Made by a program: the position numbers and the translations under genes
Origin: an uncultured archaeon
GTDB lineage: Archaea > Iainarchaeota > Iainarchaeia > Iainarchaeales > JAAZKV01
Reading direction: 5' to 3'
Length of the DNA stretch: 64,000 nucleotides
Assembly: GCA_964551375.1 (NCBI GenBank)
Contig: CAZKBG010000001.1
Coordinates: 757,150 to 821,149, forward strand
Notes under the pieces: model-generated
Told to the model about the DNA's origin: nothing
Seen by the model: only the letters and a program-made list of their open reading frames with translations
Databases searched by the model: none
Shown here: positions 1-64,000 of the stretch, piece after piece
How the letters are laid out: each line of letters starts with the position of its first letter
Numbering within the stretch: the first letter of the stretch is position 1

Positions 1-578
1 CAGCAGGCGGAGCAGCGTTCATAATCGGTCCTGACAAAGAATCAGTAGCAATACTTGAACACACTTGCTCTTACACTACCGACACTCCTGATTTTTGGAG
101 ACGCTCAATGCAGCCATACCCATCACACGCAGGAAGATTCACAGGAGAGCCAGCCTACTTTAAGCACGTAACAGCAGCAACAAAAATGATACTTGAAAAA
201 AGCAAACTTGCGATGAAGGATTTTAAGTTTGTAGTATTTCACATGCCAAATGGAAAATTTCCTCTAAGAGTAGCAAAAACTTTTGGAGTGACAAAAGAGC
301 AACTTGAAGCAGGACTTGTGGTAACAAAAATAGGAAACACATACTCTGGCTCATCAATTTTGGGACTTGCCAGCGTGCTTGACATAGCAAAACCAAATGA
401 CAGAATTTTAGTAACTTCATACGGAAGCGGAAGCGGAAGCGACGCATTTATTTTCAAAGTAACAGACAAAATTACAAAAGCCCAAGGAAAAGCAAGAAAA
501 GTAAATGACTACATAGCGCGAAAAGAATATTTAGGATACGCGCAGTATCTAAAACACATGGAGGGCATACACGGTTAG
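1..578 (+). CDS. HMG-CoA synthase, C-terminal portion; gene begins upstream of the window
   Basis: The frame is open from position 3 with no stop. Contains the TPDFWRR motif and a SYGSGSGSDAF C-terminal region typical of archaeal HMGCS. Sits beside thiolase and DUF35, which form a known complex in archaea. Confidence 0.7.
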   Translation, partial: AGGAAFIIGPDKESVAILEHTCSYTTDTPDFWRRSMQPYPSHAGRFTGEPAYFKHVTAATKMILEKSKLAMKDFKFVVFHMPNGKFPLRVAKTFGVTKEQLEAGLVVTKIGNTYSGSSILGLASVLDIAKPNDRILVTSYGSGSGSDAFIFKVTDKITKAQGKARKVNDYIARKEYLGYAQYLKHMEGIHG

Positions 579-587
579 TGATTAGAT

Positions 588-1352
588 ATGGCTAAACGCT
601 ACATGACTCCGCACAAACTTGGCTTTGCAAAAGCTGCTGCAGAAGCAGTGGTAAAGCAGAGAAAAAAAAGCCGAAAAGAAATTGCAATGGCTCCATGGAC
701 AACAATAAAAGGCGCAGGAATAGAACTTTGGAGAGAAAGATTCTGGTTCCACCCGTTTCGCTCAATCGGAATAATAGTAAGCATTCCGCAAAAAATGCTT
801 TTAAAAATCGCATCAGAAAGAGCAAAAGTAAGAATGGCAAATGTAAATGTTGCCGCAATGGTCAGGGAAGAAATGGAAAGAGACGCTGGATTCAAAGCAA
901 CAGTGCAAACTGCAGTAAAAGACCACAAATGGCTTTATGTTGACTGGAAAGGAAGAATTGTGCAGACAATAAATTCTCCAATAAAAGAAAGCGAGGAAAA
1001 TTTTGTTCTCAAAGACAGAGGACATGCCAAAAGGGCGAATATGAAAGAATTTAGCGGAAAAGCAACAATAAAATATGTTAACGCAAGTACACAGCCGAGA
1101 AAATCAAGCGACCCTGCAGGGCCAAGAGCAATAATGATAGGAACAAGAGGAAAAAATTTACACGTATCAAATTTGAGAGCAGGAAAAGAAGAAGTGATAG
1201 TAAGAACAGCTATAGAAAGCCAAACAATGACGCCGTTTGCGTCAAGACCAAACACAGTATTATTAAAATTAAAAATGAAAGACGGAAGCACAAAGAAATT
1301 TGTTGTTAATAAAGATGAAGCAAAAGGAGTAGTAAGAAGATTGGGGTTGTGA
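588..1352 (+). CDS. hypothetical basic protein (254 aa), no recognisable family
   Basis: ATG at 588 preceded by gtgat. Longest ORF in the region. Located between HMGCS and thiolase. K/R-rich. All six frames are fairly open here, so coding status is uncertain. Confidence 0.4.
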   Translation: MAKRYMTPHKLGFAKAAAEAVVKQRKKSRKEIAMAPWTTIKGAGIELWRERFWFHPFRSIGIIVSIPQKMLLKIASERAKVRMANVNVAAMVREEMERDAGFKATVQTAVKDHKWLYVDWKGRIVQTINSPIKESEENFVLKDRGHAKRANMKEFSGKATIKYVNASTQPRKSSDPAGPRAIMIGTRGKNLHVSNLRAGKEEVIVRTAIESQTMTPFASRPNTVLLKLKMKDGSTKKFVVNKDEAKGVVRRLGL

Positions 1353-1411
1353 GTAAAATAAAATTAGTTTTTATTTTATAGATTAAGTAAATTTATTTTA
1401 AAGGTGTACAT

Positions 1412-2566
1412 ATGAAAGTAGGCGTAATAGGAATTGGAATAACAAAGTTCGGAGAAATTTGGGACGCAAGCTTAAGAGAACTCTTGCTTGACGCACAGCT
1501 TCGCTCATTAAATGATGCAAAAATAGAAGCAAAACAAATAGACGCAATGTACACCGGAAACATGGCAGCAGGACAACTAAGCGGACAACTGCATGTAGGC
1601 GCAATGGCGACAGAAAATCTAAATTTAGAAATACCTTCAATAAGAGTAGAAGCAGCATGCGCAAGCGGCTCGCTCGCACTAAGACAAGGACTTCACGCAA
1701 TAGAAGCAGGCGAAGCGGATATTGTAATGGTGAATGGAGTAGAAAAAATGACTGATGTTTCAACAGAACAAGTAACAACAGCATTAATGGGCGCAGGCGA
1801 CGAAGAGCTTGAAGGATTCAACGGACTAACATTTCCAGGATTATATGCATTGCTTGCAAACGCATATATGCACGAATACGGATTAACAAGAGAAGTATTA
1901 GCAGAAGTGTCAGTAAAAAACCACTTCCACGGCGCAAGAAACTCATACGCGCAATTTCAAAATGAAATAACAGTAGACACCGTAATGGACTCAACAATGG
2001 TAGCAGATCCTTTAACTTTATTTGACTGCTCTCCAATAACAGACGGCGCGGCAAGCGTAATACTCGCAAGCGAAAAAACAGCTAAAAAAATGGGCGCAGA
2101 AGTATATGTAACAGGCTCAGGACTCGCAACTGACACATTATCACTTGCAAGAAGAAAATCACTCCTTGAAATAAAAGCAGGAAAATTAGCCGCTGGCTTT
2201 GCATACAAGCAAGCTGGAATCACCGCAAAGGATATTGATTTTGCAGAAGTGCATGATTGTTTTTCAATAGCAGAAATTTACGCAGTGGAAGCCCTGGGAC
2301 TTGCAAAGCAGGGACAAGGATGGAAATTATACAAAGAAAGACAAACTTACTGCGATGCAGACAAGCCGGTAAATACAAGCGGCGGACTAAAAGCATGCGG
2401 ACACCCAGTTGCAGCAACTGGAATAAAACAGGCAGTGGAAGCAGTAATGCAATTACGCGGACAAGGCGCAAAAAGACAAGTAAAGGACGCTGAAATTGGA
2501 GTAACACACAATGTGGGCGGAAGCGGAGCAACTGCAGCAGTGCACGTATTTAGAAGAATGAAATAA
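1412..2566 (+). CDS. acetoacetyl-CoA thiolase (archaeal thiolase)
   Basis: Starts MKVGVIGIGITKFGE. Has active-site Cys context (EAACASG) and a C-terminal GGSGA motif typical of thiolases. AGGTG RBS and TATA-like box lie upstream at 1353-1411. Confidence 0.85.
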   Translation: MKVGVIGIGITKFGEIWDASLRELLLDAQLRSLNDAKIEAKQIDAMYTGNMAAGQLSGQLHVGAMATENLNLEIPSIRVEAACASGSLALRQGLHAIEAGEADIVMVNGVEKMTDVSTEQVTTALMGAGDEELEGFNGLTFPGLYALLANAYMHEYGLTREVLAEVSVKNHFHGARNSYAQFQNEITVDTVMDSTMVADPLTLFDCSPITDGAASVILASEKTAKKMGAEVYVTGSGLATDTLSLARRKSLLEIKAGKLAAGFAYKQAGITAKDIDFAEVHDCFSIAEIYAVEALGLAKQGQGWKLYKERQTYCDADKPVNTSGGLKACGHPVAATGIKQAVEAVMQLRGQGAKRQVKDAEIGVTHNVGGSGATAAVHVFRRMK

Positions 2567-2589
2567 AAAAGCAAAAATAGGAATTATAT

Positions 2590-2832
2590 TTGAGCGTGAT
2601 AAAAATGGCGGAAAAGAAAGGATTTTTTGGAAAACTATTGGGGGGAAAATCAAATTCAGGATTTGGATCAACAGATTCAGAACCAGTAAGAAGAATTGAA
2701 CCCAGAATAGTTGAAGAAAGAAGAGAAGAAGACGAACCAGGACAGCTTTGGAAAAAAGCCAAGAAATGGAGAGAAGACCAGGCACTCAACGAGCCTCTTG
2801 TAAAAAGAAACCAGTACAAGAAAAAATACTGA
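2590..2832 (+). CDS. hypothetical small charged protein (80 aa)
   Basis: ORF between thiolase and DUF35. Highly charged and low complexity. Confidence 0.3.
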   Translation: MSVIKMAEKKGFFGKLLGGKSNSGFGSTDSEPVRRIEPRIVEERREEDEPGQLWKKAKKWREDQALNEPLVKRNQYKKKY

Positions 2833-2875
2833 CACAACAAATTAGGGAAGTTTTATTGGAAAATTAGCGGATGGT

Positions 2876-3280
2876 GTGAAAATGTTTAGAGAAAGCCCGA
2901 TAATAAGGTGGAGACACTACAACGACAGATATAAACTGAAAGGAAGCAAATGCACAAAATGCGGAGCAACCTACTTTGAAAAAAAAGGAGTATGCACCTG
3001 CAGCAACATGGACTTTATTGAAATGGACTTCTCAGGAATTGGAAAAATTGCAGCATTCACACAAATCCACGGCGGGCCGGAAGCATTTGAAAACAAAACA
3101 CCATACTGCGTGGCAGTAATAGACTTAGCTGAAGGCGCAAGAATTGAAGCGCAGGTAGTAGACGCAAAGTACGAAAATCTAAAAATAGGAATGGAAGTTG
3201 AAGCGCAATTTAGAAAATTCTATGCAAGCGGCGAAAAAGGAGTAATCCACTACGGAACAAAATTTGTTCCAAAATTCTAA
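2876..3280 (+). CDS. DUF35 OB-fold/Zn-ribbon protein (scaffold of the archaeal thiolase-HMGCS complex)
   Basis: CxxC...CxC zinc ribbon (CTKCGATYF...CTCS) followed by an OB-fold-like C-terminus. Canonical neighbour of thiolase and HMGCS. Confidence 0.8.
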   Translation: MKMFRESPIIRWRHYNDRYKLKGSKCTKCGATYFEKKGVCTCSNMDFIEMDFSGIGKIAAFTQIHGGPEAFENKTPYCVAVIDLAEGARIEAQVVDAKYENLKIGMEVEAQFRKFYASGEKGVIHYGTKFVPKF

Positions 3281-3325
3281 CGCTCTAACCTGTGCCGATT
3301 TTGGCAAAAAGAGAGCGGGTAAATT

Positions 3326-4093
3326 ATGAAAATGCCAAAAAAGAATGAGCTGTTAGTTCTGCCTGAAGACCACGCGGCTCATTTTGCAAAAAAATGGTTA
3401 AGATTTGCAAGAATGAAAGGAAAACCGGTTGCAAAAAGAAAACTTGCTGAATTAAAAGAAAAAATGAAACGCTTCGCAAGACTTGCTCCCATGGTTGAAA
3501 AAGCTTACTGGGAAGGATACAGAAAACAGAATCCAACAAGATACCAAGCAATCGCATTATCAGAATCCGTTCTTGAAAAAGTACTGGCAGGCGAATCAAA
3601 AGCAAAAATAAAACAAGCACATTACTTGATTGCGCATAATTTTTCACTGCAAACCTTTCGAGAAAAATACGGAGAAAGCTTAATTGCACCCGCAGAAAGA
3701 ATTGCAACTATAACATTTAAGATGCAGGAAGAATTACCAGGATATCTAAAAAGAAACTGGAACAAACTCAGCGAGTTTGAGCAAAAACAATTGAAAGCCA
3801 CAAAAGAAGCTCTTCCAGGAATAAATCTAAGCCTTCTTGCGCACGATATTGAAGGAAAGGCGATGTCGATTCCGGTTCATTTACTGACTCAAGCGGAAAG
3901 AGTTCACAAAGAAGCAATCACAAGCTTAATTGGCGAATCAAGATTTAATAAATTTAACAAAACAATGAACAAAGCAGTGGATATGCTGATAGAAAAAGAA
4001 CATGAAGAGGAAAAAAAGAGAGGTTTAGCAAAAGGCGGAGCAAGAAAATTAACAAAAAAAGAAATTGAAGCAAGAAGAAAAAGAATTGTTTAA
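3326..4093 (+). CDS. hypothetical Lys-rich protein (255 aa)
   Basis: ORF with ATG preceded by gagcggg. No family recognised. Embedded in the mevalonate operon. Confidence 0.4.
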   Translation: MKMPKKNELLVLPEDHAAHFAKKWLRFARMKGKPVAKRKLAELKEKMKRFARLAPMVEKAYWEGYRKQNPTRYQAIALSESVLEKVLAGESKAKIKQAHYLIAHNFSLQTFREKYGESLIAPAERIATITFKMQEELPGYLKRNWNKLSEFEQKQLKATKEALPGINLSLLAHDIEGKAMSIPVHLLTQAERVHKEAITSLIGESRFNKFNKTMNKAVDMLIEKEHEEEKKRGLAKGGARKLTKKEIEARRKRIV

Positions 4094-4112
4094 ATTTACG
4101 GATGGTTATAAC

Positions 4113-5057
4113 ATGCAAGAAGCAAAAGGAAGAGGATACGGAAAAGTAATACTGTTTGGAGAATACTTTTCTGTTTACGGCACTCCGGGAGCGGCGGCAG
4201 GCATTGACAAATATGTTGAAGTAAAAGCAACCAAACACAAAGACGCAGAAGATGTCATAATTGACGACCAGTTGTTCTTTAAAGAAAAAGTTTCGCTAAA
4301 AGAAAATCCCGAACACATAAAAATCAAAGGGCTTAAGGCAATGTTTAAAGATGAAATAGAAATTTCACTAAAAGGATTCAAATTAACTTACAGCGGGAAC
4401 CTTCCCCACGGAGAAGGAATGGGATTTGGCTCGGCGCTTGGAGCCGCAACAGCAAGAGCAGTAAGCTCAATGTTTGACATGAAACTAAAAGATGAAAAAA
4501 TAAACGAGCTTGCGCAAAAATGGGACTCTGCGACAAACGGAACTCCCAGCGAAATTGACGACGCATGCGCAACATACGACTCGCTTGTATGGTTTGAGAA
4601 AAACAAAGAAGACGACAAAGTCAAGGCAAGGCCGTTTAAATCAGGCGGAGCGCTCTTTTTAATAATCGGCGAAACAGGAATAAAAAAACAAACACCAGAA
4701 GCTCTTGCGGAAGTAAAGAAGTGGAAAGAAGAAAACAAATCTGAATTTGAAAAAATACTTTCAGAAGCAAAAAAACTTTCAGGAAAAGCAAAGCTTGCGC
4801 TAAAATTCGGCGAAATGGCTGAAATAGGAAAACTAATGAATCAAAATCAGGAACTTTTAAAAAAAATAGGAGCATCTCTTCCTGAACAGGAGGCATTGAT
4901 AAAAATTGCGCTTGAAAAAGGAGCATACGGCGCAAAAATTACCGGAACAGGATCTGGAAATATAATTGCGCTTTGCGAAAACGAGGCAATGCAGGACAAA
5001 ATAATTGCGACAATCGAACAGAGAGGGTACAAAGCAATTAAAACAAGAATTCATTAA
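4113..5057 (+). CDS. mvk: GHMP kinase, mevalonate kinase family (paralog 1)
   Basis: GKVILFGEYFSVYG N-terminal motif. GHMP phosphate-binding loop PHGEGMGFGSALGAA. C-terminal KITGTGSGN. The in-frame ATG at 4113 avoids overlap with the upstream ORF; the ORF track starts it at 4065. Confidence 0.8.
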   Translation: MQEAKGRGYGKVILFGEYFSVYGTPGAAAGIDKYVEVKATKHKDAEDVIIDDQLFFKEKVSLKENPEHIKIKGLKAMFKDEIEISLKGFKLTYSGNLPHGEGMGFGSALGAATARAVSSMFDMKLKDEKINELAQKWDSATNGTPSEIDDACATYDSLVWFEKNKEDDKVKARPFKSGGALFLIIGETGIKKQTPEALAEVKKWKEENKSEFEKILSEAKKLSGKAKLALKFGEMAEIGKLMNQNQELLKKIGASLPEQEALIKIALEKGAYGAKITGTGSGNIIALCENEAMQDKIIATIEQRGYKAIKTRIH

Positions 5058-5085
5058 ATTAGGGCAAATATTTGGGGATGAAAAA

Positions 5086-6015
5086 ATGGGAAGCGGAAAA
5101 GGATACGGAAAAACAATACTGTTTGGAGAACACTTTGTAGTATACGGGCTTGAAGGAATACCAGCTGCGTTAGGACAAATCACCACTGCCGAAGTTAAAA
5201 AAATCGCAGGCGAAAATGGGTACACTTTAGCAGACAACCGCCCCGCAACTCCGGGATATAAGGAAGAAAAAGCTGGTGAATACAGCGCGCTGATTAATAG
5301 AATACTTGAATTCATGAAAGTTAAAGGAAAAATCCAGATTACGCTCGGCGGAGATTTATTCTGCGCTTCAGGAATGGGCGCAAGCGCAGCATGCGCAGTG
5401 GCAATTGCCCGCGCAATAAACGACGAGTATAAACTTAACTGGACAGATGAACAAATAAACAACGCAGCGTTTGAAGGGGAAACTGCAGGAAGCGGAACAC
5501 CAAGCGGAATAGATAACACAGTGGCAACATACGGCGGGTTTATAGTTTTCGCAAAAAATCTTGAAGGCGGAGCAAACCGAATTGATCTTTTGAAAGTGAA
5601 AAAGCCTATTGAAATAGTGCTGGCTAATTCAGGATTAACCGCTCTTACAAAAGAAGTAGTAGGAGATGTGAAAAAATTAAAAGAAGCGGAGCCCGCAAAA
5701 GTTGATTTGATATTTTCAGAATATGAAAAGCTTGCAAACGAAGCAAAAAAAGCAATTTCAACAGGCGATTTGAAAAAAGTCGGGGATCTCATGAATAAAA
5801 ATCACGAATTGTTGCAGAGATTAACCGTTTCATGCAAAGAACTTGATGAAATTACAAGCACTGCAAGAAATGCAGGGGCATTTGGGGCAAAACTCACAGG
5901 GACAGGACGAGGTGGAATGGTTATTGCATTAACTCCCGGAAAAGAACTGCAGGAAAAAGTTGCAAAAGCAATTTCAGCAAAAGGGTATAAGACAACAAAA
6001 ACAATGATAGGGTAA
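5086..6015 (+). CDS. GHMP kinase, mevalonate kinase family (paralog 2)
   Basis: GKTILFGEHFVVYG motif. Loop SGMGASAACAVA. C-terminal KLTGTGRGG. About 30% identical to the upstream paralog. ATG at 5086; the ORF track starts at 5005, overlapping the previous gene. Confidence 0.8.
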   Translation: MGSGKGYGKTILFGEHFVVYGLEGIPAALGQITTAEVKKIAGENGYTLADNRPATPGYKEEKAGEYSALINRILEFMKVKGKIQITLGGDLFCASGMGASAACAVAIARAINDEYKLNWTDEQINNAAFEGETAGSGTPSGIDNTVATYGGFIVFAKNLEGGANRIDLLKVKKPIEIVLANSGLTALTKEVVGDVKKLKEAEPAKVDLIFSEYEKLANEAKKAISTGDLKKVGDLMNKNHELLQRLTVSCKELDEITSTARNAGAFGAKLTGTGRGGMVIALTPGKELQEKVAKAISAKGYKTTKTMIG

Positions 6016-6092
6016 TTTTTTGAAAATTTGCAGAACTTAGGAAGTAATTAAATCAAAAGTATTTGTAATAAGATATTATTGGCTGTGAAAAA

Positions 6093-6656
6093 ATGGAAAA
6101 AAGAATAATTCTTGGAGTCAGCGGGGCATCAGGAGTAAATTATGCCCTTACTTTGCTAAAAGAATTGAAAAAAAGCGGAGTAGAGGTTCACTTAATCATG
6201 AGCGAGTGGGCTGAAGTGGTATTGGCTCTTGAAACAGGAAAAAAAGTAGCTGAAATGAAAAAACTTGCATTCAAAACATACTCAAACAAAGATATGGCAG
6301 CAAGCGTATCCTCAAGCTCATTTTTAGTGGATGGAATGATAGTGCTTCCAGCTTCAGTAAAAACAGTATCTGAAATAGTTCATGCGCACACTTCAAACTT
6401 AATCACACGATGCGCGGATAATATGCTGAAAACAAAAAAAACACTTGTGATTGGATTTAGAGAAACCCCAGTCAGTCCACCGACACTTGAAAATCTCTAT
6501 AAACTTTCGCTCTACGGGGCAATTATATTTCCATTAAGTCCGGGGTTTTACAATAAGCCAAAAACAATTAAAGACATAGAGGGATTTATTGTAGGCAAAG
6601 CAATGGATTTATTAGGTGTTAGAAATAATACTTATAAAAGATGGGAGAAGGCATAA
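6093..6656 (+). CDS. ubiX: UbiX-family flavin prenyltransferase (supplies prFMN to the UbiD-like decarboxylase)
   Basis: GVSGASG dinucleotide motif. MIVLPASVKTVSEIVHAHTSNLITRCADNMLK matches the UbiX/Pad1 signature region. Confidence 0.85.
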   Translation: MEKRIILGVSGASGVNYALTLLKELKKSGVEVHLIMSEWAEVVLALETGKKVAEMKKLAFKTYSNKDMAASVSSSSFLVDGMIVLPASVKTVSEIVHAHTSNLITRCADNMLKTKKTLVIGFRETPVSPPTLENLYKLSLYGAIIFPLSPGFYNKPKTIKDIEGFIVGKAMDLLGVRNNTYKRWEKA

Positions 6657-6683
6657 AAGCGCTTAAAACAAAAAGGTGATTAT

Positions 6684-7958
6684 ATGACGTTTAGGGAATT
6701 TGTAAAAAAAACTGATTTAACGGTGAGAAAACCAGTTTCAAAGAATTTAGAAGCAAGCGGCATAATTCACTCAGCGGGAGACAAAAGCATTCTCTTTGAA
6801 AAAATAAAAGAATCAAAATATAAAATTGCAGCAAATGTATTTGCAAACAAGCAAAAAGTTGCGGCATACCTTGGATGCGGAGTAAAAGATTTAGTTCCAG
6901 TGATGACTAAAGCTCTTCAAAACCCAACAAAACCAAAATTAGTCTCTAAAACCGACCACCAAGAACACCCTGTTGATTTAGACCTGCTTCCAATACTGAC
7001 TCATACAGAAAAAGACGGCGGAGCATATGTTTCAAGCGGAATGATAATTGTAAGCGACCCAGGCGTGGGGCAGAATGTGTGCTATCATAGAGGAATGGTT
7101 ATTTCAAAAAACAAATTAGCATTAAGAATACTTGAAAGAAACACAATGGAACTTTTGAAGAAAAACGGCGGAACATTAAAAGCAGCATACTGCGTAGGAA
7201 GCGGAGCAGAAGTATTAGTAGCTGCCGCAATGGCTCCAGCTCTTGGAGTAAACGAACTTGAAATAGCAAATTCAATGAAGCCAATTGAAGTAATGAAAGC
7301 AAAATTATTTGACGCGACACTTCCAGCGGACAGCGAATTTGTATTTGAAGGAACACTTACTTTAAACGAAAGACACAAAGAAGGGCCGTTTGTTGACTTG
7401 ACAGAAACAAGCGACATAATCAGAGAAGAGCCTGTATTCACAGTTGAAAAAGTTTATGCAAGACCAAACCCAATATGGCATGCGCTTCTTCCAGGCGGAT
7501 TTGAACACAAAATATTAATGGGGATGCCAAGAGAACCAACTGTGTTTGACGAAGTGGCAAAAGCAGGAATAGAAGTTATTGACGTGAGCGTAAATCCAGG
7601 CGGAAGCTCATGGTTCCACGTGATTGTAAAAATCAATAAAAAGAATGAAGACGACGGCAAACGCGCAATTGATGCCGCAATGAAAGGACACACTTCAGGA
7701 AAGCACTTTTTTGTAGTGGATAAAGACATTGATATCTATAATCCGCTTGAAGTAGAATGGGCAATGGCGACAAGATTCCAAGCAGACAAGAATTTGTACC
7801 TGTTCCCAAAGCAGAAAGGATCATCACTTGATGCAAGCGCGGACCAAATCACACGCGAAACATGCAAAGCTGGATTTGACTTGACAATGAGGCTTGATAA
7901 AGTAGGGAAAATGACAAGAACAGAATTCCCAAAGTACAATATAAAAGATTATTTGTAA
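6684..7958 (+). CDS. UbiD-family decarboxylase, probable trans-anhydromevalonate-5-phosphate decarboxylase
   Basis: UbiD-like length and architecture. Lies immediately downstream of ubiX and upstream of the AcnX pair, the gene context of the archaeal alternative mevalonate pathway. Confidence 0.75.
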   Translation: MTFREFVKKTDLTVRKPVSKNLEASGIIHSAGDKSILFEKIKESKYKIAANVFANKQKVAAYLGCGVKDLVPVMTKALQNPTKPKLVSKTDHQEHPVDLDLLPILTHTEKDGGAYVSSGMIIVSDPGVGQNVCYHRGMVISKNKLALRILERNTMELLKKNGGTLKAAYCVGSGAEVLVAAAMAPALGVNELEIANSMKPIEVMKAKLFDATLPADSEFVFEGTLTLNERHKEGPFVDLTETSDIIREEPVFTVEKVYARPNPIWHALLPGGFEHKILMGMPREPTVFDEVAKAGIEVIDVSVNPGGSSWFHVIVKINKKNEDDGKRAIDAAMKGHTSGKHFFVVDKDIDIYNPLEVEWAMATRFQADKNLYLFPKQKGSSLDASADQITRETCKAGFDLTMRLDKVGKMTRTEFPKYNIKDYL

Positions 7959-8020
7959 ATAAGTTAAGATATGAAGGTAATTGAATATAATAAGTTTAGT
8001 AACCAAAAGATTGTGATTTT

Positions 8021-9208
8021 ATGAAGCTAACAAAACAAGAAAAGGATATGCTGAACGGCAAATACGGAAACGCCGTAAAGAAAAGCATGGGAATACTTGT
8101 AGCGCTTGGAGAAATATACAACGCAAAAAAATTAATTGATGTGACAAGCGTGCAAATAGCTGGAGTAAGCTATGACAACCTTGGCGACGCAGGACTTGAA
8201 TTCTTGGAAGAACTTGCAAAAGACGGCAAAGTAAAAGTTCTTACTACTCTCAATCCTGCGGGAATGGACCTTGAAAATTATAAAGCACTTGGAATTAGCG
8301 AAGAGTTCGCAGTAAAACAAAGAAAAGTAATAGAAGCATTCTCTAAAATGGGAATACTTCCAACATGCACCTGCACTCCTTATTTAATTGGAAATAATCC
8401 TCATTTTGAACAACACATAGCGTGGAGCGAAAGCTCAGCTGTAGCATACGCAAATTCAGTAATAGGCGCTTACACAAACAGAGAAGGCGGACCAAGCGCG
8501 CTAGCAGCAGCATTAACAGGAAAAACTCCTCTTTACGGAATGCATTTGCCCGAAAGCAGAAAAGCGCAAGTAAAAGTAAAAGTAAAATGCAAAATCAAAG
8601 GAACTTGGGAATTTGGAGCGCTTGGAAAAGCAATCGGAGAAAAAGTAAAAGCAAAACCAGTTTTGATTACAGGAATAAAAGAAGCGACAGTAGATGAGCT
8701 AAAATCATTCTCAGCAAGCATAGCAACATACGGCGGAGCAGCGATATTTCATATAAAAGGAATAACGCCTGGAAAAACACCGACTCCAAAAGAAGAAATT
8801 GTAATTACTGAAGAAGACATTAAAAAAGCGGAAAAAGAAATGGACTCGGACTGCGAAGTTGATTTTGTAAGCGTAGGATGCCCTCATGCAAGCCTTGCAG
8901 AACTTGCAAAAATCGCAGAGCTTTTGAAAGGAAAAAAAGTTACAAAAGAATTCTGGATAACAACCGCCCGCCCGACAAAAAAAATAGCTGATGCTGCAGG
9001 ATATGCAAAAATAATTGAAGACGCAGGCGCAAAATTCGCCGCAGATACTTGCTGTGTTGTAGCTCCAATAAAAAACAGATTCAAATGCATGGCAACGGAC
9101 TCAGCAAAAGGATGCTACTATGCAGGCGCAAAAAATAATTTCAAAGTAAAAATTATGCCGATTGAAAGATTAATAGAAGAAGCATGCAAGCCAATCGGGC
9201 AAAAATGA
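8021..9208 (+). CDS. aconitase X family (DUF521) catalytic subunit, probable phosphomevalonate dehydratase large subunit
   Basis: AcnX-like sequence with the Cys cluster PTCTCTPY. Followed directly by a DUF126-like small subunit. Confidence 0.8.
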   Translation: MKLTKQEKDMLNGKYGNAVKKSMGILVALGEIYNAKKLIDVTSVQIAGVSYDNLGDAGLEFLEELAKDGKVKVLTTLNPAGMDLENYKALGISEEFAVKQRKVIEAFSKMGILPTCTCTPYLIGNNPHFEQHIAWSESSAVAYANSVIGAYTNREGGPSALAAALTGKTPLYGMHLPESRKAQVKVKVKCKIKGTWEFGALGKAIGEKVKAKPVLITGIKEATVDELKSFSASIATYGGAAIFHIKGITPGKTPTPKEEIVITEEDIKKAEKEMDSDCEVDFVSVGCPHASLAELAKIAELLKGKKVTKEFWITTARPTKKIADAAGYAKIIEDAGAKFAADTCCVVAPIKNRFKCMATDSAKGCYYAGAKNNFKVKIMPIERLIEEACKPIGQK

Positions 9209-9252
9209 AAAAAGCGGTAAATTGAGTAATGAAATGATATTTTGAAAAAAAT

Positions 9253-9654
9253 GTGGTGTTTATGACAGAACTAAAAGGAAGAAAAATATTTGGCGGCTCA
9301 ATCGAAGGAGAAGCGCTTGTAACAACACAAGGGATTTCATTCTTCGGCGGAGTAAATCCTGACAACGGCGTAGTGCAGGAAAAAGGACACGAACTTGAAG
9401 GGCAGAGCATATCAGGAAAAATACTTGTTCTCCCGCAGGGAAAAGGCTCAACAGTAGGAAGCTATGCGATTTACCGAATGAAAAAACAAGGAACTGCTCC
9501 AAAAGCGATTGTATTAAGCGAATGCGAAGCAATAGTTGCGGTAGGCGCGATAATTTCAGAAATCCCGTGCGTTGACAAGATTGATATTTCAAAAATAAAA
9601 ACAGGGCAAAAGCTGAAAGTAGACGGCGACAAAGGAATAGTTGAACTAAAATAG
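9253..9654 (+). CDS. aconitase X swivel-domain protein (DUF126), probable phosphomevalonate dehydratase small subunit
   Basis: GEALV...SFFGGVNP...GKILVLPQGKGSTVGSY pattern typical of DUF126. Likely true start is the ATG at 9262. Confidence 0.8.
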   Translation: MVFMTELKGRKIFGGSIEGEALVTTQGISFFGGVNPDNGVVQEKGHELEGQSISGKILVLPQGKGSTVGSYAIYRMKKQGTAPKAIVLSECEAIVAVGAIISEIPCVDKIDISKIKTGQKLKVDGDKGIVELK

Positions 9655-9738
9655 CAATATAGGTCTAAAAAATCGATATATTTTCTTATTCAAGATACTT
9701 TTAAATAAAGAAAAAGTGCTCATTTTGCAAGTGGTTTA

Positions 9739-10389
9739 ATGTTTGGCAGAAGAGGGCAGGGCACAATAGAATACCTTGTAATTATTGCAGTTGTGATAGT
9801 TTTAGCGCTTGTTGTTTCTTATTTTATGATGGGCTCGCTTGGCTCGGCTTCAGCAGCAGAAAAGGCGAGTCTTAAAGCAGCTTGGCAGTCAAAAGAAGTG
9901 GGAATTGCTGATTTTGCAGTTGATTCAAGCGGAAGCGGAAAAATCGCATTGATGAACAACTCTGGCGAATTTGTGAGAATAAAGAAAGTTTATGTTGAAG
10001 GAGTGCTTGTTTATGACGGAACGCTTTCACTTGGAAATTTTGACAAATATGTAGTGGGCTCTTTTGCAAGCAATGTCGCAGCGTGCAGTGCGGACAGAAG
10101 ATATAGAATAAGAATAGTTTACGAGGCTGAAAGCGGGCTTGAAGATGAAGTGAGCGGAGATTTGTACCCAGAATGCATGGCAAGCGCATCACAAATAAAC
10201 ACTTTGCTTTTAAGCATCCCAAATATTGACTCAAACATAAATATCGACTTGAATGTATCAACAGGACTTTTAGGACTTGCAAACTCACAGGCAGTGAATA
10301 CAAGAAACCTTGACAATATTTCACAAGGCTCATCCCCAGACTCAAATGTAAAATATGACACTAATGTTGTGACATTAAATACAGTGTGA
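9739..10389 (+). CDS. pilin-like protein with class III (type IV prepilin-like) signal peptide
   Basis: N-terminus MFGRRG|QGTIEYLVIIAVVIVLALV. A short basic leader is followed by Q+1 and E+5, then a hydrophobic helix (DUF361-like archaeal pilin motif). The stop lies 4 nt before the start of the first giant gene. Confidence 0.7.
   Translation: MFGRRGQGTIEYLVIIAVVIVLALVVSYFMMGSLGSASAAEKASLKAAWQSKEVGIADFAVDSSGSGKIALMNNSGEFVRIKKVYVEGVLVYDGTLSLGNFDKYVVGSFASNVAACSADRRYRIRIVYEAESGLEDEVSGDLYPECMASASQINTLLLSIPNIDSNINIDLNVSTGLLGLANSQAVNTRNLDNISQGSSPDSNVKYDTNVVTLNTV
9764..10184 (+). repeat. direct repeat copy A (5' two-thirds of pilin gene); about 88% identical to 30620-31044
   Basis: Visible long identical runs shared by the two copies, e.g. 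ttttatgatgggctcgcttggctcggcttcagcagcagaaaaggc and aactctggcgaatttgtgagaataaagaaagtttatgttga. Confidence 0.8.
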
Positions 10390-10393
10390 GTTT

Positions 10394-13300
10394 ATGGGTT
10401 ATTCTAAATTTTTATTGGCTTTTATATTTATTCTTTTTTTGACAAATGTTTTTTCAGTAGACATTTCCACATGCGCTGATTTATACAATATGGCTGAATC
10501 TTCAAGCTCATTTACCGTTACAACCAATATTGACTGCGCAGCATATACAGCCGCGGGAGATAAATTTGGAAACGCAATAAATTTTTACGGAACGCTTGAC
10601 GGAGGAAACTATACTATAAGCAATATTTATGTAAATGCTCCAGGGGCAGATTATGTCGGAGGAATATTTAGAACAGTAAACAGTGTCAGCAATTTAACTC
10701 TTCAAAATGTAAAAATATATGCAAGCAACAGAAGCTATGTCGGGGGGCTTGCGGGACAATCAAGCGGAACAATAACAAATGTCACAGTAAGAGACTCAAA
10801 TATTTTTGGAAACAACTTTGCAGGAATAGTTGTGGGAAACTCTTTAGGACAGGTGCTGAATTCGTCAGTTTATGATTCAAATATTTCCGCAAACCACGCA
10901 GTTGGAGGAATGGTCGGCAGAGTATATCATAACATGCTGAATCCAAGAGTAAGCAATGCGATAATCAACGGAGTTGGGGATGCTTCAAATGCATATGGAG
11001 TGGGGGGAGTTGTTGGAACAATAGACACAACAAATAGAAGAATAGATTTGAATGATTCAGTTGTGTCGCTTGGAAATTTATACGGAACATACTTTGTGGG
11101 CGGAGCAGTAGGGGTGGCAACATGCTATTACTGCTCAAATCCAGTAACAATGAACCGAATCACAGTTAATGCAAATCAAATAACCGGAAATCAATACGTG
11201 GGCGGGCTTGCCGGGCACTTTCCATTGCCAATAACAATAACCGATTCAAACGCCACAGTGACTCAAATTACAGGAGACCGAGCAAATTCAGGCTCAATAG
11301 GAGGGCTTGTAGGGTACGCAAATGTTGTGGGGAGCAATTTATCCTTCACAGGAAATATTTCAATAAATTCCTCAGGCAGCACAACAGGGTATATCGGCGG
11401 GCTTGTCGGAAGAATTGATTCAGGCTCAATAAGAAACGCAAAAGCAGATGTAAACATTGACACTACGCTTGGCTCGGTAACAATGGATAATGTCGGCGGA
11501 ATTTTGGGATTTGATAATTCAAATACAACAATTACCGACGCAAACGTAGTCTTTGGCGTAATAAAAGGAAAAAATTCTGTCGGCGGAATTGCAGGAAATA
11601 TTACAACTTCAATTGTTCGAACAAGAGTTACCGGAACAACACTTACCGGGGTAGGCGCTGATACTTATTATGGGACTGGCGGAGTTGCGGGAACTGCAAG
11701 AGCCGACAGCAGAAGAATTGATTTGAATGACTCAGTTGTTAACATTACTACTATTAACGGAACAAGATTTACTGGGGGAATAGTCGGAGTGGGGTGGTGT
11801 TATTACTGCTCTAATCCAACAAATGTTTTCAACTCTTCTTTTACAGGCTCTGCTTTGAACGGTTATCAGTTTGCTGGAGGAATCGCAGGATATCTACCAA
11901 GCGGAACATCCCTAATTTCAAACTCAACGGCAAGAATTCCTCAAATGACTTTTTCAGGCTCTGACCCTTACTATTCAGGCGGAGTGGGAGGAGCAGTAAT
12001 TAACATAACTAATTCAAATTTTATTGGAAATATTGACGTAAGCAAATCTTCCAACACAGGAAGCGGATACTTTGGGGGAATTGCAGGACAGGCAAATTCA
12101 ATCTCAGACTCATGGGCTGACACAAATCTTAACTTAATGCTCGGAACATATGCGAGTAATTATGTCGGCGGGCTCGTTGGAAATTACACAGGAAATATTA
12201 CTTCCAGCTATGCAAAAGTCCACCATATTTGGGAACCAAGCACTTCAAACGGGACAAACATAGGGGGGCTTGCAGGGCAGGGGGCTACTGCGGGCGGATA
12301 CATAATAGACTCAAATGTAACTTTTAATGATATTAACGGAGGAAACAGCGTAGGAGGGCTTGCAGGATATACTCAAGGAAATATTTTGCGAACAAAAGTA
12401 ATTGGAAACACTTTAAGCGGAACAGGCGCCGATTCATATTATGGTGTCGGCGGGCTTGTCGGAACAATAAGAGCCGACAGCGGAAGAGTTGACCTAAATT
12501 ATGCAAATGTAAATATTACTACAATTAACGGAACAAGATTTACGGGCGGAATTGTGGGAGCTGGATGGTGTTATTACTGCTCATACACAACAAATGTATT
12601 TAACTCAACTTTCACAGGCTCTGCTTTGAACGGTTATCAGTTTGCTGGAGGAATCGCAGGATGGCTTCCAAGCGGCGCATCAAAAATATATGATTCAAAT
12701 GCGCGAATTACAAGAATTTATCTTTCAGGTTCCAACCCATATTATTCAGGAGGAGTTGGCGGACAGGCATATGATATAAACAATGCAAATTTTATAGGAC
12801 TAATTGAGGTCAACAAATCTTCCAACTCAGGAGACGGATACTTTGGAGGACTTGCGGGACACGCAAACAGTATTTCATATTCCTGGGCTGACACAAACCT
12901 TAACCTTCATCTTGGAGCATATGCGAGTAATTATGTCGGCGGGCTCGTTGGAAATTATACTGGAAACATTGACCACAGCTGGGTTAGGGTTCATCATATT
13001 TTTGAGCCTGCAACAAGCAATGGCGGAAGAGTGGGAGGACTTGCAGGGCAGGGGGCTACTGCGGGCGGATATATTTCTGATTCGAACGCCGTGTTTACTG
13101 ATATTAACGGTGGAAATGATGTTGGAGGGCTTGTTGGTTATGCGCAGGGAAATATTTTAAGAAATAAAGTTACTGGAACAAATGTTAGAGGGACTGGTTA
13201 TTTAGACGGTTATAGTTTGTATGGTGTTGGCGGATTAGTTGGAACAATGCAGGCAGGAGCGCGCTCCGATGTAAATGATAATGTTGTTGATTTGAATTCG

Positions 13301-16300
13301 GTTGTTGCTACAAGTGGTGCCGGCGGACTAGTCGGCTCGCAGTATTGTTACAGCTGTTCTTCAAGCTACTGGATGGGAGTAAATAGATCTAAGGCTGATT
13401 TGAACTGGCTGATTGGGACTACGCACGTGGGCGGCTTAGTCGGACACATTCCGCTTACAGCAAGTTTTATTGCCGACTCAAACGCAAGGATTGTAAAAAT
13501 TTTGGCCACAGGTTCCGACCCATATCACATTGCAGGACTAGCAGGAGCAAATGCAGGAGACATTATCAGGTCAAATTTTGTTGGAGAAATTGATGTTAGA
13601 AAAACAAGCGGAAGCGGAAACAACGGATACATTGCAGGACTTTCAGGGTCAGTTAGAAATATTTATTCCTCATGGGCTGATACAAATATTAACATAATGC
13701 TTGGAACTTTTTCCACAAACTATGTCGGCGGATTAACAGGATACTATTCAGGAAATATTACTTCAAGCTGGGCAAGGGTTCACCATATTTGGGAGCCTGC
13801 AACAAGTAACGGCGGAAGAGTGGGAGGACTTGCAGGATATGGGGCTACTGCGGGCGGATATATTTCTGATTCGAACGCAATGTTTACTGATATTAACGGT
13901 GGAAATGATGTCGGAGGGCTTGTTGGTTATGCGCAGGGAAATATTTTGAGAAATAAAGTTACTGGAACAAATGTCCGCGGCGCAGGACTTGCTGATGGGT
14001 ACAGTGTATATGGTGTTGGCGGTTTAGTTGGAACTATGCAATCAGGAGCGCGCTCTGATGTAAATGATAATTCAGTTGATTTAAATAGTGTCAGCGGAAC
14101 AACGGGTGTTGGCGGGTTAGTGGGTTCGCAGTATTGTTACAGCTGTTCTTCAAGCTACTGGATGGGAGTAAACCGTTCAAGCGTTCGGTTAAATTTTTTG
14201 TCTGGAACAAATTATATTGGCGGAATTTTTGGGCACGCTCCATTGACAGGGACATTTATTTCTGACTCAAATGCAAGAATTCCAAAGATTACTGCTTCAG
14301 GAACAGACCCATATCACGTTGGGGGATTATGCGGACAAACAGAAGGAGATGTGATAAGGTCAAACTTTATTGGAGAAATTGATATTAGAAAAACAAGCGG
14401 GAGCGGGAATAACGGATACATTGCAGGACTATGCGGAGCAGTAAGAAATATTTCTTACTCGTGGGCTGATACAAACATTAACATTCTACTTGGGGGATAT
14501 TCAACAAATTATGTCGGCGGATTAACAGGGTGGCTCAGAGGAAATATGACTTACAGCAATGCAATACTTGGGCATATTTGGGAACCTGCAACTTCAAACG
14601 GCGGAAGAGTAGGCGGATTAGTAGGGCAAGTAGCAGTAGCAGGCGCAAGCATTTCAGATTCAAATGTTATTTTTGTTGATATTAACGGGGGAAATGATGT
14701 TGGGGGGCTTGTTGGTTATGCGCAGGGAAATGTTCTAAGGAGCAAAGTAACTGGAGTAAATGTTCGAGGCACAGGACTTGAAGATGGTTATAGTTTGTAT
14801 GGTGTCGGCGGTTTGGTTGGGACTATGCAGTCAGGCGCGCGTTCTGATGTAAATGATTGTTCAGTTGATTTGAATAGTGTAGTGGGACTTGCAGGAGTTG
14901 GAGGAATAGTCGGCTCTCAGTATTGTTATAGTTGTTCTTCAAGCTACTGGATGGGAGTAAATAGAAGCGTTGCAAGAATTAATTCATTAATCGGAGCCAA
15001 ATACACAGGCGGAATTTTTGGGCACGCTCCATTAACAGGAAGTTTTGCAGCAGATTCAAATGCAATAATTACAAGAATTTACGCGGCGGGGAGCGACACT
15101 TATAATATTGGGGGAGTAGTAGGCGCAAACGCAGGAGATGTTATGCGCTCATATTTTATTGGAACAATTGATGTAAGCAAATCTTCAAACACTGCTAACG
15201 GCGGAATTGGAGGAGTTGCAGGGTCAGTGCGAAATGTATACCAATCCTACGCAGACACAAATATTGATTTTACATTAGGGAATTATTCAGGAAACAGCGT
15301 TGGGGGAGTTGCAGGAAGCGCGGTTACAATAAATGACTCCTACGTTAGAGCAGCTTATATTAAATCAACGCGCTCGGGCTCATATACAGGAGGACTTGTT
15401 GGGTACGCTCAAGGAAATATTAATCACTCATACGCGGCAGTTGCCGATGTAAATGGATATTCATCAGTTGGAGGGCTTGTGGGATACTTTACAAGCTCTT
15501 ACACGGTTTCAAATTCATTCTTTGTGGGAAAAGCAAAAGCATCAAGCTCGGTTGATAATAATATTTTAGCAGGCGCAAACGGAAGCGTATCAAACTGCTA
15601 CTTTAACAACACAGGCTCAAGCGTTGTTTACAAATTAAATGCGGGCTCAACAACAGAACAAGACCCAAACGCGGGCTCATCATTTTTCAAAGGCAATTCT
15701 ACAAACCCTCCATTTGGAGCGGGAGTAGGCGACTGGAATTTTAGCGGAATATGGTATGTGTGGTCAAACGATTATCCTAAATTTGTTAAAAAACTGGCTT
15801 ATTACACAAGCGGAATATTCATTTCTCCAGCAATCAATCTTGGCACCCCAAAAAGATTTGTTTCATTCGACTTCAACGGCAATTTTCCGAACGGAACAGA
15901 TGTAAATTTCCAAATAAGAACCGCTGACTCAAACTCAAATCTTTCAAGCGAAGACTGGGTGGGGCCAAATGACAGCACAAGCGAATATTACAACAGCACA
16001 AGCACAAAAGCAATAACAACCGCGCATGATTTTGATTCATGGATGCAATGGAGAGCAAAACTTTATACAAACGACGAAATAATCACTCCTACAATTTACT
16101 ACGCTGATGTAAACACAGTGGGAATAGGAAGCGTAATATGGTATGGACTATCTGACGGGGCGCAGTGGAGCTCGTTTGATTATAATGTGGTATCAACAAA
16201 CGGCGGAAGCGTTGACTGGTTCTACGGGCCGTCAACAACAGGTCCATGGACTGCGACATCAATGCTTCTTAGCGGACAAAATGTTATAGGGATAAAAGCA

Positions 16301-16378
16301 GTAGCAAGCGCTTCAATTGACGCAAATACTCCAAATATAAGCCCTGATTTGAACGTGTCTTACTCAAGACAAAACTAA
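10394..16378 (+). CDS. giant secreted GLUG-repeat surface protein (1994 aa)
   Basis: Signal peptide MGYSKFLLAFIFILFLTNVFS. N-terminal conserved module (I-S-x-C-x-x-L...NIDC...G-T-L-D-G-x-x-Y-x-I-x-N-I). Dozens of YVGGLxG / VGGLVGY GLUG-type units arranged in about 260 aa super-repeats. Diverged copy of the C-terminal domain shared with the three downstream paralogs. Confidence 0.8.
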   Translation: MGYSKFLLAFIFILFLTNVFSVDISTCADLYNMAESSSSFTVTTNIDCAAYTAAGDKFGNAINFYGTLDGGNYTISNIYVNAPGADYVGGIFRTVNSVSNLTLQNVKIYASNRSYVGGLAGQSSGTITNVTVRDSNIFGNNFAGIVVGNSLGQVLNSSVYDSNISANHAVGGMVGRVYHNMLNPRVSNAIINGVGDASNAYGVGGVVGTIDTTNRRIDLNDSVVSLGNLYGTYFVGGAVGVATCYYCSNPVTMNRITVNANQITGNQYVGGLAGHFPLPITITDSNATVTQITGDRANSGSIGGLVGYANVVGSNLSFTGNISINSSGSTTGYIGGLVGRIDSGSIRNAKADVNIDTTLGSVTMDNVGGILGFDNSNTTITDANVVFGVIKGKNSVGGIAGNITTSIVRTRVTGTTLTGVGADTYYGTGGVAGTARADSRRIDLNDSVVNITTINGTRFTGGIVGVGWCYYCSNPTNVFNSSFTGSALNGYQFAGGIAGYLPSGTSLISNSTARIPQMTFSGSDPYYSGGVGGAVINITNSNFIGNIDVSKSSNTGSGYFGGIAGQANSISDSWADTNLNLMLGTYASNYVGGLVGNYTGNITSSYAKVHHIWEPSTSNGTNIGGLAGQGATAGGYIIDSNVTFNDINGGNSVGGLAGYTQGNILRTKVIGNTLSGTGADSYYGVGGLVGTIRADSGRVDLNYANVNITTINGTRFTGGIVGAGWCYYCSYTTNVFNSTFTGSALNGYQFAGGIAGWLPSGASKIYDSNARITRIYLSGSNPYYSGGVGGQAYDINNANFIGLIEVNKSSNSGDGYFGGLAGHANSISYSWADTNLNLHLGAYASNYVGGLVGNYTGNIDHSWVRVHHIFEPATSNGGRVGGLAGQGATAGGYISDSNAVFTDINGGNDVGGLVGYAQGNILRNKVTGTNVRGTGYLDGYSLYGVGGLVGTMQAGARSDVNDNVVDLNSVVATSGAGGLVGSQYCYSCSSSYWMGVNRSKADLNWLIGTTHVGGLVGHIPLTASFIADSNARIVKILATGSDPYHIAGLAGANAGDIIRSNFVGEIDVRKTSGSGNNGYIAGLSGSVRNIYSSWADTNINIMLGTFSTNYVGGLTGYYSGNITSSWARVHHIWEPATSNGGRVGGLAGYGATAGGYISDSNAMFTDINGGNDVGGLVGYAQGNILRNKVTGTNVRGAGLADGYSVYGVGGLVGTMQSGARSDVNDNSVDLNSVSGTTGVGGLVGSQYCYSCSSSYWMGVNRSSVRLNFLSGTNYIGGIFGHAPLTGTFISDSNARIPKITASGTDPYHVGGLCGQTEGDVIRSNFIGEIDIRKTSGSGNNGYIAGLCGAVRNISYSWADTNINILLGGYSTNYVGGLTGWLRGNMTYSNAILGHIWEPATSNGGRVGGLVGQVAVAGASISDSNVIFVDINGGNDVGGLVGYAQGNVLRSKVTGVNVRGTGLEDGYSLYGVGGLVGTMQSGARSDVNDCSVDLNSVVGLAGVGGIVGSQYCYSCSSSYWMGVNRSVARINSLIGAKYTGGIFGHAPLTGSFAADSNAIITRIYAAGSDTYNIGGVVGANAGDVMRSYFIGTIDVSKSSNTANGGIGGVAGSVRNVYQSYADTNIDFTLGNYSGNSVGGVAGSAVTINDSYVRAAYIKSTRSGSYTGGLVGYAQGNINHSYAAVADVNGYSSVGGLVGYFTSSYTVSNSFFVGKAKASSSVDNNILAGANGSVSNCYFNNTGSSVVYKLNAGSTTEQDPNAGSSFFKGNSTNPPFGAGVGDWNFSGIWYVWSNDYPKFVKKLAYYTSGIFISPAINLGTPKRFVSFDFNGNFPNGTDVNFQIRTADSNSNLSSEDWVGPNDSTSEYYNSTSTKAITTAHDFDSWMQWRAKLYTNDEIITPTIYYADVNTVGIGSVIWYGLSDGAQWSSFDYNVVSTNGGSVDWFYGPSTTGPWTATSMLLSGQNVIGIKAVASASIDANTPNISPDLNVSYSRQN
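11030..15600 (+). repeat. intragenic tandem super-repeat array (about six copies, 771-790 bp period, one CxxC motif per copy)
   Basis: Copy starts near 11044, 11701, 12472, 13262, 14051 and 14838. Near-identical stretches such as gatattaacggtggaaatgatgt...gggcttgttggttatgcgcagggaaat occur at about 13098, 13887 and 14683. Protein-level repeats RSDVNDNxVDLNSV...GSQYCYSCSSSYWMGVNRS. Confidence 0.85.
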
Positions 16379-16399
16379 ATAACTTAATAGACTAAATTT

Positions 16400-16420
16400 A
16401 AGGCTTTTTTAGCCTTTTGT
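16400..16420 (+). terminator. hairpin plus T-run after giant gene 1
   Basis: aaggct ttttt agcctt followed by ttgtt. Confidence 0.4.
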
Positions 16421-16443
16421 TATATAAAATAAGTAGTGAAAAA

Positions 16444-17256
16444 ATGGAAAATTTAATTGTAATAAAACTTGGCGGTTCGTCAATTACAAAAAAAGCCGAA
16501 GGAAAATTTGAAATGAACGAAACTGTTTTAAAAAGCGCAGCAAAACAAATTTCCCAAGCTCTCAAATCCGATAATTCTCTTAAATTAATTCTTGTGTGCG
16601 GAGTGGGACCGTTTGGGCACACAAATGTAGTAAAATACGATTTGAATAATGGGATAAAAACAAGCGCGCAAGAAAAAGGAGTGGAAGTGACAATTAAGGA
16701 CTGCAATTTTGTTGCTGAATCAGTTATGGACGCGCTGGAAAACGAAGGACTGAAAACTGAACACGTTCCAGGATATCTTGTGTGCAAACAAGACGGAAGA
16801 AAAGTAATTTCATTTGACGCAGAGCCTTATACTAATGCAGTTGAGAAAGGAATAATTCCAGTAACAACAGGAATAATGGTAAAAGACAAGTCGCTTAAAT
16901 GGAGCGTGATGAGCGGAGATGCTGCAATTGCGCAAATTACAATGAGACTCATTCCAAAAAAAGTAGTGATAGGAACAGATGTTGACGGAATATTCACAGG
17001 CGACCCAAAAGAAGACAAAAAAGCAAAACTAATTGAAGAAATTTCAAATACAAATCTTGAAAGCGTACTAAAAAAAGCGACAAACTCAAAAGCAGTGGAT
17101 GTAACCGGCGGAATGAAAGGAAAACTTGAAAAATTAGCAGAAACACTCAACGGAACAGAATGCCAGATTTTCAATCTTTTCACTGACGGAAATTTAAAAA
17201 AAGCGCTTCTTGGAGAAAAAATGACTTCCACCAAGCTTAAAATTTGGATTAATTAG
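16444..17256 (+). CDS. ipk: isopentenyl phosphate kinase (amino-acid kinase family)
   Basis: N-terminal IVIKLGGSSITKK, then a GVGPFGH motif. Amino-acid-kinase fold hallmarks. ATG at 16444; the ORF track starts at 16417 inside the upstream hairpin. Confidence 0.8.
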   Translation: MENLIVIKLGGSSITKKAEGKFEMNETVLKSAAKQISQALKSDNSLKLILVCGVGPFGHTNVVKYDLNNGIKTSAQEKGVEVTIKDCNFVAESVMDALENEGLKTEHVPGYLVCKQDGRKVISFDAEPYTNAVEKGIIPVTTGIMVKDKSLKWSVMSGDAAIAQITMRLIPKKVVIGTDVDGIFTGDPKEDKKAKLIEEISNTNLESVLKKATNSKAVDVTGGMKGKLEKLAETLNGTECQIFNLFTDGNLKKALLGEKMTSTKLKIWIN

Positions 17257-17264
17257 TCATTAAT

Positions 17265-17313
17265 AAAGCTTTTATTTGACTTAATCCTACTTTAACATTA
17301 AGCAGGGACTTAA
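17265..17313 (+). promoter_or_regulatory. conserved promoter/leader element upstream of giant gene 2 (TATA-like ttttatttg, then leader ...agcagggacttaa ending at the start codon)
   Basis: About 75% identical to 21184-21233, upstream of giant gene 3. Confidence 0.5.
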
Positions 17314-20300
17314 GTGAACTCGAATTTTTTTAAACTAGCTGTTGCAGTCATTGTTCTATTAATTTCGGCAACCACTTTTTCAGCGACTATTTCTAATTGC
17401 ACTCAGCTACAGGCAATAAGCGGAAGCACCGATTACAATCTTACAGCCGATGTTGACTGCACAGGAGTAGCATTTACTCCAATAGCATCATACACAGGAA
17501 CGCTAAACGGAGTCGGATACAAAATAATCGGACTCAATATTAATCTTCCAACTACTGACAGAGTGGGATTATTTGGAAATGTTTCAAGCTTCACAATCAA
17601 AAATATTATTTTTCAGGACGCAAATATAATCGGGCAGGATTATACAGGAGTAATTGTGGGAAGCGGCAGCCCGCTAATATCAAACGTTTCAGTAATTAAT
17701 GCAAGAGTAAATGGAAGATCTTATGTTGGAGGAATGGCTGGAAGTTATGGGCGAGCATCGTTTAATGGAAATCTGGTTAGCGGACTAAATTTAACTGCGA
17801 CCGGAAGCTATTCCGGCGGAATGATTGGACAATACTCAGCAAGTAACAATCCTGCGGTGGATATTAATGATACAGTAGTTGACATAACTTCTATGACTGG
17901 AGCCCAGTATGTGGGCGGAGTGGTGGGATATAATTGGAACAGCTATAACGGTGTAACAAGATACTATCGAGCAAAAGTAACAATAGGCACACTAACAGGT
18001 GGAAGCTATGTGGGTGGAATTGTAGGAAGACTTGGCGGAACAATTTCAGATTCAAATGTAACAGCTGGAAGAATATTTACTTCAGATTATGCGGCTTATG
18101 TCGGGGGACTTGCTGGGGATAATCACGATTTAGGGTACGGCGGAGGAATTACAAACTCATGGGCAAGAGTAAAAATTGACATAAATAAATTCAACGGAAG
18201 CGGAGCATCAGACGGGTATGTTGGAGGCTTAGCTGGCTCAAACTTAGGACTTGGAATTACTGATTCATGGGCAGATGCAAATATTGACGTATCACTTGGA
18301 ACTTATTCAGGATATTATGTTGGAGGGTTAGCAGGAAAAAGCGGAACAATTACAAGATCTTACTCTACAGGGGCTTACATAAGATCAACCGCTGGTTTTG
18401 GCGGATATGCTGGAGGACTTGCAGGACTATTGTCTGGAAGTCTAGTGGATTCTAATTCTTCAATTCCCTTAATTGACGGCGGAACAAATGATTACGTTGG
18501 AGGATTAATTGGACAATGGGCTGGCTCAAACGGGATTTTGAGAAGCAAATATGTTCCGGGATCAGTTGGAAATATAACTGCAAGAAACCGTGTTGGAGGA
18601 ATAGCTGGAGATAGTTCTGCAGGTGGAGCAAGCGCAGATATTAATGATTGTGTAGTTGACTTTAACTCAATTTCAGGAAATGATTATGTCGGCGGAATTG
18701 TGGGATACATGTGGAACGGCTCAACAGGAGTGAGCAGAATATATCGTGCACAATCAACAATAACAACGATGACTGGCGGAAGTTATATTGGCGGTGTTGT
18801 TGGAAGACTTGGAGGAATGCTATCTGACTCTAATGCAGTTATAAAAAATATTAATGCATCAGGATATGCTGCTTACGTTGGTGGATTAGCTGGAACTAAT
18901 GCGAATTTGGGATACGGCGGAGGACTCGCACGCTCCTGGGCAAGAGTGCAGATTACAACAAACAAAACCAGCGGCTCAGGCGCATCGGACGGATACTTAG
19001 GCGGACTTGCCGGCTCAAACGCGGGATTTGCAATTACTGATTCATGGGCGGATGTAAACATTTACGCAAACGTTGGAACTTATTCAGGATATTATGTTGG
19101 AGGGTTAGCAGGAAAAAGCGCGGGAGCATCAAACTCTTATTCAATAGGAACAATATTGCAATCAACAAAACAATTTAACGGATATGTTGGAGGACTTATT
19201 GGAGAATCAAGCGGAAGCATCACTGATTCAAATTCTGCAATCCAAACAATTGACAGCGGAAGCGGAGCATATCAAGGATCATCTGTTGGCGGATTAGTTG
19301 GAAACTGGGCTGGGGGCTCAAGCATTCTAAGATCAAAATATGTCGGGCGTAATATTATTGGAGGAGCGCAGACAGGCGGAATTGTTGGAAGAGTATACAC
19401 AAGCTCAAATCCAAGCGCTGATGTGAATGACATTACAGTTGACGCAAATTCAGTAATTGGAACAAATCAAATTGGCGGAGCAATAGGATTCATGTGGAAC
19501 TCATATAACAGAGTTTCAAGAATAGCAAGAGCAAAGGTGACGCTTAATTATTTGACAGGAACTGAAGAAGTGGGCGGAGTAATAGGAAGACATCAGGAAG
19601 GATATGCACTGATTGATTCAAACTCAGTGATTCCAAATATTTATGCATATAACACAGGAAAATATGTCGGCGGAATAGTTGGCTGGAAAGACAACGGCTC
19701 TTATGCTGATGCTATTTACATGTCAAACTGCTGGTCCATAAACCAAATTCAAACTAATAAATATAACGGAGGTTCGACTACTGAAGGATATATTGGAGGA
19801 CTTGCGGGAAAAAGCGACGGACCAATTTCTAATTCTTGGGCAGATGTAAATATTGACGCAAATGTAGGAACTTATTCAGGATATTATGTCGGGGGAATTG
19901 TTGGATATGGAAGCACAATTACAAACTCTTATGCAATTGGGGATTCAATTAATGCAGCAAAGGCAACCAATGGAAGCATTGGCGGAATTGCCGGATATGC
20001 CACAACAATACTTAACACTTATTCAAGATTTACGCTTGTTAATGGGGGAACAACTTCTGGAACAGGCGTTGGAGGATTAATTGGAACAGGCGCCGTAAAC
20101 GCAACGATTACAAATTCTTATGTCATAGCAAATGATGTTAATGGATATACGCGAGTTGGGGGAATAGCAGGAGATTTAGGCTCAAATGCCACAGTGACGA
20201 ATTCTTTTTTTGTCGGCAGAGTAAAAGCATCAAACAGTTATGACAATAATATCTATGGATACGCAGGGTATGACCAAACGCAGGCAAACAAAGATATTAA

Positions 20301-21138
20301 TTGTTATTTTACAAATCCAACTTTATCAAGCAATGTGTATAAAGAGGACAAAACTTCAACACCAACTTATGTAACTAACGCAGGCGCAAGTTACTTCAAA
20401 GGAAAAACAAGTTTAATTCGAATAAAACCTCCATTCTCAAACAGCACAGCTCCTGACTGGAATTTTAATTATACTGCACACGCAGGAGTATGGTTTGGAT
20501 GGAATGCAGAATACCCTCACTTCATTACAGACCCTAATCCATCACGAGTACCGATTGGTGAGTATCAATCAAAGGCAGTTAGTCTGGGCGGAAAAAAGAA
20601 ATGCATTGCTTTGACAACTGATATGACAATAATTTCCGACAGCAATATTAAGATTCAGATTCAAGTTGCTGACAATAATGTAACTTGGTGGACCACTCCA
20701 AACTGGGTTGGCCCTGATGGAACAAGCAATACTTATTATTCAAACGGAAATTACGCAGTTCCTGATGTTAATGCAGACGGGAACTGGGTAAGATGGAAAG
20801 CAATACTTTATTCAACAAGCGATTATTTGACTCCGTCGCTAAAGACAGTTGATATTAACTGCATACCGACTGGAGAAATGGTGCTTGTGGCGAATGCTAG
20901 TAATGTTGTTTGGGAAGGATTTACGTATAATGCGTTAGTTGGGGGAATTCATGGTTCGCTTGAGTGGTTGTATAAGGTTGGGAATAATAGTTGGCTTAGT
21001 GCGGATAATAATGTTTTTTCTGTTTTGAATAGTGGGAATCCGCTTTATATTAAAGCAAAACTTACCGGGACAATAGATTCGAACGGGCCGATAATTGATA
21101 ATAATGTAGTTGTGTCTTATAGACTAAATGTTAACTAA
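17314..21138 (+). CDS. giant secreted GLUG-repeat surface protein (1274 aa), GTG start
   Basis: GTG start directly after an in-frame TAA; no downstream ATG precedes the signal peptide NSNFFKLAVAVIVLLISATTFSA. N-module FSATISNCTQLQ...VDC...GTLNGVGYKIIGL. GLUG units. Conserved C-terminal domain (WNFNYTAHAGVWFGWNAEYPHF...NCIPTGEMVLVAN...IDSNGPIIDNNVVVSYRLN). Confidence 0.8.
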   Translation: MNSNFFKLAVAVIVLLISATTFSATISNCTQLQAISGSTDYNLTADVDCTGVAFTPIASYTGTLNGVGYKIIGLNINLPTTDRVGLFGNVSSFTIKNIIFQDANIIGQDYTGVIVGSGSPLISNVSVINARVNGRSYVGGMAGSYGRASFNGNLVSGLNLTATGSYSGGMIGQYSASNNPAVDINDTVVDITSMTGAQYVGGVVGYNWNSYNGVTRYYRAKVTIGTLTGGSYVGGIVGRLGGTISDSNVTAGRIFTSDYAAYVGGLAGDNHDLGYGGGITNSWARVKIDINKFNGSGASDGYVGGLAGSNLGLGITDSWADANIDVSLGTYSGYYVGGLAGKSGTITRSYSTGAYIRSTAGFGGYAGGLAGLLSGSLVDSNSSIPLIDGGTNDYVGGLIGQWAGSNGILRSKYVPGSVGNITARNRVGGIAGDSSAGGASADINDCVVDFNSISGNDYVGGIVGYMWNGSTGVSRIYRAQSTITTMTGGSYIGGVVGRLGGMLSDSNAVIKNINASGYAAYVGGLAGTNANLGYGGGLARSWARVQITTNKTSGSGASDGYLGGLAGSNAGFAITDSWADVNIYANVGTYSGYYVGGLAGKSAGASNSYSIGTILQSTKQFNGYVGGLIGESSGSITDSNSAIQTIDSGSGAYQGSSVGGLVGNWAGGSSILRSKYVGRNIIGGAQTGGIVGRVYTSSNPSADVNDITVDANSVIGTNQIGGAIGFMWNSYNRVSRIARAKVTLNYLTGTEEVGGVIGRHQEGYALIDSNSVIPNIYAYNTGKYVGGIVGWKDNGSYADAIYMSNCWSINQIQTNKYNGGSTTEGYIGGLAGKSDGPISNSWADVNIDANVGTYSGYYVGGIVGYGSTITNSYAIGDSINAAKATNGSIGGIAGYATTILNTYSRFTLVNGGTTSGTGVGGLIGTGAVNATITNSYVIANDVNGYTRVGGIAGDLGSNATVTNSFFVGRVKASNSYDNNIYGYAGYDQTQANKDINCYFTNPTLSSNVYKEDKTSTPTYVTNAGASYFKGKTSLIRIKPPFSNSTAPDWNFNYTAHAGVWFGWNAEYPHFITDPNPSRVPIGEYQSKAVSLGGKKKCIALTTDMTIISDSNIKIQIQVADNNVTWWTTPNWVGPDGTSNTYYSNGNYAVPDVNADGNWVRWKAILYSTSDYLTPSLKTVDINCIPTGEMVLVANASNVVWEGFTYNALVGGIHGSLEWLYKVGNNSWLSADNNVFSVLNSGNPLYIKAKLTGTIDSNGPIIDNNVVVSYRLNVN

Positions 21139-21155
21139 AGTTAACTGATAAATTG

Positions 21156-21176
21156 GGCAATTTGCCTTGTTTTAAT
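21156..21176 (+). terminator. hairpin plus T-run after giant gene 2
   Basis: gggcaa ttt gccttgtttt. Confidence 0.35.
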
Positions 21177-21183
21177 CCTGAAA

Positions 21184-21233
21184 AAAGCTTTTATTTAACT
21201 TAAACCTAATTCTAGCACAAAGCAGGGAACTTA
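21184..21233 (+). promoter_or_regulatory. conserved promoter/leader element upstream of giant gene 3
   Basis: aaagcttttatttaacttaaacct...agcagggaacttaa immediately precedes ATG. Paralogous to 17265-17313. Confidence 0.5.
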
Positions 21234-24200
21234 ATGATGGCAAATTTTAACAAATTACTTTTAGGGATCTTATTAATTTTAATAATAAGTCAGGTTTTTG
21301 CATTTAGCGGCGGAACTGGAACAAGCGGAGACCCTTACAGAGTAAATGCCTGCGCAGATATTGACTGGATGGATACTAATGCATCTACAAAATCAGCATA
21401 CTATGTTCTTGATTCAAATGTGGACTGCGGAGTATCGCCTTATAATACAGGAAGCGGGTTTACTCAAGTAACAGGATTTGCAGGATCGCTTGACGGACAA
21501 GGATACTGGGTAAAAAACTTAATGATTTACCTTCCAACAACAAATAATGTTTCACCATTTGCTGCAGGAAGCGCGTTCACAATAAAAAATATTGGATTTG
21601 ATGTAAATATCACAGGACAGGATTATGTATCCGGATTCATGACTGATTATTTGAATAGGGACTTAAATAACATAAAAGTAAGCGGAACAATAATAGGGAG
21701 AAATTATGTGGGCGGAATTACATCAAGAAGCAATGCGGGAATAAAAATCACAAACAGCTCTGTTGACTTGACTTTGATAAGCGGAAATGAATATGTAGGG
21801 GGACTTGCCGCATACTATGGAGGGGATTTCAATTACTGCACAATAAAAATAAACCGAATAGAAGGGCAGTTTTCTGTGGGCGGAGCAAGCGGATGGATGT
21901 TTAATGGAAGCAATGGAGTGTCCTATATTCAAAATACAACTGCTGACATAAACCTACTAAAAGTAACACACACTTCAGCTAATGGCTATTACACTTTAGT
22001 CGGAGGATTAGTCGGAAGATTTTCTTCAAGCGGATTTATAAGAAGCGCAAATGTGCGAGTAAATTTAATTGATGTCAATAATGCGACTGCAGACCCTGGA
22101 AAAATAGGGGGGCTTGTCGGAGGACATGACCGCGCAGGCGGATATCTTTATGATGTAAATTTTACAGGAACAATAAATTATCGAAACACATCTGGGGCAG
22201 CGTACCTTGGGGGAATTGTGGGGCACGAGGAATCAGGGCCAATTACTTATTCCCGCGCGGATATTAACATTGACACAAATCTTAGCTCAGCAAGCGGAAC
22301 ATATGTAGGCGGAATTATTGGAAGCTCAAGTTATGATTTGAATAATATTTATGTTAATTCATCATACATTTATGCAGCGGGCACAAATGGAAATTATGTC
22401 GGAGGAGTGGGCGGCTCTTCAAGCGCAGTTTATAACGCGGTGGCTGATATTGGAGAAGTAAGAGGATTAAGCCAAGTCGGCGGGCTGCTTGGAGGCTCAG
22501 GAATTGCAGCAGGAGTAATATCTTCAAGATTAAATGCAAAAACAATTGTCGGAACAACCACCGAAATAGGCGGATTTATCGGATACGCAAAAGGGGACGT
22601 AAATTACTGCGATTCGAACGTTCAAATCTTAATTGGCTCTCAATATGTTGGAGGGCTTCTTGGAAATTCATTCAATCAAAGCGATGCAAGCTCAAAAGTT
22701 TATATGACTAATAGTTATGTTCGGGACATGAATGTAACAAATCCAACAAGCGTGGGCGGGCTTGTGGGGCGATTTTCAGGAAGAAGAGTGGAACGTTCTT
22801 TTGCGGAAGTAAAAAGACTATATGTTGATAATTCAGTCGGAAACGACGCGCTCATCGGAGGGCTGATTGGACAAACTGGATACTCTGACTGGACAATAAG
22901 AGACTCAAATTCACGAGCGCAGATAGATTACACTTACAGCGGAGCATCAAACAATAGTTATATTGGAGGAATTGCAGGAAATACTGGAACTCCTATAAGC
23001 GGATGCAGGGCAGATGTAAATATTGATGCTGATTTAGGCACAAAAGCTCCAAATTATGTGGGCGGGATTACTGGAAAATCAACCGGCACAATAACAAACT
23101 CTCACGCAAGCGGAGCTTACATAAAAGCAAAAAATAGCGGAGGCACTGGGGTAGGAGTGGGCGGAATTAGCGGAAGCTCATACACAGTATATAATTCAAC
23201 TTCAAATTTTATTGATATAAACGGAAACCTTAATGTTAGCGGAATCAGCGGAAACCTTGCTATTGGGGATGTGAACGGCTCAACTGCAACAATAAGCGGA
23301 ATACTTTACGGAAAATACAATATCGGCGGAGCAGTAGGAAACGGAGCAAATAATTCAGTAGCAGTATTTAATTCAGGCGCAACAATAAACAAAATATATG
23401 CTGATAATTCAACAGCAAATGATATGTCTGTAGGTGGAGTGGTGGGGGTTATTACAAATGCAAGAACAGTAACTGGTTGCTGGGCAAGGATTGGAACAAT
23501 TTATGCAAAAAATACGAGCGCATCAAACACTGGCGGAGTGGGAGGAGTTGCGGGATATGTTTATCAAAACTCAAACAATGCCCCGATGAGAGATTCAAAC
23601 GCAATAGTTTCACTAATACAATATGAAAGCACAAGCACAGGAGATGCATTTGTTGGAGGACTGGCTGGGAGACAAATGGGGCTTGTATCAAATTCTTGGG
23701 CGGATGTAAATATTGACGCGTCAATTGGAACATACACTGGCGGATATGTGGGCGGGCTTGTCGGGTACGCATATGGGGTAGTATCAAATTCGTGGGCAAG
23801 AGGAAATTATATTAAAGCAACAAAAACAAATTCGCAATATGTTGGCGGACTTGTGGGAAGATCTACTGGGATAACAAATTCCTATTCAATATTTTCTGAT
23901 ATAAACGGGCTGACAAAAGTGGGCGGGCTTGGGGGATACTCAAGCGGAGCGGTGCTTGACTCAAATTCAGTTTTAAATAGCGTTAATGGGACAAGCAATG
24001 TTGGCGGATTAATTGGACTCGGAGATTCTGATGTTAACAGGTCAAAAACAATAATTGGCACAATAACTGGGACAATGCTTGTGGGGGGAGTAATAGGCGA
24101 ATTATCCAACAGCTCCACATTTATGTATGATTTAAGCGCGGATGTAAATTTAATAAAAGTAACACACACAGCAGGCGGACAAATTAATGCAGGGGGAATA

Positions 24201-25811
24201 ATCGGGCTTGCAACAAACACAAAAGGAATGAGACAAGCTGCTGCGAGAATTAAATTAATGGATATAAATAATTCAAGCGGAAGCGATGCAGGCGGAATTG
24301 GAGGAATTGCGGGATATTTGTATCACAATGCAAATACAGCACAACTCTTAGACGCAAATTCAACAGTTCAAATAAATTACACAAACTCAAGCACAGGCGC
24401 AGGATATATCGGGGGAGTAGTTGGGTTGCATAATGGATATATTTCAAACTCTTGGGCTGACTCAAATATTAATGCAGAACTTGGAACAAGAAGCGGAACT
24501 TATGTCGGCGGACTTGCGGGAAATGCTGCAAGTTATATTTCAAATTCATATTCGACAGGCGGGAATATCCTCGCATCAAAGACAGGTGGGGGATATGTTG
24601 GTGGACTTGCTGGAAGAATTGGCGGAGCAGCAACAAATGTCTACGCACTCTACAATGACGTCAACGGAGTTGACTATACTGGAGGACTTATAGGAAGCGG
24701 GCAAGGCGCAGTAAATACATACACAATAAATCGAACAGTGTATGGTGCAGATAGAGTAGGGGGATTAATCGGCTATTCCAGAGGGGATATAAACACTTCC
24801 TACTCAGGAGATGCAAATGTAATTGGAAGCACAAATGTAGGGGGAATAACAGGATACTATGATCCGCCCGGAACAACATATCACATAAATAATTCATTTA
24901 CAACAACAAGAGTAACAGGAAGTTCAGTAACAGGCGCAGTAACAGGATATGTAGTAACATACAGCTGGCCTTCGCCTCCAGTAGTAAACACATACTACAC
25001 TTTCGGCTCGGCAGCGGCTGGAAGAGGGACACTTGAAAGCGATGGACCATCATATTTTAAAGGAAAAGGAAAAACACTTCTTGGAATAACCCAAGGAACT
25101 TCCCCAAAACACCCTTATGCAAATCCTGATGCAAATTGGAATTTTAATTACACAGGGCACCCTGGGCTTTGGTACGGCTGGCAGTTAAGCTACCCGCATT
25201 TTACAACAGACCCTATTGTTACTTATGTTCCTAATGGAGAATATCAATCAAGAGCAATTGATTTAAGCTCAATGAAAAAATGCATCGCGCTAACTACAAA
25301 CATGATAAAACCTACTGACAGCAATATCAAAATCCAAATACAAGTTGCTGATAATAATACTTCATGGTGGGCATCTCCAAACTGGATGGGGCCTGACGGG
25401 ACAGACAATACTTATTATTCAAACGGAAGTTATTCAATTCCTGACATTAATGCTGATGGAAATTGGATAAGATGGAGAGCAGTATTCACTTCCTCAAGCG
25501 ACAGCTTAACTCCAACTCTAATAAGCATTGACTTTAACTGCATACCAATAGGGGAAATGGTGTTAATTGCGAATGGAAATAATCTTAACTGGAGAGGGAT
25601 AGCTTACAATGCGATAACCGGCGGAATAAACGGCTCGCTTGAGTGGCTTTACAAAATAGGAAGCGGAAATTGGGATTCAATTGATAATAATTCCTTCCCT
25701 GCGCTAACCACTGGAACTCCTCTTTATATTAAAGCAATAATGACTGGAACAATAGATTCCAATGGACCAATAATGGATAATAATATTGTTTTATCCTACC
25801 GCCCTAATTAA
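21234..25811 (+). CDS. giant secreted GLUG-repeat surface protein (1525 aa)
   Basis: Signal peptide MMANFNKLLLGILLILIISQVFAFS. N-module GDPYRVNACADIDWM...VDCGVSPYNTGSGFTQVTGFAGSLDGQGYWVKNL. GLUG units. Conserved C-terminal domain. Confidence 0.8.
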   Translation: MMANFNKLLLGILLILIISQVFAFSGGTGTSGDPYRVNACADIDWMDTNASTKSAYYVLDSNVDCGVSPYNTGSGFTQVTGFAGSLDGQGYWVKNLMIYLPTTNNVSPFAAGSAFTIKNIGFDVNITGQDYVSGFMTDYLNRDLNNIKVSGTIIGRNYVGGITSRSNAGIKITNSSVDLTLISGNEYVGGLAAYYGGDFNYCTIKINRIEGQFSVGGASGWMFNGSNGVSYIQNTTADINLLKVTHTSANGYYTLVGGLVGRFSSSGFIRSANVRVNLIDVNNATADPGKIGGLVGGHDRAGGYLYDVNFTGTINYRNTSGAAYLGGIVGHEESGPITYSRADINIDTNLSSASGTYVGGIIGSSSYDLNNIYVNSSYIYAAGTNGNYVGGVGGSSSAVYNAVADIGEVRGLSQVGGLLGGSGIAAGVISSRLNAKTIVGTTTEIGGFIGYAKGDVNYCDSNVQILIGSQYVGGLLGNSFNQSDASSKVYMTNSYVRDMNVTNPTSVGGLVGRFSGRRVERSFAEVKRLYVDNSVGNDALIGGLIGQTGYSDWTIRDSNSRAQIDYTYSGASNNSYIGGIAGNTGTPISGCRADVNIDADLGTKAPNYVGGITGKSTGTITNSHASGAYIKAKNSGGTGVGVGGISGSSYTVYNSTSNFIDINGNLNVSGISGNLAIGDVNGSTATISGILYGKYNIGGAVGNGANNSVAVFNSGATINKIYADNSTANDMSVGGVVGVITNARTVTGCWARIGTIYAKNTSASNTGGVGGVAGYVYQNSNNAPMRDSNAIVSLIQYESTSTGDAFVGGLAGRQMGLVSNSWADVNIDASIGTYTGGYVGGLVGYAYGVVSNSWARGNYIKATKTNSQYVGGLVGRSTGITNSYSIFSDINGLTKVGGLGGYSSGAVLDSNSVLNSVNGTSNVGGLIGLGDSDVNRSKTIIGTITGTMLVGGVIGELSNSSTFMYDLSADVNLIKVTHTAGGQINAGGIIGLATNTKGMRQAAARIKLMDINNSSGSDAGGIGGIAGYLYHNANTAQLLDANSTVQINYTNSSTGAGYIGGVVGLHNGYISNSWADSNINAELGTRSGTYVGGLAGNAASYISNSYSTGGNILASKTGGGYVGGLAGRIGGAATNVYALYNDVNGVDYTGGLIGSGQGAVNTYTINRTVYGADRVGGLIGYSRGDINTSYSGDANVIGSTNVGGITGYYDPPGTTYHINNSFTTTRVTGSSVTGAVTGYVVTYSWPSPPVVNTYYTFGSAAAGRGTLESDGPSYFKGKGKTLLGITQGTSPKHPYANPDANWNFNYTGHPGLWYGWQLSYPHFTTDPIVTYVPNGEYQSRAIDLSSMKKCIALTTNMIKPTDSNIKIQIQVADNNTSWWASPNWMGPDGTDNTYYSNGSYSIPDINADGNWIRWRAVFTSSSDSLTPTLISIDFNCIPIGEMVLIANGNNLNWRGIAYNAITGGINGSLEWLYKIGSGNWDSIDNNSFPALTTGTPLYIKAIMTGTIDSNGPIMDNNIVLSYRPN

Positions 25812-25905
25812 AATGATCTTTTTTAACGCCTCAATTTTAATTAATGGTCAATGGCAAGGATTAAATATCTAAAATAACTAACTCTTCTGACTTGTTGGTC
25901 GAATT

Positions 25906-28900
25906 TTGAAAGTGAACTTTGTGAAAATTATGAAAAAAATAATTCTTGCGCTGATTATTTTATGTATTTCAGCAACTGTATTTTCAATAAACATCTCCGA
26001 CTGCACAGGGCTTCAATCAATGAGCGGCGCAAACAGTTACACTTTGACTGGGAATATTGACTGCACTGCGACAAATACTTGGAACAGCGGAGCGGGATTT
26101 GCGCCAATAACTTCCTTCACTGGAACGCTTAACGGCGCAGGATACACGATAAGGGGATTGTATATTAATAGAACTGGATCAAACAGTCAGGCGCTAATCG
26201 GGACAAGCACAAATGCCACATTAACAAATATTGTTTTTGAAGACGCTAATATTGCAATGTACAATTACGGAGGAGTGCTTCTTGCAAATGGGAGCGCAAC
26301 AATATCAAATATTACTGTAAGAAATTCAATTATACGCTCGGTGGGAAATGTTGGGTATGTTGGAGGAATTGCGGGAAATTATACCGGCGGGCAGTTTACA
26401 AACAGCTCAATTTATGGCTCAGTGGTAAGCGGACCAGGGTATGTCGGAGGATTGATTGGAAAATTCGGAATGGCTTCAAATAACGCTTCAATAGACATAA
26501 ATGACTGTTATGCGGATTTAAATTCAGTTACTTCAAGCGGGGATTATGTTGGCGGAATAGTGGGACAGCTCACAAATACTGGGACAGGAACTTTGAGTTC
26601 AATCAACCGCTCAACAGCAGTAGTAAGAACTTTGTTTGGATACTCCTATGTCGGAGGAATTGTGGGCTCTCACGTTGGGGCTGGCGGAACAATTTCTGAT
26701 GTTAATATAACTTTAAGCAGCTGGAGTCTTCGAGGCTCAAGCTTTGCGCGAATAGGTGGAATAGCAGGAAACTTGGCTGGAACTTTGACAAGATCATTTG
26801 CAATAATAAATCTTGATATCAATAACACCTCCGCATCAGGAGATTATGTCGGAGGGCTTGTCGGTTACGGATTAGGCTCCACAATTTCAGATTCATACGC
26901 TGATGTAAATATTGACACTACAATAAGCAATGCAGAAAGAGTAAATGCATATGTTGGAGGAATTGTGGGTTATGGGAGCAATATTTATCGTTCATACGCG
27001 CGAGGATACAAATTATACTCCGGACAATACACTGGAATGTATGTCGGAGGGCTTGCCGGAAGACTTGACGGAAATATTTCAGACTCAAACGCAACATTTA
27101 CCTCAATAATCGGAGGAGGCGGATATTATGGAGACGGATATGTCGGCGGACTTGTGGGATACTTTCACGGAAATTATATAATACGAAGCAAAGCAACAGC
27201 AAATTTAGTTAAAGTGACAAGAGCAAATTCAGTTGCCAATTATGCAGGCGGATTAATAGGGGGAATATCAACAGCAGGAAATAAAGACATTAACAACTGC
27301 ACAGTGGATGTAAATAATGTTGAAGGATTTAGAACAAGCAATGGAAGTGATTCAGGAATTAGCGGATTAATAGGATTTGTAGCAAATGTTGCCGGAATTC
27401 ACGTATCAATAAATCAAACTTCTGTTCGGTCAAAATTACTTTACGCAACAGGAGATGGAATCGGCGGATTTATTGGGTACATGGTTAACTCTTCGGGCTC
27501 GCTAACAATAACAGATTCAAACGCAACAATTGAAAGAATACACTTATACGGCGGAGCAGGATACGGGTATGTCGGCGGGCTAATAGGAAGAGCATCAGTT
27601 GGAAGAGCAAACATAACAAACTCATTTGCAATATCCCAAATAGATATTAATCTTCCATCAAGCTCAAATGGCCTTGGATATGTCGGCGGACTTGCAGGCG
27701 CGATTGGGACAGGAAATGTTTCGGATTCATGGGCTGACACAAATGTAAATGGAAACTTTAACACCTATTCTCCAAGGTATGTCGGCGGGTTAATTGGAAG
27801 CGCTGATGTTAATTTAATCAGAACATATGCAAGAGGAACTTATCTTGACGCAAACAAAAGCGGAGGATATTATGTTGGGGGACTTGCAGGAGCATGCTCA
27901 TGGAATGTAACTGATTCAAACGCAACTTTTGAAAGAATAGACGGCAGCGGCTCATATTACGGAGACGCATATATTGCAGGGCTCGTTGGAAGTTTTACAG
28001 GAAATTATATTTTAAGAAGCAAAGCAATAGTAACTTCAATAACCGCGCCAACCTATCCAACTAACTTTGTTGGAGGCTTAGTCGGAGGAATTGGAGTAGC
28101 AGGAAATAAGGATATTAATTATTGCAGCGCGGATGTAAATATAATTTCAGCAACAAAAACAAGCAACGGCTCAACAACAGGAGTAGGTGGGTTAATAGGA
28201 TTTGTGGCAAATGTTGCAATCAATTTATCAATAAATAATTCATCCGCTCGAACAGGGACTATTTATGGAATAGGAGACGGGCTTGGGGGATTACTTGGAT
28301 ATATGGTCAGCTCATCAGGCTCATTAAAAATAATTGATTCAAACGCAATTACTGACAGAATATATTTTTACGGGGGCGGAGGGAGTGGATACTTTGGCGG
28401 TCTTGCAGGAAGAGCCTATGCTGGCAGAGTAGATATAAATAATTCATTTGCAATTTCTCAAATAGATGTTAACGCAACAGCAGGTCTTGATTATGTCGGA
28501 GGGTTAGCAGGAGAGGCATCTTTATCAGGACTAATATACAACTCATGGGCTGACACAAACATTAACGGCTCGTTTGGAACATATTCTCCGGGAAATGTTG
28601 GAGGGCTTTTTGGCTCGGCAGATGTAAATATAATTCAATCATATGCGCGAGGAAATTATATAAAAATAACCAAAGCAAACGGCTCAAATGTGGGCGGATT
28701 TGCCGGAAAATTATCAGGAGATGTTTTGGATTCAAATGTTGTGTTTGTTGATATTAATGGAAGCAGTTCCTCATATGGTTATGGATATGTGGGCGGGTTT
28801 GTCGGATATTATACAGGCGGGTATATTTTAAGAAGCAAAGTTAATGCAGTACATGTCACTGGATACAGGGCAGACTCGCTAACGGATAAAGTAGGAGGGT

Positions 28901-30537
28901 TTATTGGATATGTTAGGTCAACAAAAGCCACTGACATAAACGACTGCTTTGTCACAGTAACTGCAGTGCGCGGATACAAAAATAACAACGGCAGCAGCTC
29001 AAATGTGGGCGGATTAATCGGAGACTCATACGGTTCATATCCTTTAACAATAAATCATTCATTTGTAAATGCAGATTTAATCAGCGCAACCTCATCAGAA
29101 GTAGGCGGCTTAGTCGGGAATTCAAACAGATCTCCGTTAGTTATAATGGACTCAAACGCAGTGGTCAGACAAATAGTTGTTACTGGGACTCCGGGAAGAA
29201 TTGGGGGGCTTGTTGGAAGCGCATCAACAAACTCTTTAATTACAAATACTTACGCTTCATCAAATTTAATTTTAAGCAATTCCTCAGTATCGCCAGCTTA
29301 TTACGGAGGGCTAATCGGACACATTGGAGGAGGGCTTGTGACAAAATCATACGCTGACACTAATATTGATGCAACAATTGGGGCTTATTCAGGCTCCCAA
29401 ATAGGCGGATTAATCGGATACTCTGCCGCGCAGATACTAAACACTTATGCGCACTCAGGGTACATAATGGCAACAAAATCCTACGGCTCAAGAATTGGGG
29501 GGCTTGTAGGACACCTTGACTCAACAGTGACAAACTCTTATGCAATAGTCGACACTGATGTAAACGGAGTGGATAACATTGGAGGGGTGGCAGGATATGT
29601 TGGAAACACATACTCAGTTAATAATTCATTCTTTGTTGGAAGAGCAAAAGCAACAAGCACTCCTGATAACAATATTGTTGGAAATGCCTCCGCATCTAAT
29701 GTAGTTAATTGTTATTTTTACAAAACAGGAGCTGCTTCAGTGTGCAGCCAAAGCGGAACAACAGTAACCTGTGGAATAGACAATCCTTCTATGACTGATT
29801 ATTTTAAAGGCAAAACAAGCACAATCAGATTAAGAGCTCCTTTCTCCGGCGGGGCAGTGGATTGGAATTTTAATTACACAGGACACGCAGGAGTATGGTA
29901 CGGGTGGTACAGAGATTATCCTCACTTTATACTTGACCCAACTACGCCGCATGTGCCTGTCGGAGAATACAAATCAGTTCCGTTAGAATTAGCAACTGCA
30001 AAAAAATGCCAGTATATTGATTTTAATTTTGTGCAGGTGGGAAACTCTGATGTGAATATACAGATACAAATCGGAGATTTAAACGCTGCAATGTGGGATG
30101 ATTCAAACTGGTTCGGACCGGACGGCACAAGTTCAACAGCATATACTTTAACAAGCGACAAAAATATTCCATCCTCAAAAGGAAACGGCAAATGGATAAG
30201 ATGGAAAGCAATGCTTTACGCTTCAACAGAAGGCGAAACCCCTGCGTTAAAAAGCGTTGACTTTAATTGTATACCAATAGGCGAAATGGTTTTAGTAGCA
30301 AATGCAGACCTTGCTACCTGGTATAGAATTGATTATAATGAAATATTTTCAGGAACACACGGCACAGTTGACTGGCTGTATAATGTTGGATTTGGATGGG
30401 GAACAATAACACTCAATTCATTCCCTCCCGCAATTATGGGAAGCCCGCTTTATTTGAAAGCAAAAATAGCGGGAAGGGCGGATTCAAATGTTCCGGCAAT
30501 TGACAACAATATTATGGTCGCATATAGGGTAAATTAG
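25906..30537 (+). CDS. giant secreted GLUG-repeat surface protein (about 1535-1543 aa)
   Basis: The ORF-track start at 25906 is TTG; the first ATG at 25930 gives MKKIILALIILCISATVFS. N-module INISDCTGLQSM...IDCTATNTWNSGAGFAPITSFTGTLNGAGYTIRGL. GLUG units with internal duplications. Conserved C-terminal domain. Confidence 0.8.
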   Translation: MKVNFVKIMKKIILALIILCISATVFSINISDCTGLQSMSGANSYTLTGNIDCTATNTWNSGAGFAPITSFTGTLNGAGYTIRGLYINRTGSNSQALIGTSTNATLTNIVFEDANIAMYNYGGVLLANGSATISNITVRNSIIRSVGNVGYVGGIAGNYTGGQFTNSSIYGSVVSGPGYVGGLIGKFGMASNNASIDINDCYADLNSVTSSGDYVGGIVGQLTNTGTGTLSSINRSTAVVRTLFGYSYVGGIVGSHVGAGGTISDVNITLSSWSLRGSSFARIGGIAGNLAGTLTRSFAIINLDINNTSASGDYVGGLVGYGLGSTISDSYADVNIDTTISNAERVNAYVGGIVGYGSNIYRSYARGYKLYSGQYTGMYVGGLAGRLDGNISDSNATFTSIIGGGGYYGDGYVGGLVGYFHGNYIIRSKATANLVKVTRANSVANYAGGLIGGISTAGNKDINNCTVDVNNVEGFRTSNGSDSGISGLIGFVANVAGIHVSINQTSVRSKLLYATGDGIGGFIGYMVNSSGSLTITDSNATIERIHLYGGAGYGYVGGLIGRASVGRANITNSFAISQIDINLPSSSNGLGYVGGLAGAIGTGNVSDSWADTNVNGNFNTYSPRYVGGLIGSADVNLIRTYARGTYLDANKSGGYYVGGLAGACSWNVTDSNATFERIDGSGSYYGDAYIAGLVGSFTGNYILRSKAIVTSITAPTYPTNFVGGLVGGIGVAGNKDINYCSADVNIISATKTSNGSTTGVGGLIGFVANVAINLSINNSSARTGTIYGIGDGLGGLLGYMVSSSGSLKIIDSNAITDRIYFYGGGGSGYFGGLAGRAYAGRVDINNSFAISQIDVNATAGLDYVGGLAGEASLSGLIYNSWADTNINGSFGTYSPGNVGGLFGSADVNIIQSYARGNYIKITKANGSNVGGFAGKLSGDVLDSNVVFVDINGSSSSYGYGYVGGFVGYYTGGYILRSKVNAVHVTGYRADSLTDKVGGFIGYVRSTKATDINDCFVTVTAVRGYKNNNGSSSNVGGLIGDSYGSYPLTINHSFVNADLISATSSEVGGLVGNSNRSPLVIMDSNAVVRQIVVTGTPGRIGGLVGSASTNSLITNTYASSNLILSNSSVSPAYYGGLIGHIGGGLVTKSYADTNIDATIGAYSGSQIGGLIGYSAAQILNTYAHSGYIMATKSYGSRIGGLVGHLDSTVTNSYAIVDTDVNGVDNIGGVAGYVGNTYSVNNSFFVGRAKATSTPDNNIVGNASASNVVNCYFYKTGAASVCSQSGTTVTCGIDNPSMTDYFKGKTSTIRLRAPFSGGAVDWNFNYTGHAGVWYGWYRDYPHFILDPTTPHVPVGEYKSVPLELATAKKCQYIDFNFVQVGNSDVNIQIQIGDLNAAMWDDSNWFGPDGTSSTAYTLTSDKNIPSSKGNGKWIRWKAMLYASTEGETPALKSVDFNCIPIGEMVLVANADLATWYRIDYNEIFSGTHGTVDWLYNVGFGWGTITLNSFPPAIMGSPLYLKAKIAGRADSNVPAIDNNIMVAYRVN

Positions 30538-30595
30538 CGGATTAGAAAGGATTAAAAAGAATCAAAACATTATCTTTGAAAAGGTTTGATACAAA

Positions 30596-31279
30596 ATGCA
30601 TGCAAAAAAAAGGGGACAGGGAACAATTGAATACCTTGTTATAATAGCGGTTGTAATTGTGCTTGCATTAGTAACATCATATTTTATGATGGGCTCGCTT
30701 GGCTCGGCTTCAGCAGCAGAAAAGGCTTCGTTAAAAACAGCATGGCAGACAAAAGAAGTGGGAATTGCCGATTTTGCAGTTGATTCAGACGGAGCGGGAA
30801 AAATTGCCATAATGAATAACTCTGGCGAATTTGTGAGAATAAAGAAAGTTTATGTTGACGGAGTGCTTGTTTATGACGGAACGCTTTCACTTGGAAATTT
30901 TGATAGATATGTAGTGGGTTCTTTTGCTGAAAATGTGACTTCTTGCAGCGCGGACAGAAGATACAGTATAAGAATAATTTACGAGGCTGAAAGCGGGCTT
31001 GAAGATGAAGTGAGCGGAGACTTGTACGCAGAATGCATGGCAAGATTGAATGAAGGCGCGCTAAGATTCTTGCAGTTAACCGACGCGAATTTGAGTCTTG
31101 GGGACACAATCAACGTTTCAGCAGCAACAGGATACTTTACTTTAATTGACGCCAACTTTGTGAACTCAAGAAGCATAACTTATGGAAATGAAGGCTTTGG
31201 AGAGTACGGCGGCGTTGATTTAAACACAACAAGAAACACCGATAACAACTATATAGAACTTGACGTACAAGCTGAATAA
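30596..31279 (+). CDS. pilin-like protein with class III signal peptide; paralog of 9739-10389
   Basis: MHAKKRG|QGTIEYLVIIAVVIVLALV. The first roughly 145 aa are nearly identical to the upstream pilin-like protein; the C-terminus has diverged. Confidence 0.7.
   Translation: MHAKKRGQGTIEYLVIIAVVIVLALVTSYFMMGSLGSASAAEKASLKTAWQTKEVGIADFAVDSDGAGKIAIMNNSGEFVRIKKVYVDGVLVYDGTLSLGNFDRYVVGSFAENVTSCSADRRYSIRIIYEAESGLEDEVSGDLYAECMARLNEGALRFLQLTDANLSLGDTINVSAATGYFTLIDANFVNSRSITYGNEGFGEYGGVDLNTTRNTDNNYIELDVQAE
30620..31044 (+). repeat. direct repeat copy B (pairs with 9764-10184)
   Basis: See copy A. The two copies bracket about 20.8 kb. Confidence 0.8.
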
Positions 31280-31386
31280 AGCCAAAATGAGTGGTTTTAA
31301 TTAAGTTTAATGCAGTGGGGTTTGCACACAATAGGGTGAATTTTAAACCTTACTATTTATTGATTTATGCTTGGTGATAATCTATA

Positions 31387-31932
31387 ATGAAACAAGTATT
31401 AGTTCTTGGAAGAGGCGGGCAGGGGGCTGTAACAAGCACTCAAATCCTTGCGGTAGCCGCATACTCTGACGGCAAATCATGCTTAGCATTTCCAAACTTT
31501 GGAGTAGAAAGAATGGGAGCTCCCGTTAGAAGCTACTGCAGAGTTGACGACAAGAAAATAGAACTAAGAGAGCACGTTCAGGAAGCTGATTATGCAATAA
31601 TACTTGACCCAACGCTATCAAGGCACTTCAATGAAAAAGTTACAAAATTAATTATAGTTAATTCAAACAAAACTCCTGAAGAAATGTGCATTGTGACAGA
31701 AGCAAAAGTAATATGCGTAGATGTAACCGGAGTAGCAATGAAAATAATCGGAAAACCATTTGTAAACGTAGCCGCTCTTGGAGCGCTTGCAGCATTAACT
31801 GATGAAATTACATTAAAATCGCTTGAAGACGCGATAAAAAAACAAATGGGCTCAAAAGGACCCGCAGTTGAAAAAAATATTTTAGCGGTAAGAGAAGTGT
31901 ATGAGTTAGCAAAAAAAACACAGAAAAGATAA
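31387..31932 (+). CDS. porG: 2-oxoacid (pyruvate):ferredoxin oxidoreductase gamma subunit
   Basis: LVLGRGGQGAVTSTQIL motif typical of POR gamma. First gene of a gamma-delta-alpha-beta cluster. Confidence 0.85.
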   Translation: MKQVLVLGRGGQGAVTSTQILAVAAYSDGKSCLAFPNFGVERMGAPVRSYCRVDDKKIELREHVQEADYAIILDPTLSRHFNEKVTKLIIVNSNKTPEEMCIVTEAKVICVDVTGVAMKIIGKPFVNVAALGALAALTDEITLKSLEDAIKKQMGSKGPAVEKNILAVREVYELAKKTQKR

Positions 31933-31957
31933 AAATGACGATTGAAATTAAAATAAT

Positions 31958-32341
31958 GTGATTATAATGGCTGGAAAACAAAAAATCAAAAAAAGCGCTG
32001 ATTCGGGCAAAAAAGCAGCAGCTCCGAAAAAAGGAAGTGCTGCAAAAACATGCGAATTTTACTTTGAAGAAAAACTTGAGCTGACAAAAGGCGGAGTAAT
32101 AACAAAACCAGGCTCGACAAGAAACTACAAGACAGGCGAATGGAGAACATTCAAACCCACAATTGATTTACTTAAATGCATAAAATGCGGAAAGTGCTGG
32201 ATGGTTTGCCCTGATTCCGCAATAAAACAGAGAAAAGAAGACGGAAAATTCGAAATCAACCATGACTACTGCAAAGGATGCCTATTATGCGTAAAAGAAT
32301 GCCCAGTAAAATGCATCCCTTACGAACTTGAGGACAAATAA
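31958..32341 (+). CDS. porD: 2-oxoacid:ferredoxin oxidoreductase delta subunit (two [4Fe-4S] ferredoxin motifs)
   Basis: CIKCGKCWMVCP and CKGCLLCVKECP motifs. Likely start is the ATG at 31967. Confidence 0.85.
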   Translation: MIIMAGKQKIKKSADSGKKAAAPKKGSAAKTCEFYFEEKLELTKGGVITKPGSTRNYKTGEWRTFKPTIDLLKCIKCGKCWMVCPDSAIKQRKEDGKFEINHDYCKGCLLCVKECPVKCIPYELEDK

Positions 32342-32396
32342 TTATTAGATTTTTTTTATAAGATGTGGGAAAGTTAATTTAAGTTAAGTTTAAGGA

Positions 32397-33566
32397 ATGG
32401 ATTTAAAGAGTGTGAAAAAAATGAGTGAAACAAAAGTAATTTCAGGCTCAATTGCGGTTGCAGAAGCAGTAAAGCAGTGCAAACCAAAAGTGCTTCCAAT
32501 GTATCCAATAACTCCAAGCACACTAATACCAGAAAAGCTATCTGAAATGGTTGCAAACGGAGAGCTTGACTCAAGAATAATTTACGTTGAAAGCGAACAC
32601 TCAGCAATAAGTGCGCTTTACGGAGTATACGGAACAGGAATACGCGGATTCACAGCGACAGCATCACAGGGAATGGCATTAATGCATGAAATACTTCCAA
32701 TAATGTCAGGCGCAAGATTTCCAGCAGTAATGGCAGTCGCAAACAGAGCTTTGTCAGGACCATTAAATATTTGGAATGACCACTCAGACACAATGAGTGA
32801 AAGAGACCAAGGGTGGATACAATTCTACTGCGAAAATAATCAGGAAGCATACGACACAATTTTGATGGCTTATAAAATTGCAGAAGCGGAACAAGTGCAA
32901 ATTCCAGTAATGGTTTGCATTGACGGATTTTACTTAACTCACTCATACGAGCCGGTTGTAATTGAAGACCAGAAAAAAGTCGACGCATTTGTGCCTGAAT
33001 ACAAACCAGAACACTATCTTGACACTAAAAATCCAAAAACATTCGGACCAATAGCTTATCCAAATGTTTACATGGAATACAGAGAACATCAGGAAAAAGC
33101 AATGCAGGAAGCGCTAAAAATAATTCCAAAAGTTCACGAAGAATTCAAAAAAGCATTCGGCAGAAGCTACGGAGACGGACTTGCAGAAGGAATTGAATTA
33201 AGAGACGCAGAATATGCGCTACTTTGCACAGGCTCAGTTTTAGGGACTGCAAAAGAAACAATGAAAGAACTAAGAGCAAAGGGAAAAAAAGTAGGATTAA
33301 TAAAATTAAAATCAGTAAGACCGCTTCCTGTTGAAGAACTAAAAAAATTAGCTTCAAAATTAAAGGGACTAGGGGTAATAGACAGACACGCTTCGCTTGG
33401 ATTTGGAGGCGCGCTCACTAACGACATCAAAGCAGCACTTTCAGGAGAAAAAGTTAAAGTTACTGGATTTGTGGCAGGACTTGGAGGAAGAGATATTAAC
33501 AGAGCAAGACTGCACAAAGCTTATGAAACAGTAATGAAAGGAGAAGAAGGATACTGGCTCAAGTGA
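32397..33566 (+). CDS. porA: 2-oxoacid:ferredoxin oxidoreductase alpha subunit
   Basis: POR alpha-like sequence (GSIAVAEAV...MYPITPST). Likely start is the ATG at 32421. Confidence 0.85.
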   Translation: MDLKSVKKMSETKVISGSIAVAEAVKQCKPKVLPMYPITPSTLIPEKLSEMVANGELDSRIIYVESEHSAISALYGVYGTGIRGFTATASQGMALMHEILPIMSGARFPAVMAVANRALSGPLNIWNDHSDTMSERDQGWIQFYCENNQEAYDTILMAYKIAEAEQVQIPVMVCIDGFYLTHSYEPVVIEDQKKVDAFVPEYKPEHYLDTKNPKTFGPIAYPNVYMEYREHQEKAMQEALKIIPKVHEEFKKAFGRSYGDGLAEGIELRDAEYALLCTGSVLGTAKETMKELRAKGKKVGLIKLKSVRPLPVEELKKLASKLKGLGVIDRHASLGFGGALTNDIKAALSGEKVKVTGFVAGLGGRDINRARLHKAYETVMKGEEGYWLK

Positions 33567-33609
33567 AAGAGTGGGTAAGTATCAAAAAGAATTTATATTA
33601 ATATATTAG

Positions 33610-34527
33610 GTGAAAAAAATGGCTGTACTTGGAATAGATGAAAGAGAATTTTTCGCATCAGGCCACCGCTCGTGCGCAGGCTGCGGAGAAGCGCTTGCCG
33701 TAAGACATATCCTAAAAGCATGCGGAGAAAAAACAATAATAGTACAGGCAACAGGATGCATGGAAGTAGTATCAAGTGCATACCCTGAAACAGCATGGGA
33801 AATGCCATGGATTCACTGCGCATTTGAAAATGCAAGCGCGGTAGCAAGCGGAGTTAGAGCGGCGCTTGACGCAAAAGGCGACAAAGAAACTAATGTTTTA
33901 ACAATGGGCGGAGACGGCTCATCATTTGACATAGGATTTGGCTCATTAAGCGGAGCATTTGAAAGAGGAACAAAATTCTTGTACGTGTGCACTGATAACG
34001 AAGCATACATGAACACAGGAATTCAAAGAAGCGGAGCAACTTTTCCATACGCTAATACAACAACAAGCCCTGACGGAAAACTAATCCATGGGAAAGTACA
34101 GCCAAAAAAACCATTGCCATTCATAATTGCAGCGCACGGCGCAAGATACGTTGCAACAGCAAGCGTAATGAATTTATTTGACTTAAAGAAGAAAGTTCAA
34201 AAAGCGCTTACAATAGACGGGCCGAGTTTTATTACAGTATTTTCGCCATGCACTCCAGGATGGAAAATTGAAACAAGCGCGACAATAGAAGTATCAAAAA
34301 AAGCTTTTGAAACAAATGTTTATCCCTTATACGAGATAGAAGACGGAGTGCTAAAGATTAATCAGAAGCCGGACGAGAAAAAGCCTGTTGAAGAATACTT
34401 AAAACTTCAAGGAAGATTTAAGCACGTTACTCCAGAAATAGCCGCAAAAATACAAAAATATGTTGATGACAGATGGCAGTTCTTGGAAAGCGTTGACGGC
34501 AAAAAAATCTTTGACCCAATACTTTGA
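33610..34527 (+). CDS. porB: 2-oxoacid:ferredoxin oxidoreductase beta subunit (TPP-binding)
   Basis: Cys cluster CAGCGE...C near the N-terminus and TPP motif GGDGSSFDIG. Likely start is the ATG at 33619. Confidence 0.85.
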   Translation: MKKMAVLGIDEREFFASGHRSCAGCGEALAVRHILKACGEKTIIVQATGCMEVVSSAYPETAWEMPWIHCAFENASAVASGVRAALDAKGDKETNVLTMGGDGSSFDIGFGSLSGAFERGTKFLYVCTDNEAYMNTGIQRSGATFPYANTTTSPDGKLIHGKVQPKKPLPFIIAAHGARYVATASVMNLFDLKKKVQKALTIDGPSFITVFSPCTPGWKIETSATIEVSKKAFETNVYPLYEIEDGVLKINQKPDEKKPVEEYLKLQGRFKHVTPEIAAKIQKYVDDRWQFLESVDGKKIFDPIL

Positions 34528-34577
34528 AGCTCAAGCTTTTTTTGAAGCTTCTTTTATTTTTTTTATTTTATTCTTTT
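34528..34577. terminator. bidirectional terminator region between convergent porB and dtdA
   Basis: Palindromic gaagctcaagc ttttttt gaagcttc followed by long T-runs. Confidence 0.4.
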
Positions 34578-35495
34578 TTACTTAAGCAGATTTTGGACTC
34601 TTTCAACAGGAAGCCCGGATTTTTTTGCAAGCTTTAATATTTTTTCTTTGTGCTCTTTTAGCCCCTTCCAGTCAAGAATAATTTCACTTGCCCTGCTCTT
34701 TTTAATCATCTGGTCAAATAAAGCATAATTGAGATTCTCAAGCTGATGCTTTGGGCAAATGTGCCCAAAAGCGTATCTCTCTCTTAAAGTGAGTTTAGTA
34801 AAATCAGGCGCATAATGCCCTCCCCCAATTCCTATAACAATTTTATCCCCAACCCTGTCAAGCGTTGATTCAATAACAGTTTCTGCAATTACTTTTGCGC
34901 CGAGCTCGTTCTTCCAATCAGCAGGAGTGGAGCCAAGTTCAATGAAAACACATTTTTTGTTAGTAAAAGGGCCGTGATGAGTTGCTTCATAAGAAACAAC
35001 AAAACCCTGCTTGTTTAATCCGCTTGAAATATTCTTATCCGCAAGGCTTCTTAGATAATTTGCCCCAATCCACGCAAGAGAACCTGAAAGCTCCCTTGAT
35101 TTTCCGCCGTACTTTGCATCCCCAAAATTTCCAATCATGTGAACTGTAAGACTCTTAGTTCCAGCCTCGCTCGCATGCTTTGAAAGGAAAATAATTTTCT
35201 CTTCCTTTATCTTCATCGGCTTTACAAAAATAATCTCCTCATGAAACTCATAAACAACCGCCCAACTCGGGATTCCAATTTCCTTAATCTTTTTAAAAAT
35301 AAGACTCCCCGCAGCATCCTTTGAGGAATAAACAAGCGCAATCTTTTCCTGCTCTCTTTTCGCAGGAGGAACAGAATTAGGCGCAGCATCTATTTGTGCA
35401 TTAACCGCCGGCTCAACAGCAGCTATTGATTTTTCAGCTGGCTCAGGCACTTCTTGAATAACTGTGTTAGTCAACGCATTAGTTTCTGTTTCCAT
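34578..35495 (-). CDS. dtdA: D-aminoacyl-tRNA deacylase, archaeal DtdA type, with a low-complexity N-terminal extension of about 55 aa
   Basis: Motifs SYEATHHGP, IELGST..W, GIGGGHYAP, AFGHICPKH and DWKG match the archaeal DtdA family (from memory of the Pyrococcus protein). Confidence 0.75.
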   Translation of the reverse strand: METETNALTNTVIQEVPEPAEKSIAAVEPAVNAQIDAAPNSVPPAKREQEKIALVYSSKDAAGSLIFKKIKEIGIPSWAVVYEFHEEIIFVKPMKIKEEKIIFLSKHASEAGTKSLTVHMIGNFGDAKYGGKSRELSGSLAWIGANYLRSLADKNISSGLNKQGFVVSYEATHHGPFTNKKCVFIELGSTPADWKNELGAKVIAETVIESTLDRVGDKIVIGIGGGHYAPDFTKLTLRERYAFGHICPKHQLENLNYALFDQMIKKSRASEIILDWKGLKEHKEKILKLAKKSGLPVERVQNLLK

Positions 35496-35613
35496 AATGA
35501 AAGATTATTCAAAAAGGTTTAAGTAAGCATTATTTTAGCATAAAAACGAAATTTTGGGAAATTTTATAAACTTTCATGAAGAATAGTATTATAGCATTAC
35601 AGAGGTGTAAAAA

Positions 35614-35766
35614 ATGGTTGTAGAGTACGGAGAATTCAAGGGAAACAAGTTAATTATCTTAAAAAGAACAGAACAGGACACTTTCCCGTTTCAATTCGGA
35701 AAAGGCAAAGCGAAGTTAATTGTTGAAAACTTTGAAGCAATAAAGAAATTTGCCGAAGAAGAGTAA
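35614..35766 (+). CDS. small PC4-like (ssDNA-binding transcriptional coactivator-like) protein, 50 aa; not in the ORF track
   Basis: Translates as MVVEYGEFKGNKLIILKRTEQDTFPFQFGKGKAKLIVENFEAIKKFAEEE. GAGGTG RBS 7 nt upstream; TATA-like aattttataaa further upstream. The pattern EFKGNKLIIL...GKGKAKL resembles the PC4 core DFKGKVLIDIREY...GRKGISL. Confidence 0.45.
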   Translation: MVVEYGEFKGNKLIILKRTEQDTFPFQFGKGKAKLIVENFEAIKKFAEEE

Positions 35767-35828
35767 ATAATTGCTTTTGTTTAAATGCTTATTCCGTTAA
35801 TCGTTTATGCTCTTTTCTGCTGATTAAT

Positions 35829-35842
35829 TTGCCTGCAGGCAA
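35829..35842. promoter_or_regulatory. 14 bp perfect palindrome ttgcctgcaggcaa upstream of the acd gene
   Basis: Read directly from the sequence. Candidate dimeric-regulator site. Confidence 0.3.
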
Positions 35843-35885
35843 TATATCTGATTAAGCTTTAATACCCGAAGGGCTTAATTTTGTA

Positions 35886-37931
35886 ATGCCAAAAAAACAC
35901 AAGCATGATTTATCCAAACTGCTGAATCCAAAAAGCGTTGCGGTAATCGGAGCGTCAAATATTCCTGGAAAAGTGGGATATGCGCTTGTAAAAAATCTGA
36001 TTGAAGCGGATTATTCAGGAGAAATTATTCCAATTAACCTGCATGAGAAAAAAGTCCAAGGAATCAATGCTTATGAATCAATTTCAAAAATAGCAAAAGC
36101 AGTTGACTGCGCGCTTATTGCGGTTCCCGCACAGTTTGTCCCGCAAATACTAAAAGAATGCGCGGATAAGGGAATCAAAAGCGCGGTAGTAATAACCGCT
36201 GGATTTTCAGAAACTGGGGAAGAAGGAAAAAAAATAGAAGAAGAAATGGCTAAAATAATTAAAGAACACCGCATGCTTGTAGTTGGACCAAATACGCTTG
36301 GAGTAATTAATACTGAAAACGGGTTTAACGGCTCATTTGCATCAACATTCCCCCAGCAGGGACACTTGGCAGTAGTTTCGCAATCAGGGGCTTTATGCAC
36401 CGCAATGCTTGACTGGGCAAGGCAGGAAAAAATAGGATTCAGCAAATTTATTTCAACAGGGAACAAAACATTCCTAAACGAAGCGGACTATTTTGAATAC
36501 CTTGAAAACGATCCAAGAACAAAAGCAGTGTTTGTTTATATGGAATCGGTAAAAGACTCAAACACATTCTTAAAACATGCTGCAAAACTCGCAAAGAAAA
36601 AGCCAGTAGTTGTTATAAAATCAGGAAGATCAAAAGCAGGGCAAAAAGCAGCGTCATCCCACACAGGCGCAATGAGCGTGGATGATAATATTTTCTCAAT
36701 CGCATGCAAAAAAGCAAATATTATTAGGCTTACCACAATTGAAAGCTTTTTTGACATGGCAAAGCTTTTGTCAAAATTAAAAAAAGTAAGCGGGTTTAAG
36801 CTTGCAGTTGTAACAAATGCTGGCGGGCCAGGAGTAATAGTTGCCGACGCTGCAGAAGCAAATAATTTCATGCTTCCTGCTTTTACAGAAAAAACAATCA
36901 ATATTGTAAAAGAAATAAATCCGCATCCTTCAAATCCGCTTGACTTAATAGGGGATGCAAAGCCGATTGATTACAAAACCGCCATAAAAACGCTTCAAGC
37001 GGACTCAAATGTGGATATAGTTTATGTGCTTCTAACTCCACAGAGCATGACAAATCCTGAAAGAGTTGCTGACATTATAGTTTCGCTCAACAAATCAAAG
37101 CAGATAATCTGCTCATTCATCGGCGGAACCAGCGTGGCCCATCCGCGAAGATACCTAAAAGAACACGGGGTTGTTGATTTTGAAACCCCTGAAAGGGGAA
37201 TCAAAGCGCTTGCAAGATTATTTGAATACACCAAAAGAAAAGCTGTAAAGAAAAATTTTGAACAAAAAACCCATCCTAAAAAAGAAATTGGAAAGTCAAT
37301 ATTTGTAAAAAAACAAATGGATATGGAAGAATCATACAAGCTTCTTCATGAGTTTGGAATTAACACTCCTAAAACAGTATTTTTTACGCACGCAAACGAA
37401 CTTGAGCACCATAAAATCAATTTTCCGGTTGCTCTAAAAACAGCGACAGGATTTGCGCACAAAACAGACCATGGTTTAATTAAAGTAGGAATACGCACAA
37501 AAGACGAGCTTGAAATTGAAGTTCATTTTATGCGTGAAAAGTCAAAACAGCTCGGAATTGAATCAAGATTTGCTATGCAGGAAATGGTAAGCGGACAGGA
37601 AGTGCTTGTTTCAGCAATAACTACTGAATTTGGAAAAGCAGTTACTTACGGACTTGGAGGGATATTTGTTGAAGTCACAAAAGACTTTTCACAAAAGCTT
37701 GCCCCCATAAACGATTCGGACATTGAAGAGATGCTTGAAGAGGTTAAAGGGACAAAAGTTCTTCACGGCGCAAGAACAAAAAAGAAATACGATATCGAGT
37801 CATTGAAAAAACTCATAAAAGCGCTTGCGCTGCTCGCCCAGACTTATCCTCAAATTAAGGAAATAGAACTAAATCCAGTTATTGTAACTGAAAACGGCTG
37901 TGTGGCTGTTGATGCTGTTGCGCTGATTTGA
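35886..37931 (+). CDS. acd: ADP-forming acetyl-CoA synthetase, fused alpha-beta (CoA-binding/succinyl-CoA-synthetase-like plus ATP-grasp)
   Basis: N-terminal SVAVIGASNIPGKVGYALVKNL CoA-binding motif. GPNTLGVIN segment. C-terminal ATP-grasp half. 681 aa fused architecture. Confidence 0.85.
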   Translation: MPKKHKHDLSKLLNPKSVAVIGASNIPGKVGYALVKNLIEADYSGEIIPINLHEKKVQGINAYESISKIAKAVDCALIAVPAQFVPQILKECADKGIKSAVVITAGFSETGEEGKKIEEEMAKIIKEHRMLVVGPNTLGVINTENGFNGSFASTFPQQGHLAVVSQSGALCTAMLDWARQEKIGFSKFISTGNKTFLNEADYFEYLENDPRTKAVFVYMESVKDSNTFLKHAAKLAKKKPVVVIKSGRSKAGQKAASSHTGAMSVDDNIFSIACKKANIIRLTTIESFFDMAKLLSKLKKVSGFKLAVVTNAGGPGVIVADAAEANNFMLPAFTEKTINIVKEINPHPSNPLDLIGDAKPIDYKTAIKTLQADSNVDIVYVLLTPQSMTNPERVADIIVSLNKSKQIICSFIGGTSVAHPRRYLKEHGVVDFETPERGIKALARLFEYTKRKAVKKNFEQKTHPKKEIGKSIFVKKQMDMEESYKLLHEFGINTPKTVFFTHANELEHHKINFPVALKTATGFAHKTDHGLIKVGIRTKDELEIEVHFMREKSKQLGIESRFAMQEMVSGQEVLVSAITTEFGKAVTYGLGGIFVEVTKDFSQKLAPINDSDIEEMLEEVKGTKVLHGARTKKKYDIESLKKLIKALALLAQTYPQIKEIELNPVIVTENGCVAVDAVALI

Positions 37932-37938
37932 TTTTGAT

Positions 37939-39417
37939 TTAGCTTTTTATCTGCCCGCCGCAGCAAGCCCGATTGTCGCTGTCAAAAAGACGAAGCTGTT
38001 CCCCCATTTTTGTCGGATAAGTGCCGTTAACACAGGCAAGACAAAGGGAATCTTTTGGTATTCCAATTCCTTTAACAAGTCCATCTTCGGTTTGATAAAT
38101 CAAAGAATCAGCGCCGATTTCTTTTCTTACTTTTTCGATTATATCTTTGCTGCTCAAATTATCTTTTGCCGCAACAAGCTCCTTTCTTGTGCTCATATCA
38201 ATTCCATAAAAGCATGGCCATTTAATCGGAGGGCAGGAAACTCGCACATGGATTTCTTTTGGCTTTCCGTTTGTTCTGATAAAATCAATCATGCCCTTCA
38301 TAGTCGTTCCGCGGACAATGCTGTCATCAACCAAAAATACTCTTTTTCCTTCAACGACCTGCCTGATTACTGTAAATTTATCCTTAACCTTCTGCGCTCT
38401 GTCTTTTGATTCAATAAAAGTCCTTCCAACATACCTGTTTCTAATTAATCCCTCAACACAAGGAAGCTTCAGCACTTCTGCAAATCCTTCTCCAGCTGGA
38501 CGGCTGGAATCAGGAACCGGAACCACAATGCAATCGGAAGAAATTTTCTGGGTCTCAAGTTTAGCAAGCTCCTTTCCAAGAGAATGCCGCGCTTTGTATA
38601 CTAAAGTTGAATCAAGGACTGAAGCGGGGTTGGCAAAATAAACCCATTCAAAAAAGCAATGCGCTTTCTTTTTTTGATTTGAAAAACGCTCTATTCTAAT
38701 GTTTCCTTTTTCTTTTATTATCATCTCGCCTGGCGCAAGATCTTTAATATCAGTAAATCCAATTGACTCAAGCGCAACGCTTTCGCTCGCAAAAGCAAGT
38801 TCATCGCCTCTTATTGAATAACATAAAGGGTGAAAGCCAAGCGGGTCTCGGGCGGCAATCAGCGTGCCGTTTGCGTCAATGAAAGCAATATTATATGCCC
38901 CGTCAAGATTATCAGAAACTCGTTTAAAGATTTCAAGATAAGAATTTGACTCCTTAATTGCTTTTGAGAACAAGTGCATAATTACTTCAGTATCCGTGTC
39001 GCGCACAAGATGATAATTATCTCTTTCAAGCCCCGCTTTGAGATCCGCATAGTTTGAGATATTTCCATTAAAGCAAAATGAAAACCATTTATTTTTGTTG
39101 CCGTGAGTTCTTTCAAAAGGCTGGGCATAGCTCACATCATCAGGGCCGCTTGTGGCATACCTCACGTGCCCGATTCCGTCGCCTGAAGAATGCTCTTTTA
39201 ACACCTGCGCAAACTTTTCCTTATTCTCTGAATGAAACGCTGTATTTACAGTTCCAAGCCTTCGATAAGTGTTAAGTCTCTGCAGCTCATTCTCATGAAA
39301 AGTAGTTATTCCTGCTGAAAGCTGGCCCCTGTGCTGAAGCTGGATAAGCATTTTGTATAAAAAAACGCCGGCATTATCCTTAACGCTAATTCCACAAATG
39401 CCGCATTTGTGATTCAT
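37939..39417 (-). CDS. purF: amidophosphoribosyltransferase (glutamine PRPP amidotransferase)
   Basis: N-terminal MNHKCGICGI (Ntn Cys). PRTase motif VFLVDDSIVRGTTMKGMI. C-terminal Cys ligands CLACVNGTYPT. Confidence 0.9.
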   Translation of the reverse strand: MNHKCGICGISVKDNAGVFLYKMLIQLQHRGQLSAGITTFHENELQRLNTYRRLGTVNTAFHSENKEKFAQVLKEHSSGDGIGHVRYATSGPDDVSYAQPFERTHGNKNKWFSFCFNGNISNYADLKAGLERDNYHLVRDTDTEVIMHLFSKAIKESNSYLEIFKRVSDNLDGAYNIAFIDANGTLIAARDPLGFHPLCYSIRGDELAFASESVALESIGFTDIKDLAPGEMIIKEKGNIRIERFSNQKKKAHCFFEWVYFANPASVLDSTLVYKARHSLGKELAKLETQKISSDCIVVPVPDSSRPAGEGFAEVLKLPCVEGLIRNRYVGRTFIESKDRAQKVKDKFTVIRQVVEGKRVFLVDDSIVRGTTMKGMIDFIRTNGKPKEIHVRVSCPPIKWPCFYGIDMSTRKELVAAKDNLSSKDIIEKVRKEIGADSLIYQTEDGLVKGIGIPKDSLCLACVNGTYPTKMGEQLRLFDSDNRACCGGQIKS

Positions 39418-39487
39418 CTATTATTATTCGTAAAGAAAGCAAATATAATATAATCGCCAGAGTCAGTTCTTTATATCTCTGCTATAA

Positions 39488-40453
39488 ATGCGTGTTAATA
39501 TGAACAAAATTGGAAATCTAAAGCTGAAAGGAGAAGTATTTCTCGCGCCAATGGCGGATTATACAAATGTGGCATTTCGAGTGCTTGCCAAAGAATACGG
39601 CGCAGCGCTTGTTTATACTGAACTAATTTCCGCAAAAGCGCTGACTATGAAAAGCAAAAAAACAGAAAAAATGCTTCTTGTCGGGGAATCTGAAAAACCG
39701 GTGTTTTTGCAGCTTTTTGGGGCAAATCCTGTTGATTTTGAAAAAGCAATTGGCATGGTTGAGAAAAAATACCCTCTTAATTTCGCGGGCTATGACTTAA
39801 ATTGCGGATGTTCAGTTCCAAAAGCTCTCAAAGGCAAATATGGGTGCTCGCTGATGAACGACTCTCAAATTATAGGACAAGTTATTTCTTCAATGAAAAA
39901 AAGCACTGATAAACCAGTGACCATAAAAATGAGGCTGGGTCTTAAAGAAGAAACTTTTCTTGAAGTTGCGGAAGAAGCGGTTAATAACGGCGCTGAAGCA
40001 ATAACACTTCACCCAAGGCTGGGGGAGCAAGGATATTCTGGAGATGCAAACTGGGAAAAAATTGCTCATTTAAAAAAAGCAGTTGATGTTCCAATAATCG
40101 GAAACGGTGATATAAAAAAACCTTCTGATGTTTTGGAGCTGAAAAAGAAAACCAACTGCGACTTTGAAATGGTGGGAAGGGCTGCAATTGGAAATGCTTT
40201 TTTCTTCAAGCAGGCAAACGAAGCAGTTAATGGAAAAGAAATATCCCAAAAAAAGCAAAGCGATGTTAAAAATGAAGGCTTGCGGTTTTTAGCCCTTGCA
40301 AAAGAATTTGGGCTCGGGGTAAATGACGTGCGTCCGTATTTTATCGGATTAAGCAAAGGACTAATCGGGGCTTCAGTTTTAAGAAACCGATTTGGGCTAA
40401 GCAAAACAATTGATGAAATTGAAGACTTTTTTTTAAAATATTTTGAAGATTAA
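39488..40453 (+). CDS. dus: tRNA-dihydrouridine synthase (Dus family TIM barrel)
   Basis: FLAPMADYTNVAFRVLAKEYGAALVYTELISAKAL and a Dus-like fold. Confidence 0.75.
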   Translation: MRVNMNKIGNLKLKGEVFLAPMADYTNVAFRVLAKEYGAALVYTELISAKALTMKSKKTEKMLLVGESEKPVFLQLFGANPVDFEKAIGMVEKKYPLNFAGYDLNCGCSVPKALKGKYGCSLMNDSQIIGQVISSMKKSTDKPVTIKMRLGLKEETFLEVAEEAVNNGAEAITLHPRLGEQGYSGDANWEKIAHLKKAVDVPIIGNGDIKKPSDVLELKKKTNCDFEMVGRAAIGNAFFFKQANEAVNGKEISQKKQSDVKNEGLRFLALAKEFGLGVNDVRPYFIGLSKGLIGASVLRNRFGLSKTIDEIEDFFLKYFED

Positions 40454-40529
40454 CTGGCAGTTTGAATGTTTAGTTTGATTCTAAAAAATCGGCTTGCCAA
40501 GCCGGAGTTGGCAGTTAATCTGATTTAAA

Positions 40530-40739
40530 TTACATTTCAGGCGCATAAACAGTTCGTTCTGTCTTATGGGCTTTTTTAACATAGCCTAATGATGATTCCT
40601 TCATCAATTTTTCGCATTTAGTCGAGCAGAATTTAACCGAAGCGTCAGCTGCCTCAAAGATTACTCCGCACCTTGCACATAATTTCTTCATTTTCCCACC
40701 ATCCACCGCCCCGCTACGGGCAATAATCTTTCTTATCAT
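40530..40739 (-). CDS. small zinc-ribbon protein (69 aa)
   Basis: Two CxxC pairs (CARCG...CSTKCEKL). Convergent with dus; hairpin cggcttgccaagccg in the spacer. Confidence 0.4.
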   Translation of the reverse strand: MIRKIIARSGAVDGGKMKKLCARCGVIFEAADASVKFCSTKCEKLMKESSLGYVKKAHKTERTVYAPEM

Positions 40740-40776
40740 AAGGGCTTTAAAATATGATTATTAGGCGCTTTTAGTC

Positions 40777-41436
40777 ATGTATCGCATATTGTTGGACACA
40801 AGTTTTTCGGGTAAGCTTAAAAATAATAAATGCCTAAATAAAAGCATGGTTGAATTAAGCGAATCAGCAAGAAAAATGGCAAAAGAAGCTGAAGAATGGG
40901 CTGAAAAACAGAAACTATTGCACATGTCCGAAATCAGCATTATTCTTGAATCATATGATTCGATATTTTCTGATTTTGACCCACGAACTTATGCTCAAAG
41001 ATCCCTTTCAGTGGATTTTTTAACTGAAATAAAGCGCGCAACAAGAGAAAACAAATCAGGAGTAATAGAGCTAAACCTGCTGATACCAGTTGAGAAAAAA
41101 AATGATGAAGTGGAGGCGAAAGTCCGAAAAAGGCTTCATGAATATTTTAGGAAACACTATGATATCACAAAAAGAGAAGTTGACGCAGTAAGAAGCAAAG
41201 GCGCAATAATGATAGGTGTTGGATTAAGTCTTTCAATGGTTGCCGCGGTTTTTGTCTACCCTACCGGATCAACTAATATATTAAATAATATAATTTTGGT
41301 GCTGATTGAACCTGCAGCATGGTTTACAATATGGGAAGGGGCGAACAAAGTTTTTGACACTTGGAGAGTGCTTGAGCCAGATCTTGAATTTTTTAGAAAA
41401 ATGATAAAAAGCGAGATAACCTTTACAAGGTATTAG
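40777..41436 (+). CDS. hypothetical membrane protein (C-terminal transmembrane helices)
   Basis: Hydrophobic stretches GAIMIGVGLSLSMVAAVFVY and ILVLIEPAAWFTIW. Stop is 2 nt before the DUF2207 gene start. Confidence 0.4.
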   Translation: MYRILLDTSFSGKLKNNKCLNKSMVELSESARKMAKEAEEWAEKQKLLHMSEISIILESYDSIFSDFDPRTYAQRSLSVDFLTEIKRATRENKSGVIELNLLIPVEKKNDEVEAKVRKRLHEYFRKHYDITKREVDAVRSKGAIMIGVGLSLSMVAAVFVYPTGSTNILNNIILVLIEPAAWFTIWEGANKVFDTWRVLEPDLEFFRKMIKSEITFTRY

Positions 41437-41437
41437 T

Positions 41438-43339
41438 ATGCAAAAAAAACTGCTGCTGCTCTTTCTGATTTTGCTCATTGCCTCAAGCGCGATGGCAAAG
41501 AGCTTCACATTCACAAATGTTGACATAAACTATGTTTTTTCCCCTGACTCAAGCGCGCAGGTGACAGAAAAGTTAACCTTTAATTTTGACGGCTCATTCA
41601 GCTTCGCATACAGGGATATTGAATTAAAAAACGGGCAAAGCGTAACTGATTTTTATGCGTATGAAGAAACCGGTGCACAATTGATTCCGCTTATAGTTGA
41701 AGTTGAAGATACAATGGAAGGAGTGAGGGCAACATGGCACTACTCTGCTTCAAATGAGAAAAAAACATTTGTGCTCAAGTACAACTTAAAAGGCTCGGTT
41801 AATTCATATACTGATTCTTACGAATTTTACTGGAAACTTTGGGGCTCAAGCTGGGAAGCGCAGGTTGAATCATTCCGTGCTCAACTGACTTTCCCAAAAT
41901 ACCTTGCAGAAGGAACAAAAATCTGGATTCACCCAAAAATTGACGCAAGATACGAATGGAACGGGCCAGTTGTGGAAATATTCGCAAACAATATCCCCAG
42001 CGAAACATTTCTTGAAGCAAGAATACTATTCAATAAAGAAGTAATGAGCGGAGAATACGCCGTTCAAAAACAAATGAGCGGAATAACTGAAGTAAACAGA
42101 GACGAGGATTTATTTGCTGCAAGGGAAAAAGCAAATGAAGAACTCGCGGCATTAATGTGGATTGCTCCAGTTTTGTGCATGCTGATACTCGCAGGGTCAT
42201 TTATTTATTTTTATAAAAAACACGGAGTTGAACCAAATGTTAGAAAAATTCTTTACATGCGAGACATTCCGTCAGAGGACAAACCTTATTTTGTTGATTA
42301 TTTGGTGAATATGGGTGTGACTGAAAACGGACTCATAGCAACGCTTATTGATTTAGTAAGACGAAATCATATTCAAATTGAAAAAATTACTAAAGGGATG
42401 GTTTTCAAAAGCGATGATTTTGTGCTGACAAGAACAAAAGGAAATGATTCTCTTTCAAAACCTGAAGAAGAATTAATCGGGGAGTTATTTTACAACGGTG
42501 AGGAAACTCCGATTAAATTAAGCGAATTCACCGCGTACAGACGAACAATCACAACTTCACTCTTAACACAATGGGCTGAGTGGGTTGTGGAAGAACTTGG
42601 AATTAAAGGCGACAAAACCAAATACTTTAATTTTACTGGGCGAAACAACTTCATGATAATTTCAGTATTAATGATACTTGGAATTATTGCGATTGGATTT
42701 ATTGCGGCGGGAGAAAATGCAATTCTCTTAATAATGGCGACTTTCATTATTGGAATGTTTTCAATAGTTATGGGAATAGGATTATTTGCAGTAAAAGGGC
42801 TTGCAAAAATTTACATAGTCGGTTTTATGCTTGTGTGGGGCGGAATGATGGGCTTTGGAGTTGGAATGGCCTTTCTTACCGAACCAGGATTTGAAATATT
42901 AATGCCGCTTGTAATTGCGGAAATAATTTGCATATTATTTGTCACAAGCGCATTTTCAATGAAAGGAGTTCTTCCAAGCATTCTGCCGGAGTGGGCGCAA
43001 AAACGCGAAGAATGGGAAGGCTTGCAAAGATTTCTTGACACTTTTGGGCAGATGAAAGAAAAAACAGTTCCTGAAGTGGTTCTTTGGGAAAAATATTTAG
43101 TATTTGCGGCAGTGTTTGGAAATACTGATAAAATTCTAAAACAATATTCTGAAAGCGTAAGCGCAGAACTTGCAAAACGCAGCACCACAATGACTGCATT
43201 CTCAAGCGCGGCAGTTTACTCAAGCTTTTCTTCAAGCATGAGCTCGGGATTTAATTCATCAGTTTCAGGCTCTGGCTCGGGCGGCTCAAGCGGGGGCGGC
43301 GGCGGAGGAGGAGGCGGCGGGGGCGGCGGAGCAGGCTAA
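41438..43339 (+). CDS. DUF2207-family membrane protein with signal peptide and C-terminal poly-Gly tail
   Basis: Signal peptide MQKKLLLLFLILLIASSAMA. Large extracytoplasmic N-domain, then multiple TM helices. C-terminal SGSGSGGSSGGGGGGGGGGGGGAG, typical of DUF2207 proteins. Confidence 0.6.
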   Translation: MQKKLLLLFLILLIASSAMAKSFTFTNVDINYVFSPDSSAQVTEKLTFNFDGSFSFAYRDIELKNGQSVTDFYAYEETGAQLIPLIVEVEDTMEGVRATWHYSASNEKKTFVLKYNLKGSVNSYTDSYEFYWKLWGSSWEAQVESFRAQLTFPKYLAEGTKIWIHPKIDARYEWNGPVVEIFANNIPSETFLEARILFNKEVMSGEYAVQKQMSGITEVNRDEDLFAAREKANEELAALMWIAPVLCMLILAGSFIYFYKKHGVEPNVRKILYMRDIPSEDKPYFVDYLVNMGVTENGLIATLIDLVRRNHIQIEKITKGMVFKSDDFVLTRTKGNDSLSKPEEELIGELFYNGEETPIKLSEFTAYRRTITTSLLTQWAEWVVEELGIKGDKTKYFNFTGRNNFMIISVLMILGIIAIGFIAAGENAILLIMATFIIGMFSIVMGIGLFAVKGLAKIYIVGFMLVWGGMMGFGVGMAFLTEPGFEILMPLVIAEIICILFVTSAFSMKGVLPSILPEWAQKREEWEGLQRFLDTFGQMKEKTVPEVVLWEKYLVFAAVFGNTDKILKQYSESVSAELAKRSTTMTAFSSAAVYSSFSSSMSSGFNSSVSGSGSGGSSGGGGGGGGGGGGGAG

Positions 43340-43420
43340 AGTTTAGTTTAAAGATTAGTTTAAAGTTTAGTTTAAAGTTTAATCTAAAGATTAGTTTAAC
43401 AAATAGTTTTAGTTTATTGG
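43338..43420. repeat. tandem short AT-rich repeat array (unit about tagtttaaag[a/t]tt) in the convergent intergenic spacer
   Basis: aaagtttagtttaaagattagtttaaagtttagtttaaagtttaatctaaagattagtttaac. Confidence 0.7.
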
Positions 43421-43484
43421 GTTAAGTTTTTTTATTTAGTTTTATTTTATAGCTTTTTATTTTTGGTTTAATTTTATCAAGCGT

Positions 43485-44105
43485 TTAATCTTCATCATTA
43501 ATTCCAATCTGCTGATCAAGCTCTTCGGCTGTTCGCTTTAGCTGCGCAAAGATTCGTTCAACATCCTCTTCAATTTCTTCAATAGTCCTTTTCATGCTCC
43601 TGCTTCTTGAGGAATAAAATTTCCCGTTCTTTTCAATCAGCCCTGAGCGCTGCAAATTATTTAAGTGATTAATAGTCGCGCCCCTGCTCATCCCAACTCT
43701 TTCAGCTAATGCAGTGCTGCTTAACGCTTCTCCTTTTTCAGTGGCAAGAACTATTTCCTTAAACACCGCTGCAGCATTTTTCTCCTTATCAATCGGCTCA
43801 AAAAATCCAAGCGAAGAGCAAATCCATGCTAACTGATGCTCAAAATCTTCCCTAAAAGGTCTCTCAACTTTTCTAACAACCACTTTGAATCTTGCTCTTC
43901 TTGTGGGAACATGCTTAACAGAGCCTTTCATGATTGGAAGAGAATGAAAATCTTCAATAAGACCGTTTGGGTTAATTTTAATCTCAATTTTTGAAACCTT
44001 TGGTTTTTTTAGCTTAGTTTTCTTATTTCTTAATTTTGCGAGCGGATTAGCTATTTCAGGCCTGTAAATATCAGGGTAATTAGATTTTTGGCTGTTTTTT
44101 GCCAT
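43485..44105 (-). CDS. winged-helix transcriptional regulator (206 aa), divergent from grpE-dnaK-dnaJ
   Basis: HTH segment SSTALAERVGMSRGATINHLNNLQRSGLIEKNG. Basic N-terminus. Divergent promoter region with several TATA-like boxes at 44106-44195. Confidence 0.5.
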   Translation of the reverse strand: MAKNSQKSNYPDIYRPEIANPLAKLRNKKTKLKKPKVSKIEIKINPNGLIEDFHSLPIMKGSVKHVPTRRARFKVVVRKVERPFREDFEHQLAWICSSLGFFEPIDKEKNAAAVFKEIVLATEKGEALSSTALAERVGMSRGATINHLNNLQRSGLIEKNGKFYSSRSRSMKRTIEEIEEDVERIFAQLKRTAEELDQQIGINDED

Positions 44106-44195
44106 TAAACCACGCTTCTACAAGCTACATGAAAGGAAGTATTTAAAAAGACTTTGTTTAAATAAGATTGATATTGTTTAAAGAGTTTAGACAAA

Positions 44196-44894
44196 ATGGT
44201 GGTTTTAGTGTCTATAATCAACAATAATACCGATAATTCAAGCAATAATAGCTCAAAAGAGGCTCCAAAAGGGGCTAAAGAAGGGCAATTAGGAGGCCAA
44301 AACCCTGCCCAAACTGGTCCAAACCAGCACAACTGCGAGTGCAAATGTGCTCATGAGGGGCAAAAAGCAAATAGTGAAGCTGGGAAATGCCACTGCGAAG
44401 ATGAAAAATGCAACTGCAAAAATGCAAAAGAAAGCGAAGCGCAAAAACCACAAGACGCAAAAGTAAAAGACTTGACAATTACCCTTCAAAGACTTCAAGC
44501 AGAATTTGAAAACTACCAAAAAAGAAACATAAAGCAAAACGAAGAATTTCGAACACTTGCAAACGCAAGATTAATTGAAGAAATGCTTCCAGTGCTTGAC
44601 TCGCTTGAACAGGGAATGAAACATGATAAAGCGCTAGTGATAGTTCACGAACAGCTTTACACAATTTTAAAGAAAAACGGCTTAGCAAAAATACATGCAG
44701 AAAGAGGAATGAAATTTAACCATGACAAAATGGAATGCTTAATGCAGGAAACTGACGCCAGCCTCAAAGAAGACGCGGTAGTGAATGTATTAATGGCAGG
44801 ATATGAATTAAGCGGAAAAATATTAAGACTTGCAAAAGTAAGCGTGAACGCATTAAAAGCAAATAACGCCGGCGGAAGCGAAGCAAAGAAGTAA
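44196..44894 (+). CDS. grpE: GrpE nucleotide-exchange factor with unusual Cys/His-rich N-terminal extension
   Basis: GrpE core LQAEFENYQKR...LPVLDSLE...VVNVLMAGYELSGKILRLAKVSV. N-terminal HNCECKCAHE...CHCEDEKCNCK. Confidence 0.8.
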   Translation: MVVLVSIINNNTDNSSNNSSKEAPKGAKEGQLGGQNPAQTGPNQHNCECKCAHEGQKANSEAGKCHCEDEKCNCKNAKESEAQKPQDAKVKDLTITLQRLQAEFENYQKRNIKQNEEFRTLANARLIEEMLPVLDSLEQGMKHDKALVIVHEQLYTILKKNGLAKIHAERGMKFNHDKMECLMQETDASLKEDAVVNVLMAGYELSGKILRLAKVSVNALKANNAGGSEAKK

Positions 44895-44987
44895 TTTGTT
44901 GGAGAGATTTTAGGATTAAGTAAAAATAGAAAGTCAAAGGAAAAAGAATTATATTTGGAGTAAATTTTTAGAAATAAAAATTGGAGT

Positions 44988-46862
44988 GTGAGTAAAATGG
45001 CAAAAATAATAGGAATAGATTTAGGAACATCAAACAGCGCAGCAAGCGTACTTGAAGGGGGAAAACCAAAAATAATTCCCTCAGCAGAAGGAAACACAGT
45101 TTATGGAAAAGCCTTCCCAAGTTACGTAGCTTTCTCAAAAGACGGAAAACTATTAGTCGGAGAACCAGCAAGAAGACAAGCAGTAACAAACCCAGACAGA
45201 ACTATTACAAAAGCAAAAAGAAAAATGGGGACAGGCCACAAATACTTGCTTGACGAAAAAAGTTATACTCCTCAACAGATATCCGCATTCATACTTCAAA
45301 AAATAAAAAGAGACGCAGAAGCGTTCTTAGGCGAAAAAGTAGAAAAAGCAGTAATCACAGTGCCAGCATATTTTGACGACAATCAAAGACAGGCCACAAA
45401 AGACGCGGGACAAATCGCCGGGCTTGAAGTTGTAAGAATTATAAACGAACCGACAGCCGCAGCGCTTGCATACGGACTTGACAAAAAAGGAAAAGACTCA
45501 AAAATAATGGTGTTTGACCTTGGAGGCGGAACACTTGATGTAACAATAATGGAGCTGGGAAGCGGAGTGTTTGAAGTAAAATCAACTTCAGGAGACACAG
45601 AACTTGGCGGAACAGACATGGATGAAACAGTGCTTAAGTACATTGTTGACGAATTCAAAAAAACAAACGGCGTAGACTTAATGAAAGACTCAATGGCTGT
45701 GCAAAGAGTAAGAGAAGCCGCTGAAAAAGCAAAAATAGAGCTTTCAACAGTTCTTGAAACAGACATAAACCTTCCATACATTACAGCAACACCAGAAGGG
45801 CCAAAACACTTAGCAATGAGACTAAACAGAGCAAAACTTGAAGAACTAATCGCACCGCTTGTAAAAAGATGCGAAAAGCCAATCACACAATCACTTGCTG
45901 ACGCAAAATTAACAGCAGCAGATATTGAAAAAGTAATTCTTGTAGGCGGACCGACAAGAATGCCAATAATACAAGAATTTGTAAAAAAAGTAACAGGAAT
46001 CGAGCCAGAACGCGGAATAGATCCGATGGAATGTGTTGCAATGGGCGCAGCAGTTCAGGGAGGAGTATTAGCAGGAGAAGTAAAAGATGTACTTTTACTT
46101 GATGTAACTCCGCTAAGCCTTGGAATAGAAACACTGGGCGGAGTATTTACAAAAATAATTGACAGAAACACGACAATTCCCACAAAGAAATCACAAGTAT
46201 TTTCAACAGCAAGCGACAATCAAACTGCAGTTGACATACACGTGCTGCAAGGAGAAAGACCTCTGGCAAGAGACAATAAATCCTTAGGAAGATTCCAATT
46301 AGTCGGAATACTGCCAGCTCCAAGAGGAATGCCTCAAATCGAAGTAATCTTTGATATTGACGCAAACGGAATAGTTCACGTAACCGCAAAGGACACAGGA
46401 ACAGGAAAAGAACAGAGCATCAAAATTGTTTCCTCACAAAAGCTTGATGAAAAAGAAATTGAGAGAATGAAGAAAGAAGCTGAAAGCCACGCAGAAGAAG
46501 ACAAGAAGGTAAAAGAAGAAATAGAAATCTTCAACTCAGCAGACGCTACAATCTACTCGACAGAAAAAATGCTTGAAGAGCTCAAAGACAAGCTTGGCGA
46601 AGACCACAAAAAGAAAATCACAGCAAAGCTTGACGACTTGAAAAGCGCGGTAAAGAAAGAGCCAAAATCAGTAAGCGAAGTAAAATCAAAATCAGACGAA
46701 CTGAATAAAGCTCTAAGCGAAGTGGGCTCGGAAGTATACGGCAAAAATGCGCAAGGGCCGGGAGCAAATCCCGGCGCAGGCCCAAATGCTTCAGGCGCTG
46801 ACCCTGAAGGCGACGAAAAAGTGGTTGACGCAGAATTTGAGGACAAAGGAAAGAAAAAGTAA
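44988..46862 (+). CDS. dnaK: Hsp70 chaperone DnaK
   Basis: [38 protein letters not shown]. Likely start is the ATG at 44997. Confidence 0.95.
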
Positions 46863-46930
46863 AACTAAGCCCGCGGACGGAGATTATAAAATATAATTTA
46901 GAAAAGAGTTTAACCTAAGGGAGAAAGCAA

Positions 46931-47056
46931 ATGGATGAAAACAAAACTTTGACTGGGTTAGAAGACAAGGAAAAGAAAGCTGACATTAAGCCAAAAGAAA
47001 AATCAGATAAAGGGCTTGCGGCTAAATCCCCAAAAGAGATTTGGCTTGCAAGTTAA
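46931..47056 (+). CDS. possible small protein (41 aa) in the dnaK-dnaJ spacer
   Basis: GGGAG RBS about 8 nt upstream of the ATG. Lys/Glu-rich product MDENKTLTGLEDKEKKADIKPKEKSDKGLAAKSPKEIWLAS. Confidence 0.25.
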   Translation: MDENKTLTGLEDKEKKADIKPKEKSDKGLAAKSPKEIWLAS

Positions 47057-47206
47057 ATTCTTTCCAAGTCAAATATGGGCGCTTAATTTAATGGTGGGTA
47101 TAAAAAACCATTTGAGCGAAAAATAGTAAAGCAGGAAAATAAATATACTGCGCAAAATATTTGAAAAAAAGCTAAAAAAAGGCTGGCTGAAACTAAGTGA
47201 TAAAGA

Positions 47207-48331
47207 ATGGCTGATTATTACGAAATATTGGGATTAAAGAAAGGCGCAAGTTCTGAAGAGATAAAAAAAGCCTACAAAGAGCTTGCAAAAAAATACCATC
47301 CTGATGTTTCAAAAGAGCACGAAGCTGAAAAAAAGTTCAAGGAAATAAATGAAGCCTATTCAGTACTATCTGACTCTGACAAAAAAGCAAAATACGACAC
47401 TTACGGCGAAGACGCATTTAAAGGATACTCAGGCGGAGCAGGATTTTCAAGCAGAAACTTTGATTTTGAAGATATTTTCAGCCAATTCTCAAACTTCGGC
47501 TTTTCTGATTTTGGAGACATATTCGGAGGCGGAGGCGGGAGCTCAGGAGCTGGAGCAAGAGGAAGAAAAGACAACGGCTCAAATGTAAAACTAAATTTGA
47601 ATTTAAGCTTTGAAGAAGCAGCATTTGGGACAACAAAAGAAATTGAATATGAAAGAATTGAAAAATGCGAAAAATGCCACGGAAGCGGAGCGGAAGGCTC
47701 GCTAAAGAAGTGCTCAACATGCCAGGGAAGAGGAGTAGAAGTAAGACAACAGAGAACTCCGTTTGGAATATTCCAATCACAGTCAGTATGCCGAACCTGC
47801 CACGGCAGGGGAGAGATTCCTGAAAAAGAATGCAGAGAATGCGGAGGAGACGGACTAACAGCAAAACCTTCAAGAGTAAGCGTGAAAATCCCTGCAGGAA
47901 TAAACACAAACAATCACTTAAGACTCTCTGGAAAAGGGCATGAAGGAAGACACGGCGCAGGAGATTTATACATTGTAATATTTGTAGAGCCGCATGAAAT
48001 ATTCAAACGCGACGAAGAAGACATTTATGCGGAAATTCCGGTGGCTTATTCAGAAGCAGCGCTTGGCGCAACTGTGGATGTTCCAACACTCCACGGCAAA
48101 GCAGAACTAAAAATTCCAAGCGGAACACAGAGTGGAACAATATTTAGAATCAAAGGAAAAGGAATACAGAAATTAAACAAAGAAGCATTCGGAGACGAAT
48201 ACATCAAAGTAATAGTGACAACTCCAAGCAAACTTTCAAAAAAACAAAAAGAGCTTCTTGAACAATTAAAGAAAGAAGATGACGCTTCAAAGAAAAGAAA
48301 AGGATTTATTGACAAAATCCTTGGAAAGTGA
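47207..48331 (+). CDS. dnaJ: DnaJ (Hsp40) co-chaperone
   Basis: J domain [31 protein letters not shown]. Gly/Phe-rich region. Four CxxCxGxG zinc-finger repeats. Confidence 0.9.
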
Positions 48332-48415
48332 AAAATACACTATATTTTCTTTTACGGCAAAACACCCCTGTTTCTTATAAAAACTCTTGCAAAGGGAATA
48401 AATTAGTGCAATAAA

Positions 48416-50551
48416 ATGAAAGAAGAAAAATACGCAGTTGAAAAGCTGGTTCTTGAGGCAAATGGATTTGAAAAATTTAATCCAATGCAGGAGCAGTGCG
48501 TAAAAAAAGGATTCTCTAAAAGCCTTGTAGTGAGCGCGCCCACAGCAAGCGGAAAAACAATTGCAGCAGAACTTTTCATGCTTCAAACAGTTTTAAATGA
48601 AAATAAAAAAGTTATTTACACCTGCCCCCTTCGCGCGCTTGCGGGAGAACATTACGCTGATTTTAAGAAAAAATACTCAAAACAAACTCCAACAACTCAC
48701 ATGAAGTTTGCGGTTTCCACAGGCGACCTTGACTCAAGCAGCTCGTATTTGAAAGGCTTTGATGTAATAATGACAACTTATGAAAAACTTGCCTCATTGC
48801 TCCGCCACAAAGCAGAGTGGCTGAGCGAAGTCGGCGGAATAATAATTGATGAAATGCACGAGCTTGACTCAGACAGGGGACCAGTTCTTGAAATTGCGCT
48901 AACTCAAATGCAAATAAACACGCCTTCAATAAAAGTGCTTGGATTAAGCGCAACAATTCCAAATGCCGCAGAGATGGCGAAATGGCTTAATGCCAATCTT
49001 GTTGAATCAGACTACCGCCCGACAAAACTTAGAGAAGGAATTTTATTTGAATCAAAAGTAGAGTTTAATGACAACACAACCGAAAGCGGAAGCATGGAAG
49101 AAATAGTGGAAGCTAATCTTGCGAAAGAAAAACAAATGCTGGTTTTCATGAATGCAAGAAAACGAGCTGAATCAATGGCAAAGAAAATGGCTGAACTTAC
49201 TACTAAAACAATTAATCCAAGCGAGAAAACAAAACTCCTAAAAATCGCTGATGAAGCGCTCAATGCGCTTGAAGTGCCTACTGAACAATGCACTTCCCTT
49301 GCGGGGCTGATAAAACACGGTGCTGCTTTTCACCATGCTGGACTTGTTGGAAAACAACGCGAACTGGTGGAAGAAAACTTTAGAAACGGACTACTTAGAA
49401 TATTATGCGCAACCCCTACCCTTGCGGCCGGAGTAAACACGCCTGCTGATATTGTAATAATTCCAAGCCTTTATAGATTTGAAAAATTTGGAATGGATTT
49501 AATTGCAGTAAGAGAGTACAAGCAAATGGCTGGAAGAAGCGGAAGACCAAAATTCTCAACTGAAGGGAAAAGCATTGCGCTCGCTACAAGCGAAGCGCAA
49601 AAAGATATGTTCATGGAAAAATATGTGAACGGAAAAGTAGAGGCGATAATATCAAGACTTGGAATAATACCAGTGCTTCGAACACACATACTTGCGCTCA
49701 TTGCAACTGATTATATTCAGGATATTAAAACAATTGAATCATTTTTTGAAAGAACGCTTTACTCGCACCAGCTTCAAAATATGGGCGAGTTAATCGACAA
49801 TGTTCTTGAAATAATTAATGATCTTGAAGAATTTGGATTTGTAAAACGAGAAGGCGAAAAATTTCGCGCTACACTTATCGGCAAAAGGGTATCGGACTTA
49901 TTTTTAGACCCTGAAAGCGCTCACGAATTAATTACCGCGCTAAAAGAAAAGAGAACTTTTACTCCTCTTTCATATATTTACGCTTGGGTGAACTGCACAG
50001 AGTTCTCCCCATGGATGAATCCACCAGCAAAAGCAAAGCCATTAATTCTTGAAGAAATGAGCGGAAGGGCTGATGAGCTTCCATTCAGACAGGAAAAAAC
50101 TTTATTTGAGCCTGAAGCAATAGAAAAATTCTTTTCAGCTATGATGCTTGAACAATGGATAAATGAAAAGCACGAAAGCGAGCTTTTTACAAACTACGGG
50201 CTTGCGCCTGGATTATTGTTTGGAAAAACACAGATAATTGAATGGCTTTCCTATGCAACAATTGAACTTTCAAAAGTAATGGGACTTGAAAAACACTTAA
50301 TTAATTCCCAAAAACTGGGAAGAAGAGCAAAGTACGGCGTTAAAGAAGAACTTTTGATGCTTGTTGAGCTGAAGGGAATTGGAAGAGTTAGAGCAAGAAA
50401 ATTATTTTCTGCTGGAATAAAGAAGCCAAGCGAAGCAAAGGCTAATATTGCCAAAGTTGAAGCAATTTTAGGCAAAAAAGTGGCTGATTCAATCAAAGCC
50501 CAGCTTAAATTTGAAGCCGAAGGCGCAAAAACCTCCCAAAATACGCTTTAA
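48416..50551 (+). CDS. hel308: Ski2-like / Hel308 (Hjm) superfamily 2 DNA helicase
   Basis: Walker A SAPTASGKT. DExH box IIIDEMHELD. RecA2 motifs. C-terminal helix-hairpin-helix ELKGIGRVRARKLFSAGI. Confidence 0.8.
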   Translation: MKEEKYAVEKLVLEANGFEKFNPMQEQCVKKGFSKSLVVSAPTASGKTIAAELFMLQTVLNENKKVIYTCPLRALAGEHYADFKKKYSKQTPTTHMKFAVSTGDLDSSSSYLKGFDVIMTTYEKLASLLRHKAEWLSEVGGIIIDEMHELDSDRGPVLEIALTQMQINTPSIKVLGLSATIPNAAEMAKWLNANLVESDYRPTKLREGILFESKVEFNDNTTESGSMEEIVEANLAKEKQMLVFMNARKRAESMAKKMAELTTKTINPSEKTKLLKIADEALNALEVPTEQCTSLAGLIKHGAAFHHAGLVGKQRELVEENFRNGLLRILCATPTLAAGVNTPADIVIIPSLYRFEKFGMDLIAVREYKQMAGRSGRPKFSTEGKSIALATSEAQKDMFMEKYVNGKVEAIISRLGIIPVLRTHILALIATDYIQDIKTIESFFERTLYSHQLQNMGELIDNVLEIINDLEEFGFVKREGEKFRATLIGKRVSDLFLDPESAHELITALKEKRTFTPLSYIYAWVNCTEFSPWMNPPAKAKPLILEEMSGRADELPFRQEKTLFEPEAIEKFFSAMMLEQWINEKHESELFTNYGLAPGLLFGKTQIIEWLSYATIELSKVMGLEKHLINSQKLGRRAKYGVKEELLMLVELKGIGRVRARKLFSAGIKKPSEAKANIAKVEAILGKKVADSIKAQLKFEAEGAKTSQNTL

Positions 50552-50694
50552 TTTTTTCAACTAACTCAGCTCGCTTAACTTAACTTGCAAAAAGCCAAAA
50601 ACAGCCAAGGCAGGAAGCAAATTTTGGTTTAAAGTAAGCTTTATTAAGAACAATTCACTTATTTTTCCAACAAGCTAGGGCAATTTGTGGTTGG

Positions 50695-53600
50695 ATGGAT
50701 TTATCTGCAATAACAGAACCTTTCAAGAATTTCTATTACAAACTTGAAGACAAATGGTACGACTTTCTTGACTATTTGAGCAACTATGTTCCAGTATACA
50801 AAGTAATTGACCCAATTGACAGCGTAGTGCCAAGCTTTGTAGTATTTTTGCTCGTTATATTATTTTTGATAGTGCTTGGAGCATACTTGATGCAGTTTGG
50901 CTCAAATTATGAAATTGAATTCCACACAGTTGATTCAAAAACAAGCGCTGATTTAAGCGATGTTACAATTTACGGCGAAATAAACGCGGCTAATTTTGAC
51001 GAAGTCACTGATGCTGAAGGAATGGCAATAGTCCGTCTTGACAGCGGAAGCAAGAACCTCTTTGACCAGATAGGTGAAATGATTTTCGGGGCAGAACCAG
51101 TCGAGTTTTATGCAATTGTTTCAGCGGAAAAAGCAGGATACAACAGCATTGCAGATAAAGAAGTTGACATTTCCACAAAAAGAGCAACAATCTCAATGGT
51201 GAAAAAAGATAGCACAGGCCCAAATGACCCAATACATCTTGAAGACGATTATCCAAACAGCACAAGAGTGACTTTAGTTGATTCGCTTACTGATGATCCA
51301 ATAGTTGATAATACCGGAAGCGCATATGTAAGATTTAACTGCGCGAACAAAGCAACAGGCGCAAAAACCGCAAAAGATATTGATGACGGCGACCTTGACG
51401 GAGTATTTTTGCTTAATTCAGAAAAATGCCAGTTTGTGGTAACAAATGCTTACACTACTGGATACGAGTCTCCAACAAACCTTCCAAGAACTCTTCCTAC
51501 TGCAATAAGCGAGCACAAAATCTCGATGTCAAAAATAAGATCGGCTCCAGGCGGAACAATAAAAGTATATGCTTATGAAAAAAATTCAAGCCCTGAAAAA
51601 CCAATCCCAAGAGTTCAGGTAACTTTACTTGACAAATACAATATCAATGCAGGAAGAAAATTGACTGACAACAGCGGAGTTGCGGTATTTACTGACATTG
51701 ATTCTGGAACTTACACAATAATTGCGGCAAGCCCCGACAGCAACTATGCATCAATACGCGTTGATGAAAATGTTTCAATCACAGCAGTTGCAGGCGCTAC
51801 AAGAGAAAAGAAAGTATACCTTGAAAGAATTGACCCAACTTTAGTAAGATTTGTTAAAGTACAGCTAAAGGACTCAAACACTTTAAGCATAATAAGAGAC
51901 GCAAAAGCATTTGTTCAGGAAATAAGAAGATCAGGAAGCACATACTCGCTTGCCCCTCTTGCAGGATGCTTAAATGAATGCATAAGCGACTCAAACGGAA
52001 TAATAAAAGTAACAGGATTAATGAACGACGACGCAAACAAAGTTTTAATGATTGTGAATAAACCAGGGTATGTGATAAAAATATTCAAACCAATTCTGGT
52101 AAAATCAATCGACCCTCCGACAGTAGAATATCTTGAAGAAATTAACTCAACAAATTCAGGACAGGCAAGAGTGACAGTGAAAAGCTCTTCAAATAACGCT
52201 TTAATCGCAGGGGCAAAATCATTTTTGTATGTAAATCTTCTGGACCCAAGAGTTCAAAGAGTGCAGATTTTTGAAGACGGAATTTTGACTAATTCCGAAG
52301 GAATATCCATTTTCAACGGACTTCCAATAGGCGCTGATAAAAACTATGTTGCGAGAGCCACATATGACACGCTTGACTCAGGATACTCTGCAGGAAAGCA
52401 GATTTACGCAGGACAGACAACTGATTTTAATTTATCAATCGCGCTTGACGCTGCATTCATAAGGGTTCTACTGCTTGACGCAAACACAAGACAAGTGATA
52501 CCAACAAGAGCGGACGCAAACGTTGTTTTGTTTCCTGCAAACCGCCCAATGGATGTGCTTCATTATGATTCACAAACAACAAGATTCATCAGCGCAATGT
52601 ATCCAAGAGCAATAAGCTTTGTAGTTGCCGCTGATTTGAATAATTACGCGGGAGCAGTGCTTGAAATCCCCGCAGGAAACTTGTCAAACGGAATAAATGA
52701 CTTTAATGTAAGACTTTACCCGCTAAGCATGCTTGACAAAAATGTAAATATTTTCTTCAACGGATTTTACAGAAACAATTACGAACTAATAAGGGGGATA
52801 AAAGCAAATTCAATTGAAACCACAAACCAGCATGATGACGGAACTTTCGGATATTATGAACAGATAGATGTTGTCGCAGGAAAAGATTTGAATTATTCAG
52901 ATTTGTTTGGGGCGATAAGATTTAGCGACGCAATGAAAATAGTTGGAATTCCATTTAAAACAGGAATAAATTATCTTGAATCAGGGTATTATTTATGCAG
53001 TCCTCCGATACAAAACCCGGTTAATTCTGATGAATTTTACATACAAACCGACTCAAACTGCCAGCGAAACGAGACAAATCCAAACGGGGCAATGGCTGGA
53101 ATACACTGGCAGCAGGGAATTTCGGCTCAAAGAGGATTAAAGAAAACAGTTTACACAATGGCTGTTAAAACAATTTTTGGAGATGTTAACGAAGGCACAA
53201 TATTAAACCTAAAAGGATTTGGAAAAGAAAAACACAACACGCTTTCTTCAGAAGACAGATTTGACATAAGCTACCAATTAGGAACTCCAATAGGTCCAAC
53301 AGACAACAATGCTGCAATTTCAATAATTGCTACCATGAACAGCGGGGCAATTACAAGAGATCCTGAAGGATTTATATATAATCCAGCAAAAAAAACTTAT
53401 CTTGAAGTTTCCCCAACTCAAACAAAAATAACCGCTTATCAAAGAAATAATCTTGGGATAAAAGTCAGAAATGACTCAAATGTTCCAATTACAAACATAA
53501 AACTTTATGTTTACACATACAGCGGAATTATGGAAGAGTTTAATTACGTTCCAAGCGGAGCAATAAGGCTTGATAATGAAACAACAGGACTAAGGTCAAG

Positions 53601-56169
53601 ATACGTTGCCACAATTTTAAATTTAAACAAAAACGCAATTTCCTCGCCGCAAACAGTTCCATTGTATTCATTAACTCCAAATTCAACAACAAAAGTAATC
53701 ATAGTCGCAGCAGTTGAGGATAAAAATTATTTATTTGTTGCAGACACAAAAACAGTAGCGCTGAATTTGGTTCTTTCAGGCGCAAGATTCATGGCTGATG
53801 TTCAGGACCAGAACTTTGACGCAGAAGTATTCGCAGGAAACGGCAGAACTCCAGTTGCGCTTGAATCAGTTGACTTAAAAGCAGTGAGAAACTGCTCTAA
53901 TACGCAAAACAGAGTTGTTGATTACAATAACTTACTTGCAGATATTGACCCAGTTAGGACAAATTACTTTGAAAGAACAATACCTGGAATTTACAGAAAA
54001 GACGCTGACTGCCTTGTAGTGCACGTAGTTGCAGAAAGCCCTGATTATGATGATTTGACAAAAACAATATATGCTGGATATTCAGTTCTTCAGGACTTGA
54101 CATTATCATGCGTTGACGCTTCATTCCCCGACGCATTTGGAGACAGCGACCTTGAAGAAATGACTGCTGAATGGGACAGCGAATTTGATGTAAGAGTAAT
54201 AAACACCTGCGCAGGACCAATGCAGATAAGCGTTGAATCAGGATTAAACCAAGTATCAAATACATGCAATAATCTTGCCTCGCTTGCAGAATGCAACGTT
54301 AGATTAAAAGCGAGGAATAAATCATACAGCCCTACGGTAAAATACAGCGATATTTTGGGAGTTTTCCCTATTTACATTAAAGCGCGCGACGCGCAGACAT
54401 CCAAAAAACTTGCGCTTGCGGATAAATTAAAAATTCACATCTCAAATTCTGCAGAATGCTTCCAAATAATACAAAAAGATATTTACGAAGCAAATCCCCA
54501 GCCGTTTAAAGGAAGCATGATAATTAACAACAACTGCCAGAACACGCTTGTGGACGATTATTATGTTCCAAAAGAAGTGCTAAGCCTTGCGGGTGCGGAT
54601 GTTAACACATTTGCTCCAAAATACCAGTCAGTTGATTTCAATTATGATTTAATAGTAAGGGGCGGAGGATACGATTACGGCACAACTCCAGTAACACGAA
54701 TTGCAAATGTATTCTTCCCAGAACAGGGAGTAAATGGAAAACCAGTAATCGGAACAGGACCAAACGGCTACAATAAATACGGACAGTTCAGATTCTCAAT
54801 ACCTAATTACAGCGGACAAACTGACTTGTTTTATTTCAGATGGTCGGATAGAAATGACGGCTCGAACAGATACGGCGCAGTGCTTGACAATACTATTACA
54901 GTAAATTATAGAGACGGAACACATCAGACTGTTCAAACAAATGTAGCGACTTTTGATATTAACACTCTTCCAATCGCATGCAAATGCTACGGAACAAGAT
55001 ACAGCGGAGCTTCATGCTCTCAGGCAGTTCACACTGATGTAATATTTGGAAACGGAACATTTTCAGGAGAACACTGCATGCTAATTTCAAACGATTTAGT
55101 AGTCGGTGTGCCTGATGGAGAAGGAATTGGTGGATTAATGTATGTCTACGTTCCAAGAGGAAATGTTGAATCATTTGATTTTAATATTTACGGAAACCCA
55201 AATGCAACAAACTTGCGAATAAAGGGATACTCTTGGATAAGGTATACTGAAAATTTAACGACTATTACTCCAAACGGAAGCTCAAGCGCAGCTGTATTAA
55301 ACAGCGGGGGATTCAGAATATATCCAGTTGAAGGATACACTTACATACTCAAAAACCTTGCAGACACTTCACTAAGCAAACAGCTTGAAGAAAGAATACA
55401 ACTCTGCAAAAAAGTTCAATCAGCAGACGCATGGTATTTCTTAGACCAGCTGTATTGGACAAAAAGATCAATAATGAACTTTGATGAAGCAAAAGCATTC
55501 TGCTCGACTTCAGCAGGAGCAGGCATTGATTTGACAGGAACAACTCCAAGACTTGCAACCTCGGCTGATGTGAGCGCGCCAAGAAACCAATTCATAAGCG
55601 GCGATCCAAAACTATTATGGAACGCAAGCGACGGACAGGGCGGATGGGTAAACGGCGAAGGGGTAAAAGGATTTTGGCTTGACAACTGCCAAGGCGAATG
55701 GTGCTTCCCGTTAAGAAAACTTGACACAGCATATGCATACGTTGACAATAATGTTCATGCCGACATTGCAGAATATGTTCCTTTATGCACAGTAGAACTT
55801 GACAACACCCGCGAAGTTACATCAGCAATGTGCACAGCTCTTGGAATAACCTGCAACAAAGCATCAGGACAATGCGTATTCCCAGATCCATCATCATTCA
55901 CTTCATTTAACAGCAACGCTTACTTAAAAACTCCAAATCCTTTGGTTGAAGTTGTTATAAAATCAGTTCGCGCAAACGGAAGAGCGCTTGATCCTTCAAC
56001 AGTAGTTGTGTGGCTTGAAGGAGGATTATTAAAAGCAAGATTTATCGGAGAGAATTACTCGCCATATGACGACCAGACAATTGAATCGGATATTATTGCA
56101 AAAGATGTAAAGGGCGACCAGTACGGAACATTAACTGTTATAGATTATGTAAATAATCCGGAGGATTAG
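50695..56169 (+). CDS. giant membrane-anchored surface protein (1824 aa) with repeated transthyretin/CarboxypepD_reg-like beta-sandwich domains and a Cys-rich C-terminal region
   Basis: N-terminal signal-anchor helix VVPSFVVFLLVILFLIVLGAYLM after about 45 cytoplasmic residues. Repeated segments such as VQVTLLDKYNINAGRKLTDNSGVAVFTDIDSGTYTIIAAS. Many Cys in the last roughly 700 aa. Confidence 0.65.
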   Translation: MDLSAITEPFKNFYYKLEDKWYDFLDYLSNYVPVYKVIDPIDSVVPSFVVFLLVILFLIVLGAYLMQFGSNYEIEFHTVDSKTSADLSDVTIYGEINAANFDEVTDAEGMAIVRLDSGSKNLFDQIGEMIFGAEPVEFYAIVSAEKAGYNSIADKEVDISTKRATISMVKKDSTGPNDPIHLEDDYPNSTRVTLVDSLTDDPIVDNTGSAYVRFNCANKATGAKTAKDIDDGDLDGVFLLNSEKCQFVVTNAYTTGYESPTNLPRTLPTAISEHKISMSKIRSAPGGTIKVYAYEKNSSPEKPIPRVQVTLLDKYNINAGRKLTDNSGVAVFTDIDSGTYTIIAASPDSNYASIRVDENVSITAVAGATREKKVYLERIDPTLVRFVKVQLKDSNTLSIIRDAKAFVQEIRRSGSTYSLAPLAGCLNECISDSNGIIKVTGLMNDDANKVLMIVNKPGYVIKIFKPILVKSIDPPTVEYLEEINSTNSGQARVTVKSSSNNALIAGAKSFLYVNLLDPRVQRVQIFEDGILTNSEGISIFNGLPIGADKNYVARATYDTLDSGYSAGKQIYAGQTTDFNLSIALDAAFIRVLLLDANTRQVIPTRADANVVLFPANRPMDVLHYDSQTTRFISAMYPRAISFVVAADLNNYAGAVLEIPAGNLSNGINDFNVRLYPLSMLDKNVNIFFNGFYRNNYELIRGIKANSIETTNQHDDGTFGYYEQIDVVAGKDLNYSDLFGAIRFSDAMKIVGIPFKTGINYLESGYYLCSPPIQNPVNSDEFYIQTDSNCQRNETNPNGAMAGIHWQQGISAQRGLKKTVYTMAVKTIFGDVNEGTILNLKGFGKEKHNTLSSEDRFDISYQLGTPIGPTDNNAAISIIATMNSGAITRDPEGFIYNPAKKTYLEVSPTQTKITAYQRNNLGIKVRNDSNVPITNIKLYVYTYSGIMEEFNYVPSGAIRLDNETTGLRSRYVATILNLNKNAISSPQTVPLYSLTPNSTTKVIIVAAVEDKNYLFVADTKTVALNLVLSGARFMADVQDQNFDAEVFAGNGRTPVALESVDLKAVRNCSNTQNRVVDYNNLLADIDPVRTNYFERTIPGIYRKDADCLVVHVVAESPDYDDLTKTIYAGYSVLQDLTLSCVDASFPDAFGDSDLEEMTAEWDSEFDVRVINTCAGPMQISVESGLNQVSNTCNNLASLAECNVRLKARNKSYSPTVKYSDILGVFPIYIKARDAQTSKKLALADKLKIHISNSAECFQIIQKDIYEANPQPFKGSMIINNNCQNTLVDDYYVPKEVLSLAGADVNTFAPKYQSVDFNYDLIVRGGGYDYGTTPVTRIANVFFPEQGVNGKPVIGTGPNGYNKYGQFRFSIPNYSGQTDLFYFRWSDRNDGSNRYGAVLDNTITVNYRDGTHQTVQTNVATFDINTLPIACKCYGTRYSGASCSQAVHTDVIFGNGTFSGEHCMLISNDLVVGVPDGEGIGGLMYVYVPRGNVESFDFNIYGNPNATNLRIKGYSWIRYTENLTTITPNGSSSAAVLNSGGFRIYPVEGYTYILKNLADTSLSKQLEERIQLCKKVQSADAWYFLDQLYWTKRSIMNFDEAKAFCSTSAGAGIDLTGTTPRLATSADVSAPRNQFISGDPKLLWNASDGQGGWVNGEGVKGFWLDNCQGEWCFPLRKLDTAYAYVDNNVHADIAEYVPLCTVELDNTREVTSAMCTALGITCNKASGQCVFPDPSSFTSFNSNAYLKTPNPLVEVVIKSVRANGRALDPSTVVVWLEGGLLKARFIGENYSPYDDQTIESDIIAKDVKGDQYGTLTVIDYVNNPED

Positions 56170-56223
56170 AAATTTGAGATTATTAAGTGATTTTTACTAA
56201 AGCAATTAATTAAAAGTAAAAAT

Positions 56224-57912
56224 GTGGTTGTAATTATGATGAAAAAAATAATAGTGCTGCTGTTTTTAGTAATGGCAGTATCCTTGGCATTTTCTGCAGA
56301 AATTCCCGCAAGCGAAGTAGCGTGGAATGCTGGGCTTATATTAAAACTTGACAAACAAACATTTGCCCAAAACGAGCCAATCACAGGCGAAATAACTATT
56401 GAAAACCGCGAAAATGCTCCTTTAGTAGGCGCAAAAGTTGTTTTGCAAATAGTTCAAGGAGAATATTTTTACCCTTCGCAGTACAATAATGCAGAAATTA
56501 TACTTCACGAACAAGTAATTGATTTTAACTGGATGGTGCAGGGAAACAAAAAAACAATGAAATTCACAATGCCTGCCCAAAAATCAGGGGATTATAGAGT
56601 AGATGCATATGCATGGGCAGTTAAATCAAAAATGATTGGAGCAAGCAATATTTTATTAAATCCAATTTCATCAGTCTTTAGCATTCCTGGAGAAAAATAT
56701 AAACGCCCGACAATATTTAGAGAAATTACTGTGTTCAACGGAACTGTTGGTCCTGTCGGATTTCCTGTTAAATCCCAAACAGCAATAACAGGAGATGTTG
56801 TTCTTTCTGGGCTTTCAAATTTAGGATTTTCAAACCTTAAAGTCGGCGCAGTAATATGCGAATGGGCTACAGCTTTTTGCGACACTCAAAATGAAGTAAA
56901 AGCAGATTTTGGAGCTCCTGACTTAGGCGGCACAGCATACGCAAGATTAAATCTCACAGCTCCAAAAATTCCTTCAGCATACGAAATACTATTCAAAGTA
57001 TATTCAGGGGATGAAGTAATAGGAATGTACAAAAATAGGGCAATTGTAAGCGGACCAACTTCAAAAGCAAGAAAAATCCTAATAGAAGGGCTTGACAAAA
57101 GAAGCTACTCAATAAAGACTTATTTAGTAGGGACTCCAGACCACTTCGCAATGGAAAGCTTCACTGATTTTGACTTGAAAGTAAATGCTTACAAAGACGG
57201 AAACACAGTATTTTCAAAAACCGAAAGAATTCCTGTAATAAATTACGCTGATATATTCACAAAAACATATCCTGTCGGGAGAATATTCTTTGACAGTGTC
57301 TGCGTTACTGTTGAAAAAGACTCAACAGTGTTTGACAAAGAATGCTTTGACGCTCCGATGAAAGAAATACAGGCTGAATATGATTCGCTTTATCCAACCC
57401 CAGTAAGCGTTGAATGGAAATATTATCCGGAAAACGACGCGCTTGAAATAATGCTTGCAAAAGACGTGATTAACTCAAAAATAAGATTATTCTCAACCGA
57501 CCAGATGTATATTGAAGAAATGGTGAATGAAACAGGATTTTACACAAAGACAATAACCGCTCCAAAAGAAAATATGACGCTTGCAGTTGATGATATTGAC
57601 GCAAAACAACAGCAGGTATTCCAAATAAATTTAGGCCCTGCGGGAGACGAATTTGGAAACACTATTGTTGAAACCGGCGTAAAGCCAATCAGCGAATGCA
57701 AAGGACAAATCTGCTCAACAGGACTTGTGTGCAAATCGCAGCCAATTGCTTCAATAGAAGGCGAATGCTGCATGACTCAATGCATAAGCGCAGGCGAAGT
57801 AACTCCTGAAGAAGGAAAAGAAATAATTCCATTAATAGTTCTAATTGCAATAATACTTGCAATAATTGCATTATTTGTTTTATACAAAGCGGCAAAGGTG
57901 GCGAGAAAATGA
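56224..57912 (+). CDS. type-I membrane-anchored exported protein (562 aa) with a Cys-rich stalk
   Basis: Signal peptide MKKIIVLLFLVMAVSLAFSA. C-terminal TM IIPLIVLIAIILAIIALFVLY plus basic tail KAAKVARK. CKGQICSTGLVCKS...GECCMTQC before the anchor. Ends in ATGA overlap with the next gene. Confidence 0.65.
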   Translation: MVVIMMKKIIVLLFLVMAVSLAFSAEIPASEVAWNAGLILKLDKQTFAQNEPITGEITIENRENAPLVGAKVVLQIVQGEYFYPSQYNNAEIILHEQVIDFNWMVQGNKKTMKFTMPAQKSGDYRVDAYAWAVKSKMIGASNILLNPISSVFSIPGEKYKRPTIFREITVFNGTVGPVGFPVKSQTAITGDVVLSGLSNLGFSNLKVGAVICEWATAFCDTQNEVKADFGAPDLGGTAYARLNLTAPKIPSAYEILFKVYSGDEVIGMYKNRAIVSGPTSKARKILIEGLDKRSYSIKTYLVGTPDHFAMESFTDFDLKVNAYKDGNTVFSKTERIPVINYADIFTKTYPVGRIFFDSVCVTVEKDSTVFDKECFDAPMKEIQAEYDSLYPTPVSVEWKYYPENDALEIMLAKDVINSKIRLFSTDQMYIEEMVNETGFYTKTITAPKENMTLAVDDIDAKQQQVFQINLGPAGDEFGNTIVETGVKPISECKGQICSTGLVCKSQPIASIEGECCMTQCISAGEVTPEEGKEIIPLIVLIAIILAIIALFVLYKAAKVARK

Positions 57913-60443
57913 ATTCAAAATTATTAATCACCATTGCTTTAGCAATATGCTTACTCATTCCAACTGTATTTGCAGGAACAACCCACTGCTGGAGACAAGA
58001 AATTGACAGGGGAGTTGGGGCAAATGAATTCATGATAGGGGACGCAAGCTTTGACGCAATATCAGGCGTGTGGATAGCAACAATCGGAACAAGAATGGAC
58101 TTAAACGGATTCGGCTCATTCCAGCTAAATTGCGATGACGGAGCAAGCGGAAGCGGAAAAAACTATGTTGATGTGCTTGACGCAACAGACGGAAATATTG
58201 TTGCAACAAATGTGACAGGAAATTTAGGCCCTGCGGCAATATCGGGCGGATACTGCATGTATAACGGAAGCATTTGCTACAAATACAAAGGCGCATTTTA
58301 TCCAAGACATGGAGCATGCGATGCAGGAACCGATCCGGCAGTTGGAGCTGGAGAACTAGACGCAATGTCAATAGTGTTTGATGAAAACAGCGTAGGATAT
58401 CATGAATATGTTGTGAGATACGGCGCGCTTTCACCAGCAACTGCGGACCCTTACTCGCCAAACTTGTGGATGCAGACAATAAAAGTAATAAAAGTATTTG
58501 TCGGAATGCCAGGGCTATTAACATTCAACCAGCAGAGATTAAAAAGAATGGGCTATTATGACAAAGACGGCACTGCTGAAATTGATGTGATATTCACAGT
58601 TTTAAATAAATCCCCCTTCACTGCAAGAGTAACTAACTACAATATGGTGTGCAACGGAGAAGTAACTTGCGAACTTCCTCAAGTGGGCGGGCACCCAGAA
58701 TATGTTGGATACACAATCAAAACAGACCAGCCGCTTGTAATTCCAGCAAAAGTAAAATTTAATAAAAGAACTACGCTTCCTGAAGATTTCTTCGCCTCGC
58801 TTGAAATGACTTACTCAATTGACGGGCTTGCAAAATGCGACCTTGCAACAGGCGCAGCAACATGCCAGACACGCTCTGCAGCAATGGAATACAAAATAGG
58901 GCTTTTAGACAAGCAGGATTTCCAGATAAATATACTTGGCTCTGAATCGGAAAGAGATTGCGTTGATGCTGAAGGAAACCCTGGAAGAACAGGGCCAGAA
59001 CTTGCGCCAAGAGTGAACTTATCCTTCAATCCTTCCACAGTAAGCTATGATTGTTCAAATATTAATCCAATAACAGGCGCAGATAATCCAAATTGGGTAT
59101 ACTGTTCTCAAAAAGAATTCTTAGTTCAGTTAAGCAGAAGAATCGGAGAAGGATGGATAAGACTTGGGAATATCAAAATTTATGAAAAAGACGGCAACGC
59201 AGGCGCAGCGGATGCATTAAGAGTTGAAAATGGAAGAATACTAACATTCAATGCTTACTTAAGAGCGCAGGACATCTCACGAGCTCAGGTATCGGCAAAT
59301 GCTTCTCAATTTGGAACAGGATTATTAACTTCAGTAAATCTTCCAGGAACAGTATTTGATTCAGGCGCAACAGCGGTCGCAAGAATGAAAAACCTTGTTA
59401 ATTCAATAAATTTCAAACAATCAATCGGCGGAGTAAGAGTGGATGAAACAATGCTTGAACCCGGAATGTACCAAGTTTCAATTGACATGAATGACATTGA
59501 CCTTTCAAGCGCGGCAACTTCAACTTTATTCAAACCTGACGGCTCAATAAACCCTGCCGCAAACATAAAAGTAACTCTTGAAAAACAAACTCCTCCGGCA
59601 TTTGACTGGTTCTTCTATTACGATGAAGATTCAGCATCAAGATTTGCGGGAAGCATATACGGAGGAGGCTCAACAGCAACTACATTTAACAAAACAAATA
59701 TACAAGACAGAGGGTTAATTGTTAATTTCACAAAATCAGGCTCATCAATGAGCGGGACTTTATACAAAACAATTGCAATTCCTTTAATTGCAAGAATTGC
59801 AGACACAAACCTCCCAAGCGTTCCTCCTGCAAAGTTTGACGCACAGGGAAGCGGACTTGGACAGAGCAACTTTACTTACTGGACAGGATTTGCAAGCTCA
59901 CTTCCAGCAGGACCTCAAAGAGGATGCGAAACAATCAGCCTTACTCCTCCGCTTGGAAATAAAGCGCTGCCTTATAGAATTGCAGATATAAATGCGGGAT
60001 TAAACAATATTCAAACTAATATTCATAATTATACAATAGAAGAATTAGTTAACGTTGCGCCAAACAGCGTGATGTATCTTGAAACAGTTCTATATATGCC
60101 AGTGGGCTCGGGATTATGGATACAAGCGCCATTCAAAATATCAACGCTAAACGGAACAACAACAAGCACTCCTCAAAATCCGCAGACATTAAATATTTCT
60201 CCAAGCGACCAAGCATGGGCAAGCGTGTTTAAGATTGACGGAACAAGCACAAACAACACGCTTGAAAATATATTTGACAAAATCGCAGACGGAAATGTGT
60301 GCGTAATAAGAGACACTTCACAAAGCGCGACAAACTGGAGACTATTCTGGAACCAAACTGCTGTACTTAACGCTCTAAATCCAGTTAGAACTTCAATAAG
60401 AGATGCTAATTTATGCGCTGCAAGACAGCAATTATCAAGCTAA
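57909..60443 (+). CDS. secreted Cys-containing protein (844 aa), translationally coupled to the upstream anchor protein
   Basis: Signal peptide MNSKLLITIALAICLLIPTVFAG. No C-terminal TM. 4 bp ATGA start/stop overlap. Confidence 0.65.
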   Translation: MNSKLLITIALAICLLIPTVFAGTTHCWRQEIDRGVGANEFMIGDASFDAISGVWIATIGTRMDLNGFGSFQLNCDDGASGSGKNYVDVLDATDGNIVATNVTGNLGPAAISGGYCMYNGSICYKYKGAFYPRHGACDAGTDPAVGAGELDAMSIVFDENSVGYHEYVVRYGALSPATADPYSPNLWMQTIKVIKVFVGMPGLLTFNQQRLKRMGYYDKDGTAEIDVIFTVLNKSPFTARVTNYNMVCNGEVTCELPQVGGHPEYVGYTIKTDQPLVIPAKVKFNKRTTLPEDFFASLEMTYSIDGLAKCDLATGAATCQTRSAAMEYKIGLLDKQDFQINILGSESERDCVDAEGNPGRTGPELAPRVNLSFNPSTVSYDCSNINPITGADNPNWVYCSQKEFLVQLSRRIGEGWIRLGNIKIYEKDGNAGAADALRVENGRILTFNAYLRAQDISRAQVSANASQFGTGLLTSVNLPGTVFDSGATAVARMKNLVNSINFKQSIGGVRVDETMLEPGMYQVSIDMNDIDLSSAATSTLFKPDGSINPAANIKVTLEKQTPPAFDWFFYYDEDSASRFAGSIYGGGSTATTFNKTNIQDRGLIVNFTKSGSSMSGTLYKTIAIPLIARIADTNLPSVPPAKFDAQGSGLGQSNFTYWTGFASSLPAGPQRGCETISLTPPLGNKALPYRIADINAGLNNIQTNIHNYTIEELVNVAPNSVMYLETVLYMPVGSGLWIQAPFKISTLNGTTTSTPQNPQTLNISPSDQAWASVFKIDGTSTNNTLENIFDKIADGNVCVIRDTSQSATNWRLFWNQTAVLNALNPVRTSIRDANLCAARQQLSS

Positions 60444-60530
60444 AAATCAAGCGCTAAAAACGCCAAAAAAGTACATGACTTAACGTGTATTTTTTATAAA
60501 AAAAGCTTAATGTAGAAATTTATTTGCTTG

Positions 60531-61325
60531 TTAAGGCAATTTCATCTTAAAATATCCTGCGAGAATCAGAATTACTGCAAGCGCCATTAATAAAATCAAA
60601 AAACCTTTGCTTTCAAAAAAAGAAACGCTTTTTTTCACAATCCCTTTTGAGTTTTTAGCGTCTTTAGAGCCTGAAGAAACCGATGCAGCGCCCATCATTA
60701 TTGCTTCTTTTGAATATTTCAGCCAATTTGAAGGCGTCTTAAGCTCATTAATTGTTTCTCTTGTTACTTCAAGATAGCCCTTCTCTCTATTTGGCACACC
60801 GCTAATACCCTCAATCTTTCCATCAATGGCATTAATTGTAAGCGCGTACTCTTTTCTTCCCGCAATAACAGTTGTCATGTAAAGAGGGAGAAGAAATTTC
60901 TTCGCGCTTGAAACAACAACATTGCTTTTTGGAACATTAAAATACTCCGCGGTTTTTAATTGCAAAATCTCATCCTGTTCGCGCTTTTCGATATTGCACC
61001 ACTTTTCATCATACTCGCCTTTAGGAATATCCGAGTGCGATTTTTTCCAGCTGTGCTTAATCAGTTCGACATAATCTTCCCTCACAACAATTTTGTGCCC
61101 ATTCACAGCCAAAATTCCGTGGATAGTTTTTTTCACAGTCCGCTTTGAATCAATAGCGTCTTCGACATAGTAGTGATAATTAAATAAAAAATAAGGCACT
61201 AAGAAGAGCTTCAAAGGCTTGAGCTCATATTCGTGCCAATTTCGTTTTTCAAGTTCTTTCTTAATTAAATCCGTCGCGCCAGAGGCGGTGATGTTGATAG
61301 GCAATAGCGGATTGCCCAAGTACAA
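60531..61325 (-). CDS. hypothetical tail-anchored membrane protein (264 aa), co-transcribed downstream of sepF
   Basis: C-terminal TM FLILLMALAVILILAGYF. 6 nt downstream of the SepF stop on the minus strand. Confidence 0.45.
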   Translation of the reverse strand: MYLGNPLLPINITASGATDLIKKELEKRNWHEYELKPLKLFLVPYFLFNYHYYVEDAIDSKRTVKKTIHGILAVNGHKIVVREDYVELIKHSWKKSHSDIPKGEYDEKWCNIEKREQDEILQLKTAEYFNVPKSNVVVSSAKKFLLPLYMTTVIAGRKEYALTINAIDGKIEGISGVPNREKGYLEVTRETINELKTPSNWLKYSKEAIMMGAASVSSGSKDAKNSKGIVKKSVSFFESKGFLILLMALAVILILAGYFKMKLP

Positions 61326-61330
61326 CTAAC

Positions 61331-61789
61331 TCACTGTCCCTTTTTCTTTATGATTTTAACTTTTGATGGAGTAACTAAAACTCTATCTGCGCTAATTCCA
61401 GCCATGTCTCCGTCAATAGCTCTAACTTCGTTTTTAATTCTTCCAAGAAGCTCTTTTAATTTTGCTTTGTTTCTCTTAGTCATATCAGCGATGTTAACAA
61501 GAGCAATATTTCCCTGTTTAACTTCTCTAATAATAGCTTCAGCATCAGGATCAGAATTCAAATCCATTGGCTTAACAAGAGCGTCAGCATTTTCGTAGCT
61601 TTCTTCCTGCACTGCGTCCAAGTTGTTCAAAAAGTCTTCTAAATCAACTGAACCTTCTTTTGTCATTACTTTGTTAAAAAAACCCAAACTAACCACCCCG
61701 CGTAAAAGCGCGTATATTACCTTTTCTTGAGTAAAACATTTAAAAGCCCTATGTTTAGCTCGTAAAAGTAAGTAAATTAATCTTTTCAA
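61331..61789 (-). CDS. sepF: SepF-like cell-division protein (FtsZ membrane anchor)
   Basis: C-terminal core GNIALVNIADMTKRNKAKLKELLGRIKNEVRAIDGDMAGISADRVLVTP matches the SepF signature (IVNL...LD...RL.DFL.G.VYALDG...VFL..P). Possible N-terminal amphipathic segment LGFFNKV. True start may be an internal Met. Confidence 0.55.
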   Translation of the reverse strand: MKRLIYLLLRAKHRAFKCFTQEKVIYALLRGVVSLGFFNKVMTKEGSVDLEDFLNNLDAVQEESYENADALVKPMDLNSDPDAEAIIREVKQGNIALVNIADMTKRNKAKLKELLGRIKNEVRAIDGDMAGISADRVLVTPSKVKIIKKKGQ

Positions 61790-61969
61790 AATTTTTTTGA
61801 TTTTGTTTAACCGCAGGCAAGTTTTTAGCCAAAGTATAGAATCCGAACAGGGAACTAATTAATGCAAGGTAAGGGGTGTATTAGTGGAAGAGAGTGCTGG
61901 GAAGTGAGACAGCCAGTATTTTTATAACTTTTGACTCACAAAATCAATTGGTTAGGGGACGGGGAAAAA
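61790..61969. other. candidate replication-origin region between divergent sepF and orc1 (speculative)
   Basis: AT-rich runs (aatttttttgattttgttt, cagtatttttataacttttg). A degenerate mini-ORB-like tattAGTGGAAGag adjacent to a G-string (aaggggtg), and a second G-string ggttaggggacgggg. Immediately upstream of orc1/cdc6. Confidence 0.25.
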
Positions 61970-63181
61970 ATGGATAATATTTTTGAAAAACAAATGTCAA
62001 AGAACACAGTTTTTCAAAGCAAAGATATAATCTCTCCTCACTACGTTCCTGACAAACTTCCTTTTAGAGAAAAACAAATTGAAGAAATCACACAAGGATT
62101 ATCCGCTGTAATAAATAATTCAAAACCAAATAATCTTTTTGTTTACGGAAAAACAGGAACGGGAAAAACAAGCACAGTAAAACATGTTCTTGAGCAGCTT
62201 GACACATTTGCAAAGAAAAAAGAAATGAGCGCATCCTCCTGCTATGTTAATTGCAGAAGCCACTCATCAAAATACAAAGTTCTGCTAAAAGCGCTTCGCT
62301 CATTCTATCCTGAAAAAGATTTTTTAGGATACAGCGCATCATTTGTTTATGAAAAACTGCTTGAATACGCAAGCCAGAAAAAAGCTCACTTAATTTTAGT
62401 GCTTGACGAGATTGACAAAGTAAAAGATATTGATGATTTAGTGTACTCGCTAAGCAGAGGAAATGACGAGCTTGAAGGCGGCTCAATTACAATGATAGGA
62501 ATTTCAAACAACTTAATGTTTAAAGAAAAACTTGACCCAAGAACAAAAAGCTCTCTATGTGAAAGGGAATTAGTATTTAATCCATACAACGCAACTGAAC
62601 TCCGCGAAATACTAACTGAAAGATGCTCAATTTCATTCAAACAAAACGCGGTTGCAGAACCAGCAATACTGCTTGCAAGCGCAATTGCTGCGCAGGAAAG
62701 CGGAGACGCAAGAACCGCAGTAATGCTTATGCAAAGAGCAGGAGAAATAGCGGATGTAGAGCAGGTGATGGTAGTAACTGATACTCATGTTCAAAAAGCA
62801 AAAGCAAGCGTGGAAGAAGAAATAATTATTTCAATGATATCAACACTTCCCCAGCAGCAGCAAATGGTGCTTTATGCAATCGCGCAGCTCACCACCCAAA
62901 GAAAAGGAATAAAAAAAGTGAACGGAGAAGTGGAAGAAGGAGTGCTTTATTCAGGCGAAATATTTGAGACATACTCTGATCTTGCAAAGAAATTTGAAGA
63001 ACACACAATCACGAGCCGTTGGTATAGACAGTACATAAACGAACTTGAAATGTACGGGTTGATTTTAGTAACCGCAAGCGGAAAGGGGATCAAAGGACAA
63101 ACAAGACTCATAAAACTCGGATTTGACGCAAACAAAATCAAAGCAGCGCTTGAGAAAGAACTTTTTAAAACAATGAATTAA
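61970..63181 (+). CDS. orc1: Orc1/Cdc6 replication initiator (AAA+ plus winged helix)
   Basis: Walker A VYGKTGTGKTSTV. Walker B ILVLDEID. Sensor regions. C-terminal winged helix. The ORF-track start at 61931 is TTG; the first ATG is at 61970. Confidence 0.85.
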   Translation: MDNIFEKQMSKNTVFQSKDIISPHYVPDKLPFREKQIEEITQGLSAVINNSKPNNLFVYGKTGTGKTSTVKHVLEQLDTFAKKKEMSASSCYVNCRSHSSKYKVLLKALRSFYPEKDFLGYSASFVYEKLLEYASQKKAHLILVLDEIDKVKDIDDLVYSLSRGNDELEGGSITMIGISNNLMFKEKLDPRTKSSLCERELVFNPYNATELREILTERCSISFKQNAVAEPAILLASAIAAQESGDARTAVMLMQRAGEIADVEQVMVVTDTHVQKAKASVEEEIIISMISTLPQQQQMVLYAIAQLTTQRKGIKKVNGEVEEGVLYSGEIFETYSDLAKKFEEHTITSRWYRQYINELEMYGLILVTASGKGIKGQTRLIKLGFDANKIKAALEKELFKTMN

Positions 63182-63248
63182 TACGACTTAGCTATTTTTT
63201 TTAAGTTGTTTTAGGAAGTATTTTATTTGAATAAAGCGTGATAGTACT

Positions 63249-64000
63249 ATGCAAAGCTTGAGAAAAAAATCAACTGCCCAAGGAACAATAGAATACTTAG
63301 TAATTATGGCAATAGTAATAGTAATTGCGCTTGTGCTTGTGGGAATATTAAGCGGATTTTTTGGAGGAAGCGGAGAATCAACTGGGTTTAATGCGGTTGA
63401 TGTCGGAAACAAAACTAACTCAGGAGTGGCAATACTTGAAACAGTAGCTGATTCAGAAGGAGATTCGCTTGTAAGACTCACTAATAATTCAGGGGACACA
63501 ATTACAATAAACAAAGTGACTACCACAGGCGGAGAAAACAGCTTTAATGAAACACTTCCCGCAAACACTGAAAGAACATTTTCTTTAAACGACTTTGATT
63601 TAAGCTGCCCATGCGACGGACAAAGTGTCAAAAAAATCTGTGAGTTTACAATTCAATACACTAACCAATACGGGCTTGAAAAAAGCCAAAATGTGCGAGC
63701 AGTAGTTGACTGCGTTAATGACGCCCGCGCAGGAGGAAATACTCCTGTTGCTGGACTTGGAAGCGGAACTCTATCTGATCCTTGGATAATAAATTCCTGT
63801 GCTGAACTTCAAGACATGAATAACCATTTAGACGGCAACTATGCGCTTGGCGGTAATATTAACTGCGCAGATTCGCTTACATGGAACAATGGAGCAGGAT
63901 TCAGTCCAATAGGATTTACAACAACAAACGGAGCAGGATGTCCGCCAGATTCAGCGCCATTTTGGGACTTATGCCTAACTCCTGACACACAATACTTTAA
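63249..64000 (+). CDS. pilin-like protein (class III signal peptide) fused to the N-terminal conserved module of the giant GLUG proteins; 3' end beyond the window; not in the ORF track
   Basis: Translates as MQSLRKKSTA|QGTIEYLVIMAIVIVIALVLVGIL...GLGSGTLSDPWIINSCAELQDMNNHLDGNYALGGNINCADSLTWNNGAGFSPIGFTT.... The minus-strand ORF 63188-63631 in the track is the shadow of this gene. Confidence 0.6.
   Translation, partial: MQSLRKKSTAQGTIEYLVIMAIVIVIALVLVGILSGFFGGSGESTGFNAVDVGNKTNSGVAILETVADSEGDSLVRLTNNSGDTITINKVTTTGGENSFNETLPANTERTFSLNDFDLSCPCDGQSVKKICEFTIQYTNQYGLEKSQNVRAVVDCVNDARAGGNTPVAGLGSGTLSDPWIINSCAELQDMNNHLDGNYALGGNINCADSLTWNNGAGFSPIGFTTTNGAGCPPDSAPFWDLCLTPDTQYF

Follow-up and report, generated by a model that had tools for sequence, protein, structure and literature searches.

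Three conserved orphan genes interleaved in an otherwise ordinary archaeal mevalonate gene cluster

Three conserved genes outside known families, here called ORF-A, ORF-B and ORF-C, are interleaved in an otherwise ordinary archaeal mevalonate gene cluster. They are true protein-coding genes under purifying selection, and the stretch that holds them, positions 1-9654 of the window (the whole 64,000 nucleotides analysed), is the core of a complete cluster of the usual archaeal type. Their position among the genes leads us tentatively to see in them strongly basic proteins without catalytic activity that are accessory to the module formed by HMG-CoA synthase (HMGCS), thiolase and a DUF35 protein.

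The mevalonate gene cluster

The source contig is 946 kb long, and the host is a small-genome, Iainarchaeota-like (DPANN) archaeon. Positions 1-9654 carry 12 ORFs of the cluster, all on the + strand, and a further pathway gene lies downstream:

1..578 (3-578), +, HMGCS, C-terminal 191 codons (NF003274, 283 bits, cut-off 244)
588..1352, +, ORF-A, 254 aa, pI 10.6, orphan family
1412..2566, +, archaeal acetoacetyl-CoA thiolase, ACAT (NF004720, 527 bits)
2605..2832, +, ORF-B, 75 aa, pI 9.7, orphan small protein (probable start)
2882..3280, +, DUF35/ChsH2 protein, zinc ribbon and OB fold (PF01796, E 2e-17; PF12172, E 2e-6; probable start)
3326..4093, +, ORF-C, 255 aa, pI 10.0, orphan helical protein
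4113..5057, +, mevalonate kinase paralogue 1, MVK1, GHMP (TIGR00549, 184 bits, cut-off 163; probable start)
5086..6015, +, mevalonate kinase paralogue 2, MVK2, GHMP (TIGR00549, 221 bits, cut-off 163; probable start)
6093..6656, +, UbiX flavin prenyltransferase (NF004685, 207 bits, cut-off 188)
6684..7958, +, UbiD-family decarboxylase (TIGR00148, 293 bits, cut-off 245)
8021..9208, +, AcnX large subunit (PF04412, E 1e-147)
9253..9654, +, AcnX small (swivel) subunit (PF01989, E 2e-35)
16417..17256, +, isopentenyl phosphate kinase, IPK (PF00696, E 1e-37)

The gene order and all nine enzyme assignments of the sequence-only reading agree with the family profile matches, and its coordinates hold apart from a few starts. 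DUF35 probably begins at ATG 2882 and not at 2876, MVK1 at ATG 4113 and MVK2 at ATG 5086; for ORF-B, TTG 2590 is probably too early and ATG 2605 is favoured, because a GTGAT Shine-Dalgarno-like motif precedes it and the orthologues start at matching MAEKKGF/MGI residues. The intergenic gaps are all 84 nt or less, with GTGAT/GGTG motifs 5' of the starts. The thiolase carries the motifs CAS (83), HDCF (281) and GHP (330), and DUF35, which serves the HMGCS/thiolase complex as its scaffold subunit, has cysteines 24, 27, 38 and 40 in a CxxC...CxC arrangement. The two kinases are 34% identical to each other, and an MVK1-type gene is the sole MVK in several relatives with the UbiD/AcnX route.

UbiX provides the prenyl-FMN cofactor of the UbiD enzyme, and from its context the UbiD-family gene would encode the anhydromevalonate phosphate decarboxylase. 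AcnX large, in which Cys118, Cys287 and Cys344 are invariant among seven orthologues, is the putative phosphomevalonate dehydratase subunit. The family matches agree with the proposal that, in the trans-anhydromevalonate-phosphate route, the UbiX/UbiD pair supplies the decarboxylase and the AcnX pair the dehydratase. To call this route alternative, as was done at first, is a misnomer, since MVK, AcnX, UbiD/UbiX and IPK make up the standard archaeal mevalonate pathway, the most widespread one in archaea, most DPANN included (PMC11052028).

The reported lack of an HMG-CoA reductase (HMGR) comes only from where the window was cut: HMGR is missing from positions 1-9654 because the window begins inside HMGCS. 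Another contig, L051, matches window positions 1-1944 with 0 mismatches and continues upstream; it holds the full-length HMGCS of 346 aa (8936-9976, identical over the overlap), HMGR about 1.5 kb 5' of the HMGCS start and, among the genes 5' of the window, also a GltD-like oxidoreductase, with GGPP synthase and type-2 IDI (IDI2) lying further upstream than HMGR. The final pathway step, IPK, went unmentioned in the sequence-only reading; its gene lies 6.8 kb past the operon, with a pilin gene and a gene for a 1994-aa surface protein between, and is 78% identical to an AA_kinase gene that directly adjoins AcnX small in the relative L002. Genes are present for each enzymatic step from acetyl-CoA to IPP, DMAPP and GGPP, and ORF-A, -B and -C are therefore not required as missing enzymes.

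Three genuine genes

The three ORFs had been described as basic or Lys-rich, of no nameable family and possibly lineage-specific, which their pI values and the searches bear out. They form three families unrelated to one another, without a match in Pfam or NCBIfam (E<=0.1 in both), PADLOC, PHROGs or PDB sequences, and a family profile search found no further copy of them in the window or in 50 loci. In the POR and GrpE-DnaK-DnaJ operons of the window, no family-less ORF of at least 50 aa lies between the genes.

For the window as a whole, chance alone predicts about 7e-5 open runs of 254-255 codons, and ORF-A and ORF-C are therefore not accidents of composition. Of 75-codon runs it predicts about 37, so ORF-B requires other evidence, which exists in its codon score and its conservation. 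The codon log-odds of the three ORFs resemble those of known genes, being +0.37 to +0.38 in frame (+0.38 for ORF-B) and -0.55 to -1.09 out of frame. Against the closest relative, L001, dN/dS is 0.14 for ORF-A, 0.19 for ORF-B and 0.09 for ORF-C, and for ORF-B it ranges over 0.19-0.28. The sequence-only reading had itself raised the possibility of unconserved ORFs or of known unrelated families; instead, the slots are kept in relatives and no family was matched. The idea that the ORFs arose by chance in purine-rich DNA, to which the strongly purine-rich + strand (AT skew 0.2-0.4) and the frequency of 75-codon runs lend something, is effectively refuted by run length, frame-specific codon usage and the conservation of the proteins, whose dN/dS lies far under 1 in several lineages.

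Distribution and features of the three families

All three slots hold orthologues in L001 and in L002-L005. In L001/L002 the subunits of the HMGCS/thiolase/DUF35 module show 88-96% conservation relative to the window. The three ORFs diverge 3-10 times faster than the enzymes in amino acids; towards the more distant L002 they are 39-55% identical, against 88-95% for the flanking enzymes. What fills the slots varies among relatives: some have ORF-A, others small two-TM ORFs, further basic ORFs or no gene at all.

ORF-A belongs to a divergent family of 165-296 aa with a net charge of +14 to +35 (thiolase -9), a basic N-terminal helix and a conserved hairpin motif, WLYVDWKGRIVQT. Its C-terminal domain (residues about 160-254) is predicted to be PH-like by a structure model built on three sequences with an overall pLDDT of 51, and the short members in L010 and L013 are without this domain. 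The gene is absent from L009, L017 and L024, small two-TM ORFs take its place in L016, L020 and L031, and in L011 it has been relocated to after DUF35.

Seventeen lineages (window, L001, L002 type, L009-L017, L020, L024, L033, L036) carry an ORF-B orthologue of 61-75 aa in the slot between thiolase and DUF35. The orthologues share the N-terminus G-F/I-x-x-K-x-x-G-K and the C-terminal motif AKKWRE-x4-EPLVKR; their N-terminal helix is only moderately amphipathic, and in the ORF-B of the window this falls short of significance. Every sampled relative with a thiolase at least 80% identical to the window's, compared at full length, has ORF-B in this slot, and so do most of those at 79%, L023 being without it, while thiolase and DUF35 directly abut in most more distant relatives.

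ORF-C has a conserved core at about 75-230, in which H104, R143, H194 and G203 are invariant in the family; for the two histidines and the arginine this holds, fully or nearly, among 14 sequences with a mutual identity of only about 20%. Its net charge is +4 to +25 (thiolase again -9), and the basic N- and C-terminal extensions are confined to the window's lineage. The fold resembles weakly HEPN and DinB-type metal-binding four-helix bundles, with scores of the kind that any up-down helical bundle would reach; one family member has a marginal DUF1993 match (E 0.048), and Foldseek gave no match for ORF-C. An exhaustive, context-blind search placed ORF-C-like genes just after DUF35 in four of six cases with readable surroundings (L040/41, L042, L046, L047), once with a small ORF between. 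These operons belong to a remote archaeal clade, with thiolase 53-54% and DUF35 38-42% identical to those of the window, and the lower pathway differs in one of them. When the same clade was sampled without bias from DUF35 as seed, MVK directly followed DUF35 in six loci, and an ORF-C-like gene came after it in only two (L052, L062). At least four unrelated kinds of gene occur behind DUF35 in this clade: ORF-C-like, a basic ORF of 80-98 aa, DUF6206 and a 450-aa methyltransferase-like protein. The distribution is patchy, as ORF-C was not found in most Iainarchaeota-like loci and two ORF-C-like proteins (P0012, P0015) lie outside a mevalonate context.

Possible roles

The lack of a match to any enzyme family and the strong positive charge suggest a non-catalytic, adaptor-like character. 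The three proteins would be co-transcribed and co-translated with the HMGCS/thiolase/DUF35 module, and may serve as its accessories or adaptors in assembly, localisation (e.g. to the membrane as the site of product use) or flux control. As guesses, ORF-A could be an adaptor with its predicted PH-like domain, ORF-B a short peptide that binds a partner and ORF-C a helical partner of DUF35. They are dispensable in principle, because the core subunits are so well conserved and the complex of other archaea, as far as it is summarised in PMC12960953, works without such partners.

A serious rival, possible although we hold it to be less likely, is that they are hitchhikers, fast-evolving lineage-specific genes without a role in isoprenoid synthesis. 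They would have been inserted where a well-expressed operon has permissive gaps, and would persist because their removal, or a break in the operon, is costly. The varying slots, the many gene kinds after DUF35 in the remote clade and the patchy occurrence of ORF-C all fit this, and rapid evolution, such as that of ORF-A at 39% identity while thiolase is at 91%, is also expected of unconstrained hitchhikers. However, the dN/dS values of 0.09-0.19 mean real constraint, ORF-B has been kept in one exact slot while the adjoining slots changed, the relocated ORF-A is still within the module, and ORF-C-like genes adjoin DUF35 in two clades, far above chance for a random gene.

A regulatory role, in which at least one of the basic proteins would bind nucleic acid and control the operon at the level of transcription or translation, is unlikely. 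Their pI of 9.2-10.6, the Lys/Arg-rich tails, especially the extensions of ORF-C, and their being encoded within the operon they would control speak for it, but the whole proteome is basic here (enzymes at pI 8.4-9.6), no HTH, RHH, winged-helix or other DNA-binding family was detected, the HEPN motif Rx4-6H is not conserved, and three unrelated regulators between three subunit genes would be unusual.

More doubtful still is a hidden enzyme, with ORF-C as catalyst or ligand binder for a CoA thioester or pathway intermediate and H104, R143 and H194, together with E196 at a conserved acidic (D/E) position, as its candidate site. Two histidines and an arginine kept at such low identity, the repeated proximity to DUF35 and the weak DinB-type and DUF1993 matches would agree with it; each known step already has its gene, though, and the family is missing from most related operons, which presumably function.

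Comparison with known systems

The PH-like superfold (PH, PTB, FERM-F3, GRAM, TFIIH p62) includes adaptors, but ORF-A has no sequence similarity to any PH family, Pfam bacterial PH included, and its likeness comes from the three-sequence model of a domain that its short relatives do not have. ORF-C differs from HEPN systems also in that no partner nucleotidyltransferase gene accompanies it, and PADLOC was negative.

The archaeal trans-anhydromevalonate phosphate pathway was first described in Aeropyrum pernix (PMC10040528; PMC11052028). The present cluster shares with it MVK, both AcnX subunits with the three invariant cysteines, UbiD, UbiX, IPK, the upper pathway, IDI2 and GGPP synthase, and departs from it in its two MVK paralogues, in the separation of IPK by the pilin and giant surface-protein genes, and in the orphan ORFs of the upper module. 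With the HMGCS/thiolase/DUF35 complex (a 2018 study cited in PMC12960953) it has in common three very conserved subunit genes, the thiolase motifs CxS, GHx and HDxF, and a DUF35 protein with zinc ribbon and OB fold. That source's summary of the complex includes no partners like ORF-A, -B or -C, whereas here an extra conserved gene stands between each pair of subunit genes, ORF-A and ORF-B respectively, and ORF-C follows DUF35.

A complete archaeal mevalonate pathway

All twelve open reading frames of positions 1-9654 lie on the + strand at the coordinates that the sequence-only reading had given them, and profile searches agree with its gene order and with the nine enzyme families that it named. 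The enzymes, and the genes that follow them, are:

1-578, + strand: HMG-CoA synthase (HMGCS), C-terminal 191 codons, the gene being cut by the start of the window; NF003274, 283 bits against a cut-off of 244
1412-2566, + strand: archaeal thiolase; NF004720, 527 bits
2882-3280, + strand: DUF35/ChsH2 protein with zinc ribbon (PF12172) and OB fold (PF01796)
4113-5057 and 5086-6015, + strand: two GHMP kinases, both exceeding the TIGR00549 mevalonate-kinase (MVK) cut-off
+ strand: UbiX, its gene adjoining UbiD; NF004685, 207 bits, above cut-off
+ strand: UbiD-family decarboxylase; TIGR00148, 293 bits, above cut-off
+ strand: AcnX large subunit; PF04412, E 1e-147
+ strand: AcnX small (swivel) subunit; PF01989, E 2e-35
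9739-10389: pilin gene with class-III signal, between the AcnX small subunit and isopentenyl phosphate kinase (IPK)
10394-16378: 1994-aa ORF with GLUG motifs, between the pilin gene and IPK
16417-17256: IPK; PF00696
L051 6130-7410: HMG-CoA reductase (HMGR), on an overlapping contig; PF00368

The route of MVK, AcnX, UbiD/UbiX and IPK, as predicted from these genes, is the ordinary archaeal mevalonate pathway. Of the archaeal types it is reportedly the most widespread, most DPANN included (PMC11052028; PMC10040528), and to call it "alternative", as the sequence-only reading did, is misleading. The phosphomevalonate dehydratase of this pathway consists of a large and a small AcnX subunit, with three conserved cysteines for a [4Fe-4S] cluster (PMC10040528). 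Cys118, Cys287 and Cys344 of AcnX are invariant among seven orthologues and form the putative [4Fe-4S] set, and the UbiD-family enzyme would act on anhydromevalonate phosphate, a specificity suggested by its gene context. Neither GHMP protein passes the models for PMK or MDD, in about 73 kb seen of a genome with a 946-kb main contig.

The absence of HMGR, which had been pointed out as a feature of the cluster, is an effect of the window edge. A search beyond the cluster found the gene on L051, a contig from the same sample that is identical to window positions 1-1944 with 0 mismatches, window position 1 being position 9399 of L051. The upstream order there is GGPP synthase, type-2 IDI, a Big_7 protein, a GltD-like Fer4_20/Pyr_redox_2 protein and HMGR, followed by a ZIP transporter on the other strand, a NikR_C protein and the full HMGCS of 346 aa. 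The window IPK is 78% identical to the L002 gene that lies directly 3' of the AcnX small subunit. A gene for every step of the pathway is thus present, and the three extra ORFs are not needed as gap fillers. The pathway itself is no novelty: complete as it stands, it is the route one would expect in an archaeon.

The gene directly 5' of HMGR encodes a GltD/SudA-like protein (Fer4_20 and Pyr_redox_2) in three divergent lineages, at L051 4737-6086 (some 3.3-4.7 kb before the window begins), L002 1609-2958 and L046 1210-2493, and L040 has a shorter Pyr_redox_2 gene there. This oxidoreductase may be a dedicated reductant supply for HMGR.

The archaeal markers of the window are class-III-signal pilins, Cdc6/Orc1, a Hel308-type helicase and a DTD2-type deacylase. 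The host seems to be a small-genome, Iainarchaeota-like (DPANN) archaeon. Scans of the window for tRNA and Rfam families gave no match.

Three genuine orphan genes

Three ORFs stand between and after the genes of HMGCS, thiolase and DUF35, as had been described from the sequence:

588-1352, + strand: ORF-A, 254 aa
2605-2832, + strand: ORF-B, 75 aa (start previously placed at 2590)
3326-4093, + strand: ORF-C, 255 aa

In a codon model trained on 17 other genes, the in-frame scores of the three are +0.37 to +0.38 bits per codon, those of the other frames -0.55 to -1.09, and known genes show the same pattern. At the composition of the window, an open run of 254-255 codons is expected about 7e-5 times, and one of 75 codons about 37 times, so that ORF-B requires evidence beyond its length. 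Such evidence comes from orthologues of all three, found in the same slots in L001, a 12.7-kb MAG contig from the closest relative, and in a second lineage (L002-L005). The comparison shows that the ORFs are constrained, with low dN/dS, yet evolve much faster than their neighbours; over all the enzymes dN/dS against L001 is 0.03-0.14.

Constraint and divergence of the three ORFs and neighbouring enzymes (gene; dN/dS against L001; amino acid identity with L001; with the more distant L002)
ORF-A; 0.14; 82%; 39%
ORF-B; 0.19; 69%; 55%
ORF-C; 0.09; 73%; 52%
Thiolase; 0.04; 96%; 91%
HMGCS; 0.04; 94%; 95%
DUF35; 0.07; 93%; 88%

The intergenic gaps are tight (9-84 nt), and Shine-Dalgarno-like motifs, GTGAT or GGTG, lie 5' of ORF-A and ORF-B as they do 5' of the enzyme genes; this motif and the orthologues place the start of ORF-B at the ATG at 2605. 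ORF-A, ORF-B and ORF-C are genuine orphan genes, conserved in position, constrained and fast-evolving, and that they should be chance open frames is hardly credible.

No family could be named for them from the sequence, and the databases bear this out. Neither Pfam nor NCBIfam gave a match to any of the three at E<=0.1, Pfam searches with each protein in the three family alignments and PDB sequence profiles gave no consistent match, and the PADLOC and PHROGs models matched none of them. The three families are mutually unrelated. ORF-A and ORF-C, despite their equal length, are not paralogues (BLASTP E 5.5; hhalign of the family profiles, probability 0.05%), and a viral origin of these two was rejected, the viral contigs of IMG/VR holding no relatives of either. 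The basic character ascribed to the ORFs extends to the whole families, all strongly basic with pI ranges of 10.1-10.6 (A), 9.2-9.8 (B) and 9.3-10.5 (C); the thiolase has 5.6. The family profiles found no further copies in the window or in the first 50 loci; their yield from 33 later loci was two ORF-C-like genes, with none resembling ORF-A or ORF-B.

ORF-B and ORF-A in related genomes

A thiolase-seeded scan with one genome per species gave 31 loci, which were mapped by BLAST and the three family profiles. Conservation of position in relatives, proposed earlier as a check on the ORFs, holds for all three in L001 and in L002-L005. In the wider set ORF-B keeps to one slot, and the distribution of ORF-A and ORF-C is patchy.

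ORF-B lies between thiolase and DUF35 in every locus with a thiolase at least 80% identical to that of the window, full length. Where the thiolase is at 79% it is present in most loci and missing in L023 (79%). Most of the more distant Iainarchaeota-like loci, and those of Woesearchaeota, Hadarchaeum and bacteria, have thiolase directly next to DUF35 or something else in the gap. The orthologues measure 61-75 aa, with an N-terminus resembling MGIxDKxKxxFGKK, a C-terminal motif AKKWRE-x4-EPLVKR and the invariant residues R30, A52, R56, E57, P64, K67 and R68; a short helix, an acidic linker and the conserved basic C-terminal motif probably make up the protein. An N-terminal membrane-targeting helix was considered and rejected: the hydrophobic moment is 0.45-0.73 in most orthologues, but shuffle-like in most, and the window copy has no such signal at its N-terminus. 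The amphipathicity is only moderate, and we keep a possible membrane helix as a weak hint.

The ORF-A family is very divergent, 165-296 aa long and, outside the immediate relatives of the window, 13-37% identical, the best-conserved element being a hairpin motif h-h-x-V-D/N-x-K-G-x-I. It occupies the gap between HMGCS and thiolase in ten lineages, lies 3' of DUF35 in L011 and is absent from L009, L017 and L024. In three loci small hydrophobic ORFs of 66-92 aa, probably with two transmembrane helices, stand in its place in that gap (L016 5726-6004, L020 5804-6004, L031 5741-6004). Pfam searches of ten ORF-A members gave no match at E<=0.1 to PH, bacterial-PH or any other families; six unrelated single-member matches stood at E 0.11-0.2.

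ORF-C next to DUF35

Sequence searches with ORF-C found it in close relatives of the window only (five of 5.8 billion clusters). The ORF-C profile, run exhaustively with HMMER against 1.84 billion representatives, added nine distant relatives of 179-194 aa (E 8.5e-10 to 6.6e-4), which align to the core of ORF-C at about residues 53-229. The ORF-C-like gene lies directly 3' of DUF35, or with one small ORF between, in four of the six readable contexts (L040/41, L042, L046 and L047). These are mevalonate operons of a remote archaeal clade, with thiolases 53-54% and DUF35 proteins 38-42% identical to those of the window, and one of them has a different lower pathway with MDD-like genes. The other two relatives, P0012 and P0015, are located outside this setting; P0012 is recorded as a hypothetical protein of a Diapherotrites/Iainarchaeum archaeon. 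ORF-C-like genes are recurrently associated with DUF35 in two remote clades.

This picture is tempered by a metagenome sample of the remote clade seeded with DUF35, hence unbiased for ORF-C, which has an ORF-C-like gene 3' of DUF35 in two loci and MVK directly 3' in six, the slot in the others being filled by a basic ORF of 80-98 aa, a DUF6206 protein or a methyltransferase-like protein of 450 aa. A metagenome scan with four ORF-C-like sequences found nothing.

Downstream of DUF35, the remote clade has more such unannotated genes tied to the HMGCS/thiolase/DUF35 module. DUF6206 (about 275 aa), the methyltransferase-like protein (about 450 aa) or both are found at L042 1807-3991, L054 1628-3273, L059 1834-4040, L053 5484-7845 and L056 1450-2808, and a basic helical ORF of 77-98 aa at L046, L055, L064 and L065. 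Kinship of these small ORFs with ORF-B was rejected (hhalign probability 0.1%). In the relative L014 (7863-8684) a different family-less ORF, of 273 aa, stands after DUF35 in the slot that ORF-C occupies in the window.

A reading of ORF-C as a HEPN toxin was also rejected, on an absent motif, a weak fold score and the lack of a partner gene; in an alignment of 14 sequences the Rx4-6H motif is not conserved, and the invariant R143 and H194 lie 51 residues from each other.

Variation in the rest of the operon and window

IPK lies directly 3' of the AcnX small subunit in L002, L016, L021 and L031, so the surface-protein genes between them in the window have apparently been inserted into the operon; L001 has the same pilin and giant ORF after the AcnX small subunit. 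The giant ORF is the first of four in a row (1994, 1274, 1525 and 1543 aa), with GLUG motifs in the first two, and a second pilin-like gene (30596-31279) follows them, the region (10394-31279) taking up about 20 kb of a roughly 1-Mb genome.

The two MVK paralogues of the window are only 34% identical. Paralogue 1 occurs by itself in L016, L017, L018, L021, L024, L031, L033 and L036, paralogue 2 by itself in L014 and L019, and both in L011, L012 and L015. At L019 7640-10722, MVK paralogue 2, an MDD-like GHMP protein of 332 aa and another GHMP kinase replace UbiX/UbiD/AcnX, a gene set that places both pathway types within the Iainarchaeota-like group. Several relatives have a HAD-family hydrolase gene in the lower operon, either in the UbiD-AcnX gap or in the MVK2-UbiX gap (L002 13713-14516, L012 9843-10595, L014 11590-12393, L011 12660-13151), and the window has none.

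Bacterial MAGs labelled Babeliales and Pseudomonadota (among L028, L029, L030 and L038) have HMGR-HMGCS-thiolase-DUF35 clusters of archaeal type, in which the thiolase shares 51-55% identity with that of the window, and a Peribacteria MAG (L034) has only a thiolase (48%) and a DUF35-like gene. At the other end of the window, SepF (- strand, 61331-61789) and Cdc6/Orc1 (61931-63181) are head-to-head, 141 nt apart, and a replication origin could lie near this pair (61331-63181).

Possible accessory proteins or hitchhikers

What the sequence-only reading observed is confirmed, and its interpretation is supported in part. The three interleaved ORFs are a genuine feature; neither the name given to the route nor the "missing" HMGR deserves notice. 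An operon of known kind here has three additional orphan genes of conserved position, which are undescribed in the databases and literature searched. We tentatively favour, while giving it somewhat less than even odds, the reading that they encode non-catalytic accessories of the HMGCS/thiolase/DUF35 complex, a suggestion drawn from gene position. The three would be co-expressed with the genes of HMGCS, thiolase and DUF35, and might serve in assembly, localisation or flux control of the complex. A bolder version, which we regard as rather doubtful, sees them as unrecognised subunits or adaptors of an Iainarchaeota-like metabolon, in which ORF-C would be a DUF35 partner shared with the remote clade, ORF-B a short docking peptide and ORF-A a PH-like adaptor that would position the complex, e.g. 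at the membrane, or tune the flux into lipid synthesis in a lineage that, for all its small genome, continues to produce its lipids itself.

The main rival is that the three genes are hitchhikers, fixed in permissive gaps of the operon. The varying content of the slots among relatives and the patchy distribution of ORF-A and ORF-C speak for it, but ORF-B is strictly retained and ORF-C repeatedly adjoins DUF35, and we consider it possible though on the unlikely side. That one or more of the ORFs are regulators controlling the operon seems improbable to us, and a hidden enzyme among them more improbable still.

The novelty lies in three unannotated families that gene position links to the first committed module in the making of archaeal lipid precursors; ORF-C, one of the three, reappears beside DUF35 in a distant clade. 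Thermodynamic coupling by channelling has its textbook case in the HMGCS/thiolase/DUF35 complex, and lineage-specific partners, if true, would reveal how this complex is placed or controlled in the living cell. DPANN biology is concerned too: few members of that group have kept the full lipid-precursor pathway, and the Iainarchaeota-like archaea belong to these few. If the genes instead are hitchhikers, operon gaps would be nurseries for fast-evolving orphan genes in reduced genomes.

The HMGS/ACAT/DUF35 complex has its three subunit genes together, and its ACAT carries the motifs CxS, GHx and HDxF (PMC12960953). The thiolase of the window has CAS at residue 83, HDCF at 281 and GHP at 330, and its DUF35 protein has the four cysteines of a rubredoxin-like zinc ribbon, as CxxC...CxC, beside the OB fold. 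As in that complex, the window groups the genes of HMGCS (1-578), thiolase (1412-2566) and DUF35 (2882-3280).

Follow-up and report, generated by a model that had tools for sequence, protein, structure and literature searches.

The window, by which we mean the whole 64,000-nucleotide stretch of DNA analyzed, carries on its plus strand two paralogous genes for pilin-like proteins with class III signal peptides and four genes for giant GLUG proteins, with coordinates that were verified by an open reading frame check. The first gene, pilA (9739-10389, +), encodes a tailed type IV pilin-like protein of 216 aa, and its stop codon lies 4 nt before the ATG of G1 (10394-16378, +), which encodes a GLUG protein of 1994 aa with a Sec signal peptide; the narrow gap reported in an earlier, sequence-only reading of this DNA is thereby confirmed. 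Next comes an isopentenyl phosphate kinase gene (16417-17256, +, with a probable true start at ATG 16444), which was recognized by NCBIfam NF040647 IPPK_Arch (1.2e-48) and Pfam PF00696 (1.2e-37) and lies outside the pilin-giant system. It is followed by the GLUG protein genes G2 (17314-21138, +; 1274 aa, GTG start), G3 (21234-25811, +; 1525 aa) and G4 (25906-30537, +; 1543 aa from a TTG codon, with an alternative ATG 8 codons downstream), and by pilB (30596-31279, +), which starts 58 nt past G4 and encodes a second tailed pilin-like protein, of 227 aa. A third member of the pilin family, fused to a GLUG N-module, occupies 63249-63998 (+), where it is cut by the window end; it had been missed by the sequence-only reading.

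That reading described four consecutive giants on one strand, forming a single island bracketed by pilins. The giants do share a strand, but they are not consecutive, because the kinase gene separates G1 from G2, and the region resolves into two cassettes of opposite gene order, pilin followed by G1 and G2-G3-G4 followed by pilin. A mevalonate-pathway operon flanks the cassettes on one side and a pyruvate:ferredoxin oxidoreductase (PFOR) operon on the other, and the cassette positions are syntenic in two relatives (L001 and L004). The GC content of the region is 0.38-0.43, compared with 0.37-0.40 in the flanks, an Rfam scan of the region returned neither a tRNA nor any other match, no mobility gene was found among window ORFs of at least 150 aa scanned against Pfam, and the only long direct repeats in the region are the paralogous genes themselves. 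A genomic island or mobile element was therefore rejected, since base composition is close to that of the flanks, neither a tRNA nor, among the ORFs scanned, a mobility gene turned up, and the two units are set among housekeeping operons at positions that are syntenic in relatives.

Several putative transcription signals could be read from the DNA. A TATA-like element, ACTTTTAAATAAAG (9697-9710, +), ends ~30 nt 5′ of the pilA start and is a candidate promoter of a pilA-G1 bicistron, and a hairpin followed by a T-run, AAGGCTTTTTTAGCCTTTT (16400-16418, +), begins 22 nt past the G1 stop and would provide a terminator-like end to that unit. Near-identical promoter-like boxes lie 5′ of G2 (AAAGCTTTTATTTGACTTAA; 17265-17284, +) and 5′ of G3 (AAAGCTTTTATTTAACTTAA; 21184-21203, +) and are the only two such matches in the window. 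On the same kind of reading, a separate promoter-like element can be assigned to each of G2, G3, G4 and pilB.

The proteins encoded by pilA and pilB are 68% identical (E 4e-101), and in both an R/K-G-QGTIEYL motif is followed by a hydrophobic helix (RRG↓QGTIEYLVIIAVVIVLALV in pilA and KRG↓QGTIEYL in pilB, with Glu at +5 in each). The class III motif is invariant across the tailed-pilin family, which also conserves Glu +5 and the pilin fold. In agreement with the proposal that the two genes are paralogous class III pilins, both products exceed the gathering score of PF04021 Class_IIIsignal (29.9 bits for pilA and 31.2 for pilB, against 23.7); Pilin_N (PF07790) stays under its Pfam cut-off in both. 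An AF2 model of the pilin shows the long N-terminal α-helix (9-32) and subsequent β-sandwich head (54-142) that characterize the pilin fold, at pLDDT 70-88, and the predicted structure resembles archaeal type IV pilins. The head is followed by a C-terminal tail of ~70 aa, whose low pLDDT may only reflect a shallow alignment of 10 sequences. In pilA this tail (aa ~147-216) is of class A, and in pilB of class B, which is common to P0007, P0008 and P0009; a tail profile found nothing similar anywhere in the giants. The tailed-pilin family is rare, with 13 matches among 5.8 billion proteins. The QGTIEYL N-terminus is also present on pilins of ~155 aa, whose genes in L019 share a canonical pilus locus with two T2SSF platform genes and one for a T2SSE ATPase. 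The window ORFs of at least 150 aa that were scanned yielded no pilus ATPase, no platform protein and no prepilin peptidase.

The GLUG identity suggested for the giants is upheld by Pfam, with all four above the Glug PF07581 cut-off of 20.5 bits (G1 34.5, G2 51.0, G3 36.2, G4 63.1). The YVGGLxG / VGGLVGY arrays that had been noted are equally clear: a regular expression, [VIY]GG[LIV]xG, finds 49 units in G1, 27 in G2, 35 in G3 and 34 in G4, at a spacing of ~32 aa, and the units are grouped in super-repeats of 771-792 nt, of which G1 contains ~6 (771-789 nt). Alignments of G1-G4 confirm the common N-module and C-terminal region that had been claimed, although the C-domain of G1 is divergent, with only 31% identity to that of G2, compared with 50-62% among G2-G4. 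The C-domain of G2 consists of a cap and two β-sandwiches and is shared by G3 and G4, and the C-terminal part of G1 is a divergent cap plus β-sandwich domain. Since overall identity among the giants is only 29-38%, they are old paralogues. A signal peptide ending in (T/V)FS had been attributed to all four, and G3, which ends ...VFAFS, is the exception. Each giant contains 22-47 N-glycosylation sequons, and the sole hydrophobic segment of each is N-terminal. A scan of G1-G4 against NCBIfam, which presumably includes the PGF-CTERM models, gave no match of any kind. Anchoring through PGF-CTERM/archaeosortase or a C-terminal TM helix was thus rejected, in keeping with the earlier remark that the giants lack both. 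Neither Pfam nor NCBIfam detected a catalytic domain in G1-G4, and DUF2341 and the PilY1 β-propeller are absent from all giants in Pfam.

A profile built from the N-module and first repeats matches the Streptococcus pneumoniae IgA1 protease at chain residues 115-328 (7jgj, 6xjb, 6xja; E ~7e-13), which convert to native residues ~779-992 if construct residue 665 is taken as the first of the chain numbering. The solved β-helix of this protease comprises residues 781-1070 (PMC7695701), and the converted match falls within it, in the non-catalytic part only, which suggests that the GLUG region is a β-helix. At E<=0.1, G1-G4 gave no match to Peptidase_M26_N (PF05342), and in relatives its matches are weak and fall short of its cut-off. 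The model of the C-domain matches jelly-roll and carbohydrate-binding-module-like folds. Its first sub-domain (profile positions 55-161) has 1078 matches and is widespread in large multidomain surface proteins, often together with LamG, DUF2341 or FG-GAP. The shared C-domain had been put forward as a possible surface anchor, and the evidence leans against that role.

The pilin and GLUG modules are also found within single polypeptides. The gene at 63249-63998 encodes a class III signal peptide, STAQGTIEYLVIMAIVIVIAL, and a pilin module (E 4.4e-18 against the pilin HMM, profile positions 3-155), followed by a short linker and a GLUG N-module (DPWIINSCAELQDMNNHLDGNYALGGNINC...GAGFSPIG). Judged by this domain order it is a modular pilin, an architecture of pilin plus effector module in one polypeptide that it shares with an ORF of locus L010, in which Class_IIIsignal, two copies of Flg_new, M26_N and Glug are joined. 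Further pilin-GLUG fusions, P0164, P0165 and P0168, are homologous to the gene at 63249-63998. In fused relatives the passenger starts exactly where the tail starts in pilA and pilB. The latter two are not modular pilins themselves: they end in the ~70-aa tail, and each of G1-G4 carries a Sec signal peptide of its own. The fusion genes are located among housekeeping genes, not in pilus loci.

Among relatives, every tailed-pilin homologue with readable flanks adjoins a large same-strand repeat protein with a signal peptide, and this holds in several genomic contexts. The comparative set is small, ~6-7 assemblies, and several of the compared loci are syntenic and therefore not independent. In L001 a pilin precedes a giant 62% identical to G1; in L004, L005 and L006 a G4-like giant (53% identical to G4 in the L004 orthologue) is followed by a pilin and then by PFOR; in L007 a G2-like giant (65% identical) directly precedes a class-B pilin, with a different downstream context; and in L002 and L003, in an unrelated context, a pilin precedes a Gly-rich repeat giant. 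The tail class varies accordingly: class A has a G1-type giant downstream, class B a G2/G4-type giant upstream, and class C a Gly-rich giant. The association was also approached blindly from the giant side, with two distant GLUG plus C-domain proteins, P0022 and P0040, selected solely for matching the C-domain profile; in 2/2 cases a family pilin (215 aa or 232 aa; HMM E 5.5e-40 and 2.5e-18) lies 5 nt upstream. Gaps in homologous pilin-giant pairs are 5-22 nt, as against 4 nt between pilA and G1, and the pair in L021 adjoins a divergently transcribed T2SSE ATPase gene. From the giant side the pairing has an exception: a GLUG plus C-domain giant without an adjoining pilin, broken into three ORFs, is present in L011 (same assembly as L001). 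G2 and G3 likewise have no pilin of their own. Conserved adjacency, the giant-side test, and fusions in the window and in other assemblies support a functional link between tailed pilins and GLUG giants, as the sequence-only reading had suspected.

From these genomic data, the most likely interpretation is that a recurring two-gene unit of this small-genome archaeon mounts adhesins on pili. We assign a probability of roughly 0.55 to a model in which tailed minor pilins are adaptors that present Sec-exported β-helix adhesins, with two copies of the cassette in this region. Each cassette would supply one tailed minor type IV pilin (~215-232 aa) and one or more Sec-exported β-helix adhesins. The products of pilA and pilB would be made as prepilins and cut by prepilin peptidase between G and Q (R-G↓QGTIEYL, Glu +5), and we infer that they are then taken up by type IV filament machinery encoded elsewhere, with the pilin module (N-terminal helix and β-sandwich) placing them in the filament, at its tip, or at least in the membrane. 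It is also conceivable, though unlikely, that tailed class III proteins do not polymerize at all and form a membrane stalk; once the signal peptide has been cleaved, the hydrophobic N-terminal helix would keep them in the membrane as short anchors that tether the giants in a bindosome-like or pseudopilus-like manner. This would fit giants that have no C-terminal anchor, a set of scanned window ORFs (at least 150 aa) that includes no assembly machinery, and the position of cassettes and fusion genes among housekeeping genes and outside pilus loci, and class III signal peptides are found in archaea on non-filament surface proteins such as substrate-binding proteins (bioRxiv 10.64898/2026.04.22.720090). 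In contrast, the T2SSE ATPase gene beside the L021 cassette, an N-terminus identical to that of the short pilins in the canonical L019 locus, and the conservation of Glu +5 and the pilin fold speak against a stalk.

In the adaptor model, G1-G4 would be exported separately via Sec, and each would fold into a long, rigid GLUG β-helix rod of very roughly 13-24 nm, if one 32-aa unit corresponds to one rung, ending in a cap and two jelly-roll β-sandwiches. The ~70-aa pilin tail would be a partner-specific docking element on which the giant docks non-covalently, with pilA serving G1-type giants and pilB the G2/G3/G4 type, which would have expanded here through old tandem duplication. Less probable than the stalk is the proposal that pilins and giants are neighbors without contact, clustered and co-regulated as surface-colonization genes, and that the giants attach alone, for example to the S-layer or its glycans through their C-terminal β-sandwiches. 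The wide occurrence of the first C-domain sub-domain in surface proteins, the carbohydrate-binding-module-like fold of the C-domain model, the L011 giant with no pilin beside it, and the separate promoter-like elements of G2, G3, G4 and pilB are all compatible with such independence. However, gaps of 4-5 nt recur in pilin-to-giant pairs of distant assemblies, covalent pilin-GLUG fusions exist in several genomes, including the present one, and tail class co-varies with partner type.

As for the function of docked giants, by analogy with the fusion proteins we infer that the N-terminal end is proximal and that the β-sandwich end points outward, where its ligand, probably a glycan or the surface of another cell, would be bound. 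That the giants are instead enzymes or sheath or S-layer parts, such as polysaccharide lyase/hydrolase-like or protease-associated β-helices that breach a host envelope and are only delivered or positioned by the pilins, is very improbable: the GLUG β-helix is best known from IgA1 metalloproteases (PMC7695701), and for a cultivated DPANN archaeon it has been suggested that parallel β-helix surface proteins of 'pectin-lyase-like' type attack the walls of the host (bioRxiv 10.1101/2023.10.27.564410), yet no giant has a detectable catalytic domain in Pfam or NCBIfam, the IgA1 protease match is confined to the non-catalytic β-helix, and it is binding modules, not enzymes, that the C-domain resembles.

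The elements of the adaptor model have precedents. Modular type IV pilins, of which PilB (vWA module) and PilC (lectin module) of Streptococcus sanguinis are examples (Raynaud et al. 2021, PMC8179133), have a pilin module at the N-terminus and behind it an adhesion module that is displayed on the filament, probably at its tip, and the same fused architecture recurs in the gene at 63249-63998, the L010 ORF and P0164/P0165/P0168, with a predicted GLUG β-helix as passenger. The published survey took the bacterial IPR012902 signature as its basis, whereas the pilin module described here is archaeal, of PF04021 type, and in pilA and pilB the tail replaces the passenger and the β-helix comes from a separate gene whose product is exported through Sec. 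According to the summary in PMC8179133, a minor pilin that bears a C-terminal extension serves as adaptor for a separately secreted adhesion protein in CofB-CofJ of enterotoxigenic Escherichia coli type IVb pili and in TcpB of Vibrio cholerae. For the two split cassettes, pilA/G1 and G2-4/pilB, in which the pilin-giant interaction is putative, these systems are the closest functional analogues; the CofB partner is a small globular protein, in contrast to a giant repeat β-helix in an archaeal host. The pilin profile matched no PDB sequence and showed no sequence relationship to CofB or TcpB.

Archaeal type IV filament loci have already been described as encoding large adhesin-like or β-helical proteins, for which the authors note β-helical sheets and Ig folds (Makarova et al. 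2016, PMC4858521; Sivabalasarma & Albers 2026, bioRxiv 10.64898/2026.04.22.720090). Like these proteins and the PilY1/PilC tip adhesins, which are large secreted non-pilins encoded beside pilins and proposed to act in adhesion on the pilus, the giants adjoin pilin genes. The archaeal adhesin-like proteins, however, are described inside machinery loci with ATPase and platform genes, whereas the present cassettes are free-standing among housekeeping genes; here the pilin has a dedicated tail, a GLUG-type adhesin bears a C-domain of its own, and the giants lack both DUF2341 and a PilY1 β-propeller. The N-module and GLUG repeats are homologous to the GLUG/Peptidase_M26_N β-helix of Gram-positive IgA1 metalloproteases (PDB 6xja, 6xjb, 7jgj, 7uvl; PMC7695701), but the archaeal giants have no metalloprotease domain, G5 domains or LPXTG anchor, and their predicted helix runs to 27-49 units, in comparison with a short ~290 aa in the protease. 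Given the likeness of the adaptor model to modular pilins, CofB-CofJ and PilY1, the cassette most likely belongs to a known kind of design, as an archaeal version of one already familiar from bacterial pili. The statement that this is not a described system was therefore too strong, although the specific cassette of tailed pilin and GLUG protein was not found described in the literature searched.

A wider and more tentative proposal, to which we give somewhat less than even odds, is that small-genome (probably DPANN-type) archaea possess a 'split modular pilin' system, in which tailed minor pilins would be interchangeable sockets, with tail class choosing the giant β-helix adhesin (GLUG, Gly-rich or possibly LamG type), and in which fused and split forms would coexist in one genome. 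If this is true, split modular pilins would extend the CofB-CofJ adaptor principle to archaea for the first time, and would provide episymbiotic archaea with a combinatorial, fast-evolving toolkit for attachment to their hosts.

The region at 9739-31279, in which every sizeable ORF called lies on the + strand, is made up of two units with opposite gene order. In the first, the tailed type IV pilin-like gene pilA (9739-10389, 216 aa) precedes the GLUG-repeat giant G1 (10394-16378, 1994 aa), the pilA stop lying 4 nt before the G1 start, as the sequence-only reading had noted. In the second, three further giants, G2 (17314-21138, 1274 aa, GTG start), G3 (21234-25811, 1525 aa) and G4 (25906-30537, 1543 aa, TTG start), precede the second pilin-like gene, pilB (30596-31279, 227 aa). 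The giants had been described as four consecutive genes, but an isopentenyl phosphate kinase gene (16417/16444-17256, +; NF040647, 1.2e-48) separates G1 from G2, and the pilin-bracketed island proposed earlier gives way to two units set among housekeeping operons. Upstream, the neighbours form a set matching the archaeal mevalonate pathway (thiolase, GHMP kinase, UbiX-like flavoprotein, UbiD-like decarboxylase and both aconitase-X subunits); downstream lie four pyruvate:ferredoxin oxidoreductase (PFOR) subunit genes. Both arrangements are syntenic in related assemblies, as AcnX-small, pilin and G1-like giant at locus L001, and as G4-like giant, pilin and PFOR at L004. A mobile island was ruled out by this synteny, by unremarkable composition and by the lack of tRNA or repeat boundaries; an Rfam search of the window returned neither a tRNA nor any other match. 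The pilA-G1 cassette breaks the mevalonate-type gene set (1412-9654 and 16417-17256) immediately ahead of the kinase gene, and the insertion point, running from AcnX-small through pilin to giant, is also present in L001.

A TATA-like element lies upstream of the pilA-G1 unit, and a hairpin with a T-run follows G1. G2, G3, G4 and pilB each have a TATA-like box 30-50 nt upstream. Those of G2 and G3 are nearly identical (AAAGCTTTTATTT[G/A]ACTTAA, ~30-50 nt ahead of the start), as are the upstream regions as a whole (17265-17308 and 21184-21228), in which the leader AAGCAGGGA immediately precedes the start codon; the duplication therefore took in promoter and 5′ leader. G4 and pilB have another box in common, AAGGATTAAA, at 25856 and 30547. 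Gene content marks the source organism as an archaeon, and the 946-kb length of the one contig that carries the pilin points to a small genome; that this archaeon belongs to the DPANN is something we only infer.

The identification of pilA and pilB as paralogous class III pilin-like genes is borne out by 68% identity (E 4e-101) and by scores above the Pfam threshold for Class_IIIsignal (PF04021); in each, R/K-G-QGTIEYL leads into a hydrophobic helix. Across the family alignment the first 150 residues are almost invariant and the C-terminal tails fall into three classes: A (pilA, and homologues P0002 and P0003), B (pilB, P0007, P0008 and P0009) and C (P0004, P0005 and P0006). The tail begins just past a conserved Cys, the same point at which the passenger begins in fusion proteins. 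The family is rare, with 13 matches among 5.8 billion proteins; scanning genome contigs with the pilin profile gave three loci only, from two 'uncultured archaeon' assemblies, and viral contigs gave none. An HMM of the tail had no match in any giant, and the idea that the tail derives from, or imitates, a GLUG rung was rejected on this ground.

Each family member with readable flanks adjoins, on the same strand, a gene for a large signal-peptide repeat protein. At L001 a class A pilin is followed by a G1-like giant (62% identical); at L004, L005, L006 and L012 a G4-like giant (53% identical) is followed by a class B pilin and PFOR; at L007 a G2-like giant (65% identical) precedes a class B pilin, with a different downstream context; and at L002 and L003, in unrelated context, a class C pilin precedes a Gly-rich repeat giant without a GLUG match. 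Approached from the giant side, two distant GLUG and C-domain proteins, P0022 and P0040, were picked by C-domain score alone before their neighbourhoods were inspected, and both (2/2) have a class III protein of the pilin family (215 aa or 232 aa) 5 nt upstream (HMM E 5.5e-40 and 2.5e-18; 22.3 and 23.8 bits against PF04021, whose gathering score is 23.7 bits). Next to the pilin-GLUG pair at L021 are a T2SSE ATPase gene, transcribed divergently, and a gene for a polytopic membrane protein. The gene abutting P0045 (JGI 3300072015; three LamG domains and a C-domain) upstream encodes 214 aa. The co-occurrence that the sequence-only reading had put forward for survey thus held for all pilins with readable flanks and for both giants chosen, but not for L011 (928-5466, GCA_964544205.1), where a GLUG giant of ~1500 aa with a C-domain has no neighbouring pilin; this giant is split into three consecutive ORFs (163, 541 and 680/801 aa), perhaps through pseudogenisation or faulty assembly. 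G2 and G3 are also counter-examples, having no pilin of their own.

Some of these loci have further features. At L002 (10692-12077) and L003 (3076-3570) the signal-peptide protein of glycine-rich repeats (GGAGYGGAGGAGSGAGG...) begins 7 nt after the class C pilin, has no GLUG or other Pfam match and is cut off at the contig end; it appears to be a different type of giant in the same cassette position. At L021 (4305-21422, GCA_964534045.1) the polytopic membrane protein, on the same flank as the ATPase, has 802 aa, and the opposite flank encodes an exosortase/archaeosortase-like protein (PF09721, 1.5e-6) and a 2729-aa protein without a Pfam match.

Pilin and giant are also found joined in one polypeptide. 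The gene at 63249-63998 (+), which runs off the window end and adjoins Orc1/Cdc6 (61931-63181) and SepF (61331-61789, minus strand), encodes a pilin module (family HMM E 4.4e-18) with a class III signal peptide, joined by a short linker to a GLUG N-module, the N-terminal module of the giants. It is a modular pilin and the third family member in the window, one that the earlier reading had missed. In related assemblies, a single ORF at L010 combines Class_IIIsignal, two Listeria-Bacteroides repeats, M26_N and Glug, and P0164, P0165 and P0168 are further pilin-GLUG fusions. In related archaea the pilin module is also found with passengers of other kinds: LamG (L010), DUF1566 (P0169) and Fib_succ_major (L020); the coordinates of such fusions are 4398-6335 at L010 and 7058-7845 at L020.

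The GLUG relationship of the giants was upheld by HMM search: all four exceed the Pfam threshold, with 49 (G1), 27 (G2), 35 (G3) and 34 (G4) GLUG-like units spaced ~32 aa apart. A repeat search grouped these units in super-repeats with a period of 771-792 nt; TRF found no tandem repeats in the window because this period exceeds its limit. The N-module and C-terminal region align across all four proteins, which at 29-38% pairwise identity are old paralogues. With ORFs, motifs, repeats and common modules confirmed, the initial description was therefore largely correct. It also holds for the lack of an anchor: the sole hydrophobic segment of each giant is its N-terminal signal peptide, and a search of G1-G4 against NCBIfam gave no match, so no sorting-signal model matched; anchoring by PGF-CTERM or a TM helix was accordingly rejected. 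Among the single-sequence, pilin-profile and GLUG N-module-profile queries of PDB sequences, only the last, covering the N-module and first repeats, found a match: residues 115-328 of the S. pneumoniae IgA1 protease chain (E about 7e-13). Taking residue 665 of the construct as the first of the chain, these correspond to native residues ~779-992, within the beta-helix solved by experiment (781-1070; PMC7695701). The match points to the giants being long beta-helix rods.

In G1, three super-repeats (13322-13387, 14111-14176 and 14900-14965) contain a near-identical stretch (89-92%, nucleotide) encoding GGLVGSQYCYSCSSSYWMGVNR, with a CxxC pair, and related CYYCS versions occur earlier in the protein; such stretches are present in the L001 giant and absent from G2-G4. 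Elsewhere in the window, 50695-60443 (+) looks like another surface-protein cluster. Its first product, of 1824 aa, has a TM segment at the N-terminus and an Ig-like domain (PF24025); the next two, neither with a Pfam match, are a 562-aa protein bearing a signal peptide and a C-terminal TM helix and an 844-aa signal-peptide protein. A DUF2207 membrane protein (41438-43339, +) ends in a run of ~14 glycines (SGGSSGGGGGGGGGGGGGAG).

A word-indexed homologue search with the C-domain gave one protein, and an exhaustive profile search was used instead. This recovered 1078 relatives at E<=1e-3 among 1.84 billion representatives, of which no more than a dozen or so extend over its full length; a metagenome scan gave five loci, only L012 (the L004 contig again) spanning the whole domain. 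Positions 55-161 of the C-domain profile A1 (e.g. G2 aa ~1078-1185) correspond to a widespread ~105-aa domain, an unnamed beta-sandwich covered by no Pfam model, which is often found in tandem in proteins of 1000-4400 aa with LamG, DUF2341 or FG-GAP. As a dock for the pilin, the C-domain would fit its absence from the fusions (L010, P0164-P0168), but P0134 (1261 aa) speaks against this, joining a weak N-terminal pilin-profile match (E 3e-4) to C-domain-type sandwiches at its C-terminus. A distal, ligand-binding role for the C-domain thus seems more likely than docking.

In the best-supported reading, an adaptor pilin presents a beta-helix adhesin. We infer that pilA and pilB would be processed and polymerised as minor pilins of the adaptor type in a type IV filament, the machinery for which would be encoded at another site, and that the tail would act as a partner-specific socket in which a Sec-exported GLUG beta-helix adhesin docks. 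In a related assembly (L019), a canonical pilus locus encodes short pilins with the N-terminus seen here. By analogy with the fusions, the N-terminal end of the adhesin would be proximal and its beta-sandwich end would bind ligand. The main rival holds that the pilin module is a membrane stalk only and is never polymerised. It is also possible, with less likelihood, that pilin and giant are co-regulated neighbours without physical contact, a view against which the observed correlation of tail class with partner type speaks. A non-adhesin role for the giants, as enzyme or sheath, is likewise a lesser rival, and no giant gave a match to a catalytic domain in Pfam or NCBIfam.

By the definition of Raynaud et al. 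(PMC8179133), the fused genes are modular pilins. The proposed working of the split cassettes may be likened to that of CofB-CofJ and of PilY1 with its minor pilins, with no sequence similarity to either. The suggestion that this is not a described system goes too far: large adhesin-like and beta-helical proteins have already been noted beside archaeal pilins (PMC4858521; bioRxiv 10.64898/2026.04.22.720090), but the literature searched does not describe a free-standing pairing of tailed pilin and GLUG giant, the tail classes, or split and fused forms side by side. A literature search on GLUG itself turned up no relevant microbiology.

To our knowledge, little is understood of how ultra-small archaea hold surfaces or host cells, and for most of their giant surface proteins no mode of attachment is known. 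The present analysis offers a compact, recognisable gene cassette as a target for genome searches, together with the definition of a widespread ~105-aa beta-sandwich domain that has no name. It also leads to the prediction that each pilin tail would bind one particular giant beta-helix protein. If the prediction is true, the display of anchorless giants would be explained, and the pilin as carrier module, a principle known from bacteria, would apply to archaea as well, both fused and split.

Follow-up and report, generated by a model that had tools for sequence, protein, structure and literature searches.

The window analysed here, a stretch of 64,000 nt from an uncultured archaeon, harbours two pilin-like genes, pilA and pilB, with four giant genes for GLUG-repeat proteins and the gene ipk between them (Table 1). 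The assignment of the embedded ipk made in the first-pass annotation is borne out by the NCBIfam equivalog IPPK_Arch (165.6 bits vs. a cut-off of 120), and its product is identical to protein P0014. All pairs of giants within the island share 29-38% amino acid identity, with 33% between giant1 and giant4. Giant1 has an orthologue in locus L001 (62% amino acid identity), giant4 is orthologous and collinear to the giant of locus L004 (53%), and the order giant1-ipk-giant2 was independently confirmed by contigs L091 and L092. Tandem Repeats Finder reported nothing between positions 9000 and 32000 because the units, 771-789 nt in length, exceed its period limit of 500. A foreign origin of the island was considered on the basis of base composition and dismissed, as a G+C content of 0.38-0.43 vs. 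0.37-0.40 in the flanks gave no signal. An Rfam scan of the window and of the related locus L093 at gathering thresholds returned no matches; L093 carries a G+C-rich stretch 3' of ipk.

Table 1. Features of the pilin-giant island and of the backbone genes next to it (positions in the window).
Feature	Position	Strand	Description
AcnX small subunit (phosphomevalonate dehydratase; AcnX-S)	9253..9654	+	Pfam AcnX_swivel_put; left backbone gene
pilA	9739..10389	+	A-type class-III-signal (archaeal type IV pilin-like) gene, 216 aa; probable conversion donor
pilA signal-peptide/hydrophobic-helix segment	9754..9819	+	within the repeat, apparently unconverted; 69.7% nt identity, dS saturated
putative conversion tract in pilA	9820..10184	+	encodes helix 2 and beta-sandwich head, ~aa 28-148
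A-type tail of pilA	10185..10386	+	77-84% aa identity to A-type orthologues, 21% to pilB
giant1	10394..16378	+	1994-aa secreted GLUG-repeat protein, 4 nt past pilA; Pfam Glug, Sec-type N-terminus
ipk	16444..17256	+	isopentenyl phosphate kinase, 270 aa; last gene of archaeal mevalonate cluster
giant2	17314..21138	+	1274-aa GLUG-repeat protein
giant3	21234..25811	+	1525-aa GLUG-repeat protein
giant4	25906..30537	+	1543-aa GLUG-repeat protein, 58 nt upstream of pilB
pilB	30596..31279	+	chimeric pilin-like gene, 227 aa; A-type head, B-type tail; probable conversion recipient
pilB signal-peptide/hydrophobic-helix segment	30614..30679	+	apparently unconverted
putative conversion tract in pilB	30680..31044	+	89.3% nt identity to pilA copy; dS 0.27, dN 0.08
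B-type tail of pilB	31045..31276	+	88-89% aa identity to B_co115 and P0007, ~21% to pilA
POR gamma subunit	31387..31932	+	Pfam POR; right backbone gene, syntenic in L004, L009, L095

The pilin character of both genes is based on the Pfam family Class_IIIsignal (PF04021), to which pilA scored 29.9 bits and pilB 31.2 bits (cut-off 23.7), and on the class III motif RGQGTIEYLVIIAVVIVLAL found in the N-terminus of the pilin-like proteins. Scores for Pfam Pilin_N fell under its cut-off, and neither the pilins nor the giants matched a family of NCBIfam. An AF2 model of pilA, computed from a 10-sequence alignment (mean pLDDT 62.5), comprises a helix at residues 9-32 and seven strands with a pLDDT of 70-88, while the tail (residues 149-216) has a pLDDT below 50 and is of low confidence, possibly unstructured. 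The top fold matches in the PDB were the archaeal pilins 8tib and 8q30, both weak (E ~1e-3, TM-scores 0.23-0.40). Genes for a pilus ATPase, TadC or a prepilin peptidase are absent from the 64-kb window. The family is small, with about 12 members known and 13 hits in 5.8 billion proteins, and its signal peptide and helix are nearly invariant at the protein level across all types. The A-type orthologues P0002 and P0003 share the position of pilA 3' of AcnX-S, and positional orthologues of pilB are located before POR gamma in loci L004 and L009. The large protein collection contained the products of pilA and ipk of the same contig, and lacked that of pilB. A search of genome contigs yielded three loci, including a second contig of the metagenome-assembled genome (MAG) co115_24, and a search of metagenome contigs with the pilin alignment and over-general signal-peptide patterns gave, among the matches listed, only distant pilins with at most 49% identity over short segments.

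According to the first-pass annotation, the two pilin-like genes contain a direct repeat of about 420 bp and 88% identity that encloses the giants and ipk. Such a repeat is indeed present essentially where it had been placed: in a self-blastn of the island, positions 9750-10184 and 30610-31044 aligned over 435 nt without gaps (86.2% identity, 515 bits), a score far beyond chance. A repeat search recovered the same pair as family D8 (9750-10049 and 30610-30909, 85%), which ranks top in similarity among the repeats of at least 200 nt within 9000-32000, followed by a repeat of 76% within giant1. The two copies are 20,860 nt apart. From the GQG codon to ECMA, 429 nt align without gaps and with 59 differences, and the four longest exact runs of 47, 44, 43 and 41 nt agree with the identical runs over 40 bp noted earlier. 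The edges of the repeat are sharp, a few nt 5' of the GQG codon and 2 nt past ECMA, and the intergenic flanks of pilA and pilB have no alignable similarity. The 3' thirds of the two genes differ, as had been noticed, with 43% nucleotide and 19-21% amino acid identity. The description of the 5' two-thirds as near-identical applies to a core of 363 nt (9820-10184 and 30680-31044, ~365 nt) with 89.3% nucleotide identity; it does not apply to the first 66 nt (9754-9819 and 30614-30679), which encode the class III signal and the hydrophobic helix, are only 69.7% identical and are saturated at synonymous sites. Therefore, the truly similar stretch is limited to 363 nt.

Several comparisons with relatives point to a mosaic structure of pilB. 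The head of its protein shares 88% identity with pilA, 74-76% with the other A-types and 49-64% with B-types. At the DNA level, a sliding-window comparison identified pilA as the best match of pilB solely between nt ~60 and ~450 of the alignment. The windows nearest the 5' end gave 85% and 81% for orthologues of another MAG vs. 75% for pilA, so that pilB here resembles orthologues of either type more than it resembles pilA; from nt 480 on, B_co115 matched pilB at 71-90% vs. 38-49% for pilA. The high-identity tract thus has an end on either side, which is more consistent with a patch than with a single crossover or a duplication. Within the tract, dS between pilA and pilB is 0.27 and dN 0.08, and every cross-species or cross-type pair shows a dS of 0.77-2.7 or saturation. 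In the helix segment, synonymous sites of pilA and pilB are saturated and no closer than those of pairs from different species. The trees of the two segments conflict accordingly: pilA and pilB group with 100% bootstrap support in the head tree, nested in the A clade (100%), and pilB falls within the B clade in the tail tree (87.5%).

The type of individual residues was assessed at diagnostic sites, defined as those at which two A orthologues differ from two B orthologues. In the tract of pilB (24 sites), 19 residues are of A-type and 2 of B-type, compared with 0 A-type and 37 B-type residues in its tail (Fisher P = 2e-13). In pilA, the diagnostic residues are A-type over the full length, with 19 A-type and 1 B-type residue in the head. 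Since pilA is A-type everywhere and pilB in the tract alone, the direction of transfer would be from A to B. The diagnostic sites in the first ~100 nt are too few to assign a type to the 5' end of pilB, and the 5' boundary of the tract is therefore defined by dS and window identity alone. Relatives in the unconverted state exist: in MAG co115_24, both genes occupy the corresponding two positions and share 56.9% amino acid identity in the tract, and the pair P0002/P0007 from one sample shows 58.7%, in comparison to 89.3% for pilA and pilB. The 39 of 363 tract positions that differ between pilA and pilB occur in clusters (P = 0.0003). Among the clustered differences are synonymous switches of several nucleotides (Ser AGT/TCG, Leu CTT/TTA), and in two of the clusters pilB retains a B-type residue. 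The tract coincides with the confidently modelled head domain, which extends to about residue 148. A single A-type orthologue was available as DNA, P0002 and P0007 being compared as proteins. In a count resting on this orthologue, B-like DNA states amounted to 15/34 in the shared head vs. 12/60 in the tail of pilA (P = 0.018), which is suggestive of a small contribution from B to A in the shared head and may equally be noise; the protein sites listed above do not support it.

Taken together, these data suggest, with a probability of about 0.85, that interlocus (ectopic) gene conversion from pilA to pilB, two ancient pilin-like paralogues, left the direct repeat as its footprint. The genes after AcnX-S and before POR gamma would already have been diverged at these positions in the common ancestor, and ~365 nt encoding the globular head, i.e. 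the second helix and the beta-sandwich, would have been copied non-reciprocally in this lineage, leaving the signal-peptide/helix 5' end and the type-specific tail of pilB unconverted. A break or a stalled fork in pilB may have been the trigger, followed by RadA-dependent strand invasion with pilA, 20.9 kb off on the same chromosome or a sister copy, as the presumable template, and by resolution without crossover that would have left the gene order unaltered. Patchy mismatch correction or several short events could account for the short islands of old differences in the tract. Since then, the copies would have drifted to a dS of ~0.27, a value that gives no sign of ongoing, frequent conversion. 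Because the patch is internal, the giants are diverged and the tail of pilB is B-type as in its positional orthologues, the high identity of pilA and pilB appears to be a secondary homogenisation of old paralogues. The heads of A_co115 and B_co115 share ~65% nucleotide identity; heads of such similarity before conversion would be a poor substrate for homologous recombination, which counts against conversion and would require a rare or microhomology-assisted event.

The resident pilA, rather than the A-type gene of a close relative, is probably the donor, judging from best similarity. Import of the patch into pilB by homologous recombination, with the A-type gene of a related strain or species as the source, would yield the same mosaic, and a dS of 0.27 is compatible with a donor that differed from pilA. 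However, no known sequence comes nearly as close to the patch as pilA (89% nucleotide identity vs. 73% for the A-type gene of co115_24), incoming A-type DNA would find homologous flanks at the pilA locus and not at pilB, and the family is very small, which makes such an import improbable. The repeat had also been taken as the mark of a copied pilin-giant unit. In this reading, a recent segmental duplication would have been followed by divergence of the 3' thirds. Combinations of a pilin with a giant GLUG gene do recur, an A-type gene preceding a giant in the window and in L001 and a C-type gene preceding one in L002, and the order of giant and B-type pilin in L004 likewise pairs the two; such recurrent pairs imply that these units were duplicated at some deep time. 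A recent duplication is nevertheless very unlikely and does not explain the repeat. The tails are 19-21% identical while the heads reach 89%, synonymous sites in the first 66 nt are saturated, and nothing similar is found outside the genes, the flanks being unalignable and giant1 as distant from giant4 as stated above. In addition, the tail of pilB is 88-89% identical to B-types that occupy the same place elsewhere (giant, pilin, POR gamma), relatives hold coexisting A and B genes with heads of 57-59% amino acid identity, and the units are not collinear, since pilA precedes its giant and pilB follows one.

An artefact of assembly, in which reads of pilA were built into pilB or contigs were mis-joined at repeats spaced 20.8 kb apart, had to be considered in a repeat-rich island whose exact pilA and pilB products, like protein P0001, occur on no indexed contig. 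The short-read contigs L091 and L092 both stop at position 18325 of the window, within the giants, and since independent contigs end there, the internal repeats of the giants are a real assembly risk; the risk attributed earlier to the pilin repeat is minor, as its exact runs of at most 47 nt are below usual read and k-mer lengths. A collapsed or copied assembly would result in identical tracts, in contrast to the 39 differences observed and to the B-type states that pilB retains in the difference clusters. Moreover, three junctions of the island are backed independently: the left one (AcnX-S-pilA-giant1) is collinear with L001, the right one (giant4-pilB-POR) with L004 and L009, and Logan contigs of two runs reproduce giant1-ipk-giant2 with 100% and 99.97% identity. 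We consider an artefact highly unlikely. Even less credit can be given to selection at the protein level, purifying or convergent, as the sole cause of the similarity in the absence of any exchange of DNA. It fits the first 66 nt, where a protein near-invariant in all types is encoded by DNA that differs at synonymous sites. For positions 9820-10184 it is already contradicted, because the synonymous sites are alike too (dS 0.27 vs. at least 0.77 or saturation), the tract contains exact DNA runs of 41-47 nt, and B-type heads under equal constraint are only 49-64% identical to it.

The repeats had also been proposed to mediate deletion or amplification of the segment between them. A comparison of related genomes for the 20-kb segment did not bear this out, although rare variants may exist. 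In L093 and L094, pilA and giant1 are missing and AcnX-S is directly followed by ipk; in L095, the whole island is missing and the order is AcnX-S, ipk, an ORF and POR. The end points of these rearrangements fall outside the pilin repeats, ipk is kept in all of these arrangements, and neither AcnX-S followed by a chimeric pilin and POR nor a tandem 20.9-kb unit was seen among the relatives compared. In L095, the ORF that separates ipk from POR (184 aa) was considered as an ancestral pilin and rejected, as it carries no class III signal. In principle, the pilin repeats are substrates for unequal crossover; a deletion between them would take away ipk and with it the final step of the organism's mevalonate pathway for isoprenoid lipids, so that selection should act against it. 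The gene orders indicate a stepwise insertion of the island into a conserved backbone of AcnX-S, ipk and POR, by which the presumed essential ipk was stranded among giant adhesin-like genes.

Interlocus conversion of prokaryotic paralogues is known from tufA/tufB of Salmonella and flaA/flaB of Campylobacter. For Archaea, the paralogous subunits of the thermosome (chaperonin) are said to have been presented as an example of gene conversion by Archibald and Roger in 2002. Our case resembles these instances of concerted evolution in that an internal tract was apparently copied non-reciprocally between dispersed paralogues of one chromosome, with low tract dS, conflicting segment trees and a maintained gene order. 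It differs from them in its host, an uncultured DPANN archaeon, and in the far divergence that pilA and pilB had already reached (heads ~57-59% amino acid identity), the head alone being homogenised and the tails staying distinct. Conversion between pilin copies of the same chromosome also generates mosaic pilin genes in Neisseria (pilE/pilS). There, the donors are silent cassettes that lack promoters, from which variable C-terminal segments pass at high frequency into a single expressed locus; the process involves a G4 initiator and creates diversity. In contrast, pilA and pilB are both full-length, the conserved head was moved, and the outcome is homogenisation. The adhesion pilins PilA1-6 of Haloferax volcanii share a conserved N-terminal H-domain and are, like pilA and pilB, paralogous archaeal type IV pilins with a near-identical N-terminal and a differing C-terminal part. 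However, their common part is the hydrophobic H-domain, whereas the conversion between pilA and pilB would cover the globular head and the DNA of the H-domain is unconverted. Archaeal pilins, including those of DPANN, evolve fast and in a lineage-specific manner, and proteins bearing class III signal peptides are encoded beside large secreted proteins for which a role as adhesins has been proposed (Makarova et al. 2016, PMC4858521; Makarova et al. 2019, PMC6393860). The island shares with the type IV pilus loci of those studies the proximity of class III signal genes to genes of large secreted proteins. In contrast to them, its large proteins are of the GLUG-repeat and not the DUF2341 type, its genes sit in a mevalonate-pathway cluster, and the pilus genes searched for in the window are lacking.

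The history of the island is thus corrected: the bracket of repeats would be a recombination footprint of long-separated paralogues and not the scar of a recent duplication. This suggests that, in an uncultured DPANN archaeon with a small genome, ectopic homologous recombination acts across ~21 kb and operates domain-wise on surface proteins, homogenising the head and leaving the tails distinct. It is also a warning that the identity of paralogues is unusable for dating duplications here. As a clean but ordinary instance of concerted evolution the case is not surprising in kind, and its value lies in a well-documented example and in the lead to a module of pilins and giant adhesins. It is conceivable, though doubtful at present, that the pilin-like and giant GLUG genes form an attachment module specific to a lineage of Iainarchaeia/Diapherotrites-type DPANN, characterised by a common pilin head and a pairing of tails with giants. 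If so, the head would serve as an anchor or assembly unit, and the type-specific tail (A, B or C) would match each pilin to the giant adhesin next to it. Head conversion that strictly preserves the tails may then have been selected, keeping all pilins compatible with one assembly machine, and it would be incidental that the module was inserted into the mevalonate operon. A hint at a functional link is given by three independent adjacencies of pilin and giant genes together with a fused pilin-GLUG protein found in another archaeon (L010).

The direct repeat shared by the pilin-like genes pilA and pilB is most probably a gene-conversion patch transferred from pilA to pilB, a reading that we hold with a probability of about 85%. 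The repeat itself is as the first-pass annotation had described it, namely about 420 bp long, roughly 88% identical and including identical runs over 40 bp: from the GQG codon to the ECMA motif the copies align over 429 nt ungapped with 59 differences, and their longest perfect runs measure 47, 44, 43 and 41 nt. The divergent 3' thirds (tails 43% identical in nucleotides) and the spacing of 20.8 kb were likewise confirmed. By self-blastn, no other repeat of at least 200 nt in the island has a higher identity, the runner-up being internal units of giant1 (76%), and the similarity breaks off abruptly at either end.

Positions of the features discussed (window coordinates unless a contig is named)
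Feature	Position	Length	Remarks
GHMP-kinase ORFs, tandem	4065-5057; 5005-6015		overlapping; mevalonate cluster
AcnX small subunit	9253-9654		mevalonate cluster
pilA	9739-10389	216 aa	class III signal peptide; Pfam PF04021, 29.9 bits (cut-off 23.7)
pilB	30596-31279	227 aa	class III signal peptide; Pfam PF04021, 31.2 bits (cut-off 23.7)
Repeat family D8 (repeat search of the window)	9750-10049 / 30610-30909		85% identity
Direct repeat (self-blastn of 9000-32000)	9750-10184 / 30610-31044	435 nt	86.2% identity, 515 bits
Probable conversion tract	9820-10184 / 30680-31044	363 nt	
giant1		1994 aa	
giant1 head-to-tail units	11612-15181	~771-789 nt	identity 71-76% across as much as 1.5 kb
Hairpin with trailing T's (AAGGCTTTTTTAGCCTT)	~16400-16416		giant1-ipk gap
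ipk			between giant1 and giant2; NCBIfam IPPK_Arch equivalog, 165.6 bits (cut-off 120)
Promoter-like stretches (AAAGCTTTTATTTRACTTAA … AAGCAGGGA)	17268-17312; 21185-21232		alike; upstream of giant2 and giant3
cdc6/orc1	61931-63181		
Third class-III-signal ORF (…STAQGTIEYLVIMAIVIVIALV…)	~63249-64000 (+)		truncated by window end
10-N run, co115_24 B-type gene	L009 262-271	10 nt	head-coding part
C-type P0006, then giant	L002 10001-12077		also on L003
Fusion ORF	L010 (CAZJVN010000017.1) 9914-11830	638 aa	
G+C-rich stretch after ipk	L093 10805-11016; L094 10805-11006	~130 nt	non-coding; A+T-rich genome

The case for conversion rests on the mosaic structure of pilB. Its head, the domain coded by the conversion tract, is 88% identical to that of pilA and its type-specific tail 21%, the corresponding values being 74-76% and 20-23% against other A-type genes, and 49-64% and 69-89% against B-types (tail 88-89% for P0007 and B_co115, the B-type gene of MAG co115_24). 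Three zones along pilB were resolved by a codon-aligned sliding-window comparison: orthologues of the other MAG outscored pilA in the 5'-most windows (first window: B_co115 85%, the A-type gene A_co115 81%, pilA 75%), pilA was the best match only from alignment nt ~60 to ~450, and from nt 480 onward B_co115 reached 71-90% versus 38-49% for pilA. According to Nei-Gojobori estimates, pilA and pilB are 69.7% identical with saturated dS over the first 66 nt, which code for the hydrophobic helix, and 89.3% identical within the tract (dS 0.27, dN 0.08), where dS is 0.77-2.7 or saturated for every other pair. Bootstrapped NJ trees of head and tail are in conflict, the former joining pilA and pilB (100%) within the A clade (100%) and the latter placing pilB within the B clade (87.5%). 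At the diagnostic sites, which separate two A from two B orthologues, pilB carries 19 A-type and 2 B-type residues in the tract and 0 and 37, respectively, in the tail (Fisher P = 2e-13), while pilA is A-type along its whole length. Within the tract the 39 differences fall into clusters (permutation P = 0.0003) that contain synonymous switches of more than one step (Ser AGT/TCG, Leu CTT/TTA); pilB retains the B-type residue in two of the clusters. This pattern fits unconverted islands, left by patchy repair or by several short events.

The relatives show that both genes are old. The family is tiny, with 13 matches per query among 5.8 billion proteins; pilB was not found in this collection, in which pilA (P0001) and ipk (P0014) of the same 946-kb NCBI contig are present. 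Three types are distinguished by the tail: A (pilA, P0002, P0003), B (the pilB tail, P0007, P0008, P0009 and a gene on contig L009) and C (P0004, P0005, P0006). A-type genes lie between the AcnX small subunit and a giant (L001, P0002 contig) and B-type genes between a giant and POR gamma (L004-L007, L009); L001, L004 and L009 are each collinear with the window at the junction concerned. Both types occur in MAG co115_24 (GCA_964544205.1), on two contigs, and P0002 and P0007 stem from the same JGI sample; their A and B heads share 56.9% and 58.7% protein identity, respectively, versus 89.3% in the window. Together, the analyses show that pilB is a mosaic and that transfer ran from pilA to pilB. 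They also give the relative age of this event: it took place after the lineages of co115_24 and of P0002/P0007 had branched off, and not in the very recent past. The 10-N run in the co115_24 B-type gene is a scaffold gap or masking, and its contig has about 4x coverage going by the contig name. The C-type locus with P0006 comes from runs SRR12133403/4, in which the window's organism is also present (100% and 99.97% identity over ipk); it adjoins zinc-ribbon, ribosomal and transcription genes, and its G+C content (L002) is 0.382 versus 0.395 in the window.

The interpretation given in the first-pass annotation is supported in part. It had taken the repeat as the relic of a copied pilin-giant unit, and this did not hold: the flanks of the two copies cannot be aligned, the giants are mutually 29-38% identical, and the order differs (pilin then giant versus giant then pilin). 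The giants have orthologues elsewhere (giant1 62% in L001, giant4 53% in L004, giant2 65% in L011). Pilin-giant adjacency recurs in A, B and C contexts, and the L010 ORF, from another uncultured archaeon, is a fusion of GLUG-type repeats with a pilin-like N-terminus that has a class III signal (RGQGTIEYLVIIAVVIVLAL); it is thus plausible that such modules were duplicated at some deep time. A chimeric assembly of pilB is argued against by the 39 tract differences and the B-type remnants. Logan contigs of two runs reproduce giant1-ipk-giant2 (100% and 99.97%), both stopping within the giant2 repeats at 18325, and synteny backs the left and right island junctions; this independent support does not extend to giant2-giant3-giant4. 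For length variation and assembly breaks, the in-frame repeats of giant1 are a likelier source than the pilin repeat. The two-sided bounded patch, the low dS, the conflicting trees and the unchanged flanks and gene order together make up the classic pattern of non-reciprocal interlocus conversion from pilA into pilB.

The proposed hotspot of repeat-driven deletion or amplification was not borne out by the relatives compared, whose structural differences fall outside the repeats. Loss of the segment between the repeats would take ipk with it; ipk is kept in every arrangement compared, and none of these showed a junction of AcnX small subunit, pilin and POR. In the relatives L093 and L094, whose ipk shows 78% identity and which share their samples with B-type P0009, the AcnX small subunit is followed directly by ipk, with pilA and giant1 absent, and L095, from a more distant Diapherotrites MAG, has the AcnX small subunit, ipk, an unrelated 184-aa ORF and POR gamma and lacks pilins and giants. 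The island thus seems to have been inserted step by step into a backbone that is conserved, a polarity inferred by parsimony. L093 and L094, independent assemblies, both terminate in the G+C-rich stretch after ipk, which had no Rfam match.

Mechanistically, a break in pilB may have been repaired by strand invasion and resolved without crossover, and selection might have favoured tails that stay specific and heads that all fit a single assembly partner. The case would be an ordinary instance of gene conversion driving concerted evolution between paralogues. Its resemblance to Neisseria pilin gene conversion is superficial, because here the conserved part was homogenised between two full-length genes. 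It is also known that archaeal class III signal proteins evolve fast and adjoin large putative adhesins (PMC4858521, PMC6393860), a picture that pilA, pilB and the giants fit.

The signal peptides support a pilin-like nature of both products, which the fold tentatively suggests as well. The AlphaFold model of pilA (shallow 10-sequence alignment, mean pLDDT 62.5) places an N-terminal helix at residues 9-32; a second helix together with a beta-sandwich of seven strands reaches to about residue 148 (pLDDT 70-88), and the tail (149-216) lies below pLDDT 50. The top PDB matches of the model, albeit weak, are the archaeal pilins 8tib and 8q30. The conversion tract matches the confidently modelled head. 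Sec-type signal peptides and GLUG motifs are present in the giants, and the L010 fusion hints that they act together with the pilin-like proteins; an attachment module of pilin tails and giant adhesins particular to this DPANN lineage is unlikely.

The archaeal mevalonate cluster comprises, in order, thiolase, GHMP kinases, UbiX, UbiD and the large and small AcnX subunits, followed by pilA, giant1, ipk, giant2, giant3, giant4, pilB and POR gamma, delta, alpha and beta. The closest named ipk homologues are from MAGs of Candidatus Diapherotrites (DPANN archaea). L001, L093 and L095 have a single GHMP-kinase ORF where the window has two; in the AcnX route, mevalonate kinase suffices. No pilus machinery genes are encoded within the 64-kb window. 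The third class-III-signal ORF directly follows cdc6/orc1; over 56 nt, the DNA that codes for its signal matches that of a pilin gene in L011 at 87.5% identity.

Follow-up and report, generated by a model that had tools for sequence, protein, structure and literature searches.

Proteins with GLUG repeats occur widely among bacteria and archaea. They are routinely labelled adhesin-like, and their function is essentially unstudied. The closest known structures are the GLUG beta-helices of the M26 IgA1 proteases (S. pneumoniae, 6XJA/6XJB/7JGJ; G. haemolysans, 7UVK/7UVL) and of BACOVA_03286 (3N6Z), and the fold predicted for the archaeal protein described below is alike. Among archaea, Methanimicrococcus blatticola carries 15 acquired GLUG proteins described as adhesin-like (PMC9723798), and in Haloquadratum a GLUG coding sequence lies near halomucin (PMC4330952). 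Neither of these papers reports a super-repeat or a Cys-pair feature for those archaeal proteins, and their function is only presumed (PMC9723798, PMC4330952).

The window considered here is the whole stretch of 64,000 nucleotides that was analysed. The genes of interest in it are four giant GLUG-type genes, G1 to G4, and their immediate neighbours:

9739-10389, + strand: archaeal type IV pilin-like gene (Pfam Class_IIIsignal and Pilin_N), ending 4 nt before the start of G1
10394-16378, + strand: G1, a single intact ORF of 5,985 nt whose translation is a 1,994-aa GLUG-repeat protein (Pfam GLUG)
16444-17256, + strand: isopentenyl-phosphate-kinase-like gene (IPK; Pfam AA_kinase, synteny in relatives, Logan contigs)
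17314-21138, + strand: G2, with the same super-repeat and no CxxC
21234-25811, + strand: G3, with the same super-repeat and no CxxC
25906-30537, + strand: G4, with the same super-repeat and no CxxC
30596-31279, + strand: second pilin-like gene, which closes the cluster and is 68% identical to the pilin at 9739-10389

The neighbours of G1 are class III signal-peptide pilins and an AcnX-type mevalonate pathway, with the best named matches in Diapherotrites/Iainarchaeum. In four relatives (83-92% AcnX identity), IPK lies directly after AcnX-small and no G1 orthologue is found at the locus. Judged from this gene order, in this Iainarchaeota-like genome and not in the four relatives, the pilin and GLUG genes have been inserted into the mevalonate operon, and the IPK-like operon gene is now stranded between G1 and G2. 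The junction between the pilin and AcnX-small is matched exactly by an independent Logan contig. The organism also encodes PFOR and an ADP-forming acetyl-CoA synthetase, which gives it the look of an anaerobic fermenter. No Rfam family or tRNA was found in the window, and a promoter and terminator scan with sigma-70 models, which are not applicable to archaea, gave hits at chance level.

In Pfam, G1 scores 34.5 bits for GLUG (PF07581; E 2.1e-8), where the gathering cutoff is 20.5. A Kyte-Doolittle scan of the protein finds one hydrophobic segment only, at an N-terminus that is the same in the paralogues. The N-terminal region also holds a second Cys pair, C27 and C48, with cysteines at similar positions in G2-G4 and in P0002, a paralogue from the same genome. 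Hydrophobicity, Pfam and NCBIfam searches of G1 found no TM helix, PGF-CTERM, sortase motif or lipobox, and NCBIfam has no family for any giant protein of the locus. The proposal of the first-pass annotation that G1 is an exported archaeal protein is supported by the signal-like segment, the lack of any other TM-like segment, the Pfam GLUG match, the beta-helix model and the archaeal neighbours. An identical G1 is found at NCBI on a 946-kb contig, which is the sole full-length copy in public data; no orthologue was found there, an exact look-up in a contig index returned no record, and a genome-contig scan with G1 gave 14 pattern matches and 0 relatives. The parts of the gene are as follows:

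10394-10459, + strand: predicted Sec-type signal peptide (MGYSKFLLAFIFILFLTNVFSV), with an approximate cleavage site
10760-15499, + strand: super-repeat array of six full modules and a partial seventh (profile tiling, repeat periods of 771/789 nt, autocorrelation)
11123-11134, + strand: CxxC 1 (TCYYCSNP)
11798-11809, + strand: CxxC 2 (GWCYYCSNP)
12569-12580, + strand: CxxC 3 (GWCYYCSYT)
13346-13357, + strand: CxxC 4 (QYCYSCSSSYWMGVNRS), model residues 131-134, at a strand end followed by an 8-residue loop
14135-14146, + strand: CxxC 5 (QYCYSCSSSYWMGVNRS), model residues 394-397
14924-14935, + strand: CxxC 6 (QYCYSCSSSYWMGVNRS), directly after which, at 14936, the Logan short-read contig L011 begins
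12956-14533, + strand: the two modelled modules (aa 855-1380), a right-handed beta-helix
15491-16375, + strand: C-terminal region common to G1, G2-G4, P0002, P0120, P0133 and P0155

The periodicity of G1 is far beyond chance: the self-identity of the protein at an offset of 263 is 0.28 against a background of 0.083 +/- 0.010 (autocorrelation, z = 19). Profile tiling places the full modules at aa 123-376, 375-600, 597-857, 855-1119, 1117-1380 and 1381-1643 and the partial seventh at aa 1645-1702. A repeat search recovers families of 300 nt with start-to-start distances of 771 and 789 nt (66-86% identity), together with a 66-nt family surrounding the CxxC (89-92% identity). Tandem Repeats Finder reported nothing on the array, because the period is above its 500-nt limit. 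The first residues of the six CxxC motifs are aa 244, 469, 726, 985, 1248 and 1511, so that successive motifs are 225, 257, 259, 263 and 263 aa apart. The shaft holds about 50 GLUG turns of the GG[ILV]xG type in all; there are 7, 8, 8, 8 and 8 turns between successive CxxC motifs and 6 more in the last, partial stretch. Motif spacing, repeat families and autocorrelation thus confirm the six tandem super-repeats, each with a CxxC, that the first-pass annotation had described. The period it gave, 771-790 bp, holds for the later intervals (771, 777, 789 and 789 nt) and fails for the first (675 nt), and its extent of 11030-15600 is roughly right, the profile reaching slightly wider. About ten GLUG units had been assigned to each copy, where a full copy has 8 turns. 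There are indeed two types of Cys motif, distributed otherwise than had been thought: CYYC is found in copies 1-3 and QYCYSCSSSYWMGVNRS in copies 4-6, not 3-5.

The copies are old. Whole units are 52-75% identical in nucleotides, and even the closest pair (75%) has a dS of 0.83, the lowest value among the copies, whose dN/dS is 0.23-0.37. The first copy is 35-38% identical to the others in protein, every 300-nt block diverges by at least 14%, and the longest exact runs common to the copies are 47-49 nt. Similarity at the 771-nt offset extends over 11560-13170 and at the 789-nt offset over 12790-15190, the two being out of phase. The near-identical stretches noticed earlier around 13098, 13887 and 14683 are confirmed: identity is 92-97% between nt 13000-13190 and 13789-13979 (a patch at about 13015-13195 and its +789 copy), and about 55 nt at 13100, 13889 and 14678 are near-identical in three copies. 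Comparison of the copies shows stepwise tandem duplication inside G1, with one old copy, two at the 771-nt period and three at the 789-nt period in a different phase. It likewise shows that the copies have diverged since under purifying selection, with a few short patches of near-identity. To judge from these divergences, the array is a fixed, selected and stable architecture, with no sign of a rapidly changing or contingency locus.

A slower kind of change is seen among the paralogues. Tiled with the G1 module profile, the five genes have 6 (G1), 3, 2 full plus 2 partial, 4 and 4 modules; the four paralogues tile 3-4 times, so module number has changed over evolutionary time. Of the earlier suggestion that the array expands and contracts, this much stands; of ongoing change there is no sign, with a dS of at least 0.83 and exact runs of at most 49 nt. 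A SWADxNI rung, once per module, is common to the paralogues at intervals of 690-810 nt. The six G1 modules form one clade apart from the paralogue modules, and the modules group by gene. Cassette-like gene conversion among the paralogues was considered and rejected, as no inter-gene tract exceeds about 80% identity.

For structure we modelled the two modules of aa 855-1380. With high predicted confidence the segment folds into a right-handed parallel beta-helix like those of the IgA1-protease GLUG domains; these domains, which are non-catalytic, and an autotransporter passenger are its best structural matches. In both modelled modules, pLDDT is lowest at the CxxC loops (about 70). A thioredoxin-type CxxC redox protein can be discarded, since the model is all-beta and without helices and the CxxC sits at a strand end and loop. 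The C-terminal core (about aa 1804-1919, nt 15803-16150), which has no Pfam match, was modelled as a beta-sandwich with a mean pLDDT of 60.7; in this model it has only a weak similarity to discoidin/CBM32-type domains (Z <= 7.1).

Despite the 35-38% protein identity to copy 1, C131, Y132, C134 and S135 (model numbering) are invariant in all six G1 modules, and the Cys codons vary among the copies (TGC, TGT). Elsewhere, the same loop column has GCCSN at two places in P0002. In two distant GLUG proteins it holds C[NSA]C six times (P0022, from an ENA metagenome, a lipoprotein-like GLUG/Flg_new protein of 2,277 aa) and CxxC (P0087). The pair is missing from G2-G4 and from two of the four P0002 modules, so a Cys staple is dispensable for the fold. 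A metagenome-contig scan with a 44-nt CxxC-coding consensus gave 0 matches.

On balance we lean towards reading G1 as a secreted, probably surface-exposed, adhesin-like beta-helix rod, the shaft of which is a stable array of Cys-stapled modules. The adhesion role is a prediction from architecture, and surface attachment is assumed, since no anchor (TM, PGF-CTERM, sortase-type) was found. If one GLUG unit is one coil with a rise of 0.48 nm, a module would measure about 3.8 nm and the shaft about 24 nm. The reach of the fibre would then be set by the number of modules, and this would account for module count being the main difference among the five paralogues. One turn in eight would carry a longer, somewhat aromatic- and Ser-rich loop right after the GG[ILV]xG turn, most likely stapled in G1 by a short-range disulfide between both cysteines of CYxCS. 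Stiffened loops may thereby be presented along the rod at intervals of about 4 nm, as possible repeated contact sites, and the common C-terminal beta-sandwich may be a ligand- or cell-binding end. As a counterpoint to the staple, extracellular disulfides may be unstable in the habitat of an anaerobic fermenter.

Could the array instead be a contingency locus, with frequent recombination giving differing copy numbers and fibre lengths within one population? Its copies are tandem and in frame, module number differs among the paralogues, the short 92-97% patches suggest occasional exchange between neighbouring copies, and short-read Logan assemblies break within the array. We nevertheless consider such length variation improbable in view of the low identity and high dS of whole units and of identical tracts that reach only 47-49 nt; moreover, the two sequencing runs in which the organism occurs show 0 and 1 mismatches across the 3' end of the array, and no variant allele or orthologue was found in public data. 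The assembly breaks also bear on a misassembly that could have inflated or collapsed the module number: the k-mer based Logan assemblies fragment at repeats (contig ends at 9849, 14936 and 18325), and full-length G1 occurs only in the NCBI record. An artefact of this kind is nonetheless very hard to credit where the ORF is unbroken across 5,985 nt, the copies are distinguishable in every 300-nt block and both G1 flanks are matched exactly in independent assemblies.

The chemistry of the loops allows other readings as well. The motifs could bind metal or form intermolecular cross-links, either Zn(Cys)4 bridges between parallel rods in the manner of the Rad50 zinc hook or disulfides that bundle fibres or tie a partner cell. 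There are six regular, invariant CYxCS motifs on exposed flexible loops, and a reducing habitat favours thiolate-metal chemistry over disulfides. We find this unlikely, however, as the CC of P0002 and the CxC of P0022 at the same loop are poor chelators that can still pair in a short-range disulfide, the loop has no conserved His or Asp partner among the six G1 modules, and G2-G4 are without the pair altogether. Successive motifs of a chain lie 225-263 residues from one another on the rod, which makes it impossible for two of them to share one metal and excludes a zinc ribbon. The pattern of Cys pairs across GLUG proteins, as far as sequence can tell, favours an optional, short-range local disulfide over a metal site. 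A bolder version, to which we give little weight, would have the CYxCS loops act as reactive sites about 4 nm apart that, through metal bridging or intermolecular disulfides, zip rods to each other, to the adjacent pilin-like filament or to a host surface; the island pilin-G1-(IPK)-G2-G3-G4-pilin would on this view represent an apparatus for host attachment that this DPANN archaeon acquired recently. It is also doubtful that G1 is a beta-helix enzyme (a polysaccharide lyase, hydrolase or depolymerase) and not an adhesin-like rod: its best structural matches are non-catalytic, HExxH is absent from the whole sequence, no catalytic family was matched in Pfam or NCBIfam, and the repeat is monotonous, the invariant shaft columns of the six modules being mostly Gly with no conserved acidic cluster.

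Read as a stapled, adhesin-like rod, G1 is a real but fairly ordinary repeat protein of a small DPANN archaeon, and current understanding is not overturned by it. It is a clean example of how rods are made from an 8-turn higher-order module, with module number varying between paralogues, and it shows that GLUG proteins unrelated to one another have an optional Cys-pair loop at one and the same structural position. For the biology of DPANN, the locus offers a lineage-specific island of four giant putative surface proteins between duplicated pilin genes; in an organism whose genome is about 1 Mb, they are candidates for mediating contact between cells.

Set against the known systems, G1 is without the Peptidase_M26 domains (PF05342 and PF07580, no Pfam match) and the HExxH of the M26 IgA1 proteases; it differs from these and from BACOVA_03286 in being archaeal, in arranging its turns in six 8-turn super-repeats and in having a periodic Cys-pair loop. 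Like the archaeal adhesin-like GLUG proteins, it is a large, exported, lineage-specific acquisition with an assumed adhesion role; those proteins, unlike G1, often carry Flg_new domains, and P0091 of Methanimicrococcus blatticola is among the G1 protein matches at 26% identity. Of the features used to recognise fibrillar adhesins, G1 has the repetitive stalk and lacks the cell-surface anchor, and its C-terminal beta-sandwich, given the weak discoidin/CBM32-type similarity, is at most a candidate for the adhesive domain. In alpha C/Rib, Bap/Esp and Als the repeats are typically near-identical DNA, and copy-number polymorphism has been observed. G1 resembles them in its in-frame tandem modules, a stalk in which copy number would set length, and is unlike them in units of 52-75% nucleotide identity with a dS of at least 0.83. 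The beta-helical passenger and TPS adhesins (Vag8, 7AKV; pertactin, 1DAB/2IOU; Ag43; HMW1; EtpA) have no sequence relationship to G1 and use the type V secretion of diderm bacteria, whereas G1 carries a predicted Sec-type signal without a beta-barrel or TPS domain. P0022 and P0002, whose super-repeats measure about 190-250 aa, resemble G1 in carrying a Cys pair in the same post-GLUG loop. Elsewhere, P0022 is rich in cysteine (50 Cys), and two of the four P0002 modules have lost the pair. The pair takes the form GS[IVL]xC[NSA]C[SD] in P0022, where it occurs six times, and GCCSN in P0002, where it occurs twice, so that the paired cysteines are separated by one residue in P0022, by none in P0002 and by two in G1.

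The GLUG-repeat gene G1 occupies window positions 10394..16378 (+) as one open reading frame of 1,994 codons, and its repeat and CxxC periodicity is real. The tandem super-repeats with one CxxC each that the first-pass annotation had described are borne out by this frame, by repeat families and by the self-identity of the protein, which reaches 0.28 at an offset of 263 residues against a background of 0.083 +/- 0.010 (z = 19). Repeat searches recovered 300-nt families with periods of 771 and 789 nt at 66-86% identity, and a 66-nt family across the CxxC region at 89-92% identity. Twelve of the 18 cysteines make up six CxxC motifs, at successive intervals of 675, 771, 777, 789 and 789 nt:

CxxC motifs of G1
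nt 11123, + strand, CxxC 1 (aa 244)
nt 11798, + strand, CxxC 2 (aa 469)
nt 12569, + strand, CxxC 3 (aa 726)
nt 13346, + strand, CxxC 4 (aa 985)
nt 14135, + strand, CxxC 5 (aa 1248)
nt 14924, + strand, CxxC 6 (aa 1511)

By profile, the array extends over aa 123-1702 (nt 10760-15499), and its first copy is short and strongly diverged, with 35-38% protein identity to the others. The near-identical stretches noticed at first reading are present: nt 13000-13190 match the copy 789 nt downstream at 92-97% identity, and about 55 nt are almost identical across three copies, at 13100, 13889 and 14678. Four details of the first description have to be corrected: the extent of the array and the short, diverged first copy, both given above, and two more. 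The modules carry 7, 8, 8, 8, 8 and a partial 6 GLUG turns, so that a full module has eight rather than the ten or so units claimed; and copies 1-3 are of the CYYC type and copies 4-6 of the CYSC...WMGVNRS type, where the second type had been assigned to copies 3-5.

Similarity at the 771-nt offset spans 11560-13170 and that at the 789-nt offset spans 12790-15190 in a different phase, a pattern that indicates two or more duplication rounds whose breakpoints differed, plus one older copy. The closest module pair has a dS of 0.83, dN/dS is 0.23-0.37 across all pairs, and the longest exact runs between copies are 47-49 nt; this makes the array old and its sequence subject to purifying selection. 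A small number of patches at 92-97% identity suggest that gene conversion has acted locally from time to time, and no long, highly similar tracts were found between G1 and its downstream paralogues G2-G4. The first-pass idea that length changes through repeat gain and loss is supported on an evolutionary timescale, and not as a current hypervariable mechanism.

One 263-position profile tiles all five paralogues, namely G1 (6 modules), G2 (3), G3 (2 full and 2 partial), G4 (4) and P0002 (4), the last encoded elsewhere on the same 946-kb contig, where its neighbours are dCMP deaminase, archease and RtcB genes (L001). G2-G4 (window 17314-30537) have the same super-repeat as G1, of about 250-275 aa. 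Across the whole cluster each module contains one copy of a marker rung, SWADxNI...YVGG, at intervals of 690-810 nt (family D1). The modules group by gene, so the split of the paralogues preceded the duplications, or homogenisation, which took place inside each gene. No orthologue of G1 turned up among 5.8 billion clusters searched through a word index or among 1.84 billion representatives scanned in full with HMMER, its close relatives being the in-genome paralogues only; DNA scans of genomes and metagenomes were likewise empty. The next-best relatives outside the genome match the paralogues, P0120 being 53% identical to G4 and P0133 82% to P0002.

The alignment of the six modules shows C131, Y132, C134 and S135 to be invariant. 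The Cys codon choice varies among copies. Of 775 module-like segments, drawn from 246 GLUG proteins and aligned to the profile, only 11 have Cys at both columns. Besides the six G1 modules, two proteins have a recurrent Cys pair in exactly this loop. P0002 (L001 377-4879) has a vicinal GCCSN in modules 1-2 and a Cys-free AGYTNEFYRN in modules 3-4; in P0022, which is lipoprotein-like and combines Flg_new with GLUG domains, the loop GS[IVL]xC[NSA]C[SD] occurs six times with a period of 191-226 aa. A further protein, P0087, has CxxC in the same loop (CSSC and CQRC...YGVNR). In G2-G4 the long loop is kept without Cys; that of G2 is rich in aromatic residues, e.g., YNWNSYNGVTRYY. Aromatic residues are moderately enriched in the Cys-pair loop (19% vs 10% overall).

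It had been proposed that each repeat is made rigid by its Cys pair, acting as a disulfide or a metal site. Rigidification is plausible, and the comparative data appear to point towards a local disulfide: since the two cysteines can be separated by 0, 1 or 2 residues, and the pair can be lost without loss of the module, an optional intraloop disulfide staple fits. A metal site is, we infer, a poorer fit than such a staple, and with motifs 225-263 residues apart on the rod there can be no joint metal coordination within one chain. A metabolism with PFOR and ADP-forming acetyl-CoA synthetase suggests a reducing habitat, a caution for this reading. Another pair of cysteines, C27 and C48, has similar positions in G2-G4 and P0002. 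N-x-S/T sequons directly follow the Cys pair in most copies (window 13364-13375 and equivalents), as VNRS (copies 4-6), FNSS and FNST (copies 2-3) and, in P0002, SNYT and VNKS; with 47 sequons in G1 overall, the loop may be N-glycosylated.

The GLUG motif scores above the Pfam threshold in G1, G2, G3 and G4, and the NCBIfam search gave no match. The sole hydrophobic segment of G1 is the N-terminal, signal-like MGYSKFLLAFIFILFLTNVFSV; neither an HExxH motif nor a C-terminal anchor was found in the protein. Two modules (aa 855-1380) were modelled from an alignment whose 14 rows were G1 modules, segments of the paralogues and a single distant homologue, giving an all-beta, periodic structure (pLDDT 88.8, pTM 0.89). 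In both modelled modules the CxxC is predicted at a strand end, followed by an 8-residue loop that is the lowest-confidence part of the model (pLDDT about 70). The C-terminal 295 aa are common to the paralogues and P0120, P0133 and P0155; a good model was obtained for no more than a core of about 115 residues, and its predicted likeness to discoidin/CBM32-type beta-sandwiches is weak (Z <= 7.1).

The cluster is bracketed by a direct repeat of type IV pilin-like genes with class III signal peptides:

Pilin-like genes
9739-10389, upstream copy
30596-31279, downstream copy

The two are 68% identical overall, almost identical across roughly the first 150 aa, and 85% identical over the first 300 nt. 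The window also carries archaeal AcnX-type mevalonate pathway genes. The best named homologues of AcnX come from Candidatus Diapherotrites/Iainarchaeum MAGs. Window 9700-31300 was compared with L002, L004, L005, L006 and L008, and four relatives with AcnX identity of 83-92% were examined. In all four, AcnX-small is directly followed by AA_kinase (IPK), and the examined region has no pilin or GLUG gene; in the closest (92%), POR directly follows IPK, without the pilin+G1 and G2-G4+pilin blocks. The window reads AcnX-small, pilin-like gene and G1, IPK, G2-G4 and the second pilin-like gene, then POR. Because the blocks are missing in the examined regions of the relatives, the island is lineage-specific; the two blocks are insertions into an otherwise conserved operon of AcnX, AcnX-small, IPK and POR. 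The POR beta gene (TPP_enzyme_C) of the closest relative (L008 6705-7499) has intein-type matches, Intein_splicing and PT-HINT, and its window orthologue (33610-34527) has none.

Independent Logan assemblies of the runs SRR12133403 and SRR12133404 match both island junctions exactly. One of their contigs, L012, has one base difference from the window over 2,891 nt. The Logan contigs end at 14936, just past the sixth CxxC motif, at 18325, within the G2 SWAD rung, and at 9849, within the duplicated pilin 5' end; stopping inside repeated stretches, they confirm the flanks and not the module count.

Elsewhere in the window, a giant ORF (50695-56169; 1,824 aa, 26 Cys) has weak Ig-like, CarboxypepD_reg and SdrD_B matches and no GLUG motif, and the two ORFs after it (562 and 844 aa) have no Pfam match. 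Orc1/Cdc6 and SepF genes and a GrpE-DnaK-DnaJ operon (61931-63181 and 44196-48331) form an ordinary archaeal housekeeping context.

The leads of most use are the recurrence of the Cys-pair loop among unrelated GLUG proteins and, in this DPANN genome, the island with pilin-like genes at both ends. With its six 8-turn modules, G1 is a new orphan among the known GLUG beta-helix surface proteins.
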